Source of the DNA: a virus
Strand: one strand, 5' to 3'
Length of the DNA stretch: 64,000 bases
Virus record (IMG/VR): IMGVR_UViG_3300011254_000489
Span: 23,024-87,023 of that record
How positions within the stretch are numbered: the first letter of the stretch is position 1; every line of letters begins with the position of its first letter. Below the pieces are notes generated by a model. That model worked only from the letters and a program-made list of their open reading frames with translations. It had not been told where the DNA came from and made no database searches. The position numbers and the translations under genes were made by a program. Positions 1 through 64,000 of this stretch are shown here, piece by piece.

Positions 1-322
1 CGCAAATGAAGTACATCATGTGGCGGCTACATACAACCAATTCAATAAGAAAATGACAATCTACTATGGCGGGGTAGAAGTTGCTAGTACCTTTCACACT
101 CAAAGCACTGACTTTTCTTTTGATAGAGAAGACTTTTATTTAGGGGCTAACGGTTCAGCAAATACAGGAGCAGATTCGGCCAAACTCAACAATCAATTCA
201 TGGGTGAGTTGCATGAATTTGCGTTTGTTAATGGGGCTAGAGAACAGTTTGATGTGACTTCATTAAACCCAAGATTTACGGATGCGTTGCTTTATTTTAG
301 ATTTGAGGAAGTGGACGAATGA
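1..322 (+). CDS. LamG/concanavalin-like virion protein, C-terminal part (probably starts upstream of the window)
   Basis: H-V-A-A-T-Y...IY..G...LGA...F.GELHEF pattern typical of LamG; reading frame open from the window edge. Confidence 0.7.
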   Translation, partial: ANEVHHVAATYNQFNKKMTIYYGGVEVASTFHTQSTDFSFDREDFYLGANGSANTGADSAKLNNQFMGELHEFAFVNGAREQFDVTSLNPRFTDALLYFRFEEVDE

Positions 323-3300
323 CTGTTTATGCTATGAGAAAGGGTACATCACCAAACCCTACCGTAGTTACTACGGTTAATGATGCTACAAACAACATCA
401 ATTTCAATTGCCCTACTAATCCTCTTCTTGTAGACTCGGCTACTGTAGCCACTACAAACAGACTCTTTGCCTATATCTGCACAGAAGATGACCCCGTTTC
501 AAAAACTTTCGTACAGAGATTGCAAAGTGGCGATTCCGCAGGGCATCAATATTCTAATTTGAGCAATACAGAAGGATACAAAATTCATTGCTATGACAAT
601 AATTCCGAAACGGGACTAAGGCTCAATGGTATAGCCCCCATATCTAGCCAAGCAAATGAATGGTTTGTTTTAGTTTATTCCGATGATGCACTAACCCACC
701 ATTTTGCTAGAATAACTGAGATAAATACAGATGATGTTTCGGGCGATAGTTTTGATTTTGAACCGAGACTTGGTACTAAAATTCCTAGAGATACTAAGTT
801 TATGGTTTTTCAAGGGCCGACTAAAACTGATACATCGGTTATTGCAGTTTCAGCAGGTATTTTGAATAGTGAAATAACAGGCGGATATAGGTACAATAAA
901 GCCTACATTACTGCAAGACCTATCTTTTATTTCTTTGATGATAGGCTAGATAAGAAAAATGAATTAGACCACAATAAAAAATATTATCTTAAATACGATG
1001 ATAGTAATATGGGTTCTGCTACTGTTACGCCTTCTCAAACAAACTGTTTTGTTACTGTAGAGGACTTTAGTACTAGAATATTAGATTATAGTAAATACAC
1101 AATGAAGGCTAGCGTTATAGATAATTTAAGGGATTTAGATGACCCGACTAAAAACGCAGTTACTTCCAACGAAGGTAATACTTTACCCACAAATGATTTT
1201 ACAGATTACGATGAATGTTTTTTTAACTCTAGAAGAGATACCGATAATTATTTTTCGTCTAGTGCCGCTACCTTAGAATTAAAAGGGCCGTACAGATATA
1301 TTCACTATAATTATTCTCCCGAAAAAGCAAATACTAATTTTTCTTTAGTGGACTTTACAGTATTAGAATCAATAGGGGATAAAGGAGGCTACGCAGATGC
1401 TAAGTTATACGATACTCAAAGAATCTTACCAACTAAAATTAAAGAATTTGACTTGATGAGACTAAGACACCGAGTACATACTGCTAACATACACGAATTG
1501 TTTGCATTAAAGGCTAAGGTTAATTCTTTAACTTCGGGCCAAACTTATGTTTTTGACACGGAGTATGATTTATCTTCTCTACTAACTGTAGGTGATGAAG
1601 TGAAAGTAGGTAACAGAATGGTGATTGTAAAAACAATTGCTTCGTTTTCTGCTCAACAACAAACAATAACCTTTGAAACAAGCAGTAGATTAGAGACAGA
1701 ATCTTCCTTTAGTACTTCTTCCTACACTTTAACTGCGGGAGATAGATTATATCGTAGGGCTTGGAGTCAATCAAAAGGTAATCTTTTGACAACTTTCAAG
1801 ATAATAGATAATAGAAGTAGTAACCTAAAGGTAGTTTTCAATAATCTATTAGAGGCAACAGTAACGGGTTCAAGTGCGGAAACTAAAACACTTACAGTTT
1901 CTTATGACAATTCATTGTATGAAGCATCTTCCTCTGTGGGTTTCTTTAAGGGAGCCTACACTATTGAGATAGAGAGATTTGAAGGAGATATTGAACAGAT
2001 AGATTCTGTTAGAGAGCATGGACAAAACTTCACTACAATATCGGGTCGTAGCAATTATTCAAAATTAATTTCTCCTTTAGTAAATAAAAACTATTCTTTC
2101 AGTAAGGATATTATCTATTCTAGTAATAGCCCTTACAATTCTATGGAGAAGGTTGGTACTGCTCCTGTTTTGTTTAGTAGTACTGCGTTTACTTTAGCGT
2201 CCACCACTGTAGACCCTGTAGCGAATGACCACCTGTTTGTTAAATACACAAATAAGAATATGGCCTACATAGGTCAAGTACAGGCATTCAATACCTCAAC
2301 AGAATTAGTCACATTAACTTCTGCTTCCTTTACTTCTACTATTGATTCGGGAGGGGTGCAAGTAGAAGAGATTTGGAAAATCTCAAACAAGAATTATATA
2401 TTATCCAAAGCATTATCGTCGGACAATAGAAATTCTATCTTCCCTACTTCTCTAACAGGTGCAACTGAAAAGGGATTGTTCTTTGAAAGCGGTGTAGATA
2501 CTTCCAATAGTAATTCGGATTTAGTAGGTAGTTCTGCTTCTACGGACACTAGAGCGATTGGATACCACTTTAACAATCCTACAAACATAAGAAAGGATGA
2601 AGCATTCCAAGCGGTATTATCCGATGGAGGGACTACTTATTCATCAGTTGAGCCTGTAAATACCTTGATGGATTTCACAGTTGTTTCTTCTAGTACTAAA
2701 GACGGAAAGACTACACTTGAGTTAGCACCTTATGTTCCTTTGACATTAGGAAGATTGGAATACAATGATGCTGATGCTTCGGATACCACCTTTGACACAG
2801 TAGGAAATTCTGTTGGCGTTGTTGTTTTTGGTGACAATAAAAAGTACATAGAAGTTGATGGTCTAGCGAATAGCCCTGCGGAAAAAGACTCTGTTTACAT
2901 AGCGGGTATTTTTGCAGGATATATTACTCAGTTAGTCAAGCCTAGTACTAGCACCAATTGGAGGATATATACAGATAGGGTCGTGGAGTATACTGCAAGT
3001 CAAGTAGTTAGTATATTGAATACTATTACTAGGGGTACTACAATTATAGAAGAAAAATATACTAGTGATTTGTACTTTGTTAATGGTGGGCATTTACATG
3101 GAGGTAAATTTGTTAGCCTATTGCACCCGTTTTTCGGTAATAATAAGCCGATGATTTTCAACATAGCGGCTACTTACATAACCGGAGTCCAAAGCACTAC
3201 TTCGGAAATGTTTGGGCAACCACTGTATAGAATTTCCCACATGGAAAAAGGTACTTTTGATTTTGTTTCTCCTGCGGTAGTTTCTACTTCTAATAAAGAC

Positions 3301-6300
3301 GCTTCTAATTTTTACTTAGGTGGTAGTAAATTAGGGTATTATGCTTCGGGCTACAAGATAGGTGGTGGTTCATATATTGATTCTAGTACTTATTATGATA
3401 GCGTTATTGGTAGAAAGGTGGGTTTTCCGCATTTACCAATTGAAATGAGAGGGAACTTTCCTGCTAGTGGTTCCTTATTTTTTGATTATGATGTGTATGA
3501 AAACGGTCATACTAAACCCACAATTTTTGTTAGTAGTGACCCAACGGATGATTCAGCCGCAATATCGGGTGGTAGTAGGTATCGTATTAAAGACATTTTA
3601 GAACAATTTGATTCTAAAGCAAGTAGACTATTTTTGTTTAGCAACAGTGATTTATTTCCATACACAAGTAATAGAAGTGACAGTTTGATGAATAGTTCGG
3701 TTGTTACTGCTAAGGACGATTTAAAGAAATTCAAATTGATGTTAATGTCAGCACCTACCTCAACTGCCGGTAGTGTAAAGCAATCTAAAATGGCTACTGA
3801 AGGTTCATCACTAGCATTGACAGACGAAAGTTATGAAGATGCCGCTATCATTGATGTTGATAAAAACATTACAGAATTGAAAAGAGCAGGAATAATGAGA
3901 TTGACTGAGGTAGTATTTGATGTGGCGTTCAATCAATTTAACCCCGAAAAACCTCCTGCCGAAAATAGAACCATACCCGAAGTAACTTATTATTATCATT
4001 CGTTTGCTTCTTTAAGTTGCACTGTGAGTTCTTATGGGTCTTCTCAAATAGTAGTCAATACGGCTATTTCAGTAAGTGATAACGACATTTTAGTAGATTC
4101 TAACCGTAATTTTATTGGTACTGTTAATGGTAATCAAAGTTCCGTGACAACTATTTCTTTAGATGCTAACCCTGTGCCTACTAATGGAGGTTCCGCTTAT
4201 ACGGGGGCTTTATACAAAGTTGATGAACTGTATAGAACGGTTATTAAGGGCCACGGTGGAGAAAGCAGTTTCTTAAACTTTGAAAAGGAAATTAATTTCT
4301 TGAAAGGAGTTGTGCATAATGATGCTTATGCTCCTACTTCTAGTGAATTCGTTTCTATTTTTGGTACAAGTAATACATTAATACGGCCTTCCAATGTTGC
4401 AATTGCTTCACAACAATATTCCAATCTAATTCTACCTTTAAGTTTTAATGATGGAATAGATGCTACTACTTCTATTGATGGGGGAATTGGAAACTCAACA
4501 AGCGCACAACACTCTAGTACTTGGTTGAGTAAGGTAGATGCTTTACCTAATTCTAATAGTTCTAGTGTTGATACCATATTTCAAAATCAATTACATGGCG
4601 TTTTCTTGGGTAGATTTTCTGTAGAGGATGGTATTACTGATGCTGATGAAATGATGACTAAAGGGACTACTTTCCCTGCTAATAATAATACTCACTTAAG
4701 GAAGTACACAGAAGATATTACTACTATGAATATGGGATTAAGTAGTGCTAGCAATTTTATGTCATTCAAAAATAGTATTGCTACAGAAAGAACGGCTCAA
4801 TCTAATGACGCTGATGGAGTATTTATTGGGTTTAAGTTTAGACTTAATTTAGATAGTACTCTAGGCACAGTTACTAAAACCACAATAAATATGCCTAATG
4901 GTGATAGTGCCTATCAATACAAAATAACAGGTACAGAAATTCTAGATTTAGTAAAGGATTTAACAGGGTGCTATTTAGCCTCCGAATATGTGGCTGAATA
5001 TTCTACAGGTTTTGGACAAAATGCTAGTTATCCGGCAAATCCGAAGGGAATAAATAACTCAATGCCTGTAGAGTTAGCCTATGTTTTGAGCCATGCAATA
5101 GATAGAAATGCCTCAACTCTTACTCATATCATAACAGTAGATAAAAATTTAACAGGAAAATATTATAGAGTCATGCAACCTAACGAAACTACATTTTACA
5201 ACTTTACCCCCAACAGAATTAAACTAAATACTCTATCTAGTGAATATACCAAAATACCATTTGAAGACAAAACCTATCAAGGCACAAAGGATTACTTGCT
5301 TCTCAAAGGTTCGGGTAGTAGAGGTAATTTAGTAGGTTCAACTTATACTTACAGTAACGAAGGACACAACGAAGCGGTACTATCTATGTATGTTCTAGTA
5401 GACCCCGATATGCAAGCATTAGGTGGAAGTAGAGATGAAATAGTACCGAGAACCCATACTGCTTCTTATAATGTATTTGCTGATTCGGCTAATTACTATG
5501 AAAAGAATTATTCTTTATGCTTATCCGATGGGGATACAACCTACAAAACCTCGGCTGAATTTCAATACATAGGTGCTAGTGGCGGTGCATATGTAGAGTT
5601 TGGTGAAATGAAAACTATGAAAGGTATAGTTTCCATGTCCGAAACTTTCTCCGTAACCACATCAAAGAATGTTAAGATACGACCAAAGAGAGCCATGATT
5701 GGTTCCGTGGTCAATGTTTGCAGTGAGGCAGAAAGTATCCTAAACGATTTATTAGAAACTAATGACATAGAATATTCTTTCTCGGATACTAATGACTATC
5801 CTCTTTTCTTAGCACCAAATTACAAAAGCACTGATTTGTTTTCTTCAATAAATTATGTATTGGAAAGAAAGGATAAGGCTTTAATTTACGAAAATGATGC
5901 GTTCTCAATTAGAAATAAAACTAATTCTACTCTCAATCCAAAGGTATTCATAACAGATAGAAACGACAAGTTCCAAATCGGTGACTTTGGTAAGTCCGAT
6001 GTGTTGTTTGATTTCTTCAATGAGATAATTGTTTATGGGGATTCACATGTTTCTACTAAAAGAAACTTAAGAAGTATTAAGGCTAGAGGTAAGAAAACTT
6101 TAGAAATAGATGAGCCTACTATTTTTACACAACAAGATGCAGATAAAAGAGCAACTGAATTACTAAGACTACATTCAAGATTGAATCAAAAGGTAACTAT
6201 TGAAATAGGGCAGAAGGGAATTTCTCACCTAAGAGCAGGGGACATTATTTCTTTAGAGTTAGTTAGAGAAAACATAGAGAAAAACCAATACATAATTTTG

Positions 6301-6633
6301 GAGATGGAGCATGGATTTAGCGGCTTCGTTAAATTGCAATTAGGAAGATTCTCTAAAGGGCTAGAAGATAGATTCGCTGAATTGTTAATTAGTACTAGAA
6401 AGAATAAGACTTTGCTTAGACCTAAAGAATTAGCAGAAGCAAATGAAAATGCTTCCTTCTTGGATAGTATCAAAATCAATGAACGCCGTTTGGTAATACA
6501 GACAAGAGTTTCTTCGGGCGGAAGTTCTTTTAGTATAGGGTTCGTGGAAGAAATTGGGTTCGGATTAGAAATGGGATTCGGCACATCGGGTAGCACAATA
6601 ACAACCACAACAGTAAGGGAGGTAGAGTATTGA
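319..6633 (+). CDS. Very large tail-tip/baseplate hub-like structural protein (2104 aa)
   Basis: Ser/Thr-rich beta protein; C-terminal NEIIVYG...SIKARGKKTLEIDEP...A..LL...LRAGDII...YII.E hub-type motif; followed by tail fibre genes. Confidence 0.65.
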   Translation: MTVYAMRKGTSPNPTVVTTVNDATNNINFNCPTNPLLVDSATVATTNRLFAYICTEDDPVSKTFVQRLQSGDSAGHQYSNLSNTEGYKIHCYDNNSETGLRLNGIAPISSQANEWFVLVYSDDALTHHFARITEINTDDVSGDSFDFEPRLGTKIPRDTKFMVFQGPTKTDTSVIAVSAGILNSEITGGYRYNKAYITARPIFYFFDDRLDKKNELDHNKKYYLKYDDSNMGSATVTPSQTNCFVTVEDFSTRILDYSKYTMKASVIDNLRDLDDPTKNAVTSNEGNTLPTNDFTDYDECFFNSRRDTDNYFSSSAATLELKGPYRYIHYNYSPEKANTNFSLVDFTVLESIGDKGGYADAKLYDTQRILPTKIKEFDLMRLRHRVHTANIHELFALKAKVNSLTSGQTYVFDTEYDLSSLLTVGDEVKVGNRMVIVKTIASFSAQQQTITFETSSRLETESSFSTSSYTLTAGDRLYRRAWSQSKGNLLTTFKIIDNRSSNLKVVFNNLLEATVTGSSAETKTLTVSYDNSLYEASSSVGFFKGAYTIEIERFEGDIEQIDSVREHGQNFTTISGRSNYSKLISPLVNKNYSFSKDIIYSSNSPYNSMEKVGTAPVLFSSTAFTLASTTVDPVANDHLFVKYTNKNMAYIGQVQAFNTSTELVTLTSASFTSTIDSGGVQVEEIWKISNKNYILSKALSSDNRNSIFPTSLTGATEKGLFFESGVDTSNSNSDLVGSSASTDTRAIGYHFNNPTNIRKDEAFQAVLSDGGTTYSSVEPVNTLMDFTVVSSSTKDGKTTLELAPYVPLTLGRLEYNDADASDTTFDTVGNSVGVVVFGDNKKYIEVDGLANSPAEKDSVYIAGIFAGYITQLVKPSTSTNWRIYTDRVVEYTASQVVSILNTITRGTTIIEEKYTSDLYFVNGGHLHGGKFVSLLHPFFGNNKPMIFNIAATYITGVQSTTSEMFGQPLYRISHMEKGTFDFVSPAVVSTSNKDASNFYLGGSKLGYYASGYKIGGGSYIDSSTYYDSVIGRKVGFPHLPIEMRGNFPASGSLFFDYDVYENGHTKPTIFVSSDPTDDSAAISGGSRYRIKDILEQFDSKASRLFLFSNSDLFPYTSNRSDSLMNSSVVTAKDDLKKFKLMLMSAPTSTAGSVKQSKMATEGSSLALTDESYEDAAIIDVDKNITELKRAGIMRLTEVVFDVAFNQFNPEKPPAENRTIPEVTYYYHSFASLSCTVSSYGSSQIVVNTAISVSDNDILVDSNRNFIGTVNGNQSSVTTISLDANPVPTNGGSAYTGALYKVDELYRTVIKGHGGESSFLNFEKEINFLKGVVHNDAYAPTSSEFVSIFGTSNTLIRPSNVAIASQQYSNLILPLSFNDGIDATTSIDGGIGNSTSAQHSSTWLSKVDALPNSNSSSVDTIFQNQLHGVFLGRFSVEDGITDADEMMTKGTTFPANNNTHLRKYTEDITTMNMGLSSASNFMSFKNSIATERTAQSNDADGVFIGFKFRLNLDSTLGTVTKTTINMPNGDSAYQYKITGTEILDLVKDLTGCYLASEYVAEYSTGFGQNASYPANPKGINNSMPVELAYVLSHAIDRNASTLTHIITVDKNLTGKYYRVMQPNETTFYNFTPNRIKLNTLSSEYTKIPFEDKTYQGTKDYLLLKGSGSRGNLVGSTYTYSNEGHNEAVLSMYVLVDPDMQALGGSRDEIVPRTHTASYNVFADSANYYEKNYSLCLSDGDTTYKTSAEFQYIGASGGAYVEFGEMKTMKGIVSMSETFSVTTSKNVKIRPKRAMIGSVVNVCSEAESILNDLLETNDIEYSFSDTNDYPLFLAPNYKSTDLFSSINYVLERKDKALIYENDAFSIRNKTNSTLNPKVFITDRNDKFQIGDFGKSDVLFDFFNEIIVYGDSHVSTKRNLRSIKARGKKTLEIDEPTIFTQQDADKRATELLRLHSRLNQKVTIEIGQKGISHLRAGDIISLELVRENIEKNQYIILEMEHGFSGFVKLQLGRFSKGLEDRFAELLISTRKNKTLLRPKELAEANENASFLDSIKINERRLVIQTRVSSGGSSFSIGFVEEIGFGLEMGFGTSGSTITTTTVREVEY

Positions 6634-6968
6634 TTACAGATTCAACAAGACAGGCTATAGCCACGCACCTCAAAGACACCTACACGAAGGCTAGAATAGG
6701 CTTAGGAGGCAATTCTACAAGTCCCGTTGCTACAAACTTAGATGTACCCTTGTCAAATGTTATTGCTACAGTTAATTCTTTGTCCGATTTGAATGTCGTT
6801 GATTTCAAATTTACTGTGGCGGGTTCTTCAATTTCGGGTCTAACTATTAGAGAGGTTGCTATTTTTAATGCGGGCTATACAGAAATGCTAACAAGAATAA
6901 ACTTTGAAGGCATTGGGCCTTTCTCTTCGGGAGACTTAGACTTTTTCGTAACTATTGAGGTGGAATAA
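6630..6968 (+). CDS. Tail collar/fibre-attachment-like protein
   Basis: IT..GR-like start, IGLG, IREVAIF...ML.R motif as in tail-collar fibre N-termini; GAGGT RBS. Confidence 0.55.
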   Translation: MITDSTRQAIATHLKDTYTKARIGLGGNSTSPVATNLDVPLSNVIATVNSLSDLNVVDFKFTVAGSSISGLTIREVAIFNAGYTEMLTRINFEGIGPFSSGDLDFFVTIEVE

Positions 6969-6969
6969 C

Positions 6970-8859
6970 ATGGCGGCAAGTAATAACAACGGCGGATTTT
7001 CAAGAATGGGAGCAGACCCTACAGTTAGTGGTCTAAGAGATGGAACAGATTTTCCTCATAGTGGAATTTACCATGCTTTGAATTCTGCTACTCAAGGAAA
7101 TTATGCAATCATTGATGGTAATAATTTCAACATTACACAAACAGATGTTGCTTCCAATAGTAGATTTGTTGTAGCGGCAGGTAGGGTTTTTAGAGATGGG
7201 GCATTAGTAGCGGAAATTGCTACTGCTACTTTCAATCAAGGCACACCTTCTACATTTGATGAACCCACTAGCGGGAATGCTTACTTTTTACTAGTAGTTA
7301 ATTCTTCAAATGCTTTAGCAATTTTAGGAGATAAGGCTACTACTGATTTAGTTCCTAATTTAACAAATAGGGACGAGATACCTATTGCAGTTATTAGACT
7401 GACTAGTGGGGAAAACTATGACGCTAGACATATTCAATTTTTAACTACTTCTAAGGATGAAAATTCATTAAGTATTGGGCATAATGATAGCGGTTATACT
7501 GAATCGGGAAATATTACAGGGGATGCTAATAGCATAGATATTGTTTCAACTCCTAGTAATGCAGATATTAACTTAGTACCAAACGGTACGGGGAAGGTGG
7601 GCGTTGGTACTGCTTCTCCTGCTACTAAATTACATGTGGTAGGAGGGGCGACTCCTATTGTTAGAGTAGATGGGGGTACTAATCATGCTACTACTACCGT
7701 AGATAATAACATTCAAGGAGTTGAAATAAGTAAAAATGGAATGAATACGACAAATAAATACAACGGCGGATATAAATTTACTTCTACGGATACTGCTTTT
7801 ACTACTCATAGTCCTAAGATGTTAGCGGCTATGGTACATAGAGCATTACAGACTTATGATGCTGATTCTAAAGGTAATTCAGCAATTGATTTCTTTATCC
7901 ATGATGGTACTACTACTGACGGAACCGGCCCTGCATCTGTTAAACACACACTGACTTCTAGTGCTTTAGGTATTGGGACTGATGACCCCGCCGCAGAAGT
8001 GCATATAATGGGAGCAAATGCCCCCGAATTAAGGCTACAAGAAAACGGTAATGATGGATATACTTCTGTTGTCGCTTACTCGGATAGTTACGGAGGATTG
8101 GCGGTAAGAGATAATGCAGGAAGCGATTCCACCATTTTAGACATAGATGTGGAGTCGGCAGGAACAGGCGCACAAACACTTCGCTTATTTAGGACTAGTA
8201 ATGCTAGTGCTAGTTCTACTAAATTCCAAATATTATCAGCAGGAACTACAACCGAGGTTTTCCGAGTGGCGGCTGATGACGGAGATACCACTATTGCCCA
8301 ATCCTTAAAATTATCAGTGACTAGCCAAGATGGTTATATTGATAACATAATTGACGATAAAGATATAATCTTTAGAGCAAGTACCTCTAGTGCAACAAAT
8401 GAAATTATGCGTGTTGATAGTACTCAACAGGCAGTCTCTATTGGAACTGTTACCTCTAATGCTAAATTAACTGTTGATGGGGATATTTCTAGAAAGGGAT
8501 TAGTTAGAAATGTAACTATTGCTTTAGGTACGCCCTTACCTTCAGGGGATACTTATGTTATTGTGGATACTGATGATTATATCCAAGCCTCTGCCCCTGT
8601 GGGTTTACCTTTAGAGTTGCAGTTGCCCGATGCAGGAGCAGACGATTTAGGAAGAACATTCCGTAGTGTTGCTAGAGAAGTTACTGGCGGATTGACTTTA
8701 ACGAGAACAGGTTCAAGTGATAACCTCTTTGACCCCGCAGGTACTCCTATTACCGAAGCCATTACAGGAACAAGCAATATTTTAACTATGGTTGCGGGAA
8801 AGGTATATGATGTCACATGTAATGATGCAGACCAATGGACTGTAATAACACTAAACTGA
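6970..8859 (+). CDS. Tail fibre / receptor-binding protein
   Basis: Repeated G.VGVGT.SP..KLHV / LGIGT.DP..EVHI / VSIGT....KLTV fibre repeats; start refined to ATG 6970 after GAGGTGG RBS. Confidence 0.7.
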   Translation: MAASNNNGGFSRMGADPTVSGLRDGTDFPHSGIYHALNSATQGNYAIIDGNNFNITQTDVASNSRFVVAAGRVFRDGALVAEIATATFNQGTPSTFDEPTSGNAYFLLVVNSSNALAILGDKATTDLVPNLTNRDEIPIAVIRLTSGENYDARHIQFLTTSKDENSLSIGHNDSGYTESGNITGDANSIDIVSTPSNADINLVPNGTGKVGVGTASPATKLHVVGGATPIVRVDGGTNHATTTVDNNIQGVEISKNGMNTTNKYNGGYKFTSTDTAFTTHSPKMLAAMVHRALQTYDADSKGNSAIDFFIHDGTTTDGTGPASVKHTLTSSALGIGTDDPAAEVHIMGANAPELRLQENGNDGYTSVVAYSDSYGGLAVRDNAGSDSTILDIDVESAGTGAQTLRLFRTSNASASSTKFQILSAGTTTEVFRVAADDGDTTIAQSLKLSVTSQDGYIDNIIDDKDIIFRASTSSATNEIMRVDSTQQAVSIGTVTSNAKLTVDGDISRKGLVRNVTIALGTPLPSGDTYVIVDTDDYIQASAPVGLPLELQLPDAGADDLGRTFRSVAREVTGGLTLTRTGSSDNLFDPAGTPITEAITGTSNILTMVAGKVYDVTCNDADQWTVITLN

Positions 8860-8890
8860 TAGCAAAGTTTATTTTCTACACCACCCTCCT

Positions 8891-9052
8891 TTGCTTGTGA
8901 GCCTATTAGTTTATTTTTTTGCCGCCTTTATTTTGGGATTTGTTACTGTTTGGTTGGCTACTCCGCCATCAAAAGACACTTTCATAATCTTTGAAAGCGG
9001 TGAAGAATTAGATGAAATGTGTTGGGGCGGTCTAAGGAGAGGCCACCAATGA
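8891..9052 (+). CDS. Small membrane protein (53 aa, not in ORF track)
   Basis: TTG start; MLVSLLVYFFAAFILGFVTVWLATPP... one TM helix; stop overlaps ATG of next gene (ATGA). Confidence 0.55.
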   Translation: MLVSLLVYFFAAFILGFVTVWLATPPSKDTFIIFESGEELDEMCWGGLRRGHQ

Positions 9053-9897
9053 AAATTAGAATTGTAGAGGTTTCTCCTAGAGACGGTCTACAATCGCTAG
9101 AAGAATTTGTTCCTACAGAAGTCAAAAGAGATTTGATTAACTCTCTTTACGGTGCAGGTTTCTCTCATGTAGAAGAAACAAGTTTTGCTCATCCTAAATT
9201 TGTGCCGCAAATGGCTGACGCAGAGCAAGTGTACCAGAAAGGTTCCGTTTTAGTTATGAATAATAGAGGTTTTATTAGGGCTAAAAAAATAGGAGTAGAG
9301 AAAATTAATATTGTTTTTTCTCCTTGTGAAACTTTTAACTTAAATAATATGGGCAAAACTAGAAACGAAATAGTATTGATGTATAAAACATTCATGGATA
9401 GAGTACCAAAAGAAAATGTTAGAGTCTATTTATCTATGGCTTTTGGTAGTCCTTACAGTGGTTCTTTTTCTCCAACTACGATTCGTTCTTGTATTAGGGA
9501 TGCTAAGATGTTTGGAAACACTGTAGTATTTTCCGATACTGTGGGGGTAGGAACTAGAAACGAAGTTGGCTTATTTGCTGAAATGGCTTTAGAAGAAGGG
9601 GTCATCCCCGCCTTACATTTACACCATAAGGGAGAAGAAGAAAGGGCTATATCTTTAGTTAGAGCAGGATTATTTTCGGGGATAAAAGAATTTGATAGTA
9701 GTATAGGTGGCTTAGGTGGCTGTCCTTTCGTTGAAGATAGTGGCGGTAATTTATCTACGGAAGCCCTCGTAGGACATTTAGAAGCATGGGGTTTTGATTG
9801 TGGAGTAAAAATAGATGATTTGACCCCTGCTAAAAAAATCGCACAATCCATAAAAAATGCCCAAAATGAAAAAATGGGCCGCATGACTCACCCCTAA
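9049..9897 (+). CDS. hmgL: Hydroxymethylglutaryl-CoA lyase (DRE-TIM metallolyase), auxiliary metabolic gene
   Basis: EVSPRDGLQ, SF.HPK.VPQMADA, DTVG.G, LHLH metal ligands, GLGGCPF....GN.STE catalytic Cys loop; start refined to 9049. Confidence 0.9.
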   Translation: MKIRIVEVSPRDGLQSLEEFVPTEVKRDLINSLYGAGFSHVEETSFAHPKFVPQMADAEQVYQKGSVLVMNNRGFIRAKKIGVEKINIVFSPCETFNLNNMGKTRNEIVLMYKTFMDRVPKENVRVYLSMAFGSPYSGSFSPTTIRSCIRDAKMFGNTVVFSDTVGVGTRNEVGLFAEMALEEGVIPALHLHHKGEEERAISLVRAGLFSGIKEFDSSIGGLGGCPFVEDSGGNLSTEALVGHLEAWGFDCGVKIDDLTPAKKIAQSIKNAQNEKMGRMTHP

Positions 9898-9915
9898 AGG
9901 TAAGCCATACGACCC
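9869..9915 (-). terminator. Stem-loop plus U-tract ending the long minus-strand block
   Basis: Minus strand GGGTCGTATGGCTTACC pairs with GGTGAGTCATGCGGCCC (17 bp, 4 G-U), followed by ATTTTTT; lies at convergence of two operons. Confidence 0.7.
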
Positions 9916-9919
9916 TAAT

Positions 9920-10051
9920 TTATTTCCATATGCCGCCGCAACTGCGACATTCCCAAAGTTTAACCTTCTTATCCGAACCAATGTAAAATCCTTGAATCCT
10001 TATTGCGATTGTTTTTTCTTCGCAATAAATACAAGTTTGTTTTAGACTCAT
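9920..10051 (-). CDS. Small zinc-ribbon protein (43 aa), TFS/RpoM C-terminal-like spacing
   Basis: MSLKQTCIYC...WECRSCGGIWK; ATGA overlap with upstream ORF. Confidence 0.65.
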   Translation of the reverse strand: MSLKQTCIYCEEKTIAIRIQGFYIGSDKKVKLWECRSCGGIWK

Positions 10052-10200
10052 TTCTTATCGGAATGGTTTTCTTTCATCAGTCTTTTCATGTAGTCCTCTA
10101 CTGATTGTTCAGTTAAATTAGACCCACCAAACGCCGCAAAAAACAACAAAATAGTAGTCAAACCAAACAACAATGCTCCAAACCATTCCCAAGTACTCAT
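10048..10200 (-). CDS. Small membrane protein (50 aa)
   Basis: MSTWEWFGALLFGLTTILLFFAAFGG..., one TM helix; translationally coupled on both sides. Confidence 0.65.
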   Translation of the reverse strand: MSTWEWFGALLFGLTTILLFFAAFGGSNLTEQSVEDYMKRLMKENHSDKK

Positions 10201-10793
10201 CACCAATCAACCTCCAAATCTACAAATTCTTCTTTTTCTATTGAGAAGGCTTTGACAAAACCATTCTCTTGACCATACTTCCAAATATCATATACGATTT
10301 TAGTATCCTTCATACAATATTCTACTACTCTATCATACTCTCCTTGTTTCCAAAGTTTGGGAGCATCTGCACTTTCCATTAACTTACTTTCATTAAGAGT
10401 ATTAACTCCTAAGTTTTGCAGTTGAAATCTTTCTCCGTGATTCTTAGTTAGGATTCTACTTGTATCAATGTACTTTTTATCCTTTAGGTACTTGTTAATG
10501 CAGTAAATATCCATTGAATCTTTAAGGATAGCCAAGTCAAAAGAAGCAATATTATGTCCTAGTAGTACTCCACCTTTCTGTAGGTGTTCATCTAAGTCGT
10601 ATTTTAAATCTCTTAGTGTTTTTATAATGTGTCCCGATTTAGCGAAGGTGTCTACTGCTTCATCAACATATACAGTGCCTACTGAACCATCCCAAGTAGC
10701 AACAGTTGAGACTTGAAACATATGAGTATTACCAAACCCACCAATTTCATGAGACATATTTTTTGTCTCTATGTCTAGTGCTAGAACTGACAT
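10200..10793 (-). CDS. RNase H-fold 3'-5' exonuclease (DEDD/YprB-like)
   Basis: LDIET, GHNI.SFD, YC..D motifs; start refined to MSVLALD. Confidence 0.85.
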   Translation of the reverse strand: MSVLALDIETKNMSHEIGGFGNTHMFQVSTVATWDGSVGTVYVDEAVDTFAKSGHIIKTLRDLKYDLDEHLQKGGVLLGHNIASFDLAILKDSMDIYCINKYLKDKKYIDTSRILTKNHGERFQLQNLGVNTLNESKLMESADAPKLWKQGEYDRVVEYCMKDTKIVYDIWKYGQENGFVKAFSIEKEEFVDLEVDW

Positions 10794-10797
10794 ATTC

Positions 10798-11037
10798 TCA
10801 CTTCTTGGAATTACCCGACCACGCTTGTTTAATCTTTTGTTGAGTTTCATCAACTGCTTCAACTGGCTCATCTGTTCGTCGCTTTAAGAAAGCAACAATG
10901 TTAGTGTTGGCTACAGTTAGCATAGAACAACATTCCCATCCTTCTTCGCCATAAGTGTTCAGCGATTCAATAATTACCTTCGGCCCTTTTGTTACATCAA
11001 AAACAATAAATGTGTTTTCCCAATTCATCTTATTCAC
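10798..11037 (-). CDS. DUF4177-like small protein
   Basis: LN.YG.EGWE...FLKR motif. Confidence 0.6.
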   Translation of the reverse strand: MNKMNWENTFIVFDVTKGPKVIIESLNTYGEEGWECCSMLTVANTNIVAFLKRRTDEPVEAVDETQQKIKQAWSGNSKK

Positions 11038-12535
11038 CCTTTAATTTTATGAAAGTCTGCCTTCCTTTTTTCTTTATTGAGAAGTTGTTTTTTATTTTGT
11101 CAAAGTCACGGTACACTTGGGGTTGGCTTTTTCCTGTACGCTTCTGTATTTCCTTCAATAAGTCCGACTTAGAAATGAATCCTTCTTCATCTTTCTCCAT
11201 TTCTTGATATTGTTTTAGAAACGCTCCATTTGCCCTGTGTTTCAACTCGTCCTTGTTGGCCGACTTGAGGCTCATTTCTAACCACTCTATCAATGATTTA
11301 TAGCAGTTTCGTACAATAAACGCCGCTTGATTAACATTTCTTCCATTGACGATGAACCGCTTTTCATCATCACGGATTGAATTAGCCTCTGCTACACAAC
11401 AAAGAATTGCAATTTTACCTAGCAAACCTAACCATCTAGTTTGGAAATTCTTCACAATGTCCCGAATATCGCCCACTACAGAATCACTCCAAGAATCCAT
11501 ATCTGTCAATCTCATGAGTAGAGTATCATTAAATTCCGGTGCAAATCGTATTGTCAAATTAGCATCGGGTTTTCCCGTTTTGTTATTAGGATGATTTACA
11601 GTACCTTCGTATTGTTTCTTAGTCAATTCGTAGACCTTAAACAAAGCATTAGCGAATCTTTCTACGGGCATATTACTCTCTTCAATAACACCAAAATTGG
11701 CTACAATTGTTTCACGAATGCTTCTTTGTATGTCTTCCGGTACATGCTTTACTAATACCAAAGCCCTTTGAAATAAACCTGTTTCAACAATCGCTCTATC
11801 AAGATTTGATGGAGGGAAGGTAGTTGCTAGAATAGAACGCTGAGAACGACATTCAACTTTTGGCCCTTCCTTTAACTTCTTAGTAATGACCCAAGAAGAC
11901 CCACAAAGACTGTTACATAGAGTATTCAAGTAAGTGACAATTCCTTCTTTGTGTTGTGTTTGCTTGAAGATACCGGAGTTGGAAAATTCATCCCAACGGG
12001 CTAGCCCATGTCCGTCTAATTCTCCTTTGATGTGGTTCCATCTGTTATTACCGTCATCGTCAATGTACTGCTCTTGGTATCCAATCAAAGCGGCATCAGT
12101 ATATTCTACAATGTCAAAATTATCGTATTGTTCTAGAGGTTTACTCGTAGGTTCTTCGTAATCATCCAATCCTTGATTTTCTGCTCTTTGTTCGCTAGCG
12201 ATAACTTCTCTAGGTCTTAGATTTTGTGACTTGTTAATCTTAGCCCAAAGTATATTGGATACAGGCAATACGAAATCCATAATTGCCGTCTTACCTGTAC
12301 CGGAGTTTTGAATCCAAACAAAGTGTAGTCGGGAATCGTCGCTACCCTTTCCTCTAGGGATATGCACAAAATCCTTTACTGCTTGTCCTAACAAAACCAA
12401 ACAAGTTAATGCGGCGGGAACATCGTTGTATTTAGAATACTTCAACGCTTCTTTCATCCATTCACTAACCAATGTTGGTAGTTTTTCTCCGATAACTTCG
12501 GTTTCTTCTTCTTCGTATATTTCATCTTCATTCAT
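11030..12535 (-). CDS. MCM-like AAA+ ATPase, putative replicative helicase, with C-terminal wHTH
   Basis: Walker A SGTGKT, T.AAL.G, Walker B WDEF, G..QR arginine finger; replication context. Confidence 0.7.
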   Translation of the reverse strand: MNEDEIYEEEETEVIGEKLPTLVSEWMKEALKYSKYNDVPAALTCLVLLGQAVKDFVHIPRGKGSDDSRLHFVWIQNSGTGKTAIMDFVLPVSNILWAKINKSQNLRPREVIASEQRAENQGLDDYEEPTSKPLEQYDNFDIVEYTDAALIGYQEQYIDDDGNNRWNHIKGELDGHGLARWDEFSNSGIFKQTQHKEGIVTYLNTLCNSLCGSSWVITKKLKEGPKVECRSQRSILATTFPPSNLDRAIVETGLFQRALVLVKHVPEDIQRSIRETIVANFGVIEESNMPVERFANALFKVYELTKKQYEGTVNHPNNKTGKPDANLTIRFAPEFNDTLLMRLTDMDSWSDSVVGDIRDIVKNFQTRWLGLLGKIAILCCVAEANSIRDDEKRFIVNGRNVNQAAFIVRNCYKSLIEWLEMSLKSANKDELKHRANGAFLKQYQEMEKDEEGFISKSDLLKEIQKRTGKSQPQVYRDFDKIKNNFSIKKKGRQTFIKLKGE

Positions 12536-13227
12536 ATTTTCACCTTCTTTTCACTAAATAATACATCTAATATTCTAGATGCAGTTTTTTCTCCTATGCC
12601 GTCAAGTTTAGTGAGGTCTTGTACGGTGTGGAGTCCTATTTCTTGTATGGAACCAAATTGCTTTAAGAGCATTTTGGCTTTCTTGACTGATACTCCCTTT
12701 ATTGTAGAGAGTACATCAATACGCAAATCTTCTGTTGTAACTCTTTTGATTACTTCGGGTCTTATGGCCTCCCTGTTTAGAGGCTTAACTTTACAGAAAG
12801 CGGTAATTAAAAGGGCCGCTTCCTTCTCGCTTTCTACCCAAAGAGGTTTGGTATCAGTGTCTAAAGCAATTCTAGAAATCCCTCCTAAGAATTTATTCTT
12901 GAGCATTAAGGCTCTTGTGCCGTGAGGCATTTTACTTTTAGAATTACTAATTACTGACTCTACGGCTTCGTTTAAGGAACCATAAATTATGACAAAGTTA
13001 TGCTTGTAGTGCCTATCCATGTTATCTATTTGATTCCACATTCTTTTATTCATCAAAGAACCTAAGAAATCTACAGTAGATTTTGCTTCAAAACACATAT
13101 CATCAAAGACATAATCTCCAACTTCTATCCATTTCTTCTCCATCTCAATTGACAAGTACTTGGCGTGATACTCAACCAATTCAACCAATTTTGAACCGGC
13201 TCTTTCTCTGCTATCAATAACCAACAT
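12532..13227 (-). CDS. ERCC4/XPF (Hef-like) structure-specific nuclease with HhH2
   Basis: IDSRE, GDY, EAKS..DF..S motif; IKGVS.K.A and GIGEKTA HhH repeats. Confidence 0.9.
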   Translation of the reverse strand: MLVIDSRERAGSKLVELVEYHAKYLSIEMEKKWIEVGDYVFDDMCFEAKSTVDFLGSLMNKRMWNQIDNMDRHYKHNFVIIYGSLNEAVESVISNSKSKMPHGTRALMLKNKFLGGISRIALDTDTKPLWVESEKEAALLITAFCKVKPLNREAIRPEVIKRVTTEDLRIDVLSTIKGVSVKKAKMLLKQFGSIQEIGLHTVQDLTKLDGIGEKTASRILDVLFSEKKVKI

Positions 13228-13228
13228 C

Positions 13229-13606
13229 TCAATCAGTCCATTGTAAAAGTGTCCGGTATTTAAGCGAAGTGAGGATTTTGGGTTGGTCTTTTCTGTAGCC
13301 TCGCATTGTTTCTAAGAAAAGGAAGACTAGCCATTCATCCCATTCTTCGGGAAACTCACTTCCTTCATTAGAGAAGGACTTTGCTTGATAGTAGAAATCG
13401 CCCATGTGTAGTGGGTGCTTCCAAAAGACTCTATCTCCTTCCATGTAAACTTCCCAACCGTCTTTACGAATTATCAATTCGGGTTGAGGATATTCTCCAT
13501 CGGGGTCATCATCAAAATATGTTGGTGATTTAGTTAATTTCATCCATTTCTTTAAGTTAAATTTCAATTTAATTCCTCCATTGTTTTTCGTACTTTTTTT
13601 ACGCAA
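13229..13606 (-). CDS. Hypothetical protein
   Basis: ORF within minus-strand operon; start uncertain. Confidence 0.5.
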   Translation of the reverse strand: MRKKSTKNNGGIKLKFNLKKWMKLTKSPTYFDDDPDGEYPQPELIIRKDGWEVYMEGDRVFWKHPLHMGDFYYQAKSFSNEGSEFPEEWDEWLVFLFLETMRGYRKDQPKILTSLKYRTLLQWTD

Positions 13607-13857
13607 TCATCACAAATGCCTCCGGCATCAAAACAATTAACGCAACCGTGTTTATCTTCTACAGATTTACTAATTTGTTTAAAGGACTTGTACTCTTGTG
13701 GCCCCACCATATCTACTAGTAATTTCAATATTATTCCATTCATGTAAACCATCTTACCCATATTTTCTTGGAGGGCTTCATGTATTGCTACATTACCTCC
13801 TAGTATTAGCAGGAACAATCCTACTAATGATACTCCTACAATTATTTCAATTATCAT
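13564..13857 (-). CDS. Hypothetical membrane-anchored protein with CxxC-CxxC
   Basis: N-terminal TM helix, CVNC...CDDC; coupled to primase stop. Confidence 0.55.
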   Translation of the reverse strand: MIIEIIVGVSLVGLFLLILGGNVAIHEALQENMGKMVYMNGIILKLLVDMVGPQEYKSFKQISKSVEDKHGCVNCFDAGGICDDCVKKVRKTMEELN

Positions 13858-14894
13858 TTTTTCACCTCATCTAAGTAATTTGGATACCTCCAACATCTTC
13901 CGACGCAATATCCTTCGGGGATTAATTTAGTTTTACAGTTAGGCGTTTTATAATTACCATGTACTGTAAACTTAGCGTGTCTTTTTGTGGTTGATTTATC
14001 CCAATCTAACCACACACCGTCTATGGATGCAATCTTTTCTATTTCTTCAATGATTAAATCTAAGACTTCGTTTTTCTGTTCTGTAGAAATTAACTTTGTT
14101 CTCTGTGTTAGTAAGTCCCGATACCAAGAAACAAGATACGCTCTAGCCATATGACTAGGATTTTCCACCATGATAGCATTATGCAAACAAGGAAGTAGAG
14201 GCAAATTACCCTCAATCTTGCTAACTTTGACTTCTCCTTCTACCATTTCAATAGGAGGCAAATCGGGCCAAATTACAGGTGAATTATTTGTCACTTTTCT
14301 TGCAATTAGTCTAGGCTCGGAGGCCAATGTTTGCAATTCTTGAATGCCCGTTTTTAGGTCGTTTTCAAAGATTGGGATACAATAGTAAGGAACTCCGTTT
14401 TCATCGGAAGAAGACAGGTTTACTGTGTTTGGAATTCTCCTAAGCCTAGTAGTTTGACCTACTCTATCGTCCAAAGTAGAATCCGAGCCAAGTAGAGATT
14501 TCACCTCTCTGTAAAATGCTTGGATATTTCTAATGTCATCAGTGACTTCCCCGTACACAAACAAGTGAAACCCCTTGCCGGAGAAAAACATAGTGTGTTG
14601 GTAGTCGTGTTTATTGATGTAGTCTAAAACAATAATCAAATCATCAAGTGCTTCCTGTAAATTATCGTCATGGGCATCAAAGTCTAAAAAGACTCTATCC
14701 AAAATAACAGAAGATTCTACCTTTGCCGTTTCAGCAAAGATAGCGAAATCATATACACTAGTGTAAACATTCGTCCTATTGTTAAACTCTTTAACAAAAC
14801 TTGTGTATTCACTTTTTGATTTCACTATTCTTCTCTTCATCTGTGGTGCGTTCTTGATGTGACTCCCCGCCCACACTTCCCTCGGAAATTTCAT
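13854..14894 (-). CDS. priS: Archaeo-eukaryotic primase, PriS catalytic domain fused to PriL C-terminal-like domain
   Basis: FLDFD, SGKGFH, RLRRIPNT motifs; C-terminal LPC...H.AR..LV...TPNC...C...C. Confidence 0.85.
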   Translation of the reverse strand: MKFPREVWAGSHIKNAPQMKRRIVKSKSEYTSFVKEFNNRTNVYTSVYDFAIFAETAKVESSVILDRVFLDFDAHDDNLQEALDDLIIVLDYINKHDYQHTMFFSGKGFHLFVYGEVTDDIRNIQAFYREVKSLLGSDSTLDDRVGQTTRLRRIPNTVNLSSSDENGVPYYCIPIFENDLKTGIQELQTLASEPRLIARKVTNNSPVIWPDLPPIEMVEGEVKVSKIEGNLPLLPCLHNAIMVENPSHMARAYLVSWYRDLLTQRTKLISTEQKNEVLDLIIEEIEKIASIDGVWLDWDKSTTKRHAKFTVHGNYKTPNCKTKLIPEGYCVGRCWRYPNYLDEVKK

Positions 14895-15186
14895 TTTTAT
14901 TGCCTCCTTCAAAACTGATTGTTGCTTGTCCTAACATTTCTCTAATTACTTCTGCTATTTCGCCTCGTAGTTGTATTTTAACTGCTTCCCTAAAAGCGTC
15001 TTCAAAAGAATATCCGACAAAACCTTCGTTTAATTTTAATTCTCTTACTAATTCAAACCTTTCAATTAATTTAGATTCGTTATAGATTTCTTCACATAGT
15101 ATTTCTATGGTGTCTTTTAGATTAGAAATCTCTAAGAAAGTCCAAGACCTAGATAATACTTTTAGTTTGATATTATTTTTATTCAT
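14809..15186 (-). CDS. Hypothetical protein
   Basis: ORF in operon. Confidence 0.55.
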   Translation of the reverse strand: MNKNNIKLKVLSRSWTFLEISNLKDTIEILCEEIYNESKLIERFELVRELKLNEGFVGYSFEDAFREAVKIQLRGEIAEVIREMLGQATISFEGGNKNEISEGSVGGESHQERTTDEEKNSEIKK

Positions 15187-15308
15187 TATCCCACCCCATA
15201 ATAGTATTTATTCGTTCTAATAAAATTTTAGAAACATCATTTCTACCCATAGCACTAATAATACTGATTGCATCTGTGGCTACCGCCATTATACTATCTT
15301 TCATAATA

Positions 15309-16208
15309 TCACATCAACCAAGTTTCTTCATCACACAATGGGAAATAACTACAATGGGCGCAAGTCTTGTAGAAGAACTTAGTGGGGAAGTTTTTATTCT
15401 CATAAGCGTGTATTAGTCTAGCAATAGATTTCATAGCAGAATTCTTAGATTGCTTTTTTACTTTCTCACAATACATATGATTGGAAATAGGATAATACCA
15501 AGACCAATGAGTAACAGGTACTCCTTCTTCTAGTCCTGCATTTTGCAGAACCGCAGGACTACTATTCTCAATAAGTATTTGATAGAACGCCATTTCCTTT
15601 CTCATAGGAGAAGTTTTTGTGTCTTTCCACGGCCCTGTTTTAAACTCCATAGGAATGTAGCCTTCCCCTTCTTGAAAGATTCTGTCAATGATTCCTTGTA
15701 AGTGTACCTTGTACGGGCGAGTCAATGGATACTTAGGGTCGGTATTAGCCTCAATAATAATCTCACAATCAAACTTACCTTCGTTGCATACAGGCAAAAA
15801 TTCATGAATTTTACCTTCTTTCTTAGCATCCATAAATCTCTGCGCTTCAAAGATTGCGATTCCTGCATAGTCATCAAAGTACTCATCTAAAGGAAACAGT
15901 GAAGAACAATAGTCAATAACTTCTGTACTGTTCATAGTTTCTGCTTTCTTAATATCAAACGCATTAAAGAAATCCTCTCTTGCGTTGTGCATAATCGTTC
16001 CTTTTCGCATTGCTTCGGATTGGTCTTGAGGTCTTCGTTCAATGTAATTATATTCGTATTTCTTAGGACACCAAATATGAGAACCCAAAGAAGACTTTGT
16101 AATCTTCAAAATGGGTTCGCTAGGGTCATCGTAATTTTCCGGCAACCACTGATATGTGTAGTCGTCCATCGCTTCTATTTCTGCATTATATTTTTCTTCA
16201 TTATTCAT
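15309..16208 (-). CDS. Cas4/RecB-like PD-(D/E)xK exonuclease with 4-Cys cluster
   Basis: S......CP..Y, G...H, G.IDR, EFKTG, C..C.Y...C. Confidence 0.85.
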   Translation of the reverse strand: MNNEEKYNAEIEAMDDYTYQWLPENYDDPSEPILKITKSSLGSHIWCPKKYEYNYIERRPQDQSEAMRKGTIMHNAREDFFNAFDIKKAETMNSTEVIDYCSSLFPLDEYFDDYAGIAIFEAQRFMDAKKEGKIHEFLPVCNEGKFDCEIIIEANTDPKYPLTRPYKVHLQGIIDRIFQEGEGYIPMEFKTGPWKDTKTSPMRKEMAFYQILIENSSPAVLQNAGLEEGVPVTHWSWYYPISNHMYCEKVKKQSKNSAMKSIARLIHAYENKNFPTKFFYKTCAHCSYFPLCDEETWLM

Positions 16209-16209
16209 A

Positions 16210-17115
16210 TTACCACCAATCCGATAGTTTCTTTTCTTTAGTTTTTATGCTTGCAGTGTCCCATTCCATTGCTTTGTAAACGGGTTCTGCTTTCTTAATT
16301 ACTTGGTCTGCATAATGTGACCAATCGGGAGAATACTCTCTTAGTTCGTCAAAGGTTCTTCCTGCAACATAGGTCGCCTCTACTTGTTTTCCTGTTAGCG
16401 GGTTAGTATAATGTCCTGCCGGTTTGCACTTGATGAAAACATAAGAGTCAATATTAGTAGGCAGATTTAGTTTTTCTACTCCGAATAATATTGCCGAATT
16501 ACCTGCTCCGAATACCGGCTTCTTACCTTCTTTAGTAGTGAAGGTTGTAAACTCAGCCGCACACTTAGAACAGAAATTTGTTCTCTTACCTTGTGTGAAT
16601 TTGTGCTTTTTCTGTAAATCAAACACAGAATAGCCCTTACCACAAGAACATTTTACCTTAAAGCGTTCTTCCTTAAACCGACTTCTTTTGACAATAGATT
16701 CAAAATCTATTTCCCCTTTCAGTACAGTAGAATACTTTTGATGTAGGTATTCGTTTATTTCTTCAAACGAACATTGGTCTACCCACATTCTAAGAACAGT
16801 GCTTTGAATATCTCTAGCAAAACCTGTTTCGGAAATTTTCTTAGCAGTAAATCCTGTCATTACAAACTTGGGTTCGTCCAACCAAACACCATCTAGCCAA
16901 GATACAAGACCTACATTTCGGTTCTTAGTAGTCCCTACTCCTAAACTAGAATAGAATTTCTCAAACTCCAATACTACAGGGTGTTGTTCTAGACCAAGTA
17001 CATTAGGAAAGGATTCTCTAACATGGTCGTTAATTTCTTCTATTGCTACCTTTGCTTTTTCTACTGAATCGCATTTAATATAAATAGAATCTGTGTGTCC
17101 ATATACTACTTTCAT
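16210..17115 (-). CDS. polB: Family B DNA polymerase, C-terminal subunit (motif C and thumb)
   Basis: YGHTDS motif C at N-terminus, LEFEK.Y, KNR, G; ends K.LSDWW (PIP-box-like). Confidence 0.9.
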   Translation of the reverse strand: MKVVYGHTDSIYIKCDSVEKAKVAIEEINDHVRESFPNVLGLEQHPVVLEFEKFYSSLGVGTTKNRNVGLVSWLDGVWLDEPKFVMTGFTAKKISETGFARDIQSTVLRMWVDQCSFEEINEYLHQKYSTVLKGEIDFESIVKRSRFKEERFKVKCSCGKGYSVFDLQKKHKFTQGKRTNFCSKCAAEFTTFTTKEGKKPVFGAGNSAILFGVEKLNLPTNIDSYVFIKCKPAGHYTNPLTGKQVEATYVAGRTFDELREYSPDWSHYADQVIKKAEPVYKAMEWDTASIKTKEKKLSDWW

Positions 17116-17246
17116 TGTTTATCTCTCCCTATTAAAAACATTCTTGCTTCAATAGCCTTAGTAATACAGGGGTCACACACTTTGTATTTCCCGCATCTTA
17201 GTCCTCTTGATTCAGCATTCTCTTCTCTACACATATCGCACTTCAT
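17112..17246 (-). CDS. Small zinc-finger protein (44 aa)
   Basis: MKCDMC...VCDPC; ATGA overlaps on both sides. Confidence 0.6.
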   Translation of the reverse strand: MKCDMCREENAESRGLRCGKYKVCDPCITKAIEARMFLIGRDKQ

Positions 17247-17665
17247 TCAATCACCTCCTGTAAAACTCCTAATGATAATATATAATTAATGAACTCATTA
17301 GAGCGTTCATTAATGCCTATTGTTGAAATGTAGTTGGCGTTTGTTTGTGCGATTGCAGTTGTGGCGAATCTTTTTCCTCTTTCGCTTTCACGAATCCATA
17401 CATGTTCTAGCGCACGGTATTCATCGTGTAGGTATTCCACAGTAAGAAAGCCTATGGTTTCATGCTCACCTTCAAAGCCGGAATAATGATGTTCTTCATT
17501 TTCCCAAGTTTCCTTGTAGATGAAATAAAATTCATTTTCACAGAAATGGTGTATTACTTGTTCCTTATGAAAATCCTCTTTCCATTCTTCGTATAAGTCA
17601 ATAAATGATATTAGGTCATCCCCAAACCTACAGTCTGCTTTTCTAATAAAAACTTCTTCAATCAT
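17243..17665 (-). CDS. GNAT-family acetyltransferase
   Basis: IGFL...LEHVWI.ESERGKRFA motif A (R/QxxGxA-like). Confidence 0.6.
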   Translation of the reverse strand: MIEEVFIRKADCRFGDDLISFIDLYEEWKEDFHKEQVIHHFCENEFYFIYKETWENEEHHYSGFEGEHETIGFLTVEYLHDEYRALEHVWIRESERGKRFATTAIAQTNANYISTIGINERSNEFINYILSLGVLQEVIE

Positions 17666-17835
17666 TCTTTCACCATCTTTGTAATTCCTAATATTTTCAT
17701 CGCTTCTCTAATATGATGGTGTGCTGATTGTAGTTCTTCAACGATTACTTGAGGGGTGTCCGTTGATAGTTGCAAGCAACTGTTCCATAATTCAAATTCC
17801 GCCATTCTTAATAATTCTTCTAATTCTAATTTCAT
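17662..17835 (-). CDS. Hypothetical protein (57 aa)
   Basis: MKLELEELLRMAE...; ATGA overlaps on both sides. Confidence 0.55.
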   Translation of the reverse strand: MKLELEELLRMAEFELWNSCLQLSTDTPQVIVEELQSAHHHIREAMKILGITKMVKE

Positions 17836-18659
17836 TGTTTCATCTCCTCAATCTCTTTTTGAAAGTGTATTGTCTTCAACCTAACCTCTTCTTTAAATTG
17901 AATTTCATCAATTTTACCCCAAAGTTTTTCAGCGCATTCATCAATCATTAAAATATTCATTAGGTCATATTTAGTTAAGTCGCTAAAATAATATAGAGTT
18001 ATTTCTAATAATTTATTCATAGAAACATGATAATTAGGGTTAAGTATCCTACTATGTGCGCCCGATTCTACTAATTTAGAATACAGTATTTCATGATGAG
18101 GAAAAAATCCCTCTTTAATTTTAAAGTAATTTTTAATTTGCTTTTGTTTGTGTGCGAACTTATATTCAGTTTCATAATCTAAAGCATAGAATACATATTT
18201 TTTATCGGGATGATTTTCGGGTAAGTGGTATTGTTTAGTATCCTGTTCTGTAGCAGTAAAAAAACCGTGATTGTATATTTGGGCTTTATTACTAATCCAA
18301 CACCAATATTCAAGCCCGTATAGATTTTCGCTTTCTTTATGACAGGTTTTACATAACATATGTAAATTACATATGTCATCGGAACCTTCTACCGATTTAG
18401 CAAGAATATGCGCTCTCTCTAAGTTGGTGTTTGCACTAACTCCACAAGCCATGCAACCTTGATTTATTCTAACACCTTTCTTGTCTTTAATAAGGCAATT
18501 AAGATAACTTCTATTTAAAATATGACTTAAAGAACAATTTTCCCAATATTGATAAATCGCATGTGGCTTTGGAGCAATGTTTTTTCGGTGAGTAGTTACT
18601 AGTCTACCCATAATATCAATTTCTCCTTTTTCTAAATGTCTTGTATTCAATTTATTCAT
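17832..18659 (-). CDS. HNH endonuclease, putative homing endonuclease
   Basis: CMACG...ERAHI...GSD...NL..LC..CH; visibly more AT-rich than neighbours. Confidence 0.8.
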   Translation of the reverse strand: MNKLNTRHLEKGEIDIMGRLVTTHRKNIAPKPHAIYQYWENCSLSHILNRSYLNCLIKDKKGVRINQGCMACGVSANTNLERAHILAKSVEGSDDICNLHMLCKTCHKESENLYGLEYWCWISNKAQIYNHGFFTATEQDTKQYHLPENHPDKKYVFYALDYETEYKFAHKQKQIKNYFKIKEGFFPHHEILYSKLVESGAHSRILNPNYHVSMNKLLEITLYYFSDLTKYDLMNILMIDECAEKLWGKIDEIQFKEEVRLKTIHFQKEIEEMKQ

Positions 18660-20419
18660 ACTTCCATCTCCCTTGCCTTAAATGCGGCTAATCTAATTGC
18701 CTCTCTTGCGCTCGCAGTAATGCTAGCGGCTAGGTCTTTGTTACTCCAACCGAACCCTCTAAAAGCAAGGATTCCGTAGAACGAAGCCATCAATCTCTTG
18801 ACGGCCATTTGGTTGTTATTCCACTTGACATACTCTTCTTTATCGTCACCATCTCTAGCAACCTTCATCTTCTTCTTGTAGTCGTTTCTCAAGTCCTTGA
18901 GAGCCAACAAAGAGCGAGGGAGAAGGCCCAATTCATCAGTCTTGAAGTATAGCATGTTAGGCTCATAGTCCACCGATACAGGGCGTAGATTTTGTGGTGT
19001 ATTCAAATCAGCACCAAAAGCAGTGGGTATTTCGCTGATGGTTTCAAAACTGATGTTCCTAGCGATAATCATTGAAGGATAGAGGCCCGCAAAGTCAAAC
19101 GCCGCCACATTAAGATGTAGTCCATTCGTACCTTCATCCAATGGATTGTAAATCATAGCACCCGAATAAGACAAAGATGCACCGCACTTTTTACATTCTT
19201 TCAGTTGTTTATCTTTAGGATTTTCGTATCCGCAATCATCACACTTCTTTGTTTTCAATCTAACACCTGTCTTACATTTCCAACTAGCATTGTTCATAAA
19301 GTAAATACTACCCATGTGGGAAGCATAGAAACAAGACTCAAAAGGAGCCACTAGCAATCTTTGTAAGGATATAATAGCCTCACTGCAATGGTTTTCCTCG
19401 TCTATCTTTCTTAGTAATTCTACATCTATGATAGTGTATTGTAAATAAGAATATTTATCTTCTAACCAAGCCCTTGAATAAAACTCATTAGGGTCAGTAA
19501 ATTTAGTTTCAATATATTTACCTTCACCGAATAGTGTTTTAGAAACATAGTCCAAAGCAAGACTTGGTAGTGTTCCTCTTTGTGCATCATTCCATTGTCG
19601 CTCAAAAGCAACATCAAGATTTAAGTTAATCATACCTTTAACGGGTTGTGCAATAGGAGAATAGCCTCCACTTTTAGTAAACTTTAGACCGTCTAGACTT
19701 TCTTCTATTCCATCAATAACATTCATTGGAGAAATACTTCTAGGGTCAATTTCATTAGCAATACATCGTCCTAATAGTTTAGGTAGGTCAAACTTAAGAC
19801 CAAACCAAGCAACCATCATATCGGGTTTTTCTTCCGAAAGAAAAGCAATAAACTTAGTTAGCATTTCCGCTTCGGAAGTACTGTAATCAAGAACGCTAGT
19901 ATAACCATCTACTGATGGCTTAGTAACTTTAGCAAACGATTCTTTAGGATACCATACCCACACATGGAAGTTTTTAGAGAAGTTATCGTAAAGAGCAATA
20001 GCAGTAATCTTACCATCATGTACTCCGCCTTGCATCCATTCCATATCCCAATAATACTTCTTTAGGGTGTACGGTTTCATAACATCTAAAGAATCAACTG
20101 CGTAGCGATTAACTAATGAAACATCTGCTTCATATGTCATATCACCTAACTTGGGATGCTTAAATGGCTTCCTAGCACTATCTACATGAGATGGCTTCTC
20201 GTAGTAAACTCGCTTTAGTTTAGTACCATCAATAGAAAACCATTCGCCCTTTACATAGGAAAAGTCCCTTCTTAGCATACCTACACTATATTGAGCAGGT
20301 TCTCTGTAAGAATCCGGTACATAAAAATAAGGAGCAAAGTCTACTAGTTCTGTAGACAATTCTCCTTGTTGGTTTCTATTAGATGTGTATATTGTATTTT
20401 CATAATTAGCAATTATCAT
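18656..20419 (-). CDS. polB: Family B DNA polymerase, N-terminal subunit (3'-5' exonuclease, motifs A and B)
   Basis: WDMEW, AWFG.KFD, Y...D exo motifs; DFAGLYPS motif A; Q.AVK.LMASFYG motif B. Confidence 0.92.
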   Translation of the reverse strand: MIIANYENTIYTSNRNQQGELSTELVDFAPYFYVPDSYREPAQYSVGMLRRDFSYVKGEWFSIDGTKLKRVYYEKPSHVDSARKPFKHPKLGDMTYEADVSLVNRYAVDSLDVMKPYTLKKYYWDMEWMQGGVHDGKITAIALYDNFSKNFHVWVWYPKESFAKVTKPSVDGYTSVLDYSTSEAEMLTKFIAFLSEEKPDMMVAWFGLKFDLPKLLGRCIANEIDPRSISPMNVIDGIEESLDGLKFTKSGGYSPIAQPVKGMINLNLDVAFERQWNDAQRGTLPSLALDYVSKTLFGEGKYIETKFTDPNEFYSRAWLEDKYSYLQYTIIDVELLRKIDEENHCSEAIISLQRLLVAPFESCFYASHMGSIYFMNNASWKCKTGVRLKTKKCDDCGYENPKDKQLKECKKCGASLSYSGAMIYNPLDEGTNGLHLNVAAFDFAGLYPSMIIARNISFETISEIPTAFGADLNTPQNLRPVSVDYEPNMLYFKTDELGLLPRSLLALKDLRNDYKKKMKVARDGDDKEEYVKWNNNQMAVKRLMASFYGILAFRGFGWSNKDLAASITASAREAIRLAAFKAREMEV

Positions 20420-20438
20420 TTATATTCCTCGTATATTA

Positions 20439-21203
20439 TTATTCAATGTGAGGTACTCGTACTAAGAATCTATTTTCGTTAGAAAGAAATAGTGGGAAGT
20501 CGTCTTTCATAAAGAGAAAGAAATCTTCATCAAAGAATTTATGGATTGGTGCAGAAAAGGCTACAGTAGAACCATCTCCTATTTGTGTTTCCAATTCTAG
20601 ATTTTTAGCATAGTTCTTAGTAATGTTTCCCGAAGAAATAGTTAGTTGGTTTTCTTTGTGATTCAAAAGGTAAATTCCTGTGTTGATGTTTTCACACATA
20701 TTGATTGCTTCACTGAATTCTCTGTGATTAATCAAGATACCCGATTCAAATTGGGTCTTGTTAAAGGAAGGTAACTCTCCCGAAACAGGTTCAATAGAAG
20801 AAGCAAAGGGTAGTTTCATGCCCATAATAGTATTAATGGAACCGAAATTAGGATGCTCGTTTATCAAAGAAAGAGTCAAAGAAGTATCTTCTGTTTGTAT
20901 CTGTATTGTGTCGTTCAAATACATGATAACATCTCCATTCATCTTTTTTAAGAAAGGAGACATTTCTTTTGCATTTACACAGAACGGTTTTAGAGTTGGG
21001 TCTTCAACCGTACAATCTAAAGTTGAACAAGCAATAAAAGACATATCAGCATTCCAAACTTCTAGTCTTTCTTCTCTGTAAATCATAACTACATGTTTTC
21101 CTAGCATATCGGACTTAACACCTGTACCTGTACCATACTTGCCTCTTACCATTAAGTTAGAAAGAGTCTTTTCTAGTGTCTTTGCATCTACTGTAACTCT
21201 CAT
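20439..21203 (-). CDS. pcn: DNA sliding clamp (PCNA-like)
   Basis: 254 aa, two-domain beta pattern, C-terminal D.P....F..P; adjacent to polB; RFC genes present. Confidence 0.65.
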   Translation of the reverse strand: MRVTVDAKTLEKTLSNLMVRGKYGTGTGVKSDMLGKHVVMIYREERLEVWNADMSFIACSTLDCTVEDPTLKPFCVNAKEMSPFLKKMNGDVIMYLNDTIQIQTEDTSLTLSLINEHPNFGSINTIMGMKLPFASSIEPVSGELPSFNKTQFESGILINHREFSEAINMCENINTGIYLLNHKENQLTISSGNITKNYAKNLELETQIGDGSTVAFSAPIHKFFDEDFFLFMKDDFPLFLSNENRFLVRVPHIE

Positions 21204-22009
21204 ATCTTCATCTCCTTTACGCTATCAATTCCTACCCAATTTACTGAGCCGTCTCTAGCCACTGTTAGGAAGGTGTAATTCTTACCTACTAGGGAAGGGT
21301 AGTATTTACTACTTTTAACAGTAGCAACAAACTCTGTTCCTTTAGCAGTGACTCTTTGCTTAGTGCTAATAATAGAATACAATCGTGAATCTAATCTATT
21401 CCATATTGGTTGGGGTGGGTCATCTCTAAATGGTGGCTTAGTGTGTGTAATGTATATTTGATGACAATTAAGTTTCAATGATTCTTTCAAAACTTCTCTG
21501 TAAGGTTGGTTTCGCTGAAACCATTCTTGTTGTTTTGTAGCCTTCATTTTACGCATTCGGGAATTCTCCATCCCTGTCATGTAAAGAGTACAGTAATCTA
21601 ACCAAGTATCTACTCCATCCCAAACGAATAGAATAGGTTCTTCCGATGAGGCTATTTCATTTTTTACTATAGCAATGAAAGAACGAATGTTTCCTTGAGT
21701 TTGGTAAGGTAGAAACTCACCATCTTCGTCATAGGCCGCAGGATTAAAAATTAGAATTCTATCTGTACTGTTATGATTAGCCTTCCAAGTAGGGACTGCT
21801 CCTTCATCACAATCTAAGTAGAATGTCTTCATACCTGTATCCATAGTTATGCCGGATTTTCCTGTCTTTGCATCACCTTCAATACCCAATAGTAAATGGG
21901 ATTTATTGCTAGTGTTTGTCTTCTTTTGTTCGTTAATTAGCCTTTGAACCAAATCAACATCAATTGCGGTTTGGCTTTCTTTGCTTACTAAATTTTTATT
22001 TTGTATCAT
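21200..22009 (-). CDS. RecA-superfamily ATPase (AAA_24/Sak4-like recombinase)
   Basis: G.AKTGKS, D.D.G, WDGVD, ITH motifs; close to SSB gene. Confidence 0.7.
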   Translation of the reverse strand: MIQNKNLVSKESQTAIDVDLVQRLINEQKKTNTSNKSHLLLGIEGDAKTGKSGITMDTGMKTFYLDCDEGAVPTWKANHNSTDRILIFNPAAYDEDGEFLPYQTQGNIRSFIAIVKNEIASSEEPILFVWDGVDTWLDYCTLYMTGMENSRMRKMKATKQQEWFQRNQPYREVLKESLKLNCHQIYITHTKPPFRDDPPQPIWNRLDSRLYSIISTKQRVTAKGTEFVATVKSSKYYPSLVGKNYTFLTVARDGSVNWVGIDSVKEMKI

Positions 22010-22016
22010 GTGTATT

Positions 22017-22229
22017 TCACCTCTTATTATCTTTCCAAGTTTCTAGTAACTTGGTAACTTCTTCTTCTTCGTTAAAAACTAGTCTAACTTCTTTACCTCC
22101 AATGTGCATTTTTACATGGAAGTTATTGTCATCCCAATTCTGTTTCATGGTGATAAAATCTACATCTCGTAAATCAACCATCCACTTTCCGTCTTCATAG
22201 ACAAAGTTTGTACCTTGATATTCAATCAT
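22017..22229 (-). CDS. Hypothetical protein
   Basis: ORF in operon; start refined to MIEY. Confidence 0.55.
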   Translation of the reverse strand: MIEYQGTNFVYEDGKWMVDLRDVDFITMKQNWDDNNFHVKMHIGGKEVRLVFNEEEEVTKLLETWKDNKR

Positions 22230-22435
22230 CAGTATTCCTCTCCTGTCCAACGGCAGTAACTAGACATGAACTCTTCAAAGAATTTCATAGTAGTTTTCTG
22301 TACGATTGTCCCTCCACTTGAGTAGAGTTTCACGGTGACATAATTATCCGGTTCGTGGTTCCAACTAATGTGTTGGATATTTTCAAACCTAATAAATGCT
22401 AAATCTGTTTTTATTGCTTTTCTGTATAGTTTCAT
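22229..22435 (-). CDS. Hypothetical protein
   Basis: Start refined to MKLY after GAGGA RBS. Confidence 0.55.
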   Translation of the reverse strand: MKLYRKAIKTDLAFIRFENIQHISWNHEPDNYVTVKLYSSGGTIVQKTTMKFFEEFMSSYCRWTGEEY

Positions 22436-22454
22436 TTTAATTCCTCTAAGGATA

Positions 22455-22508
22455 GGGCTTTGCACCCATCCGAACATCAGTTTGTACCTTTAGTCTATGT
22501 TTACACTA
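22455..22508 (-). ncRNA. Candidate structured RNA motif, copy A
   Basis: AGTGTA-stem(AACAT/ATGTT)-CGGAT-GGGTGCAAAGCCC; second copy at 38609-38651. Confidence 0.45.
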
Positions 22509-22553
22509 AATTCCACTTAATCTGTTGGTATCATAAATTAGTGGGTTTGGAAA

Positions 22554-23765
22554 TCAAAACCAATCTAGGTCTTCCTCCGTAGCCTGTTCAATCTCTACTA
22601 CTTGACCTCGGCGTTCTTTTACAAGAAGCCCTGTAAGGTTGATAGTAACAGGTTGTAGTCCTTCATCTGTTTCCCTTTGTGAAGTTCTACCAACAACAGT
22701 AACGGCGGAGCCAATACCAAAGTCAATGTCCACATTTTCGGGAACCCAACAAGTTACCATACCGTCATTCTCGTAATCAAAGTCTGCGGCTAGGTCAGTA
22801 ATGTTAATGATTCTATTACCGTTACCTGTAGGTGTCATGTTGATATTACAAACAGTACCGTTAGTAATAACAAAGCGTTTTGGTGATGGTAAATCACGCA
22901 ACTCATCATGCTTGTCTTGTAGGTTTCCTAGATACACGACATTGTTAGATGCAACATTAGCAATCATGTTAGTCATGTTTAAGGAAGAAGTGTCACGGTA
23001 AAGGTCACTGTTAGGGTCTTGTTCTTCGTTAATTCTCAAACTACCAATGGTCTTATCGGTGAATCCATAGATAAATCCATCTCTATTAGAATCCTTAATG
23101 ACAACCATATTCAACCATGAGAATGTCTTAGGAGTAAATTCAATTCCTCCCTTGTTCTTATAGGAGAAGTTGTAAAGATTGTACTCTTCGTCATCTCCTA
23201 CCTTACCAATAAAGACACCACTTCTACGCATTACTGAGTTTAGTGGCTTACCATAGTTTTTGTTTTCGCCACCGTTTTGATAGCGAGCATTGTTGTCCAA
23301 AGGAATGATGATAGAACCATCTTCTAATTCCTGTACGCAGTCGGGTAGATTCTTAACCTTTCTCTCTTGGATTGCATCATTGTGGAAACGGGAGACTGAA
23401 TAAAATCCATTCTCTGCTTCTTCAACAATAGCAACGAATCCCTTTTGATGAGCGTTGTATGGGTCATTCTTCCATTCTTCTACGGCTCGTCGTCGGTTGT
23501 ATTCGTTTAAGTCTCTTGGTTCTTCAAGAGCCAAAAAGAATCCAAAGGCTTGCTTTGCAAGTCCCCCTCCCCCTCCGGTGGTTGTTGTTGTGTTCTGTGA
23601 CTTTTGGCTTCTAATTTGTTGTGCGGCGTAACTACGCCATAGTGCGATAGCAATTGGGCTATCAGCACCCACACCATTTTCGGCACAAATTTCGTCAAAT
23701 TTCAATTGAGCATCCTCTAGTGGAATACTCAACTTCTCTGCGGCTTTTACAATTTCGTTTTGCAT
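22554..23765 (-). CDS. Single-stranded DNA-binding protein (RPA/OB-fold)
   Basis: C-terminal OB fold (G.V......I.D...CW...G..V.VVG), acidic-aromatic tail EEDLDWF; between RFC and recombinase. Confidence 0.65.
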   Translation of the reverse strand: MQNEIVKAAEKLSIPLEDAQLKFDEICAENGVGADSPIAIALWRSYAAQQIRSQKSQNTTTTTGGGGGLAKQAFGFFLALEEPRDLNEYNRRRAVEEWKNDPYNAHQKGFVAIVEEAENGFYSVSRFHNDAIQERKVKNLPDCVQELEDGSIIIPLDNNARYQNGGENKNYGKPLNSVMRRSGVFIGKVGDDEEYNLYNFSYKNKGGIEFTPKTFSWLNMVVIKDSNRDGFIYGFTDKTIGSLRINEEQDPNSDLYRDTSSLNMTNMIANVASNNVVYLGNLQDKHDELRDLPSPKRFVITNGTVCNINMTPTGNGNRIINITDLAADFDYENDGMVTCWVPENVDIDFGIGSAVTVVGRTSQRETDEGLQPVTINLTGLLVKERRGQVVEIEQATEEDLDWF

Positions 23766-23778
23766 TTGTTTTTCCCTC

Positions 23779-24690
23779 CTATATTAGTTGGCCTACCATC
23801 CATGAAGCAAGCAATTTCGGGGTCATGGTGGTAGAACGCCACTCCCCTTCTCCAATTACTCGCAGGAATTTCAATTTCATTTTAGCCTCCATATCACACT
23901 TGATTGTGTAATCGTGGAGTCCAATACAGATTTCCTTTACGGAACGACCTGCGTAAATAGACTGATGAATTTTTTCAAGTGAACCATTAGCATTTCTATT
24001 TACAATTTCATTTATTATTTCTTCGTACTCTTCTAGACCTTTTTCAATTTGTCTCGTTAGTGTTGTACCCGACACGATACCGGCCTGTAACTCGGTAAGT
24101 GTTCTACGCAAATCACCATGAAGAGAGTATATGAAGGTTCCCAAATCCTCATCCGTTAAGTGAGTATGTGCTTCCTTCTTCAAAATCATTTTCGTGATTC
24201 TCAATACCAAATCATATGGTAAAGGCTTGAATCGGTAGTTTGCACATCTACTTTGAAGTGCGTGAATGATTTTGTTTTTATCATTGCAAGTAATAATAAA
24301 TCTAACATTGTTAGAGTATCTTTCCATGATTCTCTTCAATGCGTTTTGAGCATCATTGGTCATCCCATCCATCTCATCTAACAAGATGATGCGAAAGGGA
24401 ACAGTACCAATAGTACCGCTTTGTGCGATTTCTTTAATCCTTGTTCTAACTGTTTCTAGTCTTCTGTCATCGGAGGCATTTATTTCAAAGAAGTTTTCTT
24501 TGACATGAATACCTAGAATAGCATTAGCAAGAACAAAGGCTACACTAGTTTTACCTGTACCCGATGAACCATAAAGTAGAACATTGGGCATTACTTGTTC
24601 TTTAGCCCAAGACTCTGCATCCATTACAAAGTGTTCTTGTCCTACAATTTCACTTAGTTTAGTTGGTCTGTATTTCTCTGTCCATAACAT
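23779..24690 (-). CDS. rfcS: Replication factor C small subunit (clamp loader)
   Basis: WTEKYRP, GTGKT, EINASD, LDEMD.MT..AQ.AL, SRC, GDLR. Confidence 0.95.
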   Translation of the reverse strand: MLWTEKYRPTKLSEIVGQEHFVMDAESWAKEQVMPNVLLYGSSGTGKTSVAFVLANAILGIHVKENFFEINASDDRRLETVRTRIKEIAQSGTIGTVPFRIILLDEMDGMTNDAQNALKRIMERYSNNVRFIITCNDKNKIIHALQSRCANYRFKPLPYDLVLRITKMILKKEAHTHLTDEDLGTFIYSLHGDLRRTLTELQAGIVSGTTLTRQIEKGLEEYEEIINEIVNRNANGSLEKIHQSIYAGRSVKEICIGLHDYTIKCDMEAKMKLKFLRVIGEGEWRSTTMTPKLLASWMVGQLI

Positions 24691-24902
24691 TATATCCTCT
24701 CCAATTTATATTTTATATCTACTATCTTACCTTCAACTTCTCTAATTGCTCTAGGTAATTCAATTTCAATATGATGGGGTTTGCAAATATCTACCCAATT
24801 TAAATTGTCATAAATCATTTCTATGTCTATCAATTGTTCTAGTAGTTCGTTGTAGTCTCTTAGATTGTTTTCTATTTCTTTTACTCTTTCTACTGCGCTC
24901 AT
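24690..24902 (-). CDS. Hypothetical protein
   Basis: ORF with GGAGG RBS. Confidence 0.5.
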   Translation of the reverse strand: MSAVERVKEIENNLRDYNELLEQLIDIEMIYDNLNWVDICKPHHIEIELPRAIREVEGKIVDIKYKLERI

Positions 24903-24904
24903 TT

Positions 24905-25138
24905 TTATTCCTCCTTAAAGAAATACCTAAGAGCCGAAGGTAATTGCTCAATTATCTTCGCTCGTATTTCATCGTCCATTCTAGATTGGTATTCTCTAGA
25001 CATTTTGTTAATTTGATTGTAGGATTGCACACTGTCAATTTTTGAATTGAGTTTGTTGGTCATGTGCATTAACCTATTATTGATAATTTTAATCTCTCTT
25101 TCTATATCTTCTATTTTAATTTCTATTTCTGTCTTCAT
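24905..25138 (-). CDS. Hypothetical coiled-coil protein
   Basis: ORF with GGAGG RBS. Confidence 0.5.
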   Translation of the reverse strand: MKTEIEIKIEDIEREIKIINNRLMHMTNKLNSKIDSVQSYNQINKMSREYQSRMDDEIRAKIIEQLPSALRYFFKEE

Positions 25139-25140
25139 TT

Positions 25141-25542
25141 TTATTCCTCCATTATCACTCCGTCTTTAACATTAACATTTTTTATTAAAATGTTCGGTTG
25201 TTGTTGTTCTCTAAAAACAGGAACTTCTTTTATCACTTCTATTTCTCTAAGAACTTCAACTTCTTTTATCACTTCAACTTCTTTTACAGTAGTCCTCATC
25301 TGCACATACCAAAGTTGAGGATAATAAAATATATGATACATTAAAGGAAAACCTGTTAAATGGATTAACAACAATAACATAAACCAATCAACATTTCCAT
25401 CAGTAATCACATACACATATGCTATTAAAGTACACAGATTTAGTGCGAAAAATCCTGCTAAAGACCTCATTCTTATTCTATCATAATGAATTAATTTTAT
25501 TCCGCCTTTACTTGCTATTCGTATTTCATCGTAATCAATCAT
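25141..25542 (-). CDS. Membrane protein with EV(I/L)K repeats
   Basis: Two TM helices then VKEVEVIKEVEVLREIEVIKEV. Confidence 0.55.
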   Translation of the reverse strand: MIDYDEIRIASKGGIKLIHYDRIRMRSLAGFFALNLCTLIAYVYVITDGNVDWFMLLLLIHLTGFPLMYHIFYYPQLWYVQMRTTVKEVEVIKEVEVLREIEVIKEVPVFREQQQPNILIKNVNVKDGVIMEE

Positions 25543-25544
25543 TT

Positions 25545-25784
25545 TTATTTCTCCTTTAATTCCCATAGGGATATTTTGTTTGGTAGATAGGAATGTCTAC
25601 TAAACTCTTTTTGTCGCATAATCTGTCCTATTCTATTAGAACAAATCCTACTGTTCTTCAACTTAATATTGTTAAGTAGTCTTTCTTTTAATTCAATAGT
25701 ACTAAGAGGCGACTCATTATCAAGCACCCGCACTATTTCTTTTTTAATTCGTTTGTAGTTTCCCGATGATTTACTCTTTCCCAT
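25545..25784 (-). CDS. Small winged-helix DNA-binding protein
   Basis: LST.EL...I.QI....F...W wHTH pattern. Confidence 0.5.
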   Translation of the reverse strand: MGKSKSSGNYKRIKKEIVRVLDNESPLSTIELKERLLNNIKLKNSRICSNRIGQIMRQKEFSRHSYLPNKISLWELKEK

Positions 25785-25998
25785 TCTCTTCATCTCCTAC
25801 TTCCCATTCAGCATTCTTACCTTCTCCTATTTTAGTAAATTTGCTAGATTTTAGAATGGAGCCTAATTGATTAGCAGTTATGCCCCACTTGGTTTTTCTA
25901 TTAATATACTCAAAGATTTCTTGAGTTGATTTCTTCCCACTACTGATATATTGTTTTATTTTATCAGCGTGTCTTTCTGTTTTTTTCTTTTTGCTCAT
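25771..25998 (-). CDS. Small winged-helix DNA-binding protein
   Basis: STQEI.EYIN....G.T.NQLGSIL...F...W; similar to neighbour and to 38811-39062. Confidence 0.55.
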   Translation of the reverse strand: MSKKKKTERHADKIKQYISSGKKSTQEIFEYINRKTKWGITANQLGSILKSSKFTKIGEGKNAEWEVGDEENGKE

Positions 25999-26843
25999 AG
26001 GAATTCCTCCAATGAAAACTGTTTAGTTTTTTTCTTTCTAATACTGAGTGTTTTTTTCTCGCCTAATCCCATCAATCTGCATTCTTCGTTGTTGAATTTT
26101 GACAGTGCATATTTTCTAAAGTCGTTATCCTGTAGTAGTTGCTTGAATAACTTATGTTCGTGAGGGGCCAAACCGACCCTTTTTAATAATCTAGGAACCT
26201 TAGAGTACTTTCCCCTCTTAGGCATAGTGGCCCTTCTAAACATTTTACCTTCATGACAATAGGCAAGCATCTCATAAAAGTAGCGTTGAGGCCAACGGCG
26301 TTTAACTACACCATCAACAAAGAGTAATTTGTTTGGGTGTAGGTTTTCATTTAACCAAGAAATGATTTGAGTGTCTGCGGGTTTGTTAAACAAAAGTAAT
26401 TCTCTAATTAAATCTCTATTGCCGCTTTTTAGGTATTCATTTATTAGACTAAATACATCTCTTTCGTAGGAAAAAGGTTCTTCACTTCTAGGTGCTATTT
26501 CTTTTAACTGCTCCTGTATGTGTTGTTTAGAACCGACTCTTTTAATTTTGCAAATCTTTTTTATTTCCTTCGGGATAGATTTTTGATTAATAGAAGTTAA
26601 TACTACTGTACCTCTATACTTAAGAATAATATCTACTATTTCTTTCGTCATTGGTTTATAGTGTATGTCTTCTATGATTATACCTAACTCAATAGGTACG
26701 GAGAAAATATCCTTTATGTCAATGACATTAGCATACTGATAAACTGCATTGGGTAGCATTTCTTTTACTGTTGTAGTCTTACCTGTTCCTGCCTTTCCTA
26801 CGAAAATTTCTGTTCTGTCTTTATTTATATTCGTTAAACCCAT
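25995..26843 (-). CDS. RFC large subunit-like, degenerate clamp-loader AAA+
   Basis: G.AGTGKTT, IIED, WLNEN motif reminiscent of archaeal RfcL; ends FSLEEF (PIP-like). Confidence 0.6.
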   Translation of the reverse strand: MGLTNINKDRTEIFVGKAGTGKTTTVKEMLPNAVYQYANVIDIKDIFSVPIELGIIIEDIHYKPMTKEIVDIILKYRGTVVLTSINQKSIPKEIKKICKIKRVGSKQHIQEQLKEIAPRSEEPFSYERDVFSLINEYLKSGNRDLIRELLLFNKPADTQIISWLNENLHPNKLLFVDGVVKRRWPQRYFYEMLAYCHEGKMFRRATMPKRGKYSKVPRLLKRVGLAPHEHKLFKQLLQDNDFRKYALSKFNNEECRLMGLGEKKTLSIRKKKTKQFSLEEFL

Positions 26844-27216
26844 TTAGATTCCCCTTTATTATTAGTATTTGTTCTAGACCTTCTAAGGTCAGATGTTTTT
26901 TGTGTTGGACTATATCATGTATCCTTCTAAAGTCTGTGAGTTTCTTTGAGAGGGAGTCCAACCCTCTAGGGATTATATGTAATAGGTGTTTTACATTGTT
27001 TTTGCTTATTACTAATCGGTCACTTTGTAGACTATGAGGAAAATTCCTTTGTGTCAAACTTCTAGACAATGCCGCTAATAACTCTTGATTAGAAGACGCT
27101 ACTATTATTTGAAGAGTACAAGAGTACCCAATGTTCGTACTTTCACTAATTTCTACCTTAGAATAAAAATTACCCTTTGCTAAAAGAATACCAACTATCA
27201 TGTCTCTAGATAACAT
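26821..27216 (-). CDS. LAGLIDADG-fold protein, probably catalytically degenerate
   Basis: IVGILLAKGNF LAGLIDADG-like helix; HLTLEGLEQI C-terminal motif. Confidence 0.6.
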   Translation of the reverse strand: MLSRDMIVGILLAKGNFYSKVEISESTNIGYSCTLQIIVASSNQELLAALSRSLTQRNFPHSLQSDRLVISKNNVKHLLHIIPRGLDSLSKKLTDFRRIHDIVQHKKHLTLEGLEQILIIKGNLNGFNEYK

Positions 27217-27496
27217 AATCTACAACTCCTAGATAATTATTATTTATTCCTTCATGTTTCAAGAAAAATTGTATATTAGATACTACAAGGGATTCATCTA
27301 AACTAGAAAGATACACTTCTATATTTGTATTAGTATATTTGAAGAATACTCTACTTGTATCTTTTTTATGTCTTAACCAATGGGCATTAAACAGTTCTAA
27401 AGTCATTCTTTGATTCACCGAAATGTCGTCTTCTAAATAGAAGACTAGTTTCTTCTTGTTTGGTAGTCTGTCAAATTCCTTCATACAATCCCTCAA
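27206..27496 (-). CDS. Hypothetical protein
   Basis: ORF in operon. Confidence 0.5.
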   Translation of the reverse strand: MRDCMKEFDRLPNKKKLVFYLEDDISVNQRMTLELFNAHWLRHKKDTSRVFFKYTNTNIEVYLSSLDESLVVSNIQFFLKHEGINNNYLGVVDYVI

Positions 27497-29022
27497 AATA
27501 AGTTTATTACATCTTCAATGGTGTTTATTTGGCTAAGGATTTTATCATCTCTAATTCTATCCTTTCTAGGAAACCTTAGTCCTAGTTTCCCATTAGTATT
27601 TCTAGTAACTGCGTCAGCAGTAACAGAGATAATTATTGAAGGTGTTACGGAATAATTCTCGGAAGAAGAATCATAATTAGAAACGAGTCTACGGCATTTA
27701 GAAGTCAAAGAAACTAAATCATCATCGCTAAAACCAATACCAACTCTACCTATTGGTTCGTATCCGCTATCGGAAGACGAAGATAATACGCTAATTTCAA
27801 AACTAGAGAATAGATTTGCGTTAGAATGTTCTCCATACCTTGCTCCGGTAATCACCACATCTAAATCAATTTGAGCCGGTTTGTACTTAATCCACTTCCT
27901 CTTAGAAGGGTGATATTCCTCGCCCATGTCCTTGACCATGATGCCCTCAAAGCCTCCTGCAATCGCTTGATTGTAAAAGGCGAAAGGGTCGCCATCAACC
28001 ACCCGTAGGGCTTGATGAGGTAAAGAAGAGAAGGTTTCAAGGCGCACTCTCAAAGGATAGGCCATTATAGACACACCATTCATTTTCAAGCAATCAAACA
28101 CTACCCATTCTACAGGACACTTCAAAATCAAATCCGAATTTATGTTCTTTGAATGAACCCGTTTATTCATTTGCTGATGAGCAACAGGATAGCCGCTACC
28201 ATCTACAGGATATATCTCCCCGTCTAAGATGAAATCGTCCTCTTCATATACTAGTATCTTTTCTATAATATCGGGAAATTGATAATTAACTACTTTCCCT
28301 TTTCTATTAAAGATAATAACTGAATCCTTCTTCTTATGTATTTGATACCTATTACCATCGTACTTAATATCATAGATTGCATCCTCCGGCCATTTCTTGA
28401 AAGGTTGGACTTTAGCCAACATTGGTGAAACAAATTTACCATGCACTAAATTTAGTGGTGGGCTTCTATTCATTTCATAATAAGAAGTAACTGAAACTAT
28501 ACTGTTTAGAGAACAGTCTCGTTGTACTTCCTGTTGAGTTTTATTGTATTTCTTTGCTAGAACCTTTTGTATGGTTTTCTCGCCTATCTTGTTGTTGGGG
28601 GTTCTAATCCAAAATTTGACAAACCACTTTCTTTCGTAGTCCGACATTGATAGGAAGGCTTCTTGAATTGTGTCAAATGAAAGTGTCCTAGAAGAACAGT
28701 CTAACTCTAGAAGTTGGATAATTCTCTTGAGACTATATTCTTCTTCCGAATCAAAGGTTTCCATTAAAGATACCGCTTCTCCAATATCATTAGTAGCGTC
28801 ATACAATGCGTCTAATTCTTCGTCAAAGACTCCGAAGAAAGAAGATAACCACTTCTTTGCTTTAGTCAAACCTATATTATTCTTCTCTAAATCAAGACTT
28901 AGAATCTTTACTAAGTCTGTTGGACTAAAATTCTCCATTTCCTTTGTAAGTCGGTTCACTTGTGTTGTCGGCGTTTGGTAGCAAATCGCTTCCATTAATC
29001 GGGATAGTCTTTTCATCGTCAT
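27493..29022 (-). CDS. lig: ATP-dependent DNA ligase
   Basis: PMLA, KYDGNR, ILDGE, FD, EGIMVK, W.KYK, LRFPR..RIR.DK. Confidence 0.95.
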   Translation of the reverse strand: MTMKRLSRLMEAICYQTPTTQVNRLTKEMENFSPTDLVKILSLDLEKNNIGLTKAKKWLSSFFGVFDEELDALYDATNDIGEAVSLMETFDSEEEYSLKRIIQLLELDCSSRTLSFDTIQEAFLSMSDYERKWFVKFWIRTPNNKIGEKTIQKVLAKKYNKTQQEVQRDCSLNSIVSVTSYYEMNRSPPLNLVHGKFVSPMLAKVQPFKKWPEDAIYDIKYDGNRYQIHKKKDSVIIFNRKGKVVNYQFPDIIEKILVYEEDDFILDGEIYPVDGSGYPVAHQQMNKRVHSKNINSDLILKCPVEWVVFDCLKMNGVSIMAYPLRVRLETFSSLPHQALRVVDGDPFAFYNQAIAGGFEGIMVKDMGEEYHPSKRKWIKYKPAQIDLDVVITGARYGEHSNANLFSSFEISVLSSSSDSGYEPIGRVGIGFSDDDLVSLTSKCRRLVSNYDSSSENYSVTPSIIISVTADAVTRNTNGKLGLRFPRKDRIRDDKILSQINTIEDVINLF

Positions 29023-29149
29023 CTATTATCAACTCTTTATTTTCATTTAATGTTTGGATTATTTCTCTAATGTTGTCCTTCATTTTTGGTTTTACTTTGG
29101 AAACAGACCAAAGATATTTTGCTAATTCAACCCATTCATTCTTCTTCAT
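28925..29149 (-). CDS. Hypothetical protein
   Basis: ORF after GGTGA RBS. Confidence 0.5.
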   Translation of the reverse strand: MKKNEWVELAKYLWSVSKVKPKMKDNIREIIQTLNENKELIIDDDEKTIPINGSDLLPNADNTSEPTYKGNGEF

Positions 29150-29501
29150 TAACATCACCTTGATGGGAAGAAATCTCAGCATTTATTCTAGAAAAGTTCT
29201 GCATCATCTTCTGCAAAACTTCGGATAGGTCTAACCTATCTACTGACTCGGCGGCTAATTGCATGTAAGTCATTGTCCCTATGACAATAGGAAAAGAAAT
29301 TGTATTGAAAGTGCTACCAACAATAAGTGACCAATGCACTACAAAAGCACCTCTTACTTGTTCATTGGTATTTTGTACTTTAGGCCAAACAGAAGAAAAG
29401 TCTTCTTTGAATTGTTTGGGTATTTTCTTTTCGTGTCCAATAGCCCACTTTGAAAATTCTTTTGGTTTTTTGGACAACAGTTTTAGTTTACTAATCTTCA
29501 T
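29136..29501 (-). CDS. Hypothetical protein
   Basis: ORF in operon. Confidence 0.55.
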   Translation of the reverse strand: MKISKLKLLSKKPKEFSKWAIGHEKKIPKQFKEDFSSVWPKVQNTNEQVRGAFVVHWSLIVGSTFNTISFPIVIGTMTYMQLAAESVDRLDLSEVLQKMMQNFSRINAEISSHQGDVNEEE

Positions 29502-29713
29502 TATTCTTCCTCTCCTACAAACATATTTGTTAGAATTCTATAAAGGACTTTGGCTTCTATCATATTGAGCCGTATCCCTTTTCTTGTTGGTTTTTCATCT
29601 TTATACCAACGAACATCTAGAACCTCTATTCCATAATAGCGGCCTTGATGTACTTTTACTTCTTGAGTACTATTTCTAATAACTCTACCTTTGAATTCCA
29701 TATCGTCATTCAA
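29501..29713 (-). CDS. PC4/YdbC-like ssDNA-binding protein
   Basis: Y.G..VLDVRWY....PTRKGI.L motif. Confidence 0.85.
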   Translation of the reverse strand: MNDDMEFKGRVIRNSTQEVKVHQGRYYGIEVLDVRWYKDEKPTRKGIRLNMIEAKVLYRILTNMFVGEEE

Positions 29714-30107
29714 GCATCCATCCCTCCTTGAATTTCTTTACTTCCTTCCTAGAAAGAAAATATCTAGGCGTATCTAATTCATCTAAACGATTAACAACCC
29801 AACAGGCTCCGCCTAAACTGGATATTTGTACGATTTCGTACTGGCCTCCGCTAACTTCACAAACTTCTTTTGTGTTTATGTCGGGGGTTAGACCATACAT
29901 TCTAGTAATTTCCGAGGCAACATCGTGTATGTTATCAACTACATACTTGATAATATGCGCCCTTTGGATAGGTATTTTAGGAGCAACATTGATTTCTAAC
30001 TTACCACTCAAGTTACAGACTTTGCATTTATTACCTTCGCAAATAGGACAGGTAATCCTAGACTTATGAGGGGCAGGAAGCGTAACAGTGATTGCTCTTT
30101 TTTTCAT
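29706..30107 (-). CDS. Hypothetical protein with DnaJ-type CxxCxG zinc motif
   Basis: CPICEG..CKVC..SG; next to groEL. Confidence 0.55.
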   Translation of the reverse strand: MKKRAITVTLPAPHKSRITCPICEGNKCKVCNLSGKLEINVAPKIPIQRAHIIKYVVDNIHDVASEITRMYGLTPDINTKEVCEVSGGQYEIVQISSLGGACWVVNRLDELDTPRYFLSRKEVKKFKEGWMLE

Positions 30108-30109
30108 TA

Positions 30110-31627
30110 CTATTCCTCTTTAAGTACTGCGACTTCTGTAGATAAGAACATTAGAGCGATTGACATAGCGGCGGATAGACTGCTCTTAGTTACTTTAACA
30201 GGGTCAATGACTCCTTCTTCCCAAAGGTTTTCTACTTCTCCTGTTTTTGCATTGTAGCCTATTAGGTCACTAGGTTTGATATTGTCCCAAACTTCTTCGC
30301 TAGCATCTCCGTTCTGTAATAGAACACTAATTGGAGTCATAAAAACATCAGCAAGATATGGTAGATTAGGAATATCAATTTCTTTCTTCATTTCTTGGAA
30401 GGCCAATAACAAACCTAGACCTCCGCCAACAATAACTCCTTCTTGTAGTGCGGCCTTCGTAGCGTTTAGAGCGTCATCAAGCCTTTCTTTGGTTTCTCTT
30501 AATTCAACACTAGAACCGCCACCTACAGTTATTACTGCAATGCCTCCCTTTAATCTAGAAATTCTAGTGGTGAGTCTTTCCCTAATCCAATCATTGTTAG
30601 CAACCTTGTATAATTCAGTTAGTGCTTCTACTCTTTCTTGGGGATTTCCAATACCGCCTATGATTGTTGAATCAACTTGGTTCAATATGACCTTATCACA
30701 TTCGCCAAAGGAAGACTCATCAACAATTCGCAAATCATCCTTTGCTTCATCGGAGAATAATTTCCCCCCTACGACAGAAATAATATCTTTCAATTCATCT
30801 AGTCTAGCATCACCATGATTAGGGGCTTGTGTTACACCAATCTGTATTCTTCCTTGAACAACATTCGCTAATACATTAGATAGAGCAGAACCTCTTAAGT
30901 CTCCACAAATCAAATATAATGGGCGACTCTTAGAAGAAGCATACTCTAGCGCAGGAAGAATATCACTAAAGTTAATGATTGTCTTATTAGTACAGAACAC
31001 TAGGGGCTTCTCTAGAATACATTCGCCACTATCTTGATTAGCAAATAAGTGACTAGCATATCCATTATCTAACTCTAGACCTTCTTTTAATTCAAAATCT
31101 GTGCTTAGGCCATGTCCTTCTTCAACAGAAATAACTCCGTCTTTACCTACATGGGAAAATACTTCCGCAATCAATTCTCCCAAAACAGGGTCATTGTTAG
31201 CGGCAATTGTAGCAACATCTAGAATAGAATCATCGGTTACTGGTTCAGCCAAGTTATCTAGGTACAACATCATTTCATCCCTAACATACTCTAAATTATT
31301 TCTAATAGAATGTAGGTTGTTTAAGGGCATAGCCATGATAGAATTACAAAGAGACTGTGCTAAAACACAGGCCGTTGTTGTTCCATCACCTGCCTTAGAT
31401 TGTGCTTTGAATGCTAGATTCTGTACCAATTGGATTCCCATTTGAACATAAGGGTCTTCGTGACTAACATATTTAGCAATTGTTACACCATCATTGATGA
31501 CAACAGGCGGAGTACCCTGTAGGATAGCAGTACGGGCTTGTGGGCCTAGTGTTGGTCTAACAGTGTCAGCAACCAAATTGATGCCCTGTAGAATTTTTTC
31601 CTTTACTTCATTACCAAATAGAATCAT
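30110..31627 (-). CDS. groEL: Group I chaperonin GroEL
   Basis: TLGP, NDGVTIA, GDGTTT, VG.DGVI.VEEG, GG.AVI.VG, KERLDDALNAT.AA..EG..GGG, GVIDP.KV. Confidence 0.95.
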   Translation of the reverse strand: MILFGNEVKEKILQGINLVADTVRPTLGPQARTAILQGTPPVVINDGVTIAKYVSHEDPYVQMGIQLVQNLAFKAQSKAGDGTTTACVLAQSLCNSIMAMPLNNLHSIRNNLEYVRDEMMLYLDNLAEPVTDDSILDVATIAANNDPVLGELIAEVFSHVGKDGVISVEEGHGLSTDFELKEGLELDNGYASHLFANQDSGECILEKPLVFCTNKTIINFSDILPALEYASSKSRPLYLICGDLRGSALSNVLANVVQGRIQIGVTQAPNHGDARLDELKDIISVVGGKLFSDEAKDDLRIVDESSFGECDKVILNQVDSTIIGGIGNPQERVEALTELYKVANNDWIRERLTTRISRLKGGIAVITVGGGSSVELRETKERLDDALNATKAALQEGVIVGGGLGLLLAFQEMKKEIDIPNLPYLADVFMTPISVLLQNGDASEEVWDNIKPSDLIGYNAKTGEVENLWEEGVIDPVKVTKSSLSAAMSIALMFLSTEVAVLKEE

Positions 31628-31839
31628 TCTTTCACCCCGTAAATGTCACTGTATTGGACAAAGATAAATCCACGATTCTTCTTTGCTTTCTCTATAGAAT
31701 AGAAGATTGTTTTTCCTATCAAGGAAGAATCACATTGACAATCAATGACTGTCCCTTTGTTTTCTTCTAAGGAAATGATTCCGTGTGTACTCTCTTTCTC
31801 TTCGCTTTTAACGACGACCCAATCACCGACTGCTTTCAT
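31624..31839 (-). CDS. groES: Co-chaperonin GroES-like, shortened
   Basis: VGDWVVV...T.GII...G.V...DI.G; immediately upstream of groEL. Confidence 0.75.
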   Translation of the reverse strand: MKAVGDWVVVKSEEKESTHGIISLEENKGTVIDCQCDSSLIGKTIFYSIEKAKKNRGFIFVQYSDIYGVKE

Positions 31840-31879
31840 ATTCTAATCATCACATCAAGAGTATATATTGTTTCCCAAA

Positions 31880-32104
31880 TTATCTCTTACTTTTCTTTCC
31901 ATCGTGCATGATGAGATGTGAAGCCGCTTCTAGGTATTGCCTAACCATTGTTGTTTTTTTACCCAACCAAATATGATAGGTTGCACTTTTGCAGTCTAGG
32001 CAATAATACAAACGGTTCTTTTTCTTAACCTTGATTATCTCAAAGTTTTCACTTTTACAATTAAAACACTTCACGCCGTCACCTCCACACCACAAGCAAT
32101 ACAT
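31880..32104 (-). CDS. Zinc-ribbon protein
   Basis: Three CxxC pairs. Confidence 0.5.
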   Translation of the reverse strand: MYCLWCGGDGVKCFNCKSENFEIIKVKKKNRLYYCLDCKSATYHIWLGKKTTMVRQYLEAASHLIMHDGKKSKR

Positions 32105-32165
32105 TTACCATCCACTACTCTGTTCTTATAGAGGGCAATATCGCAGTTAGGACAATTCTTCACAA

Positions 32166-32381
32166 TCAAGCCTCCATACCATTAACACTAACCATGTTAG
32201 CAAATTCCCATTGATGGAACATTTCATGTCCACCAATAAAACCACCTGCTTCTCTAATAGGCCCAATAAATTGTGCAGAACAAATTTGACAATACACCAT
32301 TACTATTCTTTCATCAATATGTGAACCTACTTTTGTTTCGTAAGAAATTATTTTTCCTATATCTTTTTCTGTATAAGTCAT
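32166..32381 (-). CDS. C2H2-like zinc-finger protein
   Basis: CQIC...F...H...H. Confidence 0.55.
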   Translation of the reverse strand: MTYTEKDIGKIISYETKVGSHIDERIVMVYCQICSAQFIGPIREAGGFIGGHEMFHQWEFANMVSVNGMEA

Positions 32382-32923
32382 TCTTCTTCCCCTCCAATAA
32401 AACCTTTATTCATGTGTTGAATTCTTGTTGAGAATTCGTCAATACTTTCGTAGGTAATTATCTTTAGTAGTTCGGGTAGTTTATTACTCCAAACTCCATA
32501 ATGGTCATACCCACCTAGAACATAGGCGGATTCCATCTTGGCTCCCCAAATTCTAATTGTTCTCCAATCAACCCCACTGAAATAAGCACTACCGAAAGGA
32601 TGCGTATGTATCCAACACTTAATCGGTAACTTCATCCCTACAGGGTTAATTTGAAAATCAACATAGCCCGATGAACCACTAGAAATATGTAGATTCCAAT
32701 TAGCATCAACTACTACCTGTACTTCTAAGTTAGGCAATATCACTGTAGACGCTTCCCAAATCGCTGAATGGAATGTGGTGTGTTTTATTATTTCTTCACC
32801 GTCTTGGTTTATTAACATCTCATCAAAGACTCCTTGAATGTAAGGCTCAACTAAACCTCTTAATTCCTGTAGATGTTTCGCTTTTAGCAATTCAACTGAA
32901 TTCATTGTTGTTCTACTACTCAT
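32378..32923 (-). CDS. JAB/MPN+ (JAMM) metallopeptidase
   Basis: E(VQV)...WIHTHP..SAYFSGVD, i.e. E-HxH-x7-S-x2-D. Confidence 0.88.
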   Translation of the reverse strand: MSSRTTMNSVELLKAKHLQELRGLVEPYIQGVFDEMLINQDGEEIIKHTTFHSAIWEASTVILPNLEVQVVVDANWNLHISSGSSGYVDFQINPVGMKLPIKCWIHTHPFGSAYFSGVDWRTIRIWGAKMESAYVLGGYDHYGVWSNKLPELLKIITYESIDEFSTRIQHMNKGFIGGEEE

Positions 32924-33095
32924 TTTAAATTCCTCCATTTAAAAAATAACCAAAATATAGAAGTGAAAGGACTCCTGCTGAAAACAAAAAACAAGTATAA
33001 CAAGTGTAAATTAAAAGTATTCCAGTAGTAAATTCCTCTAAAGTTAGTTTTTTATTGTTTTCTGTTTCTATATCATATACTCCCATATTATCACC

Positions 33096-33650
33096 TCAAA
33101 CATTTATCACGGCAAAGCCGTTTACTTCTTCATCATTAAACCAACGCTGAATCCATTCAGCACCCATTCCTGCAATAGCAACCTGTAAGAAATGTACTCC
33201 TTCTGTAGAGCCATCCCATGAATCACCTTGACAGGAAAAACTACCATCCGGCCCTGCTAGCATAGTATCATACATTTTAGGGTCGGCCTTGTAGGATACA
33301 TAGGCGGCGTTCCTTGCTTGGGAGCGAAGGTCTAGCCACGCTATGTTTGAACGGTATAGCATCCTTCGTGCGGATAGATTATCCACACAACATACTACCA
33401 AATCATATCCTTGTATTTGCCCGTCTGTTAGGATAGGGAATTTACTTGGACTGATGGGATACCTCTTTTGTAGGGCCATCACTTTCAATTCACCCACTTC
33501 ATCTTCCGTGAAGTTTTGGTAAGGTAGGTTCTTTGTATCTACGGTGTCGGGGTCACTTACGCTAATCGTGTAAAGGCCCGTCTTATCTAGTAGTGGGATT
33601 AGAAAACTTCCAATTCCACCGGCTCCAATTATCAATATTTTTCTATTCAT
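33096..33650 (-). CDS. ThiF/E1-like ubiquitin-activating (adenylation) enzyme
   Basis: IGAGGIGS, D.D.V...NL..Q, G..K, VCCVDN..AR. Confidence 0.88.
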   Translation of the reverse strand: MNRKILIIGAGGIGSFLIPLLDKTGLYTISVSDPDTVDTKNLPYQNFTEDEVGELKVMALQKRYPISPSKFPILTDGQIQGYDLVVCCVDNLSARRMLYRSNIAWLDLRSQARNAAYVSYKADPKMYDTMLAGPDGSFSCQGDSWDGSTEGVHFLQVAIAGMGAEWIQRWFNDEEVNGFAVINV

Positions 33651-33909
33651 TTTTATTCCTCCAATCTTCAAATGCTGATTGTGATTCTTTCATGGTATAT
33701 GACATACTTATCATACTAGCAAGTCCTCTGTATAATTCATCTTGAATTGACGCATCAAACTGAGAAAACAGTGGGGCTAACATCATTCTAGTTGCCGTCA
33801 CATAACAATTACATTCACGACAAACTCTATCTTCAAACTTAGTTAGAATCGGTTGAGGGTTATTCCCTTCCCAAGTCTCCATTTCTTTTTCACATATTTT
33901 ACATTTCAT
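33643..33909 (-). CDS. Zinc-finger protein
   Basis: CKIC...GNNP.P...C..CN motif. Confidence 0.6.
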   Translation of the reverse strand: MKCKICEKEMETWEGNNPQPILTKFEDRVCRECNCYVTATRMMLAPLFSQFDASIQDELYRGLASMISMSYTMKESQSAFEDWRNKNE

Positions 33910-33910
33910 A

Positions 33911-34735
33911 TTACCATATCCATTGTGTTCCTTGTCCTTTTATTTCGGACTCTGTTTTACCTACTGTTCGTAGGAGTTTTTTTGTTGTATCTCTACAAGT
34001 GCGACTAGTCACACCTACAACATCACCAACTTCTTTTTGAGTTAGTTGTTTAAATTCGCAAAGATTTGCTATGTAGAGTATCCCCGCTACTGCGCTTTTA
34101 TTTAGAGTAAGAGTACGCATTTCGTATTCCCTCTCAAAGAAGGAAAGTAACATACTACAGGTACTAGCAAAATACCTGTCCCCTAATTGAAGGGAATACT
34201 TCTCTACCAAAGAATCAAGAGATTGAATAAAGACTCCACTATTCTTAAAATGCTTTGAAATCTTCTTGGCTACTTTAGCAACCAACCTTTGGTTAGAGCC
34301 GTACTCAGCACAGACTTCTTTTAGAGTGAAGGGCAGATTTCTTTCCCTTAATACATAATACACCAAAGCACTAGCCCTATCTTCATAAGTAGATTGACTA
34401 AATATCCCTGCTCTAAAACAAGTCATGTAGGCGTTTTCTACTCTCTCCATTTGGCTCTTTGAATTAGTCAAAGAAGACATTAACATTTTAGAGAAACCCA
34501 AACCTACATCAACATGGCTTCGCTTACCCCTTTCGTATCTATGAACGGGCCTAGAGCCTAGAGTTCTATCTCCATGCCTAATAATTTCTCCATCATGAGT
34601 AAATAGAGAAACCGTTTGGTCAAAGGGTTCAGTTACTACAATCAACCCACAGTCTTGACATTCCTTCTCGCCCATGTATTCGTTGTACGAAAAAACAGTA
34701 CTGTTACATTCAGTACAATTAATCAAGGTTCTCAC
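33911..34735 (-). CDS. tfb: Transcription initiation factor B (TFB/TFIIB) homologue
   Basis: N-terminal zinc ribbon CTEC...GE..C.DCG.V; two cyclin repeats; C-terminal HTH TQKEVG.VVGVT..T. Confidence 0.88.
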   Translation of the reverse strand: MRTLINCTECNSTVFSYNEYMGEKECQDCGLIVVTEPFDQTVSLFTHDGEIIRHGDRTLGSRPVHRYERGKRSHVDVGLGFSKMLMSSLTNSKSQMERVENAYMTCFRAGIFSQSTYEDRASALVYYVLRERNLPFTLKEVCAEYGSNQRLVAKVAKKISKHFKNSGVFIQSLDSLVEKYSLQLGDRYFASTCSMLLSFFEREYEMRTLTLNKSAVAGILYIANLCEFKQLTQKEVGDVVGVTSRTCRDTTKKLLRTVGKTESEIKGQGTQWIW

Positions 34736-35936
34736 TCTCTACGGGTTCTACATATCTTTCTATGTGGTTAGCATAAGCAATTTCCAACCTACTGTTATCA
34801 TCCACCAATTCAAAATTTATTCTATGTGAAGCAGAAGGAATACTCTTCATGGTAGAGACTCTTTGTTTAGTCATTCTGTCATTAATACAGACCAACAATC
34901 TAGTTACTAGTTGGTCATGTATAGGAGAATTGTTTTGAAGGTTATCAACACAAACTCCGTTCCATTTGTAGTCTCCTTCAAGAGATAAGAAAGCAGTTGA
35001 TACCAATTGCCTACCCGACGATTTCCTATTACTATTCCAAGTGAATAACCAATCGTTATCTATTCCTTTGACTAGTAGATATTGTTCGCTTGTTTCTTTA
35101 TCGCTCAACATCTTGACTTTATTCTTATACTTAGCAAGCGTTTGCTCTAACAAAATTTCTGCCCTATCTTCTATTAATTTAGAAGTCCTATTCTGTTCTA
35201 AAAAGGCAATCATAACATCGGAGTCCGATTCAGTTATCTGCTTACCCATCAATAAGAAGTACAATTTTTGCGGCGAAAGAAATTTCCAAGAACCTCTATT
35301 GTGTCCATGTAAATAGTGTCCTAAATACTTAGACAAGTCTTTGAATGAAATAGTACCCCAAACAGAATCACTTATCTCTATGGCTACTTTATCATCACTT
35401 ATTTGTTTAGCATTTAGTCTAACATTAACTCTTCTCCCGTTATTAAAGAAGTAATAGGGTACTCTATTTTCAAGAACATGGCTAATCTCGTAAGGAGTAT
35501 TGCATATCCTGTAGAATAACATCATCGTTTCCGACCTACTCATGTCATTATTTACACGGTAGAGGAATCTAGATAGATTGTAGAAAATCTCTCTCTTAGT
35601 ACCCTTCAAACCATTAATAGAAATTGGTGTTTCGTTGGTTACTATAACTGAGAAGTCGTTTATTACAAATTCTAGATAGTCCTTTGGACTATTAGTTATG
35701 TCTCTCATCATTCCTTTAATTTTTTCAGCAAAAGAGACTATTAAAGAATCTAGTGAGGTATTTACTTGGTTCGCCCTACCATTAAAGTAGTGAGTAACAG
35801 TACTTGCATGTCCATTCCGTATAATTTGAACAGTTCCCCGTATAATTTTCTTCTCTCGGTACTGGCCGTCACTGTGTAAGGGGAGTTCTAGGCTTTTTTT
35901 CTCTGTATTATAATTTATAATTGTTGATTCGGTCAT
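34719..35936 (-). CDS. Hypothetical protein (405 aa), C-terminal conserved-looking Cys motif, possible E2-like
   Basis: GVCVD....SP..DQ...R.L...ND near C-terminus; located inside the E1/JAB/Ubl cluster. Confidence 0.5.
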   Translation of the reverse strand: MTESTIINYNTEKKSLELPLHSDGQYREKKIIRGTVQIIRNGHASTVTHYFNGRANQVNTSLDSLIVSFAEKIKGMMRDITNSPKDYLEFVINDFSVIVTNETPISINGLKGTKREIFYNLSRFLYRVNNDMSRSETMMLFYRICNTPYEISHVLENRVPYYFFNNGRRVNVRLNAKQISDDKVAIEISDSVWGTISFKDLSKYLGHYLHGHNRGSWKFLSPQKLYFLLMGKQITESDSDVMIAFLEQNRTSKLIEDRAEILLEQTLAKYKNKVKMLSDKETSEQYLLVKGIDNDWLFTWNSNRKSSGRQLVSTAFLSLEGDYKWNGVCVDNLQNNSPIHDQLVTRLLVCINDRMTKQRVSTMKSIPSASHRINFELVDDNSRLEIAYANHIERYVEPVESENLD

Positions 35937-35940
35937 ATTA

Positions 35941-36099
35941 TCACATCATTCTCATTTTTGTTTTGTAATTGTTTACACATTCTTCATGTGCTTCTATTTT
36001 CATATCTTGTGGAGTTAGTAAAGAGCCTCCACAAACTCTGCATTTTGTCGCTATCTTGCGACCTCTTGAATTGTCTGTATAGTTTGGATTGTTTGACAT
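35941..36099 (-). CDS. Small zinc-finger protein (52 aa)
   Basis: CRVCGG.L...H..C. Confidence 0.55.
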   Translation of the reverse strand: MSNNPNYTDNSRGRKIATKCRVCGGSLLTPQDMKIEAHEECVNNYKTKMRMM

Positions 36100-36101
36100 A
36101 T

Positions 36102-36392
36102 TTAACCCTCTAATTTATTTACTTCGTGGTATTTAACATATACATCAAAATCTTTAATGTATTTTGCTAAGTATTGGTTAAACCCAATAGTCACGGCTTC
36201 ATCAATATCAAAAAGATAATTCTTTAATTTAGAATTTAAGAAGAAGACTTGTTCTTTTTCGTCGTCAATCAACAACGAATGTCGTAGTGCCGTCTCAACG
36301 AATAATTGCCCCTCCACCGATAACATAGGTAGAAGTGACTTAACTACTGCTCTACAATGAGCAAAGTTACGATAGAGGGGCATAAGCACCAC
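36102..36392 (-). CDS. Hypothetical protein
   Basis: ORF in operon. Confidence 0.5.
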   Translation of the reverse strand: MVLMPLYRNFAHCRAVVKSLLPMLSVEGQLFVETALRHSLLIDDEKEQVFFLNSKLKNYLFDIDEAVTIGFNQYLAKYIKDFDVYVKYHEVNKLEG

Positions 36393-36429
36393 GGTTTAAG
36401 GGATGGTTTTATTCATCAACAAGGGGGGT

Positions 36430-36636
36430 TCAACAGGAACCTCCAACAATAGCAGGAGTCAAGTCCACGCTACTAACAGTATCCCAATTGATTGTGTTAA
36501 TGTCTTGGCGGCTTACCATCTCACCATCAACGAAAACCCAATGTGTGGGGTGTGTTTCAATTTGTTCTACAACCTTCTCTACTGAGAGTTGCAATTCAGT
36601 GTGTCCTGTTTCATTTAAAATCGTTAGTGTAATCAT
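36430..36636 (-). CDS. Ubiquitin-like beta-grasp protein (SAMP/ThiS/MoaD-like) with C-terminal GG plus SC extension
   Basis: 68 aa; VFVDG and V.L.PAIVGG terminal strand typical of ThiS/MoaD/SAMP; GAGGTGA RBS; E1 and JAB nearby. Confidence 0.75.
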   Translation of the reverse strand: MITLTILNETGHTELQLSVEKVVEQIETHPTHWVFVDGEMVSRQDINTINWDTVSSVDLTPAIVGGSC

Positions 36637-36637
36637 T

Positions 36638-37798
36638 TTAATTCACCTCTGTTTTGTTCACCTTGTCATGACTATTTAAGCCATCCCCTTTGTTAGCGGA
36701 AATCCAAACGGTTGCTTGTCTTTTTGTCACTTTTTCGCTACCGTCATATCCTAAGTTTTTCATGTATTGGATTTGGTTACTTGTTGCCGCTTCCATACAT
36801 TTAGTTAATGTTTCAATTTGCCTTTGGGATAGAGCATTACCCCAATTAGAATTCTTCAATTTGATTTCTATATCCCGAAGGAAGTTAGTTGTCCAATCAT
36901 CAAAGGGAAGATTATTCTTCACTTCGTAGTAATTACTAATCCCAAAGAATTCCATCTTATTAGAAATATTGCGAGAATATTTCCTCTCACGAATCCTATC
37001 CACTTCGGCCATTTTCTTTTCCATAATAGCATCTTCCTCAGTAATCATAGCAATGGTTTCTCTTGATGAATAATAAAAATCATCTAAATCCTCTAACAGT
37101 TTTTTGTTGGGGTAGCCCTTAGTATTAATTTGTGCTTTGTGGTTATCGGGATGATTCCATCGCCATACAATAGAAGCCATTTCTCCATCCATAGCCCTTT
37201 TACGAATATAGGTCTTAGGACGATGAGTATTTAGTTTCTCATCCCAATAGAACCCTTTACTTCTAACATTGACTCGCAAATCTAAGTCCTTAATCTTGTT
37301 GAATTTAAATTCAAAGATTGAACCATTAGTAGCCCACCAAGCAGTTTTCTTCATGCCTTCAATCCGAACATTAATCCATTGGTCAATCATTTCATCAGTA
37401 ATGTATTCATCCTCAAGACCTGTCGCCTCTTTGATTGCTCTAAGGATTAGATAGGAATTGATGTGGTCGCTACCAACACATTCCTTTCTACCGTTCTCAG
37501 TATTCTCTATTTCAAAATGGTAAATAATACGATGGCCGCATAGACAACTACCATATCCCATGCTAGAATTCATAACCCACAGAGGGGCATCTTCGGCTCT
37601 ATCGCCACCATATTGTGACCACCAAACATTACCTGTAGCCAACCACTCTAATTTAGCATCGTCGTAATTGTCTGCATTAGAAAGGCGTGTAAGAGCCTCT
37701 TTCAAAGCCCTATCCCATCGTCCATTTCCTAGTCTTCTTTTAGGTTGAATAGTCTCTCTTTCGTAACTTAATTCAATTGCTTCTCTCGGTATATCCAT
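36638..37798 (-). CDS. Hypothetical protein with CxCG..I...I.N...VGSxH zinc motif
   Basis: Motif seen directly; C-terminal AT..Q..Y...LG...TK..A...I helical motif. Confidence 0.6.
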   Translation of the reverse strand: MDIPREAIELSYERETIQPKRRLGNGRWDRALKEALTRLSNADNYDDAKLEWLATGNVWWSQYGGDRAEDAPLWVMNSSMGYGSCLCGHRIIYHFEIENTENGRKECVGSDHINSYLILRAIKEATGLEDEYITDEMIDQWINVRIEGMKKTAWWATNGSIFEFKFNKIKDLDLRVNVRSKGFYWDEKLNTHRPKTYIRKRAMDGEMASIVWRWNHPDNHKAQINTKGYPNKKLLEDLDDFYYSSRETIAMITEEDAIMEKKMAEVDRIRERKYSRNISNKMEFFGISNYYEVKNNLPFDDWTTNFLRDIEIKLKNSNWGNALSQRQIETLTKCMEAATSNQIQYMKNLGYDGSEKVTKRQATVWISANKGDGLNSHDKVNKTEVN

Positions 37799-37799
37799 T

Positions 37800-37970
37800 T
37801 TAATTCTCTCCTAATTCGTATTGTTCTTTCTTTGGTAGACATTTGTTATGTTTGACTTTCAAACCGTCTCTGCTAGGTATAATCCTAGCACATTGTTTAC
37901 AGGTAGCCAATGTGCAATGGTCGCAATCGGTTACTGTCTTAGTGCTATCACATGCTCCACAAGTACTCAT
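37800..37970 (-). CDS. Binuclear zinc-finger protein (56 aa; C2-C2-C2-HC)
   Basis: MSTCGAC-x8-CDHC-x4-CKQC-x13-HNKC; not in ORF track; coupled to neighbours. Confidence 0.6.
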   Translation of the reverse strand: MSTCGACDSTKTVTDCDHCTLATCKQCARIIPSRDGLKVKHNKCLPKKEQYELGEN

Positions 37971-38221
37971 TCCATCATCTCCCTGTCTTCTTTTTCAAAC
38001 TTATGCGCTTCACTAAGATAACTATTCAAGATGAAGTCCATCTTCTCTTGTAGTGCTTCAATGACTCCTGCAATTGTTCTTCGCTTTAGACTAATCCAAA
38101 GTCTATGGTAAGTATTCAATACCACCTTAACTCCATCATCTTCTCCTTGCGTTATAACAATGGGAGGCATATCCTCACTGTCTATTATTCTAAATTCTAC
38201 TTTTTCATTCATGTTTATCAT
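37967..38221 (-). CDS. Hypothetical protein
   Basis: ORF in operon. Confidence 0.5.
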   Translation of the reverse strand: MINMNEKVEFRIIDSEDMPPIVITQGEDDGVKVVLNTYHRLWISLKRRTIAGVIEALQEKMDFILNSYLSEAHKFEKEDREMME

Positions 38222-38588
38222 TCCTTATTATTTTATTATTTATATCCATTACTTGGGCTTGTATTTTATCTTGGAAGAGTTTCAATAGCCCAAGTATATT
38301 CTTCAATATTTGTTCTTCCATAGACTTCACTTGTTCTTTTGCTACATTTTCAGCAATATCTCTTGTCATAGATTCAACTATAGTATCAAACATGGAAAAT
38401 TTCTCTTCCATTCTTTCTATTCTAGTTTGTAGAGCAAGATATTCTGTTTGTTTCCTTTTGTTTGCGGATTGAACCGCACTACTTTGTTTTCTCATAGAGC
38501 GACATTTTGTGCAAATGCTACCCTTTCTTTCTCCTTCAAATTTTAAAGAGGTTGGTTTAAATTCTATTTCACATACTATACATTTCAT
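38205..38588 (-). CDS. Zinc-finger plus coiled-coil protein
   Basis: CIVC...CTKC followed by heptad pattern. Confidence 0.55.
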   Translation of the reverse strand: MKCIVCEIEFKPTSLKFEGERKGSICTKCRSMRKQSSAVQSANKRKQTEYLALQTRIERMEEKFSMFDTIVESMTRDIAENVAKEQVKSMEEQILKNILGLLKLFQDKIQAQVMDINNKIIRNDKHE

Positions 38589-38608
38589 TTTTATTCCTCA
38601 TTTATATT

Positions 38609-38651
38609 GGGCCTTGCACCCTTTCGGCAATCATTTAACACTGCTACACTA
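38609..38651 (-). ncRNA. Candidate structured RNA motif, copy B, directly 3' of tRNA-Leu
   Basis: AGTGTA-stem(GCAGT/ATTGC)-CGAAA-GGGTGCAAGGCCC. Confidence 0.45.
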
Positions 38652-38657
38652 TTTGAA

Positions 38658-38744
38658 TGGTGTCGGAGGCAGGATTTGAACCTGCGAATCAATATGAACA
38701 GGAGTTTAAGCCCTGCGCCTTTGACCAAACTCGGCTACTCCGAC
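38658..38744 (-). tRNA. tRNA-Leu(TAA)
   Basis: GTCGGAG/CTCCGAC acceptor stem, anticodon loop CT-TAA-AC, long variable arm, GGTTCAAATCC T-arm, encoded CCA. Confidence 0.9.
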
Positions 38745-38750
38745 TTGAAT

Positions 38751-38825
38751 TGGCGGGCATAACAGGAATTGAACCCGTATCTTCGGCTTAGAAGGCCAAA
38801 ATGCTATCCATTACACCATATGCCC
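38751..38825 (-). tRNA. tRNA-Arg(TCT)
   Basis: GGGCATA/TATGCCC acceptor stem, anticodon loop CT-TCT-AA, GGTTCAATTCC T-arm, encoded CCA. Confidence 0.92.
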
Positions 38826-39062
38826 ATTTGTTATGTTCCAAAGGTTAGTTTGGTAGTTTGCCCCAACGCCCCCCATAACAGAGGCTTTTTCTCTTGAAAA
38901 GAATTGAGGTCGGGATGAGAGAATATTTCTCACCTTCTGTCTAGTTGGGGCTATTTTATACCAATTACTATTGATATAGCCCATGATTTCATTCAATGTC
39001 AAATCATCTCCTAGTTCTTTAAAAGCATTTTCAATCATTGTTATGTGGCTTGTTTTTCCCAT
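38811..39062 (-). CDS. Small winged-helix DNA-binding protein
   Basis: LT..EI..YIN.....PT...V.NILS..P.F pattern; 3' end overlaps tRNA-Arg. Confidence 0.55.
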   Translation of the reverse strand: MGKTSHITMIENAFKELGDDLTLNEIMGYINSNWYKIAPTRQKVRNILSSRPQFFSREKASVMGGVGANYQTNLWNITNGHMV

Positions 39063-39087
39063 ACATTACACGAACCTTTACTACTAT

Positions 39088-39390
39088 TTAATGTAACCAA
39101 TTAAGGAGCCAAGCATCGTTTTTAGATTCAACTAATGTTCCTATTTGGAATTTGGAATATTCATCTTTATGTTTAGCCACAATAACAGAAGCCAAACTAA
39201 GAGCCAACTTTTCTTTACTTGTCTTTTCTAGGAAAACAGAAGCAATTCTCTTTGCTAGTTTTTCTTCCTCTCTACGGTGTTGTAGGACACAATAACATTC
39301 TTCTTTGTAGGTTACATCGTGAGTATTATCAATGACGAACATAATACCGCTACCATCACAATGACTACATTTACAACATTCCTGTGACAT
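39088..39390 (-). CDS. Zinc-binding hypothetical protein
   Basis: CSHCDGSG...CYC. Confidence 0.55.
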   Translation of the reverse strand: MSQECCKCSHCDGSGIMFVIDNTHDVTYKEECYCVLQHRREEEKLAKRIASVFLEKTSKEKLALSLASVIVAKHKDEYSKFQIGTLVESKNDAWLLNWLH

Positions 39391-39499
39391 TAGTACCCCT
39401 CCAAGAAAAGGAAACTAGTAGTTATCCCTAAATCATCTATCGCAACATTGTAGTCGCTAATTATTGTCCATTCAATTATTTCTTCTATTGTCATTGTAT

Positions 39500-40081
39500 T
39501 CACCTGTATTTGTTTAGTATTTTAGTAACTCTCCAAGAGGTAGGAAACCAACTTGGATTGTTTCGCTTTGTCCAAAAAGCAAACTCCCACTTACCTTCAA
39601 GGTAGTAGTGTTGATAGGATTTAATCACAAAATCCCATGTGTGCTTTTCTTCCGGTAGTCTGTATTCATCAGCCATAGCAATAGATACAGGACTCAATTC
39701 ATCTTCATCATAAGAGAAGGTAAAACTGTCTCGTATTCTAGATTCAGTTCCGTGTGTCTTACCATAGCGGTAAGAGTATTCTTTGCATAGGGCTACTGCA
39801 TGATTGTATAACCACATGAAGTTGGCCTTGTTTTTCCTAGCCCAAATAGTACTAGGGTGATTTAGCATAGCGGGTTTCATCATGTAAGAGAAGTGAGATT
39901 CTTTGTGGAATCCCTTCAATTCTTTTAGAGAAGGTTCTCTACCATGTGCTTCCCAAAATAAAAAGTAGAGGGAATTAGTGTGTAGCATTTGACAACTTTC
40001 AGTAGGCATTTTTACTACATGTTTGTCCAACATTTGTTGGGCCGATTCTACGGGGCATTTTGATAGTGCAAATATGTTCAT
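39500..40081 (-). CDS. Pyrimidine-dimer DNA glycosylase-like (DenV/Pyr_excise family)
   Basis: MNIF.L...P...A....DKHVVKM..E..QML, HP...WAR, L..EY..RYGK.H. Confidence 0.8.
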   Translation of the reverse strand: MNIFALSKCPVESAQQMLDKHVVKMPTESCQMLHTNSLYFLFWEAHGREPSLKELKGFHKESHFSYMMKPAMLNHPSTIWARKNKANFMWLYNHAVALCKEYSYRYGKTHGTESRIRDSFTFSYDEDELSPVSIAMADEYRLPEEKHTWDFVIKSYQHYYLEGKWEFAFWTKRNNPSWFPTSWRVTKILNKYR

Positions 40082-40386
40082 TCTTCATCACCTACCATTT
40101 CTACCAATGCTTCAATACCAAATCGCTCAACCATTAGGTCAAGGTGGTGGTTCGTTTCTTCAAACAATGCTCGTAGTCGCTTGACTTCTGCAAGGAGGAG
40201 TGGTGCGTCGGCCATGATTCGTAGGTTAGCCTTTTCCTCTTTGGTTATTAGTTGGTCTTTGTTGTAATTCCAACAAGGGTATTCCGCTATGATTTCATTA
40301 CCGCCTTTAGCAGTAGCATGAATAGTAGCACTGTCGTATTCCCACGGCCCTTCTGTGTGTCCTTCGTATTTATCTGTGTCAATCAT
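40078..40386 (-). CDS. HT.GPW...ADAP.LL family phage protein, paralogue 2
   Basis: MIDTDKYEGHTEGPW...ADAPLLLAEVKRL. Confidence 0.65.
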   Translation of the reverse strand: MIDTDKYEGHTEGPWEYDSATIHATAKGGNEIIAEYPCWNYNKDQLITKEEKANLRIMADAPLLLAEVKRLRALFEETNHHLDLMVERFGIEALVEMVGDEE

Positions 40387-40628
40387 TCAATCCTCTCCCA
40401 CAATTCATCTATGAGTGCTTTCCAAGCGGGGTCTGCGTCAGCCATTTTATACAATCTGTCAAACGCCCGCTTGTATTTCTGCAACCGCTTGACTTCTGCA
40501 AGGAGAAGTGGTGCGTCTTGCATCAAGGTCTTATCAATCCCTTTCAATTCCTCAATGGTAAAGTAACCACTAAGAATACCATCCCACGGCGCAGGTGTGT
40601 GTCCTTCGTATTTGTCTATGTCAATCAT
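40383..40628 (-). CDS. HT.GPW...DAP.LL family phage protein, paralogue 1
   Basis: MIDIDKYEGHTPAPW...QDAPLLLAEVKRL. Confidence 0.65.
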   Translation of the reverse strand: MIDIDKYEGHTPAPWDGILSGYFTIEELKGIDKTLMQDAPLLLAEVKRLQKYKRAFDRLYKMADADPAWKALIDELWERIE

Positions 40629-40741
40629 TGTTCATCACCCCGACTACCTGCCCAACCGCAAGAATAACAAGAATAGTAATTCTTATCTTCGTGTTGTTCA
40701 GCCATCCCTTGACAACCTTTTCCATTACATTTTATTTTCAT
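40625..40741 (-). CDS. Small zinc-ribbon protein (38 aa)
   Basis: MKIKCNGKGC...CYSCGW; ATGA overlaps. Confidence 0.5.
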   Translation of the reverse strand: MKIKCNGKGCQGMAEQHEDKNYYSCYSCGWAGSRGDEQ

Positions 40742-40914
40742 ATTTTCATTCTCCTTATTGATATTTGGTATGCTTTGTATGGGCGCATACCTAGACCCGT
40801 TAGTTCTTTGTAGATTTCACTACGCTTCTCTTCTTCTTCCGCTTTACGATTCAAAAACACTGACTTGAATAAGTGCATAGATTCTTTACGGATTATGTCT
40901 TTCATATATTTCAT
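40738..40914 (-). CDS. Hypothetical protein (58 aa)
   Basis: GGTGA RBS, MKYMKDIIRK...; ATGA overlap. Confidence 0.5.
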   Translation of the reverse strand: MKYMKDIIRKESMHLFKSVFLNRKAEEEEKRSEIYKELTGLGMRPYKAYQISIRRMKI

Positions 40915-41099
40915 ATTATCACCTTAAATTTAAATTCTCTAAGTAGATTAACCTAGAGGGGATGGGGGAAGAGAAGGAGGGGAACGAACCCCCCTAGTCA
41001 ATGGATAGAAACATCAAACATGGAAGTGTAGATAAATTTCTCTCTTATTACTGACAAACCCCAAACTCTTTCTGTTGGACATAAGCCCAACTAGGAGTA

Positions 41100-42533
41100 T
41101 TACTGTGGACTAGGCCCACAATAAAATAAGTTTCGCTTTGCTCTTGTTATTGCAACATAGCAAATGTTTCGTTCTTCTTGTGGATTAGTTGCTCTCGGAT
41201 GAGGCATCCTTTCCGTAGCCAAAAGATATACATTATCGGCTTCAAGACCCTTTGCTTTGTGTACTGTGGACAACATAATGTCACCCTTACCATCGGAAGA
41301 AAAGACTCGGTTAATCTCATCAATAATTCCTTGAACAGTGTTTGCCTTACCAACAAATATACTCAAGCAATTGTATTTATCTTCTAGTGCAAGTGCTTGA
41401 TTCTTTTTCTCTTTCAAGAGAAGTCTTTCTGTCTCTTTACTAAAGTGCTGATTCAACAACAGGTTGAACTCACTTGAAGACATTCCCATATTCTTACGGG
41501 AAACTTTCTTCACATAGTTTGTTAGTCCCTTTGTCATGTCACGCCCTAGAATATAAGCCGACTTTCCATCAGCCAATAAACTATAGAACGCAGTAGCGAG
41601 AGGTGCATTATAACGACACAAAACAATGTCGCCCTTGATTGGATTAAGGCTAGCAAATTCTTCTACACTACCTTCTTCCGCTTCATCTCTACAAGTGAAA
41701 TCTTTTACGAATCTGTTTGCTTCCTTTACAACAGACTTAGGGCAACGCCATGTTACGCTAAGTGGGAACTTACTAACTTCCCTATTGCTCGTCTTTAACA
41801 AATCTTCAAAGATTTGCATACTAGAAGAATCTGCTCCACGGAAACCGTAAATTGCTTGGTTAGGGTCGCCTACTACAATACATCGGCCATCCGGTTCAAC
41901 ACTACGATAGATTAGTTGTCGTTGTGCTTCATTGAAATCTTGTGCCTCATCAACAAACAATACATCATACTTTTCCAAAGGAAGATTGTTCACTAGAGGA
42001 ATCCAAATCATATCATCAAAATCAATAGTTGATGAATTCATACTCAACTTCATAATTTGAGGTAGAGCATCAAAAGCCAACACTTCATCATGGTCTGTAT
42101 CAAAGTTAATATTGTAAGAATCAACCAACTTAGCGATTGACTTCCTATCACTACCTTCAATCATAGCACCCTTCATTAGAGATACTAGTTTAGCCAAAGG
42201 CACTGCGAAATAATCCGCACCTAGAACCTTTTTGATAATGTTATATGTCTTGGACTTGTCCATCTTAGTTCGCCCATTTTGCTTAATTGCTCGGAATCCC
42301 ATTGAATGAAATGTCGCCGCATAAACATCTTCGGGAAGACGCTTACCAAGTGTTGTTGCAATACTCTTATTGAATGCTAAGAAAGCCATCTTACCGGACA
42401 TTCTTTTTGCACCTTCTACAATAGTGAAGGTCTTACCAACACCTGCTCCTGCATCAACTACAACATGGTTTTCACCATGCTCCATTTCAGCCCAAATGTC
42501 TTCTTGTTGTTGTGTGCCTACAATTACCATCAT
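41100..42533 (-). CDS. uvrD: UvrD/Rep-family superfamily 1 helicase
   Basis: AGAGVGKT, AFN, TFHS, VDEAQD, VGDPNQAIYGFRGA, STVHKAKGLE, YVAITRAK. Confidence 0.92.
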   Translation of the reverse strand: MMVIVGTQQQEDIWAEMEHGENHVVVDAGAGVGKTFTIVEGAKRMSGKMAFLAFNKSIATTLGKRLPEDVYAATFHSMGFRAIKQNGRTKMDKSKTYNIIKKVLGADYFAVPLAKLVSLMKGAMIEGSDRKSIAKLVDSYNINFDTDHDEVLAFDALPQIMKLSMNSSTIDFDDMIWIPLVNNLPLEKYDVLFVDEAQDFNEAQRQLIYRSVEPDGRCIVVGDPNQAIYGFRGADSSSMQIFEDLLKTSNREVSKFPLSVTWRCPKSVVKEANRFVKDFTCRDEAEEGSVEEFASLNPIKGDIVLCRYNAPLATAFYSLLADGKSAYILGRDMTKGLTNYVKKVSRKNMGMSSSEFNLLLNQHFSKETERLLLKEKKNQALALEDKYNCLSIFVGKANTVQGIIDEINRVFSSDGKGDIMLSTVHKAKGLEADNVYLLATERMPHPRATNPQEERNICYVAITRAKRNLFYCGPSPQ

Positions 42534-42790
42534 TCAACACCCAACCCAATATCATACATTTCTTTGTGTTCTAGAACATCAACCCATCCGTTATTTACCG
42601 GAGAATATAATTGCTTTCTAACTGAACCATCTTTCATAATATAGAGGCAAACAAAACCCGACTCATCTTGATAATTACACATCAAGGAATTGTCCGGCCC
42701 TGCATACCACCTATCTTCAAATGTCCATCCTACTCCACCTACGGCGAAGTGTCGTTCTTGCTTCTCGTTTATTTCTATTATTATTTGCAT
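42530..42790 (-). CDS. Hypothetical protein, first gene of the minus-strand block
   Basis: Start refined to MQIII after GGAGGT RBS. Confidence 0.5.
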   Translation of the reverse strand: MQIIIEINEKQERHFAVGGVGWTFEDRWYAGPDNSLMCNYQDESGFVCLYIMKDGSVRKQLYSPVNNGWVDVLEHKEMYDIGLGVE

Positions 42791-42959
42791 GTTTCTACCT
42801 CCTATCAAGGGTGAGAGTAGGGCCACACTAAATAAATTAGTGATTATCTTAAAAGGCTCCATAGCCCTACTCTCTGTCTCTAAGGGATAAACCCCGATTG
42901 AGACACCTAGACCTCCCGATTTGCTTTATAAGGGTTTAGGGGCCATTTCGGGTTAAAGA

Positions 42960-43490
42960 TATTGGAGAAAAAGTATAGCATTATCAAAATACCATTGAAC
43001 TAAATAGTACTAGCATCTTTACTACTTAGGTAAGACAAAACACCAATAGTATTTTTTTATGTAAAATATTGTTATCTTAATTATTATCATATTATTCTCT
43101 ATTCGTAAACGAAGCACTGCTCCATAATTCTCATTATTCTCATTTTTCTCTAGGGGTGTCAATTTCTCACACCCCCATATGAGAATAATGATAAAGATGA
43201 GAATTGAAAAATGCTCTTTAGATATATGATAATAATGATAATATGATAATAATATATTAAAATATACTTATTTTCTTCAAAAAGACACTTTTTGCCCATT
43301 TATTATTCTCACTTCGGATGAGAATAACATGAGAAACTCAAAATTCCACACATATATGTTATATACATAAGCACAATTGAAAACCTGTAAAACAATATCA
43401 AGCAATAACAAACACAATAAAAAGGAGAGTTATCAAGGAAGGATAGTTATGTGATTTAGGTATTATGCGTAAGACGCTTTGTAGATGAGC
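42960..43490. other. AT-rich non-coding region with iterated GAGAAT/GATAAT motifs between divergent blocks; candidate replication origin or genome-end region
   Basis: No ORF; direct and inverted ATGAGAA(T) copies at about 43129-43145, 43179-43204 and 43303-43336; TATGATAATAATGATAATATGATAATAATAT run. Confidence 0.45.
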
Positions 43491-43523
43491 ATTAAATACC
43501 CTACCGTGATTCTTGGTTGTCTT

Positions 43524-43539
43524 AACCCACCACACACGG
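43524..43539. repeat. Left arm of 16-bp inverted repeat flanking the 43562-44092 gene
   Basis: AACCCACCACACACGG is the exact reverse complement of 44125-44140. Confidence 0.85.
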
Positions 43540-43561
43540 AAAGATAAGGAAAGGTGAAAAT

Positions 43562-44092
43562 ATGCCCACAAAGAAAGAAACGAAAACAGAAACCGAAACT
43601 AGCGAAGCGGCTCAAGCCGTGGATTATTCAAAATATACCGCCCGATTGGGTGACATTCAAGGAGTCCTTGAACAGGCTCCAAACGCCAAACTTCAAATGG
43701 CGGTGGATGACATCAATAAGGTTATTGAACAACAACTTGATGAAAAGTTGTGCATTCAACTAATTGGTGCATTGAAGACCTACATTCAACTTGAAGGTGA
43801 AGCCGGAGCAATTTACGCTGACGCTATGCCTCAACGACTACGCTCAAGCGACCCACTCGCTCAAGCACATTATACACGAATTGACAACGAATTGAATACA
43901 TTGATGGACGATAACTCACCACTTCTTGAAGTGATGTTTAGTCTTAAAATCGGTATGCGAGTTAAGGAAGGAGAAGTACCCACCCTTGACGACTACCGTT
44001 CAACACTACGAAAGAAGAACCGAGCCGTGAACAAATACAACAAAACCGCTTCAACTACTGCTCAACCAACGGAGGAATCAAGCGAGGCTTGA
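43562..44092 (+). CDS. Hypothetical early protein (176 aa)
   Basis: GGTGA RBS; own promoter-like motif and downstream hairpin. Confidence 0.7.
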   Translation: MPTKKETKTETETSEAAQAVDYSKYTARLGDIQGVLEQAPNAKLQMAVDDINKVIEQQLDEKLCIQLIGALKTYIQLEGEAGAIYADAMPQRLRSSDPLAQAHYTRIDNELNTLMDDNSPLLEVMFSLKIGMRVKEGEVPTLDDYRSTLRKKNRAVNKYNKTASTTAQPTEESSEA

Positions 44093-44124
44093 AGCCCGCT
44101 TACCCCATGAACTAAACCCCTAAG

Positions 44125-44140
44125 CCGTGTGTGGTGGGTT
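44125..44140. repeat. Right arm of 16-bp inverted repeat flanking the 43562-44092 gene
   Basis: CCGTGTGTGGTGGGTT. Confidence 0.85.
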
Positions 44141-44144
44141 TAAG

Positions 44145-44182
44145 GCTCCATTATGGCCCCCCTACGGGGGGGTTAAGTGGGG
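44145..44182 (+). terminator. GC-rich hairpin after the 43562 gene
   Basis: CCATTATGGCCCCCC-TAC-GGGGGGGTTAAGTGG. Confidence 0.5.
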
Positions 44183-44201
44183 TTGTGTCTAGTCATTACC
44201 C

Positions 44202-44243
44202 CAAAGATTATCATTAAGACACAACCATATGGTATGTACTTTG
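44202..44243. repeat. ACCATATGGT palindromic element, copy 1
   Basis: CAAAG...ACCATATGGT(44224-44233)...CTTTG. Confidence 0.75.
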
Positions 44244-44280
44244 AACATACCCTACTTGAACATAACGGGGAAGGTGGGGT

Positions 44281-44589
44281 ATGATGATAGATTTCAGCCT
44301 TGAAGAATTAAATGCAGACGAAGTGAAAGTAAACTACCAAACTAATTTAAGTGGTAGAGCAATGAACATAAGGACGACTTATTTTTTTACTTCCGTGGAA
44401 GATTATTGGTCAGCATACGACCTATTAGTAAAGCACAAACTAACCGATGGCTTCCAATTCCACTTTGACCAACGAAACGATAAGAATGTAATAGTTAGCA
44501 TGACAGAAGTTTCATTAGAATGGTATAGAAAAGAACAAAAACGAAAACAAGAACAGGGGGATTCACTGAGTAGTGAAATCAATGAGTAA
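44281..44589 (+). CDS. Hypothetical protein
   Basis: GGTGG RBS; follows palindrome plus ACCCTA motif. Confidence 0.6.
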   Translation: MMIDFSLEELNADEVKVNYQTNLSGRAMNIRTTYFFTSVEDYWSAYDLLVKHKLTDGFQFHFDQRNDKNVIVSMTEVSLEWYRKEQKRKQEQGDSLSSEINE

Positions 44590-44697
44590 AGCGAACCCAT
44601 ATCTAGACATATGGGATTTCTTTACTGTTGAGTCGTCCACTACCCCCCCTACTACGAAGACGACAACAATTAAAGCAATCAAACAAGAGGAATAAAA

Positions 44698-44871
44698 ATG
44701 AAAAAAGAAACAGAAGCAAAACTATACGAACTATTAGACTATCTAACTAGAACACTAAAATACTACAGTATGAATGATGACCATTGGAAAATATCACTTA
44801 GCCTAACAAGGCACACTGCAAGAGAACTAATCCCATTAGCGGAAAAAGAGTTGGAGAGTGAAGAAGAATGA
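44698..44871 (+). CDS. Hypothetical protein (57 aa)
   Basis: GAGGA RBS, MKKETEAKLYELL...; ATGA overlap. Confidence 0.55.
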   Translation: MKKETEAKLYELLDYLTRTLKYYSMNDDHWKISLSLTRHTARELIPLAEKELESEEE

Positions 44872-45260
44872 CTAGATTTCTAACACACAAAGAATTTATG
44901 GAAATGACTGACCATTGGAGTTACATAGAACAAATAGCGTTTTTATTAGAGGATAGCGAGGTTCTAGATGCTATTTTAAAACACATAGAATGTTCATGGA
45001 ATGGTCGTTACGCATTCGTTAATCGTGAAACTAATGAAGTAGAAAAGGAAGACATTTACCATGTTACAGAGGAAGAAGTTAAGATTCAAGAAGATAAGAA
45101 CAAACTCACGGAGGCAATGCTCTTGCGTAAGCAGTTAGATAGTCTAAGAGAGTTTTGTCATAAAGAAGATTATGACATTTACGATTGGGAAGTAAAGAAG
45201 ATAGAGGTGATTAGAATAGAGACAGAGGAATGTGTCTTTGAAGAGTATTGGGAGGCTTAA
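44868..45260 (+). CDS. Hypothetical acidic protein
   Basis: ORF coupled to upstream gene. Confidence 0.6.
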   Translation: MTRFLTHKEFMEMTDHWSYIEQIAFLLEDSEVLDAILKHIECSWNGRYAFVNRETNEVEKEDIYHVTEEEVKIQEDKNKLTEAMLLRKQLDSLREFCHKEDYDIYDWEVKKIEVIRIETEECVFEEYWEA

Positions 45261-45399
45261 TCTTGGCTGAAATACAGACTCCACAGGGAACTGCGACCCT
45301 GTTATATGTTGCAGAGAGTGACGGCATTATTGAGATAGTCTTTTTAATAGATTAATTAATATCCCCTTTAGTCGGCTTTAGCCGATTATCGGGGTATCC

Positions 45400-45433
45400 C
45401 AAAGTAATACCATATGGTTGTACTGATACTTTG
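45400..45433. repeat. ACCATATGGT palindromic element, copy 2, between convergent hairpins
   Basis: CAAAG-TAAT-ACCATATGGT(45409-45418)...CTTTG. Confidence 0.8.
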
Positions 45434-45506
45434 ACAGAGGTAAAAAACCCTAAGAGGGGTCGTAAGACCCCCCTTAAGACGATTATTTTTTGTGCTTATT
45501 CGCCCC

Positions 45507-45728
45507 TTACATTTTCCCCTCTCTAATCTCTTCTAAACGATTCTGTTCATTAGTAAAGAGTATTGCTTCTTCTACATTGTCAAAATATCTACAAGCCGTA
45601 GGGTAATTCAAGGCCATAACTACCCAATTGATGCTAACTATCATGCTATGATAGTACCATTTTCTTATGCCCGTTATTTCATCTTCTATATTGGATGCTG
45701 ACCAAAGCGTTATTGTTTCTCTTTGCAT
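45507..45728 (-). CDS. Hypothetical protein
   Basis: AAGGAG RBS. Confidence 0.55.
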   Translation of the reverse strand: MQRETITLWSASNIEDEITGIRKWYYHSMIVSINWVVMALNYPTACRYFDNVEEAILFTNEQNRLEEIREGKM

Positions 45729-45995
45729 TTTAATTTCTCCTTATGATATGTTGAATGGGATACCCTCACTGACCGCAACTCTTTATTTAATTCCACCTTG
45801 TCTGTGCTAATTCGTTTACTACTAAGTGTTCTTGGGCTAACATTGTCTAGAATATTGCTTTCTCTCTTAGGTTCACTACTGTTTCCACTACTCGGCGCGA
45901 TTCTCCGTCGTTATTGGGTTCTTTTCCGAAGGTGATTAACTAGTATTCGCCTTCGTACACCCAAGCCAACTACATTTCTTTAGATAAGGTAGCCA

Positions 45996-46024
45996 CAAAG
46001 TTACTACCATATGGTTTGGCTTTG
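45996..46024. repeat. ACCATATGGT palindromic element, copy 3
   Basis: CAAAG-TTACT-ACCATATGGT-TTGG-CTTTG. Confidence 0.8.
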
Positions 46025-46061
46025 ATGAACCCCGAAGGGGGCTTTCGCCTAGTATTTTCCC

Positions 46062-46349
46062 TTATTCTACCTTGATAAGTGAACCGTCCCACAATTCACC
46101 GTTTAAGAACCATTGAAAATTCTTCTGCACGATATGAACATTAGGAAGGCCGTTCAAGCGTTCCTTTGTGGTTGTGGTTGCCCATCCTGCCGAAGTAATA
46201 AACAAACCATCAGCGTCAAGGGTTGCGATTACATGCCCATGAAGCAAAAGATAACTGCTTTTGCCTGTGACTACGACTTCACTATTTCCTCGCTTGAATT
46301 TTTCTCTATTCCTAAAAGCCCTTATTGCGTCCTCTGTTATCTTTCGCAT
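46062..46349 (-). CDS. Conserved-looking phage hypothetical protein
   Basis: LHG..IA...GW.T.TTKERLN.L...QK...W motif common in phage early proteins. Confidence 0.65.
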   Translation of the reverse strand: MRKITEDAIRAFRNREKFKRGNSEVVVTGKSSYLLLHGHVIATLDADGLFITSAGWATTTTKERLNGLPNVHIVQKNFQWFLNGELWDGSLIKVE

Positions 46350-46350
46350 T

Positions 46351-46482
46351 TCAAACACTCTCTCTGTTGCTTTTACAAATAGCACAATTCTTCAAATTAA
46401 ACATATGGCTAAATTGCGTACAGTTGGTCGTAACTATACCGTAATACTTAGCCATTATTTTTATTTCTTCAACATTCTTCAT
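46351..46482 (-). CDS. Small hypothetical protein (43 aa)
   Basis: GGAGAG RBS, C...H...C..C. Confidence 0.4.
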   Translation of the reverse strand: MKNVEEIKIMAKYYGIVTTNCTQFSHMFNLKNCAICKSNRESV

Positions 46483-46535
46483 TTTTATCTCTCCGATTAA
46501 CCTAGTAAATTAATACTGTTTAGATAGGGTATGAC

Positions 46536-46564
46536 CAAAGTGCCTACCATATGGTTGCACTTTG
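46536..46564. repeat. ACCATATGGT palindromic element, copy 4
   Basis: CAAAGTGC-CT-ACCATATGGT-T-GCACTTTG, near-perfect 29-bp palindrome. Confidence 0.85.
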
Positions 46565-46573
46565 ATGCACACC

Positions 46574-46600
46574 TTATGACTCCCATAAAGGGAGCCATAA
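46574..46600 (-). terminator. Hairpin after the 46656-47171 gene
   Basis: TTATGACTCCC-ATAAA-GGGAGCCATAA. Confidence 0.5.
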
Positions 46601-46655
46601 TGGAGCCTATTGGGGAAGTTAGACTGACTAATAATTTCTAAGAGGCCTTAGCCCC

Positions 46656-47171
46656 TCAGTTGTCCTCCTGTGCGGTTTCGTTTAATTCGTTAATGTGTGA
46701 CTCGTAGTTGGTCGTTAGACTTTCCAACTGTCCGTCCCAAACCTTGTTCTTGAAGTCATCTTCAAGTCGGCGTGTGGTAGAGTTGTAAAGGAAATCAACA
46801 AGGGTTTCCTCTGTGTAGTAAACGATGTTCTCTTTGTTCTTCTTTCGGAAAAGATACACTAGAGCGTCGGGGTAGTAGTTTAGACCTGCGCCAACAAAGG
46901 AAGTAATGCTATCCTTAATTGCAGTAAAGGCAGGACTTAGTGCGTTGTTTGCATCTCGTTGTCCCGACTTAGGCAAGTAATCCCCGTACCCATGAAGGGT
47001 TGCAGTAGTACGACAAGCCGCATACAATGATGCTCGTAGTTTGTCGTCAATTGTGGTTAAAAGACAGTCTTCAACGGCCATTACGACTCGTTGATTTGCG
47101 TCCTTACCTTCCTTCTTCAATTGAGCCGATAGTGGCTCTAGTCTGTTCGTTATTCTTTCTAAATTTGACAT
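46656..47171 (-). CDS. Hypothetical early protein (171 aa)
   Basis: GGTGA RBS; flanked by inverted repeat GGGGAAGTTAG (46612-46622) / CTAACTTCCCC (47194-47204). Confidence 0.7.
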   Translation of the reverse strand: MSNLERITNRLEPLSAQLKKEGKDANQRVVMAVEDCLLTTIDDKLRASLYAACRTTATLHGYGDYLPKSGQRDANNALSPAFTAIKDSITSFVGAGLNYYPDALVYLFRKKNKENIVYYTEETLVDFLYNSTTRRLEDDFKNKVWDGQLESLTTNYESHINELNETAQEDN

Positions 47172-47248
47172 GATATTTCACCTTCCGTCTGTGCTAACTT
47201 CCCCGTTAGACACCCAACTAATCGCATACTATTCATAGGGTTGTAGCC

Positions 47249-47273
47249 CAAAGTACTACAACCATATGCTTTG
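47249..47273. repeat. ACCATATGGT palindromic element, copy 5 (degenerate)
   Basis: CAAAG-TACTACA-ACCATATGCTTTG. Confidence 0.6.
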
Positions 47274-47464
47274 CATCCAATTTTTATTTTTATTTATTAC
47301 TGTTTTACGGTATTAAAAGTACTATTTCCGGTAATAAACGGACTATTTGCATACTATTAATACTATTTTAGTAATACTATTACCACTATTCGGGGTAGTT
47401 TCGCCACAGTACAATTTGGGTTAAGGTTATATCTTGATGGCCTCTGCGTCTATTTAGTGACGGC

Positions 47465-47671
47465 ATGAGTAACACGGCGGAAATGCTACAGTTATTCTTA
47501 GAGATTAAAACAGAATTACAAGAAGTTATTAGTAGACTTAACAATAAGAAAGATACAATAGATAGCGAAATACTAGTTAGAATAGTTAAAGATATTAATA
47601 AGTTAAAGATACTAATAACACAAATACAAGAAGAACGCAATCCAAAACAAAAACAATTAGGAGATTATTAG
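47465..47671 (+). CDS. Hypothetical coiled-coil protein
   Basis: 68-aa ORF. Confidence 0.5.
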   Translation: MSNTAEMLQLFLEIKTELQEVISRLNNKKDTIDSEILVRIVKDINKLKILITQIQEERNPKQKQLGDY

Positions 47672-47780
47672 AATAAATAGTATTAATTTTATCCTGTAAA
47701 TACATTAAATAGTAATAAAAAAGGCGGTATAGTGATAAAAAAATTCCGAGTGATTTTTGAAATATTTTTAGGTGATTAAG

Positions 47781-48218
47781 ATGAGTTGGTGGAATATAAT
47801 AAAAACCGACTTTGGTTCGTTTGACTTGAAGGGATTAAATTTTCCAAGATTGGCTGAACTTTTACAATTTTATGATATGTTGGAAAAGGAGATGGTGGAA
47901 AGAGAAGATGTTAAAGACTACCCCGATGTGGATTTCTACACCGATGAAGTTATGGCTGGGGACGCAATAGGCTACATAGAAGATAATTTTATGAACGAGT
48001 CGGGTTCCGTGTCTTTAAGTCTATCCGTGGCGTTGAATCTTTTCAGTAGAATAAAAACTTACGGTGGGGAAAACTTTGAAATGCTTTGGAAAGAACTTAA
48101 CGATGAAACCATTAAATACTTTCTTTTAGGATTTTTAGGAAGGGCTGAAAGGGCCGGTGTTGTGGACATTCGGGGTAAATTAAAAACCGCCGTTGATAAT
48201 TTTTCAAGAGATGTTTAA
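47781..48218 (+). CDS. W-tag family protein (MSWWNIIK)
   Basis: GGTGA RBS; shared N-terminal motif. Confidence 0.65.
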   Translation: MSWWNIIKTDFGSFDLKGLNFPRLAELLQFYDMLEKEMVEREDVKDYPDVDFYTDEVMAGDAIGYIEDNFMNESGSVSLSLSVALNLFSRIKTYGGENFEMLWKELNDETIKYFLLGFLGRAERAGVVDIRGKLKTAVDNFSRDV

Positions 48219-48229
48219 GGGGTGCAAAT

Positions 48230-48583
48230 ATGGGTTGGGAAAATGTATTGAAGGTCTTTGGTGAGTATGGCTTTCCCGAAGGGGATGAGCGTAATGAGCA
48301 AACACGGAAAGCAAAAGAAAAATTTGCTAAAAACTCAATGGAAGTTTTGACAGGCCTTGCCTTTTCCTTAGAAACAATAGACGATTTAGAAGTAATAACG
48401 CAAAAACCTATTGGGTATCTTTTTGAAGAACTTGCTAAGTTATTAGAATTGAAAGCCGATTATTTAGAAGAAATTGCAGAAATTGAGGGAGATACTTTAT
48501 CTTCCCGAAGAGTAAGACCTAGTTTACAAGCATCCGAAAATAAAATGCGAGAATTGGCGAAAAAATTCCGAGCAAAATTTTGA
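48230..48583 (+). CDS. W-tag family protein (MGWENVLK)
   Basis: Shared N-terminal motif. Confidence 0.65.
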   Translation: MGWENVLKVFGEYGFPEGDERNEQTRKAKEKFAKNSMEVLTGLAFSLETIDDLEVITQKPIGYLFEELAKLLELKADYLEEIAEIEGDTLSSRRVRPSLQASENKMRELAKKFRAKF

Positions 48584-48603
48584 GAAAAAAAGAGATGATT
48601 GAC

Positions 48604-49179
48604 ATGACATGGAAAGATATAATAAAAGCACAACTAGCGATTTTAGATAGAGAAGATGCTAGAGATTTAATGAGACAGTATCGGGGAAAACAGGCAAAGG
48701 CACTTGGAAAAAATATTGCTTTAATTCAACAGAACCTACCCGATGTAGTTAAAGAATTTAAAATAATGATGGATAATCCCGTTAAGGGCTATGATGGTAT
48801 TCCTTCATATAATACAGTTGATGCTACGGCAAATATAATTCTTGTTATTGATTACAAACAAATGAATTGGAATATTAACAGTAATAAATTTGGTGGCTAT
48901 GATGAATCTTATTATGGATTAGATAGTACACTAGAAGAATTATTCCGAGGGAATCCTTTATCTTTTCGGAATCCTTTATCATCCACTAGCGAAGGCGGGG
49001 TAAGAAACCGAAAAAGAAAAGACACCTTTACCGAGAAAGGAGAAATAGTATCCTACCAAAAAACCTTCCCGTTCAAAGTAGAGTTTGATGCGTCAAAACC
49101 AATGCTATTCGGTGCAGAAAAACTAATTGATTTTTTAGATGAGTTAGAAGATTTACTAGATAGGGAAGTTAGTCCTTGA
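48604..49179 (+). CDS. W-tag family protein (MTWKDIIK)
   Basis: Shared N-terminal motif; start refined. Confidence 0.65.
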   Translation: MTWKDIIKAQLAILDREDARDLMRQYRGKQAKALGKNIALIQQNLPDVVKEFKIMMDNPVKGYDGIPSYNTVDATANIILVIDYKQMNWNINSNKFGGYDESYYGLDSTLEELFRGNPLSFRNPLSSTSEGGVRNRKRKDTFTEKGEIVSYQKTFPFKVEFDASKPMLFGAEKLIDFLDELEDLLDREVSP

Positions 49180-49193
49180 GAAAGGTGATTATT

Positions 49194-49451
49194 ATGACAT
49201 GGAAAGATGGAATTAAAAAAGAAGCGGCGGATTTTTCAAGAGGAATGGAAGCGGCAAAAAGCCTTGCTAAAAACCACGACCATGCCTCATGGTTTCAAGT
49301 TGAAAATGACGATGAGTTTATGGCGAAATTACAGAAGCGTTTTGATGAATCCTATGAGAAATACGGTGGGCAGGACATTAATGTTCGTGTTTTGATTAGG
49401 AGTATAGGGCAACTTAATGGTGCTTTTTTACATCTAACAGAGGATGAGTAA
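49194..49451 (+). CDS. W-tag family protein (MTWKDGIKK)
   Basis: GGTGA RBS; shared motif. Confidence 0.65.
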   Translation: MTWKDGIKKEAADFSRGMEAAKSLAKNHDHASWFQVENDDEFMAKLQKRFDESYEKYGGQDINVRVLIRSIGQLNGAFLHLTEDE

Positions 49452-49453
49452 TT

Positions 49454-49765
49454 ATGACATGGAAAGATGAAATTAGGAAAAACATATTTGAAAAAGACCC
49501 CGAAGACATGACTGCTTTTATGAATGTCAGTCCTCGGATGAAGCAAGAGGCTAAAAAGAAACAAGATAGCCTAAAAAGTGGTTTTAAAAACAATCAAGAA
49601 AACTATGAGACGGTTTTAGAAGCAATTGAGCGATTAATGGGATTAAAGGATTCAATTACTAGAGGTATGAAAGAATCTGAAGATGAGCAAATCAATGAAG
49701 ATGAGATGAGAAAAATTGCTATGGCTCTCAATAAAGCGGCTCAACAGTTAGAATCTTACTACTGA
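49454..49765 (+). CDS. W-tag family protein (MTWKDEIRK)
   Basis: Shared motif; 19-nt start region identical to previous gene. Confidence 0.65.
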   Translation: MTWKDEIRKNIFEKDPEDMTAFMNVSPRMKQEAKKKQDSLKSGFKNNQENYETVLEAIERLMGLKDSITRGMKESEDEQINEDEMRKIAMALNKAAQQLESYY

Positions 49766-49780
49766 AAAAAGGTGATTATT

Positions 49781-50857
49781 ATGACTAATCAAGAGATAGG
49801 CGAAGCAACTGAAGATATTCGGGACTTTTTGGAACTTACAGAATCGGAGTGGAAGAGTTATTTTAATCGTTCTCAAGCAGGTAAGTGAGATATTCTTATG
49901 TTTCAAATTTTCTTTGCCGTAGGTAGCCAGCCGTTTAAAAATTTAGGCAGTGTTGATTATCTAACTCGTAATAGAGCCAAAACCGCCCTACACCATTTTT
50001 GGGGTATCGTTGAAGGTGATGATGAGAAGGGTGAATTACTAGGAGGCGAAGTACCTGTGCGATATGAGATTAGGGAAAAGAAGTCCGAAGATAAGTGGAA
50101 GGATATACTCAAGCGTCGGAGGGTAGAAGACCCTAGAGCAAGGAGCAAGCGTAATGAGACTACTAACTTTAGAATGTCCAAGCCCGCTATTGCAACTAAA
50201 GAAGAAATAGCGGAGAGAGAATACGATAGAAAGAGGCAATTTGCCCCTTCTGTTTCTAAAGAAGTAATACTAGCCCTTGTTGATAGGTACTCTTCCGCCC
50301 TTATTTTTTCAGTAGTCAAGGAAGAAACTTTGCCTATAATAGAAAAATACACTGATATGGATAAGGGCTATGACGACGATTACAGTAAAGATGGATTGGA
50401 ATATTTTGAAAACCTCTTCAAAAGGGGTAGTGGTTCTCCGACTGAGATTTTTAAAGAAATTAAATCATTAAATGATAAAGACTATCGTTTATTTTTAAAT
50501 GAGTTACAGAAAGAATTCAAAAATATTCGCAATTTATCGGTTTACAGGGGTTCGGAAGAAGACTATGAAACGGGTGCTAATCTTGGTTCAAAGGGTAGAC
50601 GCTCCGAAAGCAGTACTTGGCCTAACACTTTTAGATTTCTGTTGAAGGAGGATGAGACTTTCATCAACGGTTCGTCATACGAGACTGCTGATGAGTATTG
50701 GGAAGATAGAGGAATAACGGCTGATAAATTTTTGGCTGAATTAACTCCTGCTTTGAATAAGGCCAAATCTTCTTTACAGGGTAGGGGTTTATTTAATACT
50801 GCTAAGAAAGTATTTGGAGATTACAGTAGAAAGATAGTTAGGGGTGAGAAAAAGTGA
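49781..50857 (+). CDS. Hypothetical protein with internal KWKDILK tag; reading frame interrupted by one in-frame TGA at 49886
   Basis: Strong AAGGTGA RBS at 49781; 35-aa ORF is in frame with ORF 49898-50857. Confidence 0.5.
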
Positions 50858-51033
50858 GTTGGACTGATTTAGTTAAATATAGTGATAGGGAAGTTGCTTC
50901 TAAAATACAACAGACGGGTTTTTGTTCTCGTTGTAAGCGAAAGGTTAGAAAATATACAAAATGTCCTTTATCTTTACCTTCTCCTTCTACAGGTGTGAAG
51001 CCGGATTGTCCTATGAGGGAGGAAAAAACATGA
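50854..51033 (+). CDS. W-tag family zinc-binding protein (MSWTDLVK, 59 aa)
   Basis: GTG start after GGTGA; CSRC...C...C; not in ORF track. Confidence 0.6.
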   Translation: MSWTDLVKYSDREVASKIQQTGFCSRCKRKVRKYTKCPLSLPSPSTGVKPDCPMREEKT

Positions 51034-51266
51034 GTTGGAAAGATGATTTGACGCGTGATGGTATAACTGCGGAAATGAAGAGGCAACTTTTTGATATTTT
51101 GGCTAATCAGCCGGAAATTACTCTTAGGGGTATTGAAGAAGGCCTCTATAATCGTGGTTATCAAAGAGTAAACAGGAAAAAAATTAGGAAATTTATGATG
51201 AGTTCTCCAAAAGTGCGATTTAACAAGAAATATAATGACACTAGTACCTATTCATTGGAGAAGTGA
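51030..51266 (+). CDS. W-tag family wHTH-like protein (MSWKDDL)
   Basis: GGAGG RBS; basic helix-turn-helix pattern. Confidence 0.55.
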   Translation: MSWKDDLTRDGITAEMKRQLFDILANQPEITLRGIEEGLYNRGYQRVNRKKIRKFMMSSPKVRFNKKYNDTSTYSLEK

Positions 51267-51271
51267 ATAGA

Positions 51272-51736
51272 ATGTGGTTTGATATTATTAAATCGGTTGA
51301 AATTTTGACCGAAAATTCGGCTAGCAAGATGTTAGACGGGTTTAAGACTGCGGTTGAGAAGGGTTATCCTGCAATTATTACTCCTTTGTCTCTTGTTGCT
51401 AAGATTCAAGATGGCGAATTGGCCGCTTTTACCTCTTTTAACGATATGGGCGAGTTTTTCTTTGTTGGAAATAGTTTAACTAATCCAAAATACAAGGGTC
51501 GGGGCTATTTTACTCAAATTTTGTCTTCTAGAGACGATTATACTAAGGGGAAGCCTAGAATTACTTTGCTAAATCCTTTAGATTCTAAGTCTAGGAGTAT
51601 TGTTAGGGCGGTTGTTACCAAAAAGGGTGGTAAGGAAGTGACTTCTTATGCTGATGTTCAAGATATTATGGATGAGCAGACCTACAAAGGGATGAAAAGC
51701 ACTAATTTAGATATGTTTAGGTACAAGGTGATTTGA
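51272..51736 (+). CDS. W-tag family GNAT acetyltransferase (MWFDIIK)
   Basis: T.PKYKGRGY GNAT motif A. Confidence 0.65.
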   Translation: MWFDIIKSVEILTENSASKMLDGFKTAVEKGYPAIITPLSLVAKIQDGELAAFTSFNDMGEFFFVGNSLTNPKYKGRGYFTQILSSRDDYTKGKPRITLLNPLDSKSRSIVRAVVTKKGGKEVTSYADVQDIMDEQTYKGMKSTNLDMFRYKVI

Positions 51737-51927
51737 TGACATGGAAAAATATACTCAAAATTAGTACCGAAGAGGCAATTCAAGATGCTGAGAGGTATGC
51801 AGACTCCGAAGATACTGAAATGGAAAAGGTAGCAGGGGCGGTAACTACATCAAGTGCGGCCCATTCCCTTCTATTTAGGCCGACCTTTGGCGGTAAGCGA
51901 AGGAAGCGCAAAAAGAAGGAGGATTGA
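51736..51927 (+). CDS. W-tag family small protein (MTWKNILK)
   Basis: GGTGA RBS; DAERYAD module shared with 52915; basic C-terminus. Confidence 0.6.
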   Translation: MTWKNILKISTEEAIQDAERYADSEDTEMEKVAGAVTTSSAAHSLLFRPTFGGKRRKRKKKED

Positions 51928-51929
51928 TT

Positions 51930-52913
51930 ATGCCTAAAGATGTAAAAAAGGTCACTGCTAAGGTTGGAGATGCCGTTCTTACTACTAAGGCGGGCATTAT
52001 TACCTTTCCTAAAAAGTTCACTGCTTGGGAGAGAAAGTGTCGTAGTTTAGGGCCGGATAAAGTTGGTGGTAAGACTCATCTTTTGGAGGCTTTGAAGCAA
52101 CATGGTGTTCCTACTAGACCTACTTCTCCTAATGCAGGTGGAGTAAAAGGGATGAAATTCACTTTGATGGAGATTAAAAAGGTGATAAAGAGTAGACCTA
52201 ATGGTATTTACTACGATAGTGATGTTGAAACCTTTCAAGAATTACTAGATGATTTAGATATTTACGGGGATGGAGGGCATTTAGACCCTGCTTCTATTCC
52301 TTTTACTACTTATCCTATGTCTAGAGGTAAGAGAATACCCGATGCTAAATCCAAACCCCTTTTCGGCCACTACATTGATGAATATTTTGCTTCAAAGTAC
52401 ACTACATCTGTTAAAGTTGAAGATGCTAAAGGTTGGAGTAGTAGGGCTAAAGATGGCTCGGCTAATCCTCCATTGAAACAGGCTATTTTTGGTGGGCCTC
52501 TATTTACTGAAAGTTTGAATGATATTTTGCAATTGGCTATCAAAGAGATAGGGAATATTGAATACAATATTGAGATTAAGACGGGGCGTTCTCCTGTTAG
52601 ATTAGTAAACATTCCTTCTTTTAGTTCAAAGTTAGCAGGTGCGATAAAATCTTCTTTAATTGATGGTGCTATTAGTGTCAAGGGTGTTAGAGGTAAAATG
52701 AATGGGATATTTTTCCCTATTAAGACTGAGAAGGAGGAATTATTCGTTGCTGATTATGCTAAGGCTAAAGGTATTGGTGGGACTTTTAGTTCTTTTAAGG
52801 TGAACATGACTCCTGCGGCAACCAAGAAATTAATTGAAACTTACATGGCTACTTCTAGGGCGCGCAAAGAGCGAGACATTGTGAAGTCTTGGGTAGAACT
52901 TTTGAGGGTTTGA
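51930..52913 (+). CDS. Basic hypothetical protein with C-terminal tag-like KSWVELLR
   Basis: GGAGG RBS. Confidence 0.65.
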   Translation: MPKDVKKVTAKVGDAVLTTKAGIITFPKKFTAWERKCRSLGPDKVGGKTHLLEALKQHGVPTRPTSPNAGGVKGMKFTLMEIKKVIKSRPNGIYYDSDVETFQELLDDLDIYGDGGHLDPASIPFTTYPMSRGKRIPDAKSKPLFGHYIDEYFASKYTTSVKVEDAKGWSSRAKDGSANPPLKQAIFGGPLFTESLNDILQLAIKEIGNIEYNIEIKTGRSPVRLVNIPSFSSKLAGAIKSSLIDGAISVKGVRGKMNGIFFPIKTEKEELFVADYAKAKGIGGTFSSFKVNMTPAATKKLIETYMATSRARKERDIVKSWVELLRV

Positions 52914-52914
52914 T

Positions 52915-53376
52915 ATGAAGTGGGAAGACATTTTGAAGATTAGCGCAGGAGAAAGAAGCGATGCCGAAAGGTTCGCTGACCCCGAAGATTTGAGAATGGA
53001 TGATTCGGAAATGAGGGAGGTTGTTTTGGGCTATAGAAAGAGATTAAATTCTTTGATGAATAAGCCAAAGAAGATTGAAGAAACGCTAAATCGGGGGCGG
53101 CATAGTATTCCTCTTGTAGATGAGTTTTTGGAGCGTGAAGCGGAAGCCATAGTCGGTATGAATCTTGATTTCTTGGATGACAGGTTGAAGAGGATTGAAA
53201 ATGAAATGAACAGAGACTCGCCTAATATGTTTAAGTTGAAAAGAATGGTGAAGGCGTATGGAGAGGCTAAGAAAAATGCCTACAAGCCTGTTCGTGAACT
53301 TCTGCGAGAAAAGCAATATAGATTAAGTGAAGAACAAGAAAGATTGGCCGAGGAACGCCGAAAGAGATTTGAGTGA
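52915..53376 (+). CDS. W-tag family protein (MKWEDILK)
   Basis: Shared motif; DAERFADPED module. Confidence 0.65.
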   Translation: MKWEDILKISAGERSDAERFADPEDLRMDDSEMREVVLGYRKRLNSLMNKPKKIEETLNRGRHSIPLVDEFLEREAEAIVGMNLDFLDDRLKRIENEMNRDSPNMFKLKRMVKAYGEAKKNAYKPVRELLREKQYRLSEEQERLAEERRKRFE

Positions 53377-53385
53377 GGTATTGAT

Positions 53386-54039
53386 ATGAGAAGAAAAAGT
53401 TGCTCTTTTTGTCAGCATGAGAATGCTAAGGAGTTTGAACAACAGTTGGAAGACTGTGTTATTTCCTGTGATGATTTAGACCAACAGGAAAATTGGCGTA
53501 GTGGTACTGCGGCTCAACATCAAAGAAACCACATGGGGGATTATGTTACAAGTAGTAATCCTAAGTGTAATTTCTGTACTGACCCTCTAAGGAAACAATA
53601 TGAGGTTGGATTAACTGAGGGCAAGTTAGAAGTTTCTATTGTTGCAGATATTTTAGAGACTACTAAAAGTCAAATTCACCGACACATGAAGCATCATTTG
53701 GCTCCTATTGTTCAAGAGTCTGCCGCTACAATAATTGCTAAGAAGGAAGTTAATGAAGTTGATATGTTAGCCAATAACTTAGAAGTGTTGGATGGTAAAC
53801 TTACTGAGATTGCTTCAAGGGATGATTTAGATTCTAGGGAGTTAGATGCTTTGGTTAAGTTGGCTAGAGAGATTCGTGAGTCATTGAAATACATGATGGA
53901 GTTTAAGGGTAAGTTAATACACAAGAGACAGGACACAATAATTATTGCGCAGATGCAAATTGTCCAAGAAGTTTTGGCTCAAGGACACCCCGAAGTTTGG
54001 CTTGATGTAAAGAAGAAGATGCAGGAGAGATTACAATGA
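53386..54039 (+). CDS. Putative terminase small subunit / DNA-binding protein with two CxxC-HTH-H..H repeats
   Basis: CSFCQH...H.RNH and CNFC...H..HH repeats, then coiled coil; upstream of TerL. Confidence 0.5.
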   Translation: MRRKSCSFCQHENAKEFEQQLEDCVISCDDLDQQENWRSGTAAQHQRNHMGDYVTSSNPKCNFCTDPLRKQYEVGLTEGKLEVSIVADILETTKSQIHRHMKHHLAPIVQESAATIIAKKEVNEVDMLANNLEVLDGKLTEIASRDDLDSRELDALVKLAREIRESLKYMMEFKGKLIHKRQDTIIIAQMQIVQEVLAQGHPEVWLDVKKKMQERLQ

Positions 54040-54527
54040 GTTGGAAAGAAATATTGAAAAGTGATGATGACCATAAAAAAGTATTACAGATGGCTAAAAA
54101 GGTTCTAAGGGACTTAGGATTAGATGAAAAGTTTGTTGATGATAAAGCGAGAGATTTAGCGAATAGTGAGAAGTTATTTGACCATATTTCTTTTAGTTCT
54201 AGTAGTGAAACCGAAGGAGAAATGTATTCTCAAGTAACAGAAGAATCACTTAAAGACATGATTATGGCTGATAAAGGATTTTATCTTCCTAATTTATTAA
54301 ATCAAGATGAAAGATTTATACAACGAAAGAAAGAAGATTGGGATGAAGGTGGGCATGAAATCTTAATGGAATTATATGAAGCAATAAAACAAGGGGCTTC
54401 TTTACCAAAGTGGGCGGTTGTTAAAGATGGTGAATTAGATGATAGGGCGACTAAAGAAAAATATATTAATGAAGCCACAAGAGATAGAACATCTAATTAT
54501 TATGTCTATTGGTCAATTAGAGATTAA
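54036..54527 (+). CDS. W-tag family protein (MSWKEILK)
   Basis: Shared motif. Confidence 0.65.
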   Translation: MSWKEILKSDDDHKKVLQMAKKVLRDLGLDEKFVDDKARDLANSEKLFDHISFSSSSETEGEMYSQVTEESLKDMIMADKGFYLPNLLNQDERFIQRKKEDWDEGGHEILMELYEAIKQGASLPKWAVVKDGELDDRATKEKYINEATRDRTSNYYVYWSIRD

Positions 54528-54544
54528 ATGCAGGAGAGATTACA

Positions 54545-54958
54545 ATGAGTTGGAAAAAAATATTGAAATTAAGACCGATAGAGGATATACCCGATGAAAT
54601 GTATGATGATTCATATTCTTATCAAAATCCTAAAGAAATTGAGAGTTTGGTGAGAAGAAAACAAAAGAAGGGTGGACTACTTTGGTATATTGAAAAGGAT
54701 TTTGCACAAAACGCAAATGTGGCGGATTGGACTACTGATGAAGGAGTCAAAGCATGGGATACGATAGTTTCGGATTTGAAAAGAATTTACGATGATAATA
54801 ATTTGACACATAAGAACTACAAAAATGGAACTATTCTAGCGGGTAGAGAAGGCGTGGACAAATCTGTTTTTGCTATGATAATGAACCTAGACCCGAAGTT
54901 TGGTGCGCCTATAAGTGGTAGTCAATTTATGAGAGAAAATAAATTCCGAGGCTTTTGA
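54545..54958 (+). CDS. W-tag family protein (MSWKKILK)
   Basis: Shared motif. Confidence 0.65.
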   Translation: MSWKKILKLRPIEDIPDEMYDDSYSYQNPKEIESLVRRKQKKGGLLWYIEKDFAQNANVADWTTDEGVKAWDTIVSDLKRIYDDNNLTHKNYKNGTILAGREGVDKSVFAMIMNLDPKFGAPISGSQFMRENKFRGF

Positions 54959-54974
54959 TACAAGAGAGATTACA

Positions 54975-55472
54975 ATGAGTTGGGAAGATATATTAAAACA
55001 AAAAACCTATGAGGTTTACATTAAAGACTATCGTAATGCTAAATCGTATCCTAATTGGACAAAGGTTAGTTTAAATATCGGCGGATATAAACAGAATGTT
55101 TTTTCTAGAGAAATAGCCAAGATGTTTTTTGAAGAAACTGCTTGGAATAAATCAATTATTAGAAATTATGGAAGACAACCCCTCCCTTCCATAGTTGAGG
55201 GAGATGAAAAGTCGGGGTATGTTGCTTCTTATATTATTGAAGCATACAGTCCCACACAACCCGATACGAGGTATGTTGATAAAAATGTTCTTTGGGAAAG
55301 TGGCCCTGTATTTGTTTACCAAATAGTTGAAAAAGGAGAGAAGCCTAGCGATTCTAATAGTCCCCCGTATAGTTTCAATTCTACCCTTAATGACATGAAA
55401 ACCAAAATTGAAAATTATGTAAGAATTGCTAAAAGATACGGTAATAAGAATAGTTGGAAGAGACTTGAATGA
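54975..55472 (+). CDS. W-tag family protein (MSWEDILK)
   Basis: Shared motif. Confidence 0.65.
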   Translation: MSWEDILKQKTYEVYIKDYRNAKSYPNWTKVSLNIGGYKQNVFSREIAKMFFEETAWNKSIIRNYGRQPLPSIVEGDEKSGYVASYIIEAYSPTQPDTRYVDKNVLWESGPVFVYQIVEKGEKPSDSNSPPYSFNSTLNDMKTKIENYVRIAKRYGNKNSWKRLE

Positions 55473-55498
55473 TTATTAGCGATTGTTAAGGTGATTAA

Positions 55499-57076
55499 AT
55501 GGCTACTTCCGTATTAACTATTGATGAGGTTTTCCTCAAGTTGTTTAGGGACTTTGAAGATGCTAACTTGAAGGAGTACATTGAAATCCTTTCAAAGAAG
55601 AAGCCTAATCACACAGTCTTGAGGAAGATGATGGTTCCTTTTTTGGACAAGACCATATCCGATTTGAAGTTTATTTTGAGGTCATCCTACGGCAAGGAAG
55701 TAGAAGCGATTGCTACGAGTTTTAATGTTACTGATGCTAAGGTGAGGGGAGTTTTGAAGCCCAAGTTGTATGAATTGGCTAAATATGCCGGTAAGATAGA
55801 ACAGGAAATGTCTCTTACTGAATTGATTCAAGGGTTTACTAAGATTACCGATAAGGCAAAACGGGACGATTACAGAAAAAGGATAACCACTATTCTTGAA
55901 AGTAGAAAAGAATTATTCCAACACGAATTAGGAGGTGTTTCTGCTCAAAGTCTTTTTGATTTTTTGACAGAAGTAGAAGAAGAAGAGATGGACAAAACTC
56001 TACAACCCTACTCTAAGGAGAAACAAGCAAAAATGCTTAAGGAAATTGAGGGCAAGTTACTAACTGCCGTCATTGTTGTAACACATTCAACAGGCCGATT
56101 TATTTCTTATTATCCTGCTAAGGAAATAAATAAAAATATGGATTTAGACCTAGAAGGTAAAATTTATGTTACTCCTTCATATTCTCCTAGATGGGAAAAA
56201 TTGAGACAAGTTTTACAACTATCAATTCAAGGCACTTTTTCTATAGGTTCAAGTGTTGGGGTAGAAAAGGAAACTTATGCCCTTAATGATACGGATGCTT
56301 TCTTGGGTAATTATTTGGATATGTTAGTAAATTCTAAGGCTAAAAAGGGAATGGGGTATGCCCGTAAATTTCTTCCCGATATTGCAGGAAGAAATTTAGG
56401 AAAGAAGGGCGGAATTGTCGTTAAGAAAAGAGGTAAAGGTTATCAGTTTAACCCTCATTTGAAAAAGATGCTTACAGACCCTACTTATTTTGCTTCTTTG
56501 TTTAAGACGGGATATACTGACGATAAAATCAAGGAGTACTTTCCCAATGCTCAAGGTAGAAATTTAGGTACTAGATTGTTTCTCTTTGAAGGGGAGAACT
56601 ACACAGATGCTTTAGAAGAATTAGATGAAGCAGAAATAGATTACGAAGTTAATGAAGGTAGACAACTTGTATTGCTTGATGAAATGCTTAGTGATGAGGA
56701 CTTTTTTGACGAGCAAGGAATAGTCACCAAAAAAATTATTTCCGAAGAAGAAACTTTAGAACTAGACCCCGACTATTCCAAAGACAGTTATTTCTTTGAA
56801 GGGCGACCAATAGGGGAAACTAAACAAGATGTTATAGAAAGTTTAGAGGTTGCTATTTTGGCGGGCGAATTTTATGATGATGGTTTATCCTCGGTAAAAG
56901 GAAAAACAATTAGGGCAACCCCCGAACTTCTTGATAGAATAGAGGTGGCTATGAAGAAATTTGAAGAGGATTTCAATACCGCCATACGGAAAAAAATACG
57001 CTTCCTTGCAGACAACGCAGATGAGAGAGTGCTTAAATACCTAGCCGCATACGAATTAATCAATAAGAACGAATAG
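55499..57076 (+). CDS. Large hypothetical protein (525 aa), possibly virion-internal
   Basis: GGTGA RBS; between TerS candidate and TerL. Confidence 0.6.
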   Translation: MATSVLTIDEVFLKLFRDFEDANLKEYIEILSKKKPNHTVLRKMMVPFLDKTISDLKFILRSSYGKEVEAIATSFNVTDAKVRGVLKPKLYELAKYAGKIEQEMSLTELIQGFTKITDKAKRDDYRKRITTILESRKELFQHELGGVSAQSLFDFLTEVEEEEMDKTLQPYSKEKQAKMLKEIEGKLLTAVIVVTHSTGRFISYYPAKEINKNMDLDLEGKIYVTPSYSPRWEKLRQVLQLSIQGTFSIGSSVGVEKETYALNDTDAFLGNYLDMLVNSKAKKGMGYARKFLPDIAGRNLGKKGGIVVKKRGKGYQFNPHLKKMLTDPTYFASLFKTGYTDDKIKEYFPNAQGRNLGTRLFLFEGENYTDALEELDEAEIDYEVNEGRQLVLLDEMLSDEDFFDEQGIVTKKIISEEETLELDPDYSKDSYFFEGRPIGETKQDVIESLEVAILAGEFYDDGLSSVKGKTIRATPELLDRIEVAMKKFEEDFNTAIRKKIRFLADNADERVLKYLAAYELINKNE

Positions 57077-57084
57077 GTGTTAAT

Positions 57085-59610
57085 ATGGCTATACAAAAAA
57101 AGGTAAGATTAGACCAAGAAGCCTTTGATTCTTTGAATCTAACAGAGGAAGAGGTAATGGATGCCTTGTCCGGTGAACCTTTACAAGAGTACGAAAGGAC
57201 GGGTACTGTTAAGGTAGCACAAAAAGGTGTTAGAGATGTACTTTTGCCTATTCTAGAAAAGAGAATACAGGACATGGGTATTGAGTCTAACGAGAAGGGT
57301 AAGTCTTTGGTTGCTCTAACAATGTCAAAGGTCACAAGTATTCTAACTGAACCTAAGTTGATTAATTACATTAAAACAACCACAGGAGAAAAGGGTGAAA
57401 CAGATGCCGAGAGAAGATTAGTATTCCAAAGGATAATTAATAAATTATACAGTGGTGTTTTATACGAAGGTAGAAAGTTACAGGTAGAGGATTTTATTAG
57501 TGACATTGATTCTACTAAGGTTTCAAGGAATCTTAAAAGAACCATTACTACTTCTACGCTAGACAAAAGAAAAAATAGACTTTTAGAAGAAGAGGATGCT
57601 GACAATTATTCTTTTTGGTTAGATGAAAATTCGGTTAATATTAAGGCAATAGAAGACGGTTTGATTGCATTTAACAATCAACAAAGTGCTAAAAGAAGAG
57701 AAGGTATTTCTCCCGTAGTAGCAATTAGAGATGACATTCTAACTTTCATGGGTTCTACTTCAAAGAAGATTTTGGATAGGAAAGATACTATTTACAACAC
57801 TTGGAAACAAATTGAAGGTAGATTTGACGGTGTTAAAAAACAATCCGAGATAGTGAAGAAACAATTTGGTTTAGAAGACAATCACCCCTTTGCTAAGGCA
57901 ACGGCTGATTTAGAAAATTATGTTGTGGAGTATTCTCCTGTTTCAGTAAAAAGAGCAAATCCCGAATTGGTTGCTCTTGATTTGTTGGATGCTTTTATGA
58001 AAAGGTCGGGAAGAAATGTTTTTGAAACGGACACTACAATTACTATGGACTCTGTAGGTGCGCCTACTGTAGTAGAAGAAAGTAGGACTGAGACTGATAA
58101 GTTAGATGAGCAGAGTCAAATAACTAGGAAGGAAATAGAAGCGGCCAACAAAGGCTTAGGGGTTGCAGTAGACCCTATTTCTAGATACTACATGAATAAA
58201 ATGTTAGGTGGTGCTTTTATGGATGGAAGAGACACTGAGCGAATTATTGACTTACTCAAAGACTATTCTAAGAGAATTACTTTTGGTAAGCGTGATTATG
58301 AAAATCTAGATAAATTTATTGCTGATATTCCCAAAATTGCCGGTGCTAGTACTGACACAGTGTTTTTACCTATTCACTTCTCAAGAGGATTCTTAGATGC
58401 AGGGGATAATAAAATGGATTCCAAGATAGACCCAATAAATAAAATATGGCGAGAGTATTTTATGGCTTTAGGTGGACTAATTGAGCAGGGCTACAGAATG
58501 CCTAAGAAAACAGTAGATACGACACAAATAGGAACCATTGGAGAAGAGGTTAAAGGTGCAGGAGCGACAAAATATCCAAATACCTATGTGGCTCAATTTC
58601 AAGGAAGGCCCATGAATTTTAAAGAAACAAGTAAAGAACAGGCAGATGCTCTAAAGGAATTATTTGTTCGCTTGGAGTTGTATATGTTTAGTCCATTATC
58701 AAATCCATTTATCACGCTAGGATATAATTTTAAAGATATTAAGAAAACCTCAAGTTACAAAATCATGTCTGTTTATGCAGATAAAAATAATGTTTTGGAA
58801 GGAGAACTAACACAGGATGAAAACAAGAATTGGGTATTCGCAGGACAACCTTTTGAAACTAAAACAGAAGCGGAAACTGCAAGGTCAAAGGGTGCAACTA
58901 ATTCCACTAAGGCTATTTCTACACTATACCAACTTCTTGATAAAAGAGGGGGTAGCATGATTACCAATAAACAAATAAAAATCATTGAAGATTTTTTAGA
59001 ATCTCTTCGGGTTAATGTTGAGGTTGAAAGTGTCAAAACACAGACTAACAAACTATACAAATTTGTAATAAGAAGACTCTACAAAAAGGCAGGTAAGGGT
59101 TTCTTAGACCGAACAAGAGAAGGTCTAGGGAGACTTGTTGCTTCTGTATTCAATAAAATTAACGAAACAGGTAGCGTAACTACACTAGGAGTAGATAGTG
59201 CAGACTTCAAAGGCGAAGACTATGATATTGATGATGTAGTGGCGTTATTGGAATTGAAAGATTTCTTAGCAGAAAACGCAGATAGGCTAAACAATAAAAA
59301 GAAAGTAGAGACACTAGTAGGAAAATTCAATCAAATATCTAAGGCTAATCCTATCAAAAATAAAATCCTGCAAGCACACGATTCCTTTAGAATATTGAAG
59401 GGCTTGCCTATCTATTACGGTAGAGGACAAACAGATTCAGTGGAAGACCTTTCTAAAATGATTGATGTTGTGTATGATAAAATGGGTATTCATATAGTCG
59501 GTAATGAGATTGTTAAGATGGTGGAAGAGATTGATTCATTCACTTCTATTGCTACCAATGTTGGCGTGACAGAAGAAGTTGTCTACTTTGTCAAGGCTAA
59601 CTTTAGGTGA
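57085..59610 (+). CDS. Large hypothetical protein (841 aa) with C-terminal HTH-like motif
   Basis: SFTSIATNVGVTEEVVY HTH-like end. Confidence 0.6.
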   Translation: MAIQKKVRLDQEAFDSLNLTEEEVMDALSGEPLQEYERTGTVKVAQKGVRDVLLPILEKRIQDMGIESNEKGKSLVALTMSKVTSILTEPKLINYIKTTTGEKGETDAERRLVFQRIINKLYSGVLYEGRKLQVEDFISDIDSTKVSRNLKRTITTSTLDKRKNRLLEEEDADNYSFWLDENSVNIKAIEDGLIAFNNQQSAKRREGISPVVAIRDDILTFMGSTSKKILDRKDTIYNTWKQIEGRFDGVKKQSEIVKKQFGLEDNHPFAKATADLENYVVEYSPVSVKRANPELVALDLLDAFMKRSGRNVFETDTTITMDSVGAPTVVEESRTETDKLDEQSQITRKEIEAANKGLGVAVDPISRYYMNKMLGGAFMDGRDTERIIDLLKDYSKRITFGKRDYENLDKFIADIPKIAGASTDTVFLPIHFSRGFLDAGDNKMDSKIDPINKIWREYFMALGGLIEQGYRMPKKTVDTTQIGTIGEEVKGAGATKYPNTYVAQFQGRPMNFKETSKEQADALKELFVRLELYMFSPLSNPFITLGYNFKDIKKTSSYKIMSVYADKNNVLEGELTQDENKNWVFAGQPFETKTEAETARSKGATNSTKAISTLYQLLDKRGGSMITNKQIKIIEDFLESLRVNVEVESVKTQTNKLYKFVIRRLYKKAGKGFLDRTREGLGRLVASVFNKINETGSVTTLGVDSADFKGEDYDIDDVVALLELKDFLAENADRLNNKKKVETLVGKFNQISKANPIKNKILQAHDSFRILKGLPIYYGRGQTDSVEDLSKMIDVVYDKMGIHIVGNEIVKMVEEIDSFTSIATNVGVTEEVVYFVKANFR

Positions 59611-59614
59611 TGTT

Positions 59615-61042
59615 GTGGAAATAAGCGCATTTAACTTAGAACATGAAATGGATATTAAATTATCCCAACAATCATTTTCTTATTTTTTTGAGCATGTGTT
59701 AGGCTTTCAAATGACCAACCATCAACTTGAATGGTTGTCTTTAATGGATGAAAGTAATCGTAATGTCATCATTTGTAGTCGTGGTCATGGTAAGTCTGTA
59801 TTCATGCACAGTTGGGTAGTTTGGAATTTAATTTTTCAACCTGCTCCATACCAAATAGTGTATATGTCTTCTAACCAAAAGCAGACAAATATGCACATGA
59901 AGTCTATTGATAAGTTATTCAACAATCCTGTTCTTTCCAAGTATAAACCTACAGGTTCTAAGGGTTGGGCCGTTGAAGAAATGAATTTGGTCAATGGTAA
60001 CTCTATTGTCGCTCGCTCTGTAAACTCACAGGTTCGTGGTCTTCACCCTCAAGAAATTATTATTGACGACCCTCTAAAGGAATTTAGTTTGGTAGGTATC
60101 CAAAAAGTTACAGATTGGTTTTTCGGAGATATGATTCCTGCTCTCCACCACACTGCTTCTCTAAGAATCATCGGCACTCCGTTTTCGTACACGGATATTT
60201 ATTCTCAATTAGAGGAAAATACTCAATACCTTGTGCGTAAGTATCCATGTTTGAATGCTCTTAATGAACCGCTTTGGCCGGAACGATGGGATTATGATTC
60301 TTTAATGAATAGAAAGGCTGAAATCGGTTCTTTAAAATTCACAAGAGAATACATGTGCGTTCCTATTTCTACAGGTACTTCTCTATTCAATCCCGAATAC
60401 TTAGAGAAAGCCAAAAATAAAGGTTTAGTTTTATCTTCCCGAAGGAGAGAAGGCTACAAATATTATGTAGGTATTGACCCTGCTATTTCTACTGATGGAG
60501 ACTACAATGTTATTACTGTTTTAGAAGTAGATGAGCATGATAATAAATCAATTGTCTATATTGACCGAGCAAAGAATGTAGAATTTAGAGAAAACATACA
60601 GAAGGTTAGATTGATAGGCAAAGTGTTCAATCCCGAAGTTGTTTTGTTTGAGACAAATGTTTTCGCTAAATCCTTTACTCAAGAGTTAAGAAATATATCG
60701 GATATAAATGTTCACGACTTCAACACTACAAGAAAGAAGAAACAAGATATTGTTTTGAATTTACAGATGAATTTTGAAAACAGTAAAATACATTTACCCT
60801 ATGGTAATGAAGAGAGTAGGCGAGTTACTACTGCTCTTATTGAGGAATTATCTATGTTTTCTATTACAGATAAGGGTAAGTTTGAGGGTGTTGGGGCGCA
60901 TGACGATATGGTTATGAGCCTTGCTTTAGCAAATGCCGCCACACAAAAGGCTAGTGAAAATTTCTTATTGTTAGACGACTTGGGCTTATTTAGCGAGAGG
61001 CCACATAACCCGTATCAAGGCATTATGGGGCTTAATTTTTAA
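59615..61042 (+). CDS. terL: Terminase large subunit
   Basis: Walker A SRGHGKS, VRG, Walker B IIIDDP, GTP coupling motif, GIDPA and HDD.V.SLALA nuclease motifs; GTG start after GGTGA. Confidence 0.92.
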   Translation: MEISAFNLEHEMDIKLSQQSFSYFFEHVLGFQMTNHQLEWLSLMDESNRNVIICSRGHGKSVFMHSWVVWNLIFQPAPYQIVYMSSNQKQTNMHMKSIDKLFNNPVLSKYKPTGSKGWAVEEMNLVNGNSIVARSVNSQVRGLHPQEIIIDDPLKEFSLVGIQKVTDWFFGDMIPALHHTASLRIIGTPFSYTDIYSQLEENTQYLVRKYPCLNALNEPLWPERWDYDSLMNRKAEIGSLKFTREYMCVPISTGTSLFNPEYLEKAKNKGLVLSSRRREGYKYYVGIDPAISTDGDYNVITVLEVDEHDNKSIVYIDRAKNVEFRENIQKVRLIGKVFNPEVVLFETNVFAKSFTQELRNISDINVHDFNTTRKKKQDIVLNLQMNFENSKIHLPYGNEESRRVTTALIEELSMFSITDKGKFEGVGAHDDMVMSLALANAATQKASENFLLLDDLGLFSERPHNPYQGIMGLNF

Positions 61043-61051
61043 GGTGATTAA

Positions 61052-63025
61052 ATGGCTATTGCAACTACTGAGGAATTACAGGAGGCTAGTGATAAACTAG
61101 AAGAAGTTGCAGAATCACAAGAGGATGCAGAAAACGATTTAGATAACTTGTTTTCTAGTTTACAGAAAGGTTTGTTTATTCAGTCGGAACATGAAATTGT
61201 TAAGCGAATATGCAAGGAGTACAATATTAATGCTAGTCAAGCCAAAAGAAACATTGAATATTTTCCTCCTAAATATCAAATGTATGAGCAAGATATACCG
61301 GCGGTCATAAAAACCCTTAGAAAAGAAAGAAGGAGTCTCAAGGGTCAATACAGGGATAGCATGACTAAGAGCATTGATTCTTTAATAGAAGGATACAGTG
61401 AGCATATTGACAAGTGCATAGATAGTTTGTATTGGTTGCATCCTTACAAAACAACATTGAAAAAGATGACCTTCAAAGAATCGGATTTGAGAAAACTACA
61501 TTCTGTAAAAGAAACAGAAGGTAGAAGAAATATTGTAGATAGTCTTTGTAAGTATTGGGAAGCAGATTTGGATAAAAGAGAAGTGAATTATGGTAGGGTT
61601 TATGCTTCTTTAGATAAAGACATGAGGCTTGCTAAAAGCGAATTTAGAAAAAACTTGAAACAGATTCCCGATGTTGTTCTTAGAAAAAACATTAAAGAAA
61701 AGACTCAAGAGTTTATTTTAAAACAAGTTTGTGACAATCAAGGAATTAGTGCTAGGCAAATACATGATAGAATGCCTTCTCAACTATATGATAGAAACTC
61801 TTGGAATACTATTTCTAAAATATCCAAAGGGCTAGATATTGTTTCTTTAGAAGGCAAGTACTACAAACTTAATGGAGAGATAAAGAAAAATATTTGGGCC
61901 TATACTGCGGCTTTTATTGATTCGGATGGATATATTACAATGGATAGGAAATACAATCCTAGAGTTGGGCTTGTTGCTACAGGGGACAGAGGTAAAGTAT
62001 TCATGCAAGAAATTCATAAGGCGATTGGTTTTGGTAAGTTGCACCTTGACCAAAAATCACCTCAAGACACTAGGCCGGTTAATCGCTTAAATTTTTATTC
62101 CCAAGATGATGTTTATAATTTATTAGTTAAGTGTCTTCCTCATTTTAGAATGAAGGGGCCAAACGCACAACTTCTTTTGGAGTTAGTTAGAATAAAGAAA
62201 GGACACAAGAAGGCTAGTTGGTATAAAGATAGATGCGGCGAAATTTTTAAGTTGATGAAGTGGGAAAATCATCGTGACCATGTAGGTTTTGATTTTGAGA
62301 AAGAAGGTATTTACAAAGACGATATTCAAAAATACAGAGATAATTGTAAAATGTCTGTTATGGATTCATTAGAACAAATTGGTGGTATGGTTCTTAAACA
62401 AAAAGAATATGACCCCAAAGAGAATTTAAAAAAATATGGGACTAAAGATAGATTGCCCGAAAGACCCCCATATCAAAAACAAACTCCTGATTTTTTAAGA
62501 AGTCAAGGATATAATATCACTGAGGTTAAGCAAAAAGAATATGGAGATTATGTCGGTAAAGATAGAGACACTTATTCTCTTGCCTTAGTTAGAGGTATTC
62601 ATGCGGGTAGTCCTACATTGTATGATGATGAAGATAATAGATTAGATAAGAACTCATATGAATACGAACAACTACTTGAAGAATTAAAAGAAGCAACTGA
62701 GGATATTTTTAATCACAGTCAAGAATTATTTGATGCTAGAGAAGATTGGGCTATGGATGGTTGGGAAACTAAAACTAGAAAAGGCCGTAAATACAAAAAA
62801 ATGATGGACTATTATGATAAAAACTATCGCCCTATTGAAGAACAAAAAGAAAGGGAATTAGAAGAAAGAGTAGAAACCGCAAAGGATTTAATGTATAATA
62901 CTTACAACATGAATAGGAATCATCCTAAAGAATTACAACTACAACAATTGAAAATGTTTATGAAAGACAAACCCAAAGAATATCAACAGATAGTTGATGA
63001 TTTAAAAGAAGCAGGTGAATTTTAA
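61052..63025 (+). CDS. Multidomain head-region protein containing an embedded LAGLIDADG endonuclease domain
   Basis: AYTAAFIDSDG.I...P...FG...LPH...K..A LAGLIDADG domain preceded by wHTH (GISARQIHDR). Confidence 0.7.
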   Translation: MAIATTEELQEASDKLEEVAESQEDAENDLDNLFSSLQKGLFIQSEHEIVKRICKEYNINASQAKRNIEYFPPKYQMYEQDIPAVIKTLRKERRSLKGQYRDSMTKSIDSLIEGYSEHIDKCIDSLYWLHPYKTTLKKMTFKESDLRKLHSVKETEGRRNIVDSLCKYWEADLDKREVNYGRVYASLDKDMRLAKSEFRKNLKQIPDVVLRKNIKEKTQEFILKQVCDNQGISARQIHDRMPSQLYDRNSWNTISKISKGLDIVSLEGKYYKLNGEIKKNIWAYTAAFIDSDGYITMDRKYNPRVGLVATGDRGKVFMQEIHKAIGFGKLHLDQKSPQDTRPVNRLNFYSQDDVYNLLVKCLPHFRMKGPNAQLLLELVRIKKGHKKASWYKDRCGEIFKLMKWENHRDHVGFDFEKEGIYKDDIQKYRDNCKMSVMDSLEQIGGMVLKQKEYDPKENLKKYGTKDRLPERPPYQKQTPDFLRSQGYNITEVKQKEYGDYVGKDRDTYSLALVRGIHAGSPTLYDDEDNRLDKNSYEYEQLLEELKEATEDIFNHSQELFDAREDWAMDGWETKTRKGRKYKKMMDYYDKNYRPIEEQKERELEERVETAKDLMYNTYNMNRNHPKELQLQQLKMFMKDKPKEYQQIVDDLKEAGEF

Positions 63026-63738
63026 TGTGGTTTGATATTCTTAAAGTAAGAGTTGGCTCTAAGGTTCAGCAGGAAATGTCTACTTTAGCAGATAAAGTAC
63101 CTATACCTAAAATGGATAAAGATTTTGACTTTAAGAAAGAATATACATATGACGAATTTATACCATTATTAGAATTCGGTAGTAGTGTTGAATACGATTT
63201 AGAAAAGGTTCTTAAAGAGTTTATGTCCGAAAAATATAGAAATGAAAATTGGACTGAAGCAGACCGTAAGGCATTTAGGAGAAGAGGTGAGATGCCTAAA
63301 CCTTTTACTTTAGAAGAAGTAAAGGACAGGATTCTTTTTAGATTTGATACTGAATCTTTTGGTGTTAAAGAAGAAAATGGTAAAACAATTATTAATGTAC
63401 CTACATTTAAAGAAGATGTTGATAATCTAGAAACAAATGCCTTAGATGAATTATATTCGGGTAAAAAGCAAACTGCTAATCAACCTAAAAAACCTAAATG
63501 GTATACTGATTATAGGGCGAGAACAGCAAAAGACCCCGATGGTTATATTTCCGAAGAGATGAGAGATAATTCACCTCACATAAATTTGGCTAGGGTTTTG
63601 GATGGGTTAAGTAAATTACCTAAAGAAAGAAAGGGTTTCCATACACCATCAAAAAACAAACTACACCCTCAATACGGTAGATTTAGAGAACTTGAAGCCC
63701 GTAATAAAAAGGTGCATAGGAGAGAGGATTTAAAATGA
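63025..63738 (+). CDS. W-tag family protein (MWFDILK)
   Basis: GGTGA RBS; shared motif. Confidence 0.65.
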   Translation: MWFDILKVRVGSKVQQEMSTLADKVPIPKMDKDFDFKKEYTYDEFIPLLEFGSSVEYDLEKVLKEFMSEKYRNENWTEADRKAFRRRGEMPKPFTLEEVKDRILFRFDTESFGVKEENGKTIINVPTFKEDVDNLETNALDELYSGKKQTANQPKKPKWYTDYRARTAKDPDGYISEEMRDNSPHINLARVLDGLSKLPKERKGFHTPSKNKLHPQYGRFRELEARNKKVHRREDLK

Positions 63739-63760
63739 CTCGTAGTCAAAGGAGAGGTCT

Positions 63761-64000
63761 ATGATGTGGTTTGAAGAATTGAAGAAAGAGAAGGATGCCT
63801 GTTATCATAAGGTAAAGTCCCGCTACAAAAAGTGGCCTTCTGCTTATGCTTCGGGTGCTTTGGTTCAATGCAGAAAAGTTGGTGCAAAGAATTGGGGTAA
63901 TTCTGTAAAGAAGGCTAATCCTTTGAAAACATGGTTTGAACAAGAAGCCGAAGGTGAAGAAGGACAACCAAAGGTAAAGGGTTGGGTTTCTTGTCAATCA
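63761..64000 (+). CDS. W-tag family protein, partial (MMWFEELKK), with DACYHKVK.RY..WPSAYASGALV.CRK domain
   Basis: GGAGAGG RBS; frame open to window end; domain recognised from marine T4-like phage hypothetical proteins. Confidence 0.7.
   Translation, partial: MMWFEELKKEKDACYHKVKSRYKKWPSAYASGALVQCRKVGAKNWGNSVKKANPLKTWFEQEAEGEEGQPKVKGWVSCQS

What the first reader, a model, noticed from the sequence alone, without database searches (positions are those of the whole stretch)
43524..47204. Two early genes each enclosed by their own 5'/3' complementary arms
Gene 43562-44092 is flanked by a perfect 16-bp inverted repeat (43524-43539 / 44125-44140). Gene 46656-47171 is flanked by a different one (46612-46622 / 47194-47204, extendable). 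Different sequences at the same positions imply selection on pairing. The two units also share leader (TTGG.TGTCT.AAC ... GAAGGTGAAA) and trailer (GGCTCCATTATGGC) motifs and face each other. Inference: mRNA ends pair next to the RBS, as in type I toxin mRNAs or archaeal processing stems that yield stabilised or circular RNA. Invertible DNA is an alternative.
Basis: partly seen in the sequence, partly recalled or inferred. Interest (0 to 1): 0.7.

Follow-up and report, generated by a model that had tools for sequence, protein, structure and literature searches.

The report
End-pairing helices closing viral mRNAs
Two small genes of an ocean archaeal virus are each bracketed by short complementary segments that most likely tie the two ends of their messenger RNA together, an arrangement kept by compensating mutations across many related viruses.

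Summary
Gene 43562-44092 (+) is bracketed by a perfect 16-bp inverted repeat, and gene 46656-47171 (-) by an 11-bp perfect core within a 21-nt repeat that is 81% complementary.

The window belongs to an 87-kb marine virus with the gene content of group B magroviruses.

Both genes have homologues in related viral contigs. Each homologue again has a 5'UTR segment complementary to a 3'UTR segment, but the sequences differ:
- 87 of 130 family units have a perfect helix of 9 bp or more, against 4.3% of non-cognate pairs, with 66 distinct arm sequences.
- A six-sequence alignment shows 6 pairs changed on both sides.

The 5' arm starts where an archaeal promoter would place the transcript start. The 3' arm lies about 10 nt after the stop codon and before a GC hairpin.

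Best reading (0.6): an mRNA-closing helix that protects the ends or couples termination to re-initiation.

No bulge-helix-bulge motif, toxin-like product, or DNA inversion was found. No transcript ends could be mapped.

Known single cases (B. subtilis hbs, S. aureus icaR) are the closest analogues.

This scan reported the same thing earlier on another genome (e1-6104442).

The parts
43460..43481 (+). Degenerate copy of the promoter-associated palindrome half, ending in CTTTG, upstream of unit 1
   Evidence: Read. Invariant in 5 relatives. Compare with the consensus of 657 palindrome copies.
43491..43498 (+). TATA-like box ATTAAATA of unit 1 (inferred). It ends 25 nt before the perfect 5' arm.
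   Evidence: Inferred from archaeal promoter geometry (recalled) and from the family spacing.
43519..43539 (+). 5' arm of unit 1. Perfect 16 nt at 43524-43539; 5 further pairs at 43519-43523 behind a 1-nt bulge.
   Evidence: I20. The fold pairs it with 44125-44146 in both the MFE and the centroid structure.
43552..43557 (+). Shine-Dalgarno-like AGGTGA of unit 1
   Evidence: read from the sequence.
43562..44092 (+). Gene u1, 176 aa. No Pfam or PHROG family.
   Evidence: Homologues.
44125..44146 (+). 3' arm of unit 1. Perfect 16 nt at 44125-44140; it begins 32 nt after the stop codon.
44144..44172 (+). Shared trailer motif (44144-44157) overlapping a GC hairpin (44155-44172), followed by TT
47230..47275 (-). 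Promoter region of unit 2: palindrome copy with CTTTG (47249-47253 on +) and a TATA-like TATGAATA (47230-47237 on +)
   Evidence: (D2).
47194..47214 (-). 5' arm of unit 2. Perfect 11 nt at 47194-47204; it extends with a 2x2 internal loop, 5 pairs, a T-T mismatch and 2 pairs.
   Evidence: I18. Fold. Covariation.
47178..47184 (-). Shine-Dalgarno-like AAGGTGA of unit 2
46656..47171 (-). Gene u2, 171 aa. Member of a large family of roughly 150-200-aa proteins of unknown function.
46602..46622 (-). 3' arm of unit 2. Perfect 11 nt at 46612-46622.
46577..46607 (-). Shared trailer motif (46594-46607) and terminal hairpin (46577-46598) of unit 2
44220..44246 (.). Palindromic promoter-associated element, copy 1 of 5 in this genome
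45396..45424 (.). Palindromic element, copy 2
45993..46022 (.). Palindromic element, copy 3
46533..46564 (.). Palindromic element, copy 4. It lies directly downstream of unit 2's hairpin.

Best explanation
Each of the two genes is a self-contained, monocistronic transcription unit of a magrovirus-type archaeal virus. Its mRNA is closed by a long-range helix.

Proposed anatomy:
- The first 11-21 nt of the transcript (the 5' arm) begin about 22-27 nt after a TATA-like box.
- They pair with a 3'UTR segment (the 3' arm) that follows the stop codon by about 10-30 nt.
- The 3' arm is itself followed by a GC hairpin.

Shown: the complementarity, its position, and its maintenance by compensatory change in many relatives.

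Inferred: the helix forms in the mRNA. The helix and the terminal hairpin would hide both RNA ends from exonucleases, giving a long-lived, abundant message. Because the stop and start codons sit within a few tens of nucleotides of the same helix, it may also hand terminating ribosomes back to the start site.
For: (1) Arms in the window. Unit 1 is 16/16; unit 2 is 17/21 with an 11-bp perfect core. A 16-bp repeat is expected 0.075 times per shuffled genome.

(2) Full predicted transcripts fold with the end helix in both the MFE and the centroid structure. z = -9.8 (unit 1) and -3.5 (unit 2), 0 of 20 shuffles as stable in each.

(3) Homologues carry different arms.
- u2-type arms differ in win, L057, L125, L078, L090 and L108.
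- u1-type arms differ in win, L057 and L125, and in weakly u1-like genes of L094/L067/L120, L108 and L090.

(4) Family-wide test. Of 147 family ORFs, 130 had both flanks. A perfect helix of 9 bp or more between the cognate 5' and 3' windows occurs in 87/130, against 4.3% of about 3000 non-cognate pairs, with 66 distinct arm sequences.

(5) With narrow windows, cognate duplex energy has a median of -34.0 against -17.5 kcal/mol for non-cognate pairs. 90/129 units fall below the non-cognate 5th percentile, Mann-Whitney p = 2e-33. 22 of 30 protein clusters (45% identity) have an arm of 9 bp or more.

(6) On a 6-sequence alignment of unit 2 and relatives (21 pairs):
- 88.1% of cells are paired, against 79.4% shuffled (0/500 shuffles reach it).
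- 6 pairs change on both sides.
- Covariation score is 0.273 against 0.106 (0/500).
- Slid controls give 32-51% paired and 0-1 such pairs.

(7) Specificity. Helices of 10 bp or more that start in promoter-proximal windows have loops of 500-650 nt in 116/255 cases, against 7/103 with reversed windows.

(8) Geometry over 62 distinct-arm units:
- From the end of the promoter motif to the 5' arm, the mode is 27 nt (20/58).
- From the arm to the ATG, the median is 32 nt.
- From the stop codon to the 3' arm, the median is 10.5 nt.
- 53/62 have a hairpin of -8 kcal/mol or better just after the 3' arm.

(9) Strand bias. 5' arms are 68% purine, with G 38% against C 19%. This fits a strand-specific (RNA) role.

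(10) Two contigs of run X20 cover 43528-44027 and 46692-47185 at relatives' identity; the first starts 4 nt inside the 5' arm. The library is described as metagenomic RNA-Seq, but RNA is only the tool's guess. This is weak evidence.

(11) Cassette gain and loss in relatives happens at the palindromes, not at the arms. A contig in runs X7/X12 skips 44245-45399, and loose ends sit at 44219/44220, 45388-45422 and 46545.
Against: - No transcript start, end or structure was measured. The TSS is inferred from spacing to a TATA-like box.
- If the TSS is the first or second base of the perfect arm, the conserved outer pairs (GTCT/AGGC) would lie outside the RNA.
- The wobble test for strand is not significant. 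Non-Watson-Crick positions inside helices are G-U 9 against A-C 7 (p 0.8). All first non-WC positions are 35 against 23 (p 0.15).
- 43/130 units and 8/30 protein clusters lack a perfect helix of 9 bp or more.
- In five relatives of unit 1 at 72-92% protein identity, the arms are almost invariant. There is one A-to-G change, compatible with G-U, and the flanks are more conserved than the coding sequence. That could also reflect DNA-level constraint.
- Unit 2's 11-bp core alone is within chance.
- The function (stability, translation) is inference only.
Confidence: 0.6

Rival explanations
1. Processing or circularisation stem. The end helix is a substrate for an endonuclease or ligase, like the stems that flank archaeal rRNAs. 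The mRNA would then be trimmed out of longer transcripts or joined into a circle.
For: - The host is archaeal, judged by gene content.
- The helix brings the 5' end next to the 3' region, just before the terminal hairpin.
- Two ATP-dependent ligases are typical of this virus group (passages of Philosof 2017). One was seen here.
Against: - A canonical 3-4-3 bulge-helix-bulge motif is not enriched: cognate 118/130 against non-cognate 523/592, and with 3-bp flanks 68/130 against 252/597.
- The window's stems show only small mismatches.
- No back-splice joint was seen, but only contigs were laid.
- The ligases match DNA ligase families.
Confidence: 0.12
2. DNA-level cassette feature. The arms are the two halves of a recombination or replication hairpin, split when the gene was inserted, or used when the gene cassette moves. 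Copying one arm onto the other would keep them complementary.
For: - The region is a mosaic of cassettes joined by a palindrome found 657 times in 114 related loci.
- Relatives gain and lose cassettes.
- Unit 1's arms are conserved better than its coding sequence.
Against: - Breakpoints lie at the palindromes, not at the arms.
- The arms are 520-630 nt apart and only 9-16 bp long, which is short for templated correction.
- 66 different arm sequences leave no common site for a recombinase.
- No direct target duplication flanks the arms in either unit (read).
- No integrase or transposase hit among 10 neighbouring ORFs (PHROGs).
- The purine bias of the 5' arm follows gene orientation.
Confidence: 0.12
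3. Translational lock, as in hok-type type I toxin mRNAs. The fold-back keeps the full-length mRNA inert until 3' trimming or a trigger opens it.
For: A 5'-3' fold-back lies next to the ribosome-binding region. The 3' arms are C-rich, resembling anti-Shine-Dalgarno sequences.
Against: - The Shine-Dalgarno sequence and the ATG lie outside the helix; the distance from arm to ATG has a median of 32 nt.
- The products are 150-200-aa helical proteins, not small membrane peptides.
- No antisense partner was looked for.
Confidence: 0.06
4. Invertible DNA switch. A recombinase flips the gene between the inverted repeats.
For: Inverted repeats flank a gene whose promoter lies outside them.
Against: - No strand-changing joint in contigs of DNA runs X5, X7 and X12 (contigs drop rare variants).
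- All 130 units examined have the gene in the promoter-sense orientation, by construction of the ORF search and the promoter spacing.
- The arm sequences are not shared between units.
- No invertase was seen.
Confidence: 0.03

Closest known systems
hbs mRNA 5'/3'-UTR interaction of Bacillus subtilis (Braun, Durand and Condon 2017; seen only as passages of the review PMC7821165)
   Same: A roughly 14-nt pairing between the 5'UTR and 3'UTR of one monocistronic mRNA for a small protein. It is reported to protect the 5'UTR from RNase cleavage.
   Different: That case is a single bacterial gene, and the review says it is not conserved in close relatives. Here the feature is in an archaeal virus, spans a whole multi-copy gene family, has 66 different arm sequences, and places the arm at the predicted 5' terminus. 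No nuclease or stability data exist here.
icaR mRNA 5'UTR-3'UTR pairing of Staphylococcus aureus (Ruiz de los Mozos 2013; passages of PMC7821165)
   Same: A C-rich 3'UTR segment pairs with a purine-rich 5'UTR segment of the same mRNA.
   Different: In icaR the 3'UTR masks the ribosome-binding site and creates an RNase III site, so it represses. Here the Shine-Dalgarno sequence lies outside the helix.
hok mRNA fold-back inhibition (fbi-tac) of plasmid R1 (recalled, not checked in a paper)
   Same: End-to-end pairing of a whole mRNA.
   Different: hok encodes a small membrane toxin controlled by an antisense RNA. The products here are 171-176-aa helical proteins of a large family.
Archaeal rRNA and tRNA-intron processing stems with bulge-helix-bulge motifs that give circular intermediates (recalled)
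   Same: Inverted repeats that flank a whole RNA and form a long helix, in an archaeal system.
   Different: No 3-4-3 motif was enriched. The enclosed RNA is a protein-coding message.
Functional 5'/3'-UTR interplay in haloarchaeal translation (Brenneis and Soppa 2009, PMC2636863; search listing and start of abstract only)
   Same: In archaea, both UTRs of an mRNA act together.
   Different: I saw no base-pairing model in what I read. That case concerns growth-phase regulation of cellular genes.
PeSL-type promoter/stem-loop cassette joints of T4-like phages
   Same: Small early-gene cassettes, each with its own promoter, are joined and shuffled at a repeated element.
   Different: That comparison concerns the palindromic joints (a side observation here), not the gene-enclosing arms.

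Membership tests
[quoted passage not shown] | Complementary segments lie in the 5' and 3' untranslated regions of the same gene | tested here: met
[quoted passage not shown] | Pairing is supported by compensatory changes | tested here: met
   6 of 21 pairs change on both sides, and 0/500 shuffles reach the covariation score; 66 distinct arm sequences.
[quoted passage not shown] | Both segments lie inside the mature transcript | tested here: inconclusive
   Positions relative to the TATA-like box and the terminal hairpin fit. One X20 contig starts at 43528. No ends were mapped.
[quoted passage not shown] | The pairing changes mRNA stability or translation | not testable with these tools
   Needs experiments.
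Archaeal bulge-helix-bulge processing stem / circular RNA | 3-nt bulge, 4-bp helix, 3-nt bulge within the flanking helix | tested here: not met
   118/130 cognate against 523/592 non-cognate. The stems have only a 1-nt bulge or 1x1 and 2x2 mismatches.
Archaeal bulge-helix-bulge processing stem / circular RNA | Back-spliced junction reads | not testable with these tools
   Only contigs could be laid.
Type I toxin-antitoxin (hok/sok kind) | Small hydrophobic toxin peptide | tested here: not met
   The products are 171 and 176 aa. The model is mostly helical with a short beta-hairpin and mean pLDDT 86.
Type I toxin-antitoxin (hok/sok kind) | Antisense RNA partner | not tested
   No search for one was made.
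Invertible DNA segment | Both orientations present in the population | tested here: inconclusive
   No strand-changing joint in contigs of 3 DNA runs. Contigs drop rare variants.
Invertible DNA segment | Site-specific recombinase encoded nearby | tested here: inconclusive
   None among 10 neighbouring ORFs in PHROGs. The rest of the genome was not scanned for one.
Transposon or MITE with terminal inverted repeats | Terminal repeats shared between copies, and target-site duplication | tested here: not met
   66 different arm sequences. No direct repeat abuts the arms of either unit (read).
Integron gene cassette (attC) | Compact imperfect hairpin site at the cassette's 3' end, plus an integron integrase | tested here: not met
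   The arms lie on both sides of the gene, 520-630 nt apart. No integrase among the neighbours.
Magrovirus group B (Philosof et al. 2017, passages) | tRNA-Leu and tRNA-Arg; split family B DNA polymerase; clamp loader; ATP-dependent ligase in the replication block; chaperonin | tested here: met
   tRNA-Leu and tRNA-Arg; two DNA_pol_B pieces with an HNH ORF between them, RFC-like AAA, ligase, and Cpn60_TCP1. No named magrovirus sequence was available for direct comparison.

The most novel reading that the evidence does not exclude
The closing helix and the adjoining 3' hairpin hold the two ends of the message side by side. A host or viral ligase could then join them, making covalently circular, Shine-Dalgarno-driven mRNAs. 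These would be exonuclease-proof messages for a whole family of abundant magrovirus proteins.
Probability: 0.08. Interest if true: 0.92.

Novelty: new variant of a known kind. Interest (0 to 1): 0.72.

Why it matters
Pairing between the two ends of a prokaryotic mRNA is known from a few isolated bacterial genes. Here it appears as a conserved design rule. It covers a whole gene family: 139 copies in 114 related viral loci, and 322 representative clusters worldwide. The viruses infect one of the ocean's most abundant archaea, and dozens of independent compensatory replacements maintain the pairing.

If the helix acts as proposed, it would be the first covariation-backed mRNA-closing element in an archaeal system. 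It would also give a handle on how archaeal mRNA ends are protected or recycled, a poorly known area.

The design is simple and portable: about 12 nt at each end plus a hairpin. That makes it easy to test on reporter genes.

Tried and rejected
Searches that gave nothing:
- DNA and protein searches of the annotated phage collection found no relative of the region or of u2. The polymerase found only distant (under 25% identity) haloarchaeal-virus and cyanophage homologues.
- Rfam: no family in 43000-47700 at E up to 1.
- Pfam and PHROGs: no family for u1, u2 or 32 family members.
- Fold searches of the u2 model: Foldseek against PDB had no hit at E up to 0.001. VIA wide gave a best Z of 6.4 on generic helical bundles. 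BFVD gave a best E of 0.13. The Atlas search gave no score of 0.9 or more.
- The trailer 15-mer searched in viral contigs gave 36 stretches, of which only the one close relative was real.

Sequencing runs:
- No RNA holder listed.
- In run X20 (RNA is only a guess), nothing else of the 4.2-kb stretch was covered besides the two genes.
- No inversion joints in X5, X7 or X12 contigs.

Tests that did not discriminate:
- Wobble asymmetry to tell the strand: not significant.
- BHB scan: not enriched.
- Whole-flank duplex energies were confounded by the palindromes on both sides. I replaced them with helix-length and narrow-window tests.

Rows dropped:
- 17 of 147 family ORFs lacked enough flank.
- In some searches, three arms at atypical positions and duplicate arm sequences were left out, leaving 62 of 87 units.
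- In some searches, cluster representatives were chosen as the member with the longest arm, which is a bias. One search counts whole clusters instead.

Literature:
- Magrovirus papers PMC5434244, PMC11706807 and PMC10160649 do not contain 'palindrom', 'promoter', 'hairpin', 'UTR' or 'paralog'. 'Hairpin' and 'UTR' were searched only in the latter two, and 'inverted' occurs only for terminal repeats (find mode).
- Full-text searches listed no paper on such a helix in archaeal viruses.
- Hou et al. 2016 (PMC5069720, section 10 read) report 13 very abundant mRNAs on 'euryarchaeal' contigs. Whether these are such units could not be checked, because supplementary files (their Table S5 and Figure S6) are closed.

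Full report
**What the window is.** The window is bases 23024-87023 of an 87,023-bp IMG/VR virus record, rated complete. It carries:
- a family B DNA polymerase split into two ORFs, with an HNH ORF between them;
- an RFC-like clamp-loader ATPase and an ERCC4/HhH nuclease;
- an ATP-dependent DNA ligase and a Cpn60/TCP-1 chaperonin;
- a ThiF-like protein and a weak TFIIB-repeat hit;
- tRNA-Leu and tRNA-Arg.

Passages of Philosof et al. 2017 list these traits for magroviruses, the viruses assigned to Marine Group II archaea: the two tRNAs, the split polymerase in B1, the ligases and the chaperonin. Holders of the stretch are seawater and marine metagenomes. I therefore read the promoters with archaeal rules. 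This is an inference from gene content; no named magrovirus sequence was at hand.

The repeat finder reports both arm pairs at the given coordinates: 16/16 for unit 1, and a 21-nt, 81% repeat with an 11-bp perfect core for unit 2.
- A perfect repeat of 16 bp or more with a loop of 150-1500 nt is expected 0.075 times per locally shuffled genome (15 of 200 shuffles had any).
- An 11-bp repeat alone is ordinary (36.3 expected, 57 seen).
- The shared leader and trailer motifs are real, and the exact trailer occurs only at these two places in the 87-kb genome.
- With a 1-nt bulge, unit 1's helix gains five more pairs (43519-43523 with 44142-44146).
- Unit 2's helix continues through a 2x2 loop into the same conserved motif pair, with the same T-T mismatch (read; folds).

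**Surroundings.** A palindrome (CAAAG, a few bases, ACCATATGGT, a few bases, CTTTG) occurs five times, all between 44.2 and 47.3 kb.
- On the gene-proximal side it is followed by ACC(C/T)TA and a TA-rich octamer, then about 25-35 nt, a GGTGA-type Shine-Dalgarno sequence and an ATG.
- A pattern search found it in 114 stretches of viral contigs, mostly 30-97 kb long, with 657 copies in 986 kb. It is therefore a family-wide promoter-associated element.
- In DNA contigs of other samples, homology to the window breaks exactly at these palindromes, and one contig skips 44245-45399 between two of them.
- So the region is a mosaic of small cassettes exchanged at the palindromes. Earlier notes of this scan say the same for other magrovirus-like genomes. 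I treat this as a side observation.

**Relatives and covariation.**
- Close relatives of unit 1 (72-92% protein identity: L040-L044) keep the arms almost unchanged. One A-to-G change would give a G-U pair, and one relative lacks the bulge.
- A close relative of unit 2 changes the 3' side of the internal loop from AA to GC, which adds one pair.
- Distant homologues decide the question. tblastn found u1 in L057 (40%) and L125 (35%). It found u2 in L057, L125, L078, L090, L108, L120 and L094 (30-61%). Every one has a 5'UTR segment complementary to a 3'UTR segment, with a different sequence. L057 and L125 differ from each other by a C-G to T-A exchange.
- On a six-sequence alignment (A4), the 21-pair helix is paired in 88.1% of cells, against 79.4% in shuffles (0/500 reach it). 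Six pairs change on both sides, and the covariation score is 0.273 against 0.106 (0/500). Sliding the partner by 1-3 columns drops pairing to 32-51%, with 0-1 such pairs.

**The family-wide test.**
- An iterated HMM search of all 2155 ORFs of 60 aa or more in the loci gave 139 u2-type and 8 u1-type genes.
- For the 130 with both flanks, the longest perfect helix between the cognate 5' and 3' windows is 9 bp or more in 87. The figure is 4.3% for about 3000 non-cognate pairs. At 11 bp or more it is 58 against 0.8%. There are 66 distinct arm sequences.
- With narrow windows that exclude promoter and hairpin, cognate duplexes have a median of -34.0 against -17.5 kcal/mol. 90/129 lie below the non-cognate 5th percentile (p = 2e-33). 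22 of 30 protein clusters at 45% identity contain an arm of 9 bp or more, and 8 contain none.
- Helices that start in promoter-proximal windows have loops of 500-650 nt in 116/255 cases, against 7/103 for reversed windows. The arms therefore enclose single genes of about 170 aa and not other genes or operons.
- Further arm-flanked genes (L094/L067/L120, L090) are weakly u1-like.
- u1 and u2 profiles align collinearly but weakly (E 0.0016, probability 16%).

**Anatomy across 62 units with distinct arms.**
- The 5' arm starts a modal 27 nt after the end of the ACCYTA motif (20 of 58), that is, about 22 nt after a TATA-like octamer. An archaeal start site is expected there (recalled rule). The arm usually begins C then G/A, a pyrimidine-purine step.
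- The arm ends a median 32 nt before the ATG, so the Shine-Dalgarno sequence is outside the helix.
- The 3' arm starts a median 10.5 nt after the stop codon.
- 53/62 units have a hairpin of -8 kcal/mol or better right after the 3' arm, and 46/62 have a TTT.
- 5' arms are purine-rich: 68% purine, with G 38% against C 19%.
- Both window transcripts, folded whole, form the end helix plus the terminal hairpin in the MFE and the centroid structures.

**Mechanism.**
- Shown: complementarity, position, and selection for pairing.
- Inferred: the helix forms in the mRNA. With the 5' end base-paired and the 3' end in a hairpin, neither end is a free single strand for exonucleases.
- Inferred: the stop and start codons lie within a few tens of nucleotides of the same helix, so a terminating ribosome would be released next to the ribosome-binding site. 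A ribosome at the stop codon would also reach into the inner end of the helix, coupling translation to opening of the structure.
- I put 0.6 on this reading as a whole, about 0.9 on 'selected for pairing', and about 0.7 on 'in the mRNA'.

**Results against, or undecided.**
- No RNA ends are known.
- The G-U against A-C asymmetry that would identify the sense RNA is not significant (9 against 7; 35 against 23).
- A third of the units lack a clear arm.
- The conserved outer pairs may lie upstream of the start site.
- Unit 1's arms are conserved rather than covarying among close relatives.

**Rivals.**
- A bulge-helix-bulge processing stem is not supported, but circularisation by another route cannot be excluded without raw RNA reads.
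- A DNA-level origin (split hairpin, cassette mobility) is disfavoured. Breakpoints lie at the palindromes and not at the arms. The arms share no sequence. They follow gene orientation in composition. No recombinase or target duplication is seen.
- Inversion left no trace in three DNA runs.
- The toxin analogy fails on the products. The u2 model is mostly helical with a short beta-hairpin (mean pLDDT 85.9) and has no fold, Pfam or PHROG match. The family has 322 representative clusters, almost all 100-230 aa.

**Comparison and novelty.** The closest known cases are the hbs and icaR 5'/3'-UTR interactions in Firmicutes (passages of PMC7821165) and, from memory, hok fold-back pairing and archaeal rRNA stems. 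The feature here works like hbs but differs in four ways: the host domain, the terminal position of the arm, family-wide conservation, and the amount of covariation. Three magrovirus papers and four full-text searches gave no description of it. This scan had already reported closing helices on paralogous mRNAs of another ocean archaeal virus (e1-6104442). My analysis reached the same conclusion on this genome from its own data. That note is not independent evidence.

Noticed in passing
44220-44246, 45396-45424, 45993-46022, 46533-46564, 47249-47275: A palindromic element (CAAAG..ACCATATGGT..CTTTG) followed by a TATA-like motif marks every small transcription unit here. It recurs 657 times in 114 related viral loci. 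Homology between relatives breaks at it, and one relative lacks 44245-45399 between two copies.
   Followed up: partly
45730-45990 (- strand): The transcript predicted from the palindrome at about 46010 has a 260-nt stretch with no ORF before the 73-aa gene 45507-45728. This stretch repeats parts of unit 2's leader (TTGG.TGT, and AGCACAGAC..AAGGTG at 45808). It may be a decayed unit or a non-coding RNA.
   Followed up: no
43048-43268 and 47283-47400: AT-rich nested inverted repeats lie on one side of the cassette region (I2, I7, I9, I14, I19). Repeated ACTATT-type words lie on the other side. Both sit at the strand switch and the cumulative GC-skew minimum, so this may be a replication origin region.
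   Followed up: no
43340-43520: The 180 nt upstream of unit 1 are nearly identical in relatives whose u1 protein is only 72-92% identical. These non-coding flanks are more conserved than the gene.
   Followed up: no
44731-44748 / 45133-45150: An 18-nt, 94% inverted repeat (15 bp perfect) lies inside the coding sequences of the three-gene + strand cassette (I17). No explanation.
   Followed up: no
L094:4257-4754 and neighbours; L057, L125, L090, L108: Related viruses usually carry one u1-like and one or more u2-like arm-flanked genes near each other. Some loci have 3-4 u2 paralogues.
   Followed up: partly
43562-44092 and 46656-47171: The family proteins share the motifs W..IR, P.R.G..S.LP, HGK.GG, YK...WDG and an acidic C-terminal tail. 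Function unknown.
   Followed up: partly
literature (PMC5069720, section 10): A Red Sea metatranscriptome paper reports that 13 mRNAs on contigs labelled MG-II recruit 93% of archaeal RNA-Seq reads, yet are under-represented in the 5'-triphosphate-enriched library. Whether these are magrovirus units like those here could not be checked, because the supplements are closed.
   Followed up: no

Follow-up and report, generated by a model that had tools for sequence, protein, structure and literature searches.

An 87,023-bp virus genome carries, between its leftward replication arm and its rightward structural arm, an array of small gene units set off from one another by a repeated palindromic joint. 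The array has a defined anatomy that recurs across a clade of relatives: a short box is linked to gene 5′ ends, the arms of hairpins beside the palindrome covary, and breakpoints between relatives concentrate in the palindrome itself. We consider it likely that this is a hyperplastic accessory region of promoter–gene–hairpin units whose joints act both as shared regulatory sites and as recombination points, a counterpart of the PeSLs of T4-type phages. Coordinates are those of the window, the 64,000-nucleotide stretch (positions 23,024 to 87,023 of IMG/VR record IMGVR_UViG_3300011254_000489) that was analyzed.

Judged by its gene content, the genome belongs to the magroviruses, which are tailed viruses infecting marine group II archaea. 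It encodes portal, protease, capsid, tail tube and terminase proteins, and a replication set comprising a family B polymerase divided over two ORFs that flank an HNH gene, an RFC-like ATPase, a ligase and a chaperonin; its nucleases and ligases include ERCC4, PD-(D/E)XK and HNH proteins and two ligases in all. Magroviruses combine tailed-virus morphogenesis genes with an archaeal-type replication set and a chaperonin, and those of group B have their family B polymerase in split form (Philosof et al., 2017). A nucleotide search of named phage records returned no match, and among named records the helicase protein matched bacterial phages only, at no more than 34% identity. The virus also encodes a divergent TFB/TFIIB homolog (33914..34735, minus strand) with a CxxC-x15-CxxC zinc ribbon and two cyclin repeats. 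This gene lies within the available DNA of 55 of 62 near relatives and none of 16 distant ones, and the protein may take part in the use of viral promoters; its identity among most relatives is only 27–38%, while the joint is invariant.

The palindrome ACCATATGGT occurs exactly four times in the entire virus genome, at 44224, 45409, 46006 and 46546, all inside 2.3 kb, and its reversed control not once. A fifth copy, at 47261, is the one-mismatch form ACCATATGCT, which differs because the CTTTG box overlaps the core there. The repeat reported in a preliminary description is thereby borne out as four exact copies and one variant. With up to one mismatch allowed, the window holds nine matches versus a shuffle mean of 2.04 (largest 7; nine or more in 0 of 100 shuffles), and the four outside the array (24211, 37607, 60796 and 60903) look like chance. 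Around the cores, CAAAG stands at 44202, 45400, 45996, 46536 and 47249, and CTTTG at 44239, 45429, 46020, 46560 and 47269.

The first joint, P1 (44202..44254, plus strand), consists of CAAAG (44202-44206), the core (44224-44233), a hairpin GGTATGT[aCTTTGa]ACATACC (44231-44251, plus) and the box ATACCCTA (44247-44254, plus), its promoter-like side facing right. It precedes a unit of four small plus-strand ORFs (44281..45260) encoding 102 aa (44281-44589), about 38 aa (44582-44695), 57 aa (44698-44871) and 130 aa (44868-45260), for which there were no family matches; a hairpin (45359..45397, plus) closes the unit at its 3′ end. Joint P2 (45393..45433; core 45409-45418, CTTTG 45429-45433) is flanked by convergent 3′ ends, which agrees with the earlier placement of copy 2 between convergent terminators. 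Here an ACCCCG variant replaces the promoter box, and the loop of the left hairpin (45393-45411) contains CAAAG (45400-45404). A G+C-rich hairpin followed by a T run (45448..45479, minus) marks the 3′ end of a 73-aa gene (45507..45728, minus), whose leader runs for about 255 nt from P3; the nearest relative, L170, is without this ORF and retains the leader.

The promoter-like side of P3 (45985..46031; CAAAG 45996-46000, core 46006-46015) faces left, with the box CTACCTTA at 45985-45992 on the minus strand, and a right hairpin GGTTTG[gCTTTGa]TGAACC occupies 46013-46031. Next comes a two-ORF minus-strand unit (46062..46482) with a 43-aa ORF (46351-46482) and a 107-aa ORF (46062-46385); the latter, family 2 in our comparison, matches Pfam Kyano_Gp96 (E 2.7e-17) and PHROG 554. 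P4 (46525..46576; CAAAG 46536-46540, core 46546-46555, CTTTG 46560-46564) is two-sided, with boxes on either flank, ATACCCTA at 46525-46532 (minus) and ACACCTTA at 46569-46576 (plus), a feature that the preliminary description missed. Two hairpins (46572..46646) lie between P4 and the 3′ end of a 171-aa gene (46656..47171, minus). The terminal variant P5 (47236..47273) has a minus-strand box AACCCTA (47236-47242), CAAAG (47249-47253), and the core ACCATATG overlapped by CTTTG (47261-47273), with a T-rich stretch after it; this variant also terminates the array in L170, L222, L223 and L224. Genes thus lie on both strands of the array, as was first noted. Beyond P5, an A/T-rich stretch with about six TACTATT repeats (47274..47400) separates the array from the rightward structural arm and may contain the rightward promoter or an origin. 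Ahead of the array, CTTTG-N15-ATACCCTA without a palindrome (43477..43504, plus), 57 nt ahead of a 176-aa gene (43562-44092), looks like a promoter box standing alone.

The 171-aa product belongs to family 0, a helical, multi-copy family with 109 members in 45 arrays. Its structural model, though confident (pLDDT 85.9), had no Foldseek match at E 0.001 or better; the best VIA Z was 6.6, to generic helical bundles, and atlas matches were below 0.9. In the contigs of one run, whose RNA status is a guess, 0.05 of sampled words were shared with the genome; two of its contigs, each of about 500 nt, fall in this region, on the genes for the 176-aa and 171-aa products, and they show no ends and speak neither for nor against transcription. 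No run listed as containing the sequence is recorded as RNA.

The array is a clade-wide trait. Anchoring on the helicase gave 62 relatives at 49% identity or more, 48 of them with 3 kb or more of DNA on its upstream side, and 47 of these 48 carry 2–11 exact cores 1.3–7.4 kb upstream of the helicase; the sole exception, L197, has seven one-mismatch variants instead. The helicase gene and up to 10 kb downstream of it (only about 1 kb in a few short loci) contain no core in any of 78 loci, nor were cores present in 16 distant relatives (36–41% identity). Absence of the motif from relatives, named at the outset as evidence against a function, is therefore not what the clade displays. A pattern scan of cellular genomes gave only single matches, in unrelated bacteria and a few archaea, among the at least 120 matches listed. 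The decamer was not enriched in 401 genomes from the phylum of one matching archaeon, titled Methanomethylophilaceae (0–18 per genome versus 0–44 for the reversed control), a sample that may not include the hosts and for which no decamer clusters were listed; a chaperonin scan for host genomes found no cellular relative.

The pattern CTTTG-N2-8-ACCYT[AT] occurs seven times in the genome, five of them in the array (44239+, 45985−, 46525−, 46560+ and 47236−); 20 crude shuffles averaged 1.55 such patterns and never gave more than 5. We surveyed 255 unique joints in the relatives with crude gene calls of our own, which place 59 of the 255 inside a called ORF. With SD-aware calls, sides bearing CTTTG and ACCYT[AT] look toward the 5′ end of a gene in 67 cases, toward a 3′ end in 17 and toward neither in 3, while the other side classes are 5′-facing in 23–47%. 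The promoter-like ACC(C/T)TA motif of the preliminary description accordingly holds up, both in its concentration in the array and in its facing of gene starts. At 65 joints with a one-sided box, it is the box side that faces a 5′ end at 51 and the boxless side that does so at 10, and on these counts we rejected a model in which transcription driven by the box would run through the palindrome. Of the 255 joints, 196 are outside called ORFs, and 29 of these are flanked by convergent 3′ ends and so call for no promoter.

Just past the box, position 1 is A or T in 86% of cases and the following five in 65–69%; for the window as a whole the figure is about 63%. In L197, an ACCAC sitting at the box position runs straight into a TATATAT stretch. 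We read the ACCYTA box and the modestly A/T-rich stretch as a putative archaeal promoter of BRE/TATA type, in which the TATA assignment is tentative because the A/T-rich stretch is weak. Counting against a promoter are the 5′-facing sides without a box, 72 with CTTTG only and 35 with no CTTTG. Sigma-70, Bacteroidota-type and T7-type promoters were dropped after inspection by eye, no sigma-70 layout having fitted, and the archaeal-type genes (TFB, RFC and family B polymerase) likewise argue that the promoter type is not sigma-70. No repeated promoter was seen in the replication arm, where the repeats are ribosome-binding contexts. Both the promoter function and the binding factor of the joints are what we infer from these patterns.

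The stretch from core to box itself folds, as GGT-N-[CTTTG loop]-N′-ACC, which had been overlooked. Of the hairpin–palindrome–box layout first proposed, the hairpin stands beside each of copies 1–4, and none folded beside copy 5. Two of the hairpins are strong, with z about −4.2 (−4.2 at 45359..45397 and −4.15 at 45448..45479; folds as good in 0 of 200 shuffles), and two are moderate (z −2.0 to −2.4); a hairpin at 46028-46043 is no better than shuffles (z −0.16). Among the relatives, 74 of 400 sides form at least six consecutive pairs around the CTTTG loop, versus 5.6% when 3′ halves are swapped. In a fixed register covering 150 of the 347 distinct sides, pairing reaches 57.5% of cells versus 47.1%, and the covariation score is 0.352 versus 0.221; neither value was reached in any of 500 shuffles, and the register does better than every slid one. 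On the outward-reading strand, G.T juxtapositions outnumber A.C by 36 to 5, an excess that points to a single-stranded function and falls outside the account we favor. Rfam gave no match up to E 1 across 42500-48500.

Comparison of gene order supports the initial idea of cassettes. Among relatives, families 2, 7, 20, 24, 25, 44 and 57 appear either way round and in differing orders, and 39% of HSP ends fall within 30 bp of a core, where 9.6% would be expected. Homology flanking a palindrome continues at a non-adjacent site in 24 cases and collinearly in 75 (24/99), whereas at cassette midpoints the counts are 5 and 230 (5/235). Fixed synteny without breakpoints at the palindromes, which the preliminary description had set against its cassettes, is thus not what these genomes display. 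Between L222 and L224 the junction sequences switch homology within the core, and a block has been transposed with a joint at each junction; L190 and L191 (helicase identity 95.8%) differ by one unit with a palindrome at both ends. The nearest relative, L170 (about 92% identity), is collinear with indels within units, so turnover is slow, and inverted units were observed only between diverged genomes. Weighing against recombination at the joints, the identity they share is short, 10 bp plus short boxes.

In the explanation that we favor, a unit would comprise a promoter, one to four small genes and an end hairpin, and a joint would comprise the central palindrome, a short CTTTG-loop hairpin on each side and an ACCYTA box abutting where a gene starts. 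The palindrome would lie roughly 50–60 bp upstream of the start site and be recognized by a dimeric factor through which all units come under common control. Such a factor probably binds the joints; given the upstream position, an activator or recruiter fits better than a repressor, and a host origin is possible because the site is identical where helicases are only 55–60% alike. We identified no candidate protein that binds the palindrome. The repeated joints would also provide short patches of homology, at which general recombination or template switching would delete, insert, move and invert units, working in either orientation because the core is palindromic. Joints at convergent gene ends, such as copy 2, would be remnants of such events. 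The covarying hairpin weighs against this explanation, as it has no role if the factor simply binds duplex DNA.

One alternative is a dedicated site- or structure-specific recombination system, attC- or shufflon-like, in which the palindrome and its two hairpins would fold as single-stranded or cruciform DNA, to be cut and rejoined by an unrecognized viral or host enzyme. Breakpoints within the 10-bp core, arms that covary so that structure is kept and not sequence, and the G.T bias toward a folded single strand all speak for it; the symmetric core permits both orientations, inverted units exist, and the virus encodes candidates in an XPF/ERCC4 or PD-(D/E)XK nuclease with a ligase, and also HNH. 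We nevertheless think it improbable. Pfam and PHROG searches of ORFs across the 87 kb (a greedy non-overlapping set of at least 45–60 aa) found no recognizable integrase, invertase, transposase or HUH domain, though a very divergent enzyme could escape them, extending to the genome the earlier remark that no recombinase is visible in the window. Each cassette has its own promoter-like box, unlike those of an integron, orientation is mixed, and the collinear nearest relative implies slow turnover. The integron- or shufflon-like system first suggested appears to fit poorly for these reasons. With similarly low probability, the joint could be a folded-DNA device in which palindrome and both hairpins extrude into a junction-like form and couple transcription start to cutting and rejoining; it would be read by an unrecognized viral or host enzyme or factor, in a manner that resembles the attC mechanism but lacks a known recombinase. 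A little less probable still is that the joints are purely regulatory, an operator or upstream site plus a promoter, and that homology only seems to end there since they are the only conserved islands between fast-evolving units. The box–gene start link, the fixed position of the array and the collinear nearest relative suit this reading, but both flanks recur at different joints elsewhere far more often than at midpoints, a block has been transposed with a joint at every junction, and one indel runs cleanly from joint to joint; conserved islands alone cannot move blocks.

Phage N4 virion RNA polymerase reads hairpin promoters, and the CTTTG-loop hairpin could itself be a promoter or priming signal, read single-stranded by the viral TFB or a primase. 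We give this very little credence, despite the conserved loop and covarying arms beside unit starts, the strand asymmetry and the clade-wide TFB. No RNA polymerase was found (a virion enzyme has no support, the 2104-aa ORF being S/T/N-rich and without a polymerase match), hairpins occur on 3′-facing sides too, the co-occurrence of TFB and array follows the clade and is not independent evidence, and TFB diverges where the joint does not. The least probable reading is that the palindromes are origin-recognition or partition-type sites, with an origin in the switch region: cumulative GC skew has its minimum at about 44–48 kb, and short-repeat A/T-rich stretches flank the array. The skew switch, however, coincides with the change of coding strand, and the sites number 2–11, are scattered over 2–6 kb among genes, and follow unit boundaries and gene starts.

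In integrons, a tyrosine integrase (IntI) is encoded beside an array of promoterless, one-orientation cassettes behind a common promoter. The magrovirus array resembles attC arrays in its small gene units and its imperfect-palindrome sites with structure conserved over sequence; it differs in having no integrase found, no common Pc promoter, an invariant core and units in both orientations. The closer comparison under the explanation we favor is with the PeSLs of T4-type phages, which, as described in abstract, join a strong sigma-70-like early promoter to a stem-loop in a hyperplastic region, with promoter and terminator activity and mini-circles shown at the bench (Arbiol et al., 2010, PMC2839356; Comeau et al., 2014, PMC4122927). 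Both are composite promoter and stem-loop motifs repeated between small, mostly unknown genes, and both bound insertions, deletions and replacements between relatives and are read as regulatory cassettes with a second function in recombination. The magrovirus host is archaeal, however, with no sigma-70 type promoter, and its joint, unlike those in the PeSL abstracts, has an invariant 10-bp palindromic center with a covarying hairpin on each side, and its units are also inverted. PeSL activity is bench-proven and the magrovirus joints are known from sequence. The two would work alike and are not homologous.

Another archaeal tailed virus, the haloarchaeal myovirus HGTV-1, has a TATA-like element and an inverted repeat before most left-arm ORFs (Senčilo et al., 2013, as cited in PMC3950731). 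The likeness, a TATA-like element with an inverted repeat before many small ORFs, itself likened to PeSLs, is between motifs compared by description only, and the virus lineage and host are different. [quoted passage not shown] Those motifs, from Sulfolobales viruses with known early expression, combine a strong purine-rich BRE with TTTAWATA, whereas the magrovirus BRE/TATA is weak and the upstream palindrome and hairpins are the dominant conserved part; the main text of that report does not mention magroviruses. In the main texts of the magrovirus papers searched, we found no description of a palindrome-jointed array and no account of magrovirus gene control or reshuffling, and full-text matches to the decamer were primers only.

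In the surface ocean, magroviruses rank with the most abundant viruses, and to our knowledge none of their hosts has been brought into culture. The PeSL model leaves the covarying hairpins and the viral TFB unexplained. With its defined sequence, the joint could serve as DNA bait to capture a transcription factor from an uncultured archaeon, and its invariance makes it a searchable marker that would list the accessory genes, possibly for anti-defense or takeover, in every magrovirus genome. If the explanation that we favor is right, promoter cassettes that also serve in recombination would have an independent second example in a different domain of life.

The window spans bases 23024–87023 of a virus record of 87,023 bp. 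The record is rated complete and encodes tailed-virus morphogenesis genes (portal, prohead protease, capsid, tail tube and terminase) together with an archaeal-flavoured replication set: a family B DNA polymerase, an RFC-like clamp loader, an ATP-dependent ligase, a chaperonin, and ERCC4/XPF and PD-(D/E)XK nucleases. The polymerase is split into ORFs of 587 aa and 301 aa (16213–20419, minus strand), between which lie small ORFs and a gene for an HNH endonuclease. This gene set fits that of a magrovirus as described in the accessible text of Philosof et al. (2017). Between 10.2 kb and about 42.9 kb the genes point leftward, and from about 47.5 kb onward they point rightward; the 4.5-kb switch region separating these arms holds the array of composite sites, hereafter joints, that delimit blocks of small genes (units, or cassettes). 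The cumulative GC skew minimum falls at the array region. A/T-rich stretches lie on both sides of the array, the left one (42900–43560) with long imperfect inverted repeats and the right one (47274–47400) with about six TACTATT repeats; both are candidates for an origin or a main-operon promoter.

Other features of the arms were recorded as well. The leftward replication arm contains tRNA genes Leu(taa) and Arg(tct) (38658–38825, minus strand), and a tandem duplication of about 300 bp at 40178–40629, with repeats 88–97% alike, yields two small paralogous ORFs. At the head of the rightward arm, three consecutive ORFs (48580–49765, plus strand) share the N-terminus MTWKD(I/G/E)I(K/R)K and are thus paralogues. 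Among the small proteins of the region, the best conserved is one of 68 aa ending in VGGSC (36433–36636, minus strand), found in 56 of 59 relatives at 70% identity; a ThiF/E1-like gene (33099–33671, minus strand; Pfam E-value 1.7e-16) lies 3 kb from it. The two may form a ubiquitin-like modifier pair, a reading drawn from the C-terminal GG of the small protein.

As the preliminary description had it, the joints are built on cores flanked by CAAAG and CTTTG: four exact copies of the 10-letter palindrome ACCATATGGT at 44224, 45409, 46006 and 46546 (P1–P4) and a fifth copy, ACCATATGCT, at 47261 (P5), with P2 placed between convergent gene ends. The single 'mismatch' of P5 arises because CTTTG overlaps the core there, and the same overlapped form also closes the array in L170, L222, L223 and L224 (L-numbers denote relatives' loci anchored on the neighbouring helicase gene, L170 being the nearest). 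With up to one mismatch allowed, the window contains nine hits, a number reached by 0 of 100 shuffles; genome-wide there are no exact cores beyond these four, and the reversed control has none. The combination CTTTG-N2-8-ACCYT[AT], whose second element we call the box, has seven occurrences genome-wide, of which five are in the array (20 crude shuffles: mean 1.55, maximum 5).

Further repeats occur in and around the array. A 38-bp stretch at the end of a 102-aa gene (44583–44620) holds the split palindrome CCCATAT-N6-ATATGGG and keeps 92% identity in L222–L224, where the adjoining helicase gene keeps only about 71% (DNA). A 19-nt inverted pair, 95% complementary (44143–44161 and 46590–46608), contains CCATTATGG, a relative of the core one base longer, with copies just outside P1 and just outside P4. 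The 5' leader (43524–43539) and 3' trailer (44125–44140) of a 176-aa gene form a perfect 16-nt complement, so the ends of its transcript could pair.

The joints are a clade-wide feature. A scan of viral contigs for core-N4-5-CTTTG returned at least 165 stretches, and among the matches listed many contigs of 60–96 kb carry 3–11 clustered core copies. To avoid selection by motif, relatives were collected through the neighbouring helicase, giving 78 loci, of which 62 have helicases at least 49% identical and 48 of these have at least 3 kb of upstream DNA. Exact cores, 2–11 per locus, are found in 47 of the 48, always 1.3–7.4 kb upstream of the helicase; the lone exception, L197, has seven one-mismatch variants. 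The remaining 14 loci, which are short of upstream DNA, comprise 13 without a core and one with a single core. No core occurs in the helicase gene and up to 10 kb downstream (as little as about 1 kb in a few loci) at any of the 78 loci, and the 16 of these that come from distant relatives (36–41% identity) lack it altogether. Viruses with helicases 55–60% alike share an identical core.

The units between the joints are rearranged across this clade. At about 92% identity, L170 keeps the window's gene order and the same joints; it lacks the 73-aa gene and shows two other indels, all inside units. Beyond this level of identity, gene families recur in differing order and in both orientations, within arrays that hold 0–11 exact joints (45 arrays). 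The 107-aa Kyano_Gp96-like family, for instance, points leftward in the window, L170, L172–L174, L200 and L219, and rightward in L178, L179, L182, L196, L199, L201, L207, L214, L215, L217 and L222–L225. Of 306 blastn match ends, 39% lie no more than 30 bp from a core, as against 9.6% for random points. Under a stricter test, in which both 120-bp flanks of a joint must be found in another genome, 75 cases had the flanks adjacent there and 24 had them apart, compared with 230 and 5 for cassette midpoints. Individual events are also seen: a block has moved among L222, L223 and L224 (helicases 83–86% alike), and at every junction one joint's left flank meets another's right flank within the core; between L190 and L191 (95.8%) the difference is a single 702-bp unit, which has a joint at both ends in L190, where L191 has just one joint. 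The earlier proposal of an integron- or shufflon-like cassette array is thus supported as to varying order and orientation with breaks at the joints. A dedicated recombinase finds no support: across the genome, none of the greedy non-overlapping ORFs of at least 45–60 aa showed an integrase, invertase, transposase or HUH domain.

One of the array's genes, of 171 aa (46656–47171, minus strand), is part of a helical family that numbers 109 members over the 45 arrays. Each genome has several paralogues (L188 has six), of which one conserved copy adjoins the helicase and the rest are scattered in the array. Its motifs are P..R.G, H.KSGG and YK.G.WDG, followed by an acidic tail, and no fold match was found for the family.

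Hairpins accompany the joints. In the window they flank P1–P4, two scoring clearly better than shuffles, two moderately so and one not, and none folded beside the core of P5. A hairpin also forms within the joint itself: the GGT of the core and the next bases pair with the bases up to and including the ACC of the box, leaving CTTTG in the loop: GGTATGT[aCTTTGa]ACATACC at P1, GGTATT[..]GATACC at P2, and both GGTAGT[..]GCTACC and GGTTTG[..]TGAACC at P3. Among relatives, at least six consecutive pairs form at 74 of 400 sides (a side being either flank of a joint), and at 5.6% when 3' halves are exchanged between sites. For 150 of 347 distinct sides in a fixed register, 57.5% of cells pair (shuffles: 47.1%) and the covariation score reaches 0.352 (shuffles: 0.221); 0 of 500 shuffles reach either value, a count that is not a probability since the sites are interrelated. 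This register outscores all slid registers. Within stems, the core-outward strand has 36 G.T juxtapositions versus 5 A.C, an excess suggesting that the outward-reading strand folds. Being upstream of the presumed promoter, this hairpin would be left out of the transcript of its own unit.

That putative promoter would be marked by the box. With genes called using the virus's strong ribosome-binding sites, 67 sides bearing CTTTG and ACCYT[AT] face a gene 5' end versus 17 facing a 3' end; sides with CTTTG only divide 72 to 82, and those with the variant ACCCCR, which leads into hairpins of UUCG type in the converging transcript, 9 to 31. In all, 107 gene-start sides lack the box as defined. At the 65 joints with a one-sided box, the box side is toward a 5' end in 51 and the opposite side in 10, which assigns the box to the gene that it faces; the same split rules out a box driving transcription across the palindrome. 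Past the box, A/T reaches 86% at the first position and 65–69% at the next five (window average about 63%). L197 (2531–6815, own coordinates), which has no exact core, carries six fused copies in which CAAAG directly abuts CATATGGT, core and CTTTG are fused, and ACCAC at the box position runs straight into TATATAT; this natural variant helps to assign the parts of the joint. From the A/T bias and the L197 arrangement we infer that ACC(Y) and the TA-rich stretch behind it form a BRE/TATA-type promoter whose TATA-like part is weak. This predicted layout would place CTTTG near -45 and the palindrome near -55.

The virus also encodes a 274-aa TFB/TFIIB homologue (33914–34735, minus strand), which has two cyclin repeats and a zinc ribbon of the form CxxC-x15-CxxC. 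It matches PDB entries with an E-value of about 1e-7 as a single sequence and, as a profile, Pyrococcus TFB at 9e-12; its four zinc-ribbon cysteines are invariant, and its database relatives carry PF00382 and PF08271. The protein-database start lies 20 residues late, so that the first CxxC is cut off. This fast-evolving gene, located in the replication arm, occurs in 55 of the 62 near relatives (within the locus sequence covered) and in 0 of 16 distant ones, and is tied to the joints by shared clade only. The homologue is absent from the main text of the magrovirus papers searched. The core is not enriched across a 401-genome sample of one archaeal phylum, in which a small host regulon would escape detection.

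Since units seem to carry their own promoters and turn over slowly, the rearrangements are most simply explained as shuffling by general recombination or template switching at the short repeated joints, as proposed for the promoter-early stem-loop cassettes (PeSLs) of T4-type phages in the accessible text of PMC2839356 and PMC4122927. The palindromic core would pair in either orientation, and inversions as well as deletions would follow; joints stranded at convergent ends, such as P2, would be an expected by-product. Breakpoints exactly in the core and covarying hairpins would also suit a dedicated structure-specific recombination system acting at the joints, which we regard as improbable.

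No description of the joint system in magroviruses was found in the main texts searched, although supplements might hold annotation tables. The joints work like PeSLs, and they resemble both the motif reported for the haloarchaeal virus HGTV-1, as far as its accessible description goes, and the early-gene regulatory sequences shared by Sulfolobales viruses in the accessible text of PMC11065993. In contrast to all three, the magrovirus joints combine an invariant perfect palindrome and paired, covarying hairpins with an apparently weak core promoter, and their units are also found inverted.

What the first reader, a model, noticed from the sequence alone, without database searches (positions are those of the whole stretch)
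47781..64000. About 15 unrelated proteins share an N-terminal M-x-W-x-x-(I/L)-(L/I)-K tag: candidate capsid-targeting signal for injected cargo
Seen: MSWWNIIK, MGWENVLK, MTWKDIIK, MTWKDGIKK, MTWKDEIRK, MSWTDLVK, MSWKDDL, MWFDIIK, MTWKNILK, MKWEDILK, MSWKEILK, MSWKKILK, MSWEDILK, MWFDILK and MWFEELKK, plus internal KWKDILK and C-terminal KSWVELLR. Sequences diverge right after the Lys and include a GNAT, a wHTH and a zinc finger. All lie around the terminase genes. Established analogy: T4 internal proteins carry a roughly 10-aa capsid-targeting sequence removed by the prohead protease. Inference: an archaeal-virus equivalent with cleavage after Lys, loading a variable arsenal (anti-defence, host takeover) into the head.
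Basis: partly seen in the sequence, partly recalled or inferred. Interest (0 to 1): 0.88.

Follow-up and report, generated by a model that had tools for sequence, protein, structure and literature searches.

The report
Shared address tag on magrovirus proteins
About one gene in five of this ocean archaeal virus starts with the same eight-residue peptide, which resembles the tail of the virus's own capsid protease-scaffold and so most likely labels a fast-changing set of soluble proteins for loading into the virus head, although loading has not been measured.

Summary
The window is the last 64 kb of a complete 87-kb magrovirus-like record. All 15 N-terminal tags, the internal copy and the C-terminal copy stand where reported; four more lie across the contig junction. 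A strict DNA pattern matches 8 times against 0.04 expected. In 80 related loci the tag opens 547 frames on the head-gene strand and none on the other, on 201 BLAST families. Ile, Leu and Lys codons vary freely, so selection acts on the peptide. The motif also occurs at C-termini and at joints between modules. That excludes a translation-start or DNA-site reading.

A matching M-x-W-x-D-I-x-K tail ends the S78 protease-scaffold (79 of 79) and a small head protein (49 of 49). Tagged proteins lack membrane segments, and one has a GNAT fold with a disordered tag.

Best reading (about 0.5): a portable docking peptide copied from the scaffold tail that loads variable cargo into the procapsid, possibly clipped after Lys. 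Neither step is shown; the one complex prediction gave no verdict. A chaperonin-client reading and a ubiquitin-like-system reading were weakened, not excluded.

I found no paper describing the tag. This scan noted it before in at least seven other magrovirus genomes.

The parts
47781..48218 (+). tagged ORF, 145 aa, MSWWNIIK
   Evidence: no Pfam or PHROG hit
48230..48583 (+). tagged ORF, 117 aa, MGWENVLK
   Evidence: no Pfam or PHROG hit
48604..49179 (+). tagged ORF, 191 aa, MTWKDIIK
   Evidence: no family
49194..49451 (+). tagged ORF, 85 aa, degenerate tag MTWKDGIKK
49454..49765 (+). tagged ORF, 103 aa, degenerate tag MTWKDEIRK
50093..50113 (+). internal copy KWKDILK inside the 319-aa ORF 49898-50857; a close relative (L004) has the same internal form
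50854..51033 (+). tagged ORF, 59 aa, GTG start, SWTDLVK, Cys-rich
51030..51266 (+). ORF, 78 aa, degenerate tag MSWKDDL
51272..51736 (+). tagged ORF, 154 aa, MWFDIIK, GNAT-fold protein; tag residues 1-6 disordered in the model
   Evidence: pLDDT 87.5; residues 1-6 under 50; GCN5/GNAT chains, E 2e-5, TM about 0.5
51736..51927 (+). tagged ORF, 63 aa, MTWKNILK; shares a 14-residue leader after the tag with 52915
52884..52910 (+). C-terminal copy KSWVELLRV ending the 329-aa ORF 51924-52913; conserved in the closest relatives L005-L008, and similar K-S-W ends stand on 363-484-aa ORFs of other loci, whose orthology was not tested
52915..53376 (+). tagged ORF, 153 aa, MKWEDILK
54036..54527 (+). tagged ORF, 163 aa, MSWKEILK
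54545..54958 (+). tagged ORF, 137 aa, MSWKKILK
54975..55472 (+). tagged ORF, 165 aa, MSWEDILK
59579..61042 (+). terminase large subunit, untagged
   Evidence: phrog_38 E 6.9e-56; Terminase_6N/6C at the Pfam cut-off
61052..63025 (+). 657-aa untagged ORF with an endonuclease-like middle part
   Evidence: phrog_5046 E 3.2e-5; a LAGLIDADG insert in the magrovirus structural module is described in PMC5434244
63025..63738 (+). tagged ORF, 237 aa, MWFDILK
63764..64000 (+). tagged ORF MWFEELKK, runs off the window and contig end and continues at the start of the record

Best explanation
The 8-residue peptide (M)-x-W-x-x-[I/V]-[L/I]-K is a portable docking peptide. Magroviruses of this clade attach it to a large, fast-changing pool of soluble accessory proteins.

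It imitates the conserved tail M-x-W-x-D-I-H-K-M-V. That tail ends two head-assembly proteins: the S78 prohead protease-scaffold, and a small protein encoded between portal and protease.

Inferred mechanism: tail and tag bind the same site on the inside of the assembling procapsid, either the major capsid protein or the scaffold core. Tagged proteins are thus co-assembled into the head, as T4 internal proteins are through their capsid-targeting sequence and as encapsulin cargo is through its loading peptide.

Where polypeptide follows the tag, the head protease may cut after the Lys. That would free the cargo, or separate modules of a fused precursor.

Shown here: the motif, its peptide-level conservation, its position at either end or at joints, its confinement to the head module, its likeness to the tails, and the solubility of its carriers.

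Inferred only: binding, packaging, cleavage and delivery into the host.
For: 1. Real and clade-wide.
- 8 strict matches in the window against 0.04 expected.
- 547 tagged frames on the TerL strand and 0 on the other, in 80 loci totalling 1.37 Mb.
- 5 to 14 strict matches on one strand in 16 of 16 related whole records; the reversed-pattern control gave 1 match in all.

2. Peptide-level selection. In 527 tags W is fixed by the search pattern, which also allowed only I/L/V/M at the next two conserved places and K/R at the last; within those limits I is 80%, L 78% and K 98%, with nothing conserved after the Lys. Leu uses all six codons, and Lys AAA/AAG matches the background.

3. Modular.
- 201 BLAST families, 129 of them singletons.
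- 1 of 153 pairs alike in this genome.
- Carriers include a GNAT fold whose tag residues 1-6 have pLDDT under 50, a PAP2 domain and a Zn ribbon.
- The same domain occurs with the tag at its start (48 of 120 homologues), with the tag behind a 40-aa module (61 of 120), or with no tag (11 of 120).

4. Works at either end. The core motif counts are 665 near N-termini, 45 in the last 20 residues and 79 internal, in 645,718 aa. On the opposite strand the counts are 5, 1 and 3.

5. Head-module address. The tags flank terS-like, TerL and portal genes and reach towards protease and MCP. TerL, portal and MCP do not start with the tag, and the whole-genome scan found no tagged ORF between genome 4,755 and 70,804, the stretch that holds the rest of the structural module.

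6. Likeness to assembly-protein tails.
- 79 of 79 complete protease-scaffold ORFs end in M-[DSN]-W-x-D-I-H-K.
- 49 of 49 homologues of the small head protein end likewise.
- 23 of the 150 best of 1178 S78 relatives end in [ML]-x-W-x-[DEQN]-[ILV]-[HNEDQ]; elsewhere in those proteins the pattern occurs once in 63,808 aa.

7. Precedents. The T4 CTS is described in passages of PMC7411985 and PMC9958956. A segment of HK97 protease gp4 carries GFP into particles (passage of PMC11626933).

8. Soluble carriers. 0 of 201 family representatives have a membrane-like segment, against 16 of 96 untagged ORFs of this genome.

9. Not a cellular signal. The pattern gave 36 single, scattered matches in 596 Gb of genomes of 185,579 species, and at least 120 stretches in IMG/VR.
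Against: - No measurement of packaging exists. The virus is uncultured, and I saw no virion proteome.
- Tag and tail differ at +4 (Leu/Ile against His).
- In other tag-bearing subgroups the tails diverge after W-x-[DE]-[IV] (..INAL....IHGL....VHEL....INEM..) while the tags stay ..ILK. There is therefore no co-variation.
- The initiator Met accounts for the shared M. Internal and C-terminal copies mostly have K at that place.
- Eighteen to twenty cargo species per genome, some of 700-1370 aa, is many for a head of this genome size.
- Tagged proteins show no charge bias of the kind expected for DNA-associated internal proteins.
- Codon 2 is constrained at the nucleotide level (Ser = AGT 93% against 28% in the background). 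Part of the conservation at the very start is therefore not peptide-driven.
- The genes could be expressed early rather than late. Timing was not tested.
Confidence: 0.5

Rival explanations
1. The motif is only a processing site. The S78 head protease, or another Lys-specific protease, cuts after ..I-L-K to trim leaders and to separate modules of fused precursors. No role in addressing is involved.
For: Many internal copies are joints K-[KS]-W-x-x-I-L-K between a conserved 40-aa module and at least five different downstream modules. Lys is near-obligatory when polypeptide follows (656:9 and 73:6), but Arg is as common at true C-termini (16:14 among 30 distinct tails). HK97's protease cutting its capsid protein after a Lys is recalled, not checked here.
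Against: Removing eight residues from some 200 unrelated proteins has no evident purpose on its own. C-terminal copies with 0-3 residues after them (25 of 30) leave nothing to release. The likeness to the uncleavable extreme tails of two assembly proteins points to binding.
Confidence: 0.12
2. The tag docks its carriers to some factor other than the capsid. One candidate is the virus's ubiquitin-like system (ThiF-type E1, JAB, small beta-grasp protein): W-x-x-[I/V] matches the core of Atg8-interacting motifs, and the Lys could be an acceptor. Other candidates are a chaperonin or a degradation machine. The tag would then control timing, folding or turnover of accessory proteins.
For: A ThiF gene is present in this genome (PF00899, E 1.7e-16) and in 16 of 16 other records that carry the tag. 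It is absent from 5 of 5 records of the group without this tag. The Lys is 98% conserved. The Atg8-interacting-motif core is recalled, not tested.
Against: The co-occurrence is confounded by descent, since it compares one clade with another. The ThiF-less group has its own related tag, F-x-x-A-W-x-h-L-K (34 on the gene strand, 1 on the other), and the same protease tail. Tag-like systems therefore do not need ThiF. A complete record with 13 tags (G016) has no Cpn60/TCP1 gene, and only 6 of 11 records have one, which weakens the chaperonin version. An acceptor Lys would not be replaceable by Arg at C-termini. The tags sit in the head module, not beside the ThiF cassette.
Confidence: 0.2
3. The conservation is at DNA or RNA level: a translation-initiation or coupling context, or a recombination site that shuffles gene cassettes. 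The peptide would be a by-product.
For: Codon 2 starts with A in about 90% of tags and Ser is AGT in 93%, which fits ATGA stop-start overlaps. Modules are evidently exchanged at tags.
Against: Ile, Leu and Lys are kept through free synonymous change. The motif recurs in frame at C-termini and inside proteins, where no initiation occurs. It is never found in other frames or on the other strand.
Confidence: 0.03
4. All tagged genes are diverged paralogues of one ancestor that kept only its N-terminus.
For: The genes are clustered and co-oriented. Two neighbours (51736 and 52915) share a longer leader.
Against: The carriers have different folds and sizes: GNAT, PAP2, Zn ribbons, and proteins from 45 to 1370 aa. 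There are 201 families with no detectable similarity. The motif can be C-terminal or internal.
Confidence: 0.03

Closest known systems
Capsid targeting sequence (CTS) of phage T4 internal proteins IPI-III and Alt (Mullaney and Black 1996, seen only as cited in passages of PMC7411985 and PMC9958956)
   Same: A short N-terminal peptide of about 10 residues is shared by otherwise unrelated, non-essential proteins encoded with the head genes. In T4 it suffices to load foreign proteins into the prohead core, and the prohead protease removes it. The cargo includes enzymes (Alt in T4; a GNAT-fold protein here).
   Different: No sequence relation was tested or is expected. The protease here is HK97-type S78, not T4 gp21-type. 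The motif also works at C-termini and at joints. There are about 18-20 carriers per genome and more than 200 families. The motif matches the tail of the protease-scaffold. The host is archaeal. Function is unmeasured.
C-terminal targeting part of the HK97 maturation protease gp4 (Duda, Oh and Hendrix 2013: title seen in the reference list of PMC7411985; content recalled; paper not held)
   Same: It is an S78-family prohead protease. A segment of it can carry GFP into HK97 particles (passage in PMC11626933). Here the protease-scaffold has an invariant C-terminal tail (79 of 79).
   Different: In HK97 only the protease is known to use it. Here a look-alike peptide is spread over hundreds of accessory proteins, mostly at the N-terminus.
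Encapsulin cargo-loading peptides
   Same: These are short terminal peptides that dock diverse cargo enzymes to the inner face of an HK97-fold shell, at either terminus.
   Different: Encapsulins have no portal, terminase or genome. Their consensus peptide is different. No homology was tested here.
Propeptide-bearing head and ejection proteins of giant phages such as SPN3US and phiKZ (PMC7411985, passages)
   Same: Many head-internal proteins carry propeptides, are cut by the prohead protease and are proposed to be targeted by them. The protease's C-terminal propeptide is proposed to target it to the prohead.
   Different: Their propeptides are long and dissimilar to each other. Here one short invariant tag is used.

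Membership tests
T4-type capsid targeting sequence system | One short N-terminal peptide shared by otherwise unrelated proteins | tested here: met
   527 tags with nothing conserved after the Lys; 201 families; 1 of 153 pairs alike
T4-type capsid targeting sequence system | Carriers encoded with the head-morphogenesis genes | tested here: met
   The tags flank TerL and portal and reach towards protease and MCP
T4-type capsid targeting sequence system | The peptide suffices to load a foreign protein into the prohead | not testable with these tools
   Needs a reporter-packaging experiment
T4-type capsid targeting sequence system | The peptide is removed by the prohead protease | tested here: inconclusive
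   Only indirect: the Lys against Arg asymmetry by position
T4-type capsid targeting sequence system | Prohead protease of the T4 gp21 type | tested here: not met
   The protease is Peptidase_S78, HK97 type (PF04586, E 2.2e-10)
HK97-type protease tail targeting | S78 prohead protease with a conserved C-terminal extension | tested here: met
   PF04586; 79 of 79 tails conserved; 23 of 150 distant relatives share the tail pattern
HK97-type protease tail targeting | The tail binds the capsid protein or its scaffold domain and is needed for encapsidation | not testable with these tools
   Needs binding or packaging assays
Encapsulin cargo loading | Short terminal peptide on diverse cargo, usable at either terminus | tested here: met
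   665 N-terminal and 45 C-terminal copies
Encapsulin cargo loading | The shell is a DNA-free nanocompartment without portal or terminase | tested here: not met
   Portal, TerL and an 87-kb genome are present
Atg8-interacting (LIR/AIM) motif | Core [W/F/Y]-x-x-[L/I/V] bound by an Atg8-type ubiquitin-like protein | tested here: inconclusive
   The tag fits the core pattern and ThiF is present. The partner was not tested, and a ThiF-less group has a related tag. The motif definition is recalled.
Secretion signal peptide | Hydrophobic core of about 10 or more residues after a charged N-region | tested here: not met
   The tag is 8 residues and amphipathic; 0 of 201 carriers have a hydrophobic 19-residue window of 1.6 or more
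Magrovirus (virus of Marine Group II archaea) | About 100-kb head-tail genome with PolB and a chaperonin, a second ligase and an endonuclease inside the structural module, and tRNA-Leu and tRNA-Arg | tested here: met
   Searches set against passages of PMC5434244. No named reference genome was available for direct comparison: the best hit in GenBank phages was 28% for TerL.

The most novel reading that the evidence does not exclude
A true virus runs an encapsulin-like cargo-loading system. A 6-8-residue peptide copied from the scaffold's capsid-binding tail works at either end of a protein or between modules. With it the virus loads a freely exchangeable arsenal into the head: ten to twenty proteins per genome, drawn from hundreds of families and including enzymes such as a GNAT-fold protein and a PAP2 phosphatase. 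A Lys-specific cut by the HK97-type protease releases them for delivery into Marine Group II archaea. The tag also acts as the seam at which modules are recombined.
Probability: 0.3. Interest if true: 0.85.

Novelty: new variant of a known kind. Interest (0 to 1): 0.75.

Why it matters
Magroviruses are among the most abundant archaeal viruses of the surface ocean, and none is cultured. Most of their genes have no known function.

A single address tag would assign a common fate to roughly a fifth of each genome. It would point to the set of proteins most likely delivered into the host at infection. It would also give a simple sequence rule for finding such cargo in metagenomes.

The tag would offer a minimal packaging peptide for HK97-fold shells. 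It would also offer a natural bridge between viral scaffold-capsid contacts and encapsulin cargo loading.

The idea can be tested without the virus, by co-expressing capsid protein, protease-scaffold and a tagged reporter.

Tried and rejected
Complex prediction. MCP (alignment A1, 62 rows) was folded against a 40-residue tagged N-terminus. The partner's 'alignment' A2 was my own stack of 100 non-homologous tagged N-termini. The score was 0.00, the verdict was no answer, and no controls were run. This is neither for nor against binding.

Fold of the 133-aa tagged family at genome 522-923 (A3, 31 rows). Mean pLDDT was 41.7, so the model is unusable.

Charge bias of carriers. None found: the median pI of family representatives is 6.5, with 34% above 9 and 47% below 6.

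Function of carriers by Pfam and PHROGs. Nearly all came back empty.

Homologue search for untagged distant relatives. Only the 120 best of about 8000 were listed, and all are close.

Cluster look-up of ten distant proteases. All are metagenomic, and two are named HK97-family prohead protease.

Cultured relatives. Haloviruses HVTV-1, HCTV-1 and HCTV-5 share only 30% of the protease domain. In HVTV-1, the only one read, I saw no tail motif and no tags.

Host control through the thermosome in genome contigs. No relative was found, so no Marine Group II genome was scanned on its own.

Co-variation of tail and tag across subgroups. None found.

Literature.
- No hit for six 8-letter tag words.
- No hit for 'capsid targeting sequence' together with 'archaeal virus'.
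- The terms N-terminal, propeptide and scaffold found nothing relevant in PMC5434244 and PMC11706807; 'motif' occurs twice in PMC11706807 (a helix-turn-helix mention) and 'targeting' four times, none about this tag. In PMC10160649 the terms N-terminal, motif, signal peptide, conserved sequence and hypothetical found nothing.
- These were term searches within the papers, not full readings.
- Their supplementary tables were not opened and could hold gene-level notes.
- The claim 'not in print' rests on these searches only.

Full report
WHAT THE WINDOW IS.

The window is bases 23,024-87,023 of an 87,023-bp IMG/VR virus record that CheckV rates 100% complete. The record's two ends share 10 nt, so the assembly closes on itself. 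The last ORF of the window therefore continues at the start of the record.

Gene content:
- Family-B DNA polymerase, an ATP-dependent ligase, a thermosome-type chaperonin and a UvrD helicase.
- tRNA-Leu and tRNA-Arg.
- TerL (phrog_38, E 6.9e-56).
- Just across the junction: a portal (phrog_18178, E 1.1e-64), a second ligase inside the structural module (PF01068, E 1.3e-29), an S78 prohead protease with a long C-terminal scaffold-like extension (PF04586, E 2.2e-10) and an MCP (phrog_24667, E 1.4e-20).

This matches the description of magroviruses in passages of PMC5434244: head-tail genomes of about 100 kb, an archaeal-type replisome, a chaperonin, and a second ligase and an endonuclease inside the structural module. 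GenBank phages hold no close relative; the best TerL identity is 28%. The assignment therefore rests on gene content.

THE OBSERVATION.

The same holds for the internal KWKDILK (50093-50113) and the C-terminal KSWVELLRV (52884-52910). Three tags are degenerate (49194, 49454, 51030).

A strict DNA rendering of M-x-W-x-x-[IV]-x-K matches 8 times against 0.04 expected; 0 of 100 shuffles reached 8.

Across the contig junction four more tagged ORFs lie at genome 133, 522, 920 and 4755. A near-variant, MSFMDILK, starts the 545-aa ORF after the portal.

With tags removed, only 1 of 153 pairs among the genome's 18 tagged proteins is alike at E<=0.01, and that pair shares just a 14-residue leader. The 18 proteins sum to 2,321 aa.

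HOW WIDE IT IS.

Of 348 IMG/VR stretches that encode a TerL relative, the best 80 were kept (71-98% identity).
- In their 1.37 Mb, the tag followed by at least 40 open codons occurs 547 times on the TerL strand and never on the other. 71 of 80 loci have three or more, and 3 have none.
- The logo from 527 tags is M, [S/N/T], W, [K/E/Q], [D/E/N], I (80%), L (78%), K (98%). The search pattern fixed W and allowed only I/L/V/M and K/R at the last three places. Nothing is conserved beyond the Lys.
- With the tag removed, the proteins fall into 201 BLAST families, 129 of them singletons.

Sixteen of 16 related whole records carry 5-14 strict matches, all on one strand and mostly within about 20 kb. 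The reversed pattern matched once in all.

Subgroups whose protease is only 42-51% identical to ours still carry canonical tags.

In 596 Gb of genomes from 185,579 bacterial and archaeal species it gave 36 single, scattered matches, about what I estimate for chance. None was clustered and none was in a Poseidoniales record. The tag is therefore a viral device, not a host signal.

PEPTIDE OR NUCLEOTIDE?

I took one representative per family.
- Leu at +4 uses all six codons: CTA 29%, TTG 28%, TTA 23%, CTT 12%, CTC 4%, CTG 3%.
- Ile uses ATA and ATT.
- Lys uses AAA and AAG at 72:28, against 73:27 in the background.

Selection is thus on the amino acids.

The first codons are different. Ser at codon 2 is AGT in 93% (background 28%), and about 90% of second codons begin with A. 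This fits ATGA stop-start overlaps or an initiation context. The identity of residue 2 may therefore be a nucleotide matter.

POSITION.

The core W-x-x-[ILV]-[ILV]-[KR] was counted in 2,725 ORFs (645,718 aa) on the gene strand:
- 665 times within 30 residues of the start,
- 45 times within the last 20 residues,
- 79 times internally.

On the other strand the counts are 5, 1 and 3.

C-terminal copies such as the end of window ORF 51924-52913 recur in the closest relatives (L005-L008), and similar K-S-W ends stand on 363-484-aa ORFs of other loci. I did not test whether those are orthologues.

Many internal copies are joints K-[KS]-W-x-x-I-L-K. Among the 120 closest homologues of one carrier domain:
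- 48 have the tag at the very start,
- 61 have it behind a conserved module of about 40 aa,
- 11 have none.

That 40-aa module is joined through the tag to at least five different downstream modules.

A motif that works at either end and at seams is an autonomous peptide element. It cannot be a translation-start signal.

LINK TO HEAD ASSEMBLY.

The protease-scaffold of this genome ends in ..E-M-D-W-S-D-I-H-K-M-V-S-G-N-I. All 79 complete homologues among 80 related loci end in M-[DSN]-W-x-D-I-H-K plus about six residues.

A 74-aa ORF between portal and protease ends the same way. So do all 49 of its homologues found in 49 of those 80 loci.

A phmmer search of 1.84 billion representatives found 1178 relatives of the protease-scaffold. 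23 of the best 150 end in [ML]-x-W-x-[DEQN]-[ILV]-[HNEDQ]. Elsewhere in those proteins the pattern occurs once in 63,808 aa.

The tail is therefore an old feature of this protease-scaffold lineage. The accessory-protein tag shares with it M(-2), small or polar (-1), W(0), acidic (+2) and I/V(+3). Within our subgroup it also shares K(+5). It differs at +4.

Two precedents exist:
- A segment of HK97's S78 protease can carry GFP into HK97 particles (passage in PMC11626933). The primary paper is not held, and what I say of it is recalled.
- The T4 CTS loads unrelated internal proteins and foreign proteins into the prohead (passages in PMC7411985 and PMC9958956).

THE CARRIERS.

None of the 201 family representatives has a membrane-like hydrophobic window, against 16 of 96 untagged ORFs of this genome. 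The untagged set includes some spurious ORFs.

The 154-aa protein at 51272-51736 folds with pLDDT 87.5. The exception is residues 1-6, the tag, which are under 50. The model matches GCN5 and GNAT acetyltransferases (E about 2e-5, TM about 0.5).

Other carriers are a PAP2 domain (E 1.2e-12) and a DUF5754 Zn ribbon. Most have no family. There is no charge bias.

A HINT OF CLEAVAGE.

The last residue of the motif depends on position:
- N-termini: Lys 656, Arg 9.
- Internal: Lys 73, Arg 6.
- 30 distinct C-terminal tails: Arg 16, Lys 14. 25 of these have at most three residues after the motif.

The background Lys to Arg ratio is about 2:1.

Lys thus seems needed only when something follows it, as expected if a protease cuts there. 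The C-terminal set comes from few families, so this is a hint and no more.

RIVALS TESTED.

(a) DNA or RNA element. Rejected, as argued above.

(b) Chaperonin client tag. A complete record with 13 tags has no Cpn60/TCP1 gene, and only 6 of 11 further records have one.

(c) Viral ubiquitin-like system.
- ThiF is in this genome and in 16 of 16 other tag-bearing records.
- It is absent from 5 of 5 records of a group whose protease is 43% identical. That group has no M-x-W-x-x-I-L-K tag: 0 in 947 kb around the protease apart from 10 antisense artefacts, and 0 strict matches in five whole records.
- That group has its own terminal peptide, F-x-x-A-W-x-h-L-K, with 34 copies on the gene strand and 1 on the other. 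It also has the same kind of protease tail.
- Tag systems therefore exist without ThiF, and the co-occurrence is one clade against another. This rival is weakened, not excluded.

(d) Paralogy. Rejected by the diversity of folds and positions.

WHAT REMAINS OPEN.

Nothing here shows binding, packaging, cleavage or injection.
- Tails diverge between subgroups while tags stay constant, so there is no co-variation to lean on.
- The receptor could be the MCP, the scaffold core, the portal or something else.
- Expression timing is unknown.
- Supplementary files of the magrovirus papers were not opened.

EARLIER NOTES OF THIS SCAN.

A note on the first 23 kb of this same genome pointed to the protease C-terminus. 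I checked that lead and extended it.

At least seven other magrovirus genomes were noted before with the same reading. One of them had the variant F/P-h-D-x-A-W-x-h-L-K tag, which I saw independently in L186-L232. My scores rest on my own calls.

VERDICT.

The tag is a clade-wide, peptide-level, position-independent address-like element on hundreds of unrelated soluble proteins in the head module.

The most likely reading is a capsid cargo-loading peptide modelled on the scaffold tail (about 0.5), perhaps with cleavage after Lys (about 0.3). I class it as a new variant of a known kind, and I found no paper describing it in the searches named above.

Noticed in passing
loci L186, L194, L196, L207, L213-L218, L224, L227, L231, L232 (group of protease P0010), about 3-4 kb downstream of the protease: A second, related terminal peptide, F-x-x-A-W-x-[VIL]-L-K, stands at starts, ends and joints of accessory ORFs. 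It has 34 copies on the gene strand and 1 on the other. This group lacks the M-x-W-x-x-I-L-K tag and ThiF.
   Followed up: partly
window 63764-64000 and the first bases of the record: The record's ends overlap by 10 nt, and a tagged ORF runs across the junction. The 'linear' record is therefore a closed or terminally redundant assembly.
   Followed up: partly
window 54015-54060, 54525-54570, 54955-55000: Nearly the same leader of about 40 bp (RBS plus tag codons) precedes three consecutive unrelated genes. This suggests recent cassette addition by recombination at the tag.
   Followed up: partly
tags of L004-L083: Codon 2 of tagged genes is Ser-AGT in 93% (background 28%), and about 90% of second codons start with A. 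This fits ATGA stop-start overlaps between neighbouring genes.
   Followed up: partly
genome 8360-9538 (outside the window), around residues 175-187 of the protease-scaffold: The protease domain ends in ..F-D-I-L-K. At exactly this point other viruses split the gene: P0014-P0016 and P0056 are scaffold-only proteins that start there. It may be a self-cleavage site with the same I-L-K ending as the tag.
   Followed up: no
P0004, P0006, P0012, P0019, P0044, P0094 and the tails of L084-L163: Many protease-scaffold tails end in G-G plus 1-3 residues. This recalls processed ubiquitin-like C-termini. It is unexplained.
   Followed up: no
window 33096-33671 (minus strand): A ThiF-type E1-like gene (PF00899, E 1.7e-16) lies next to a TFIIB-like ORF. 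It is present in 16 of 16 other tag-bearing records and in 0 of 5 records of the other group.
   Followed up: partly
P0159, P0179-P0190 and loci L049, L053, L066-L070, L075, L083: A conserved 40-aa N-terminal module ending in ..A-S-G-Y-V-K-K is fused in frame, through the tag, to at least five different downstream modules.
   Followed up: partly
window 51736-51927 and 52915-53376: Two tagged ORFs share a further 14-residue acidic leader right after the tag, although the rest of the proteins differ.
   Followed up: no
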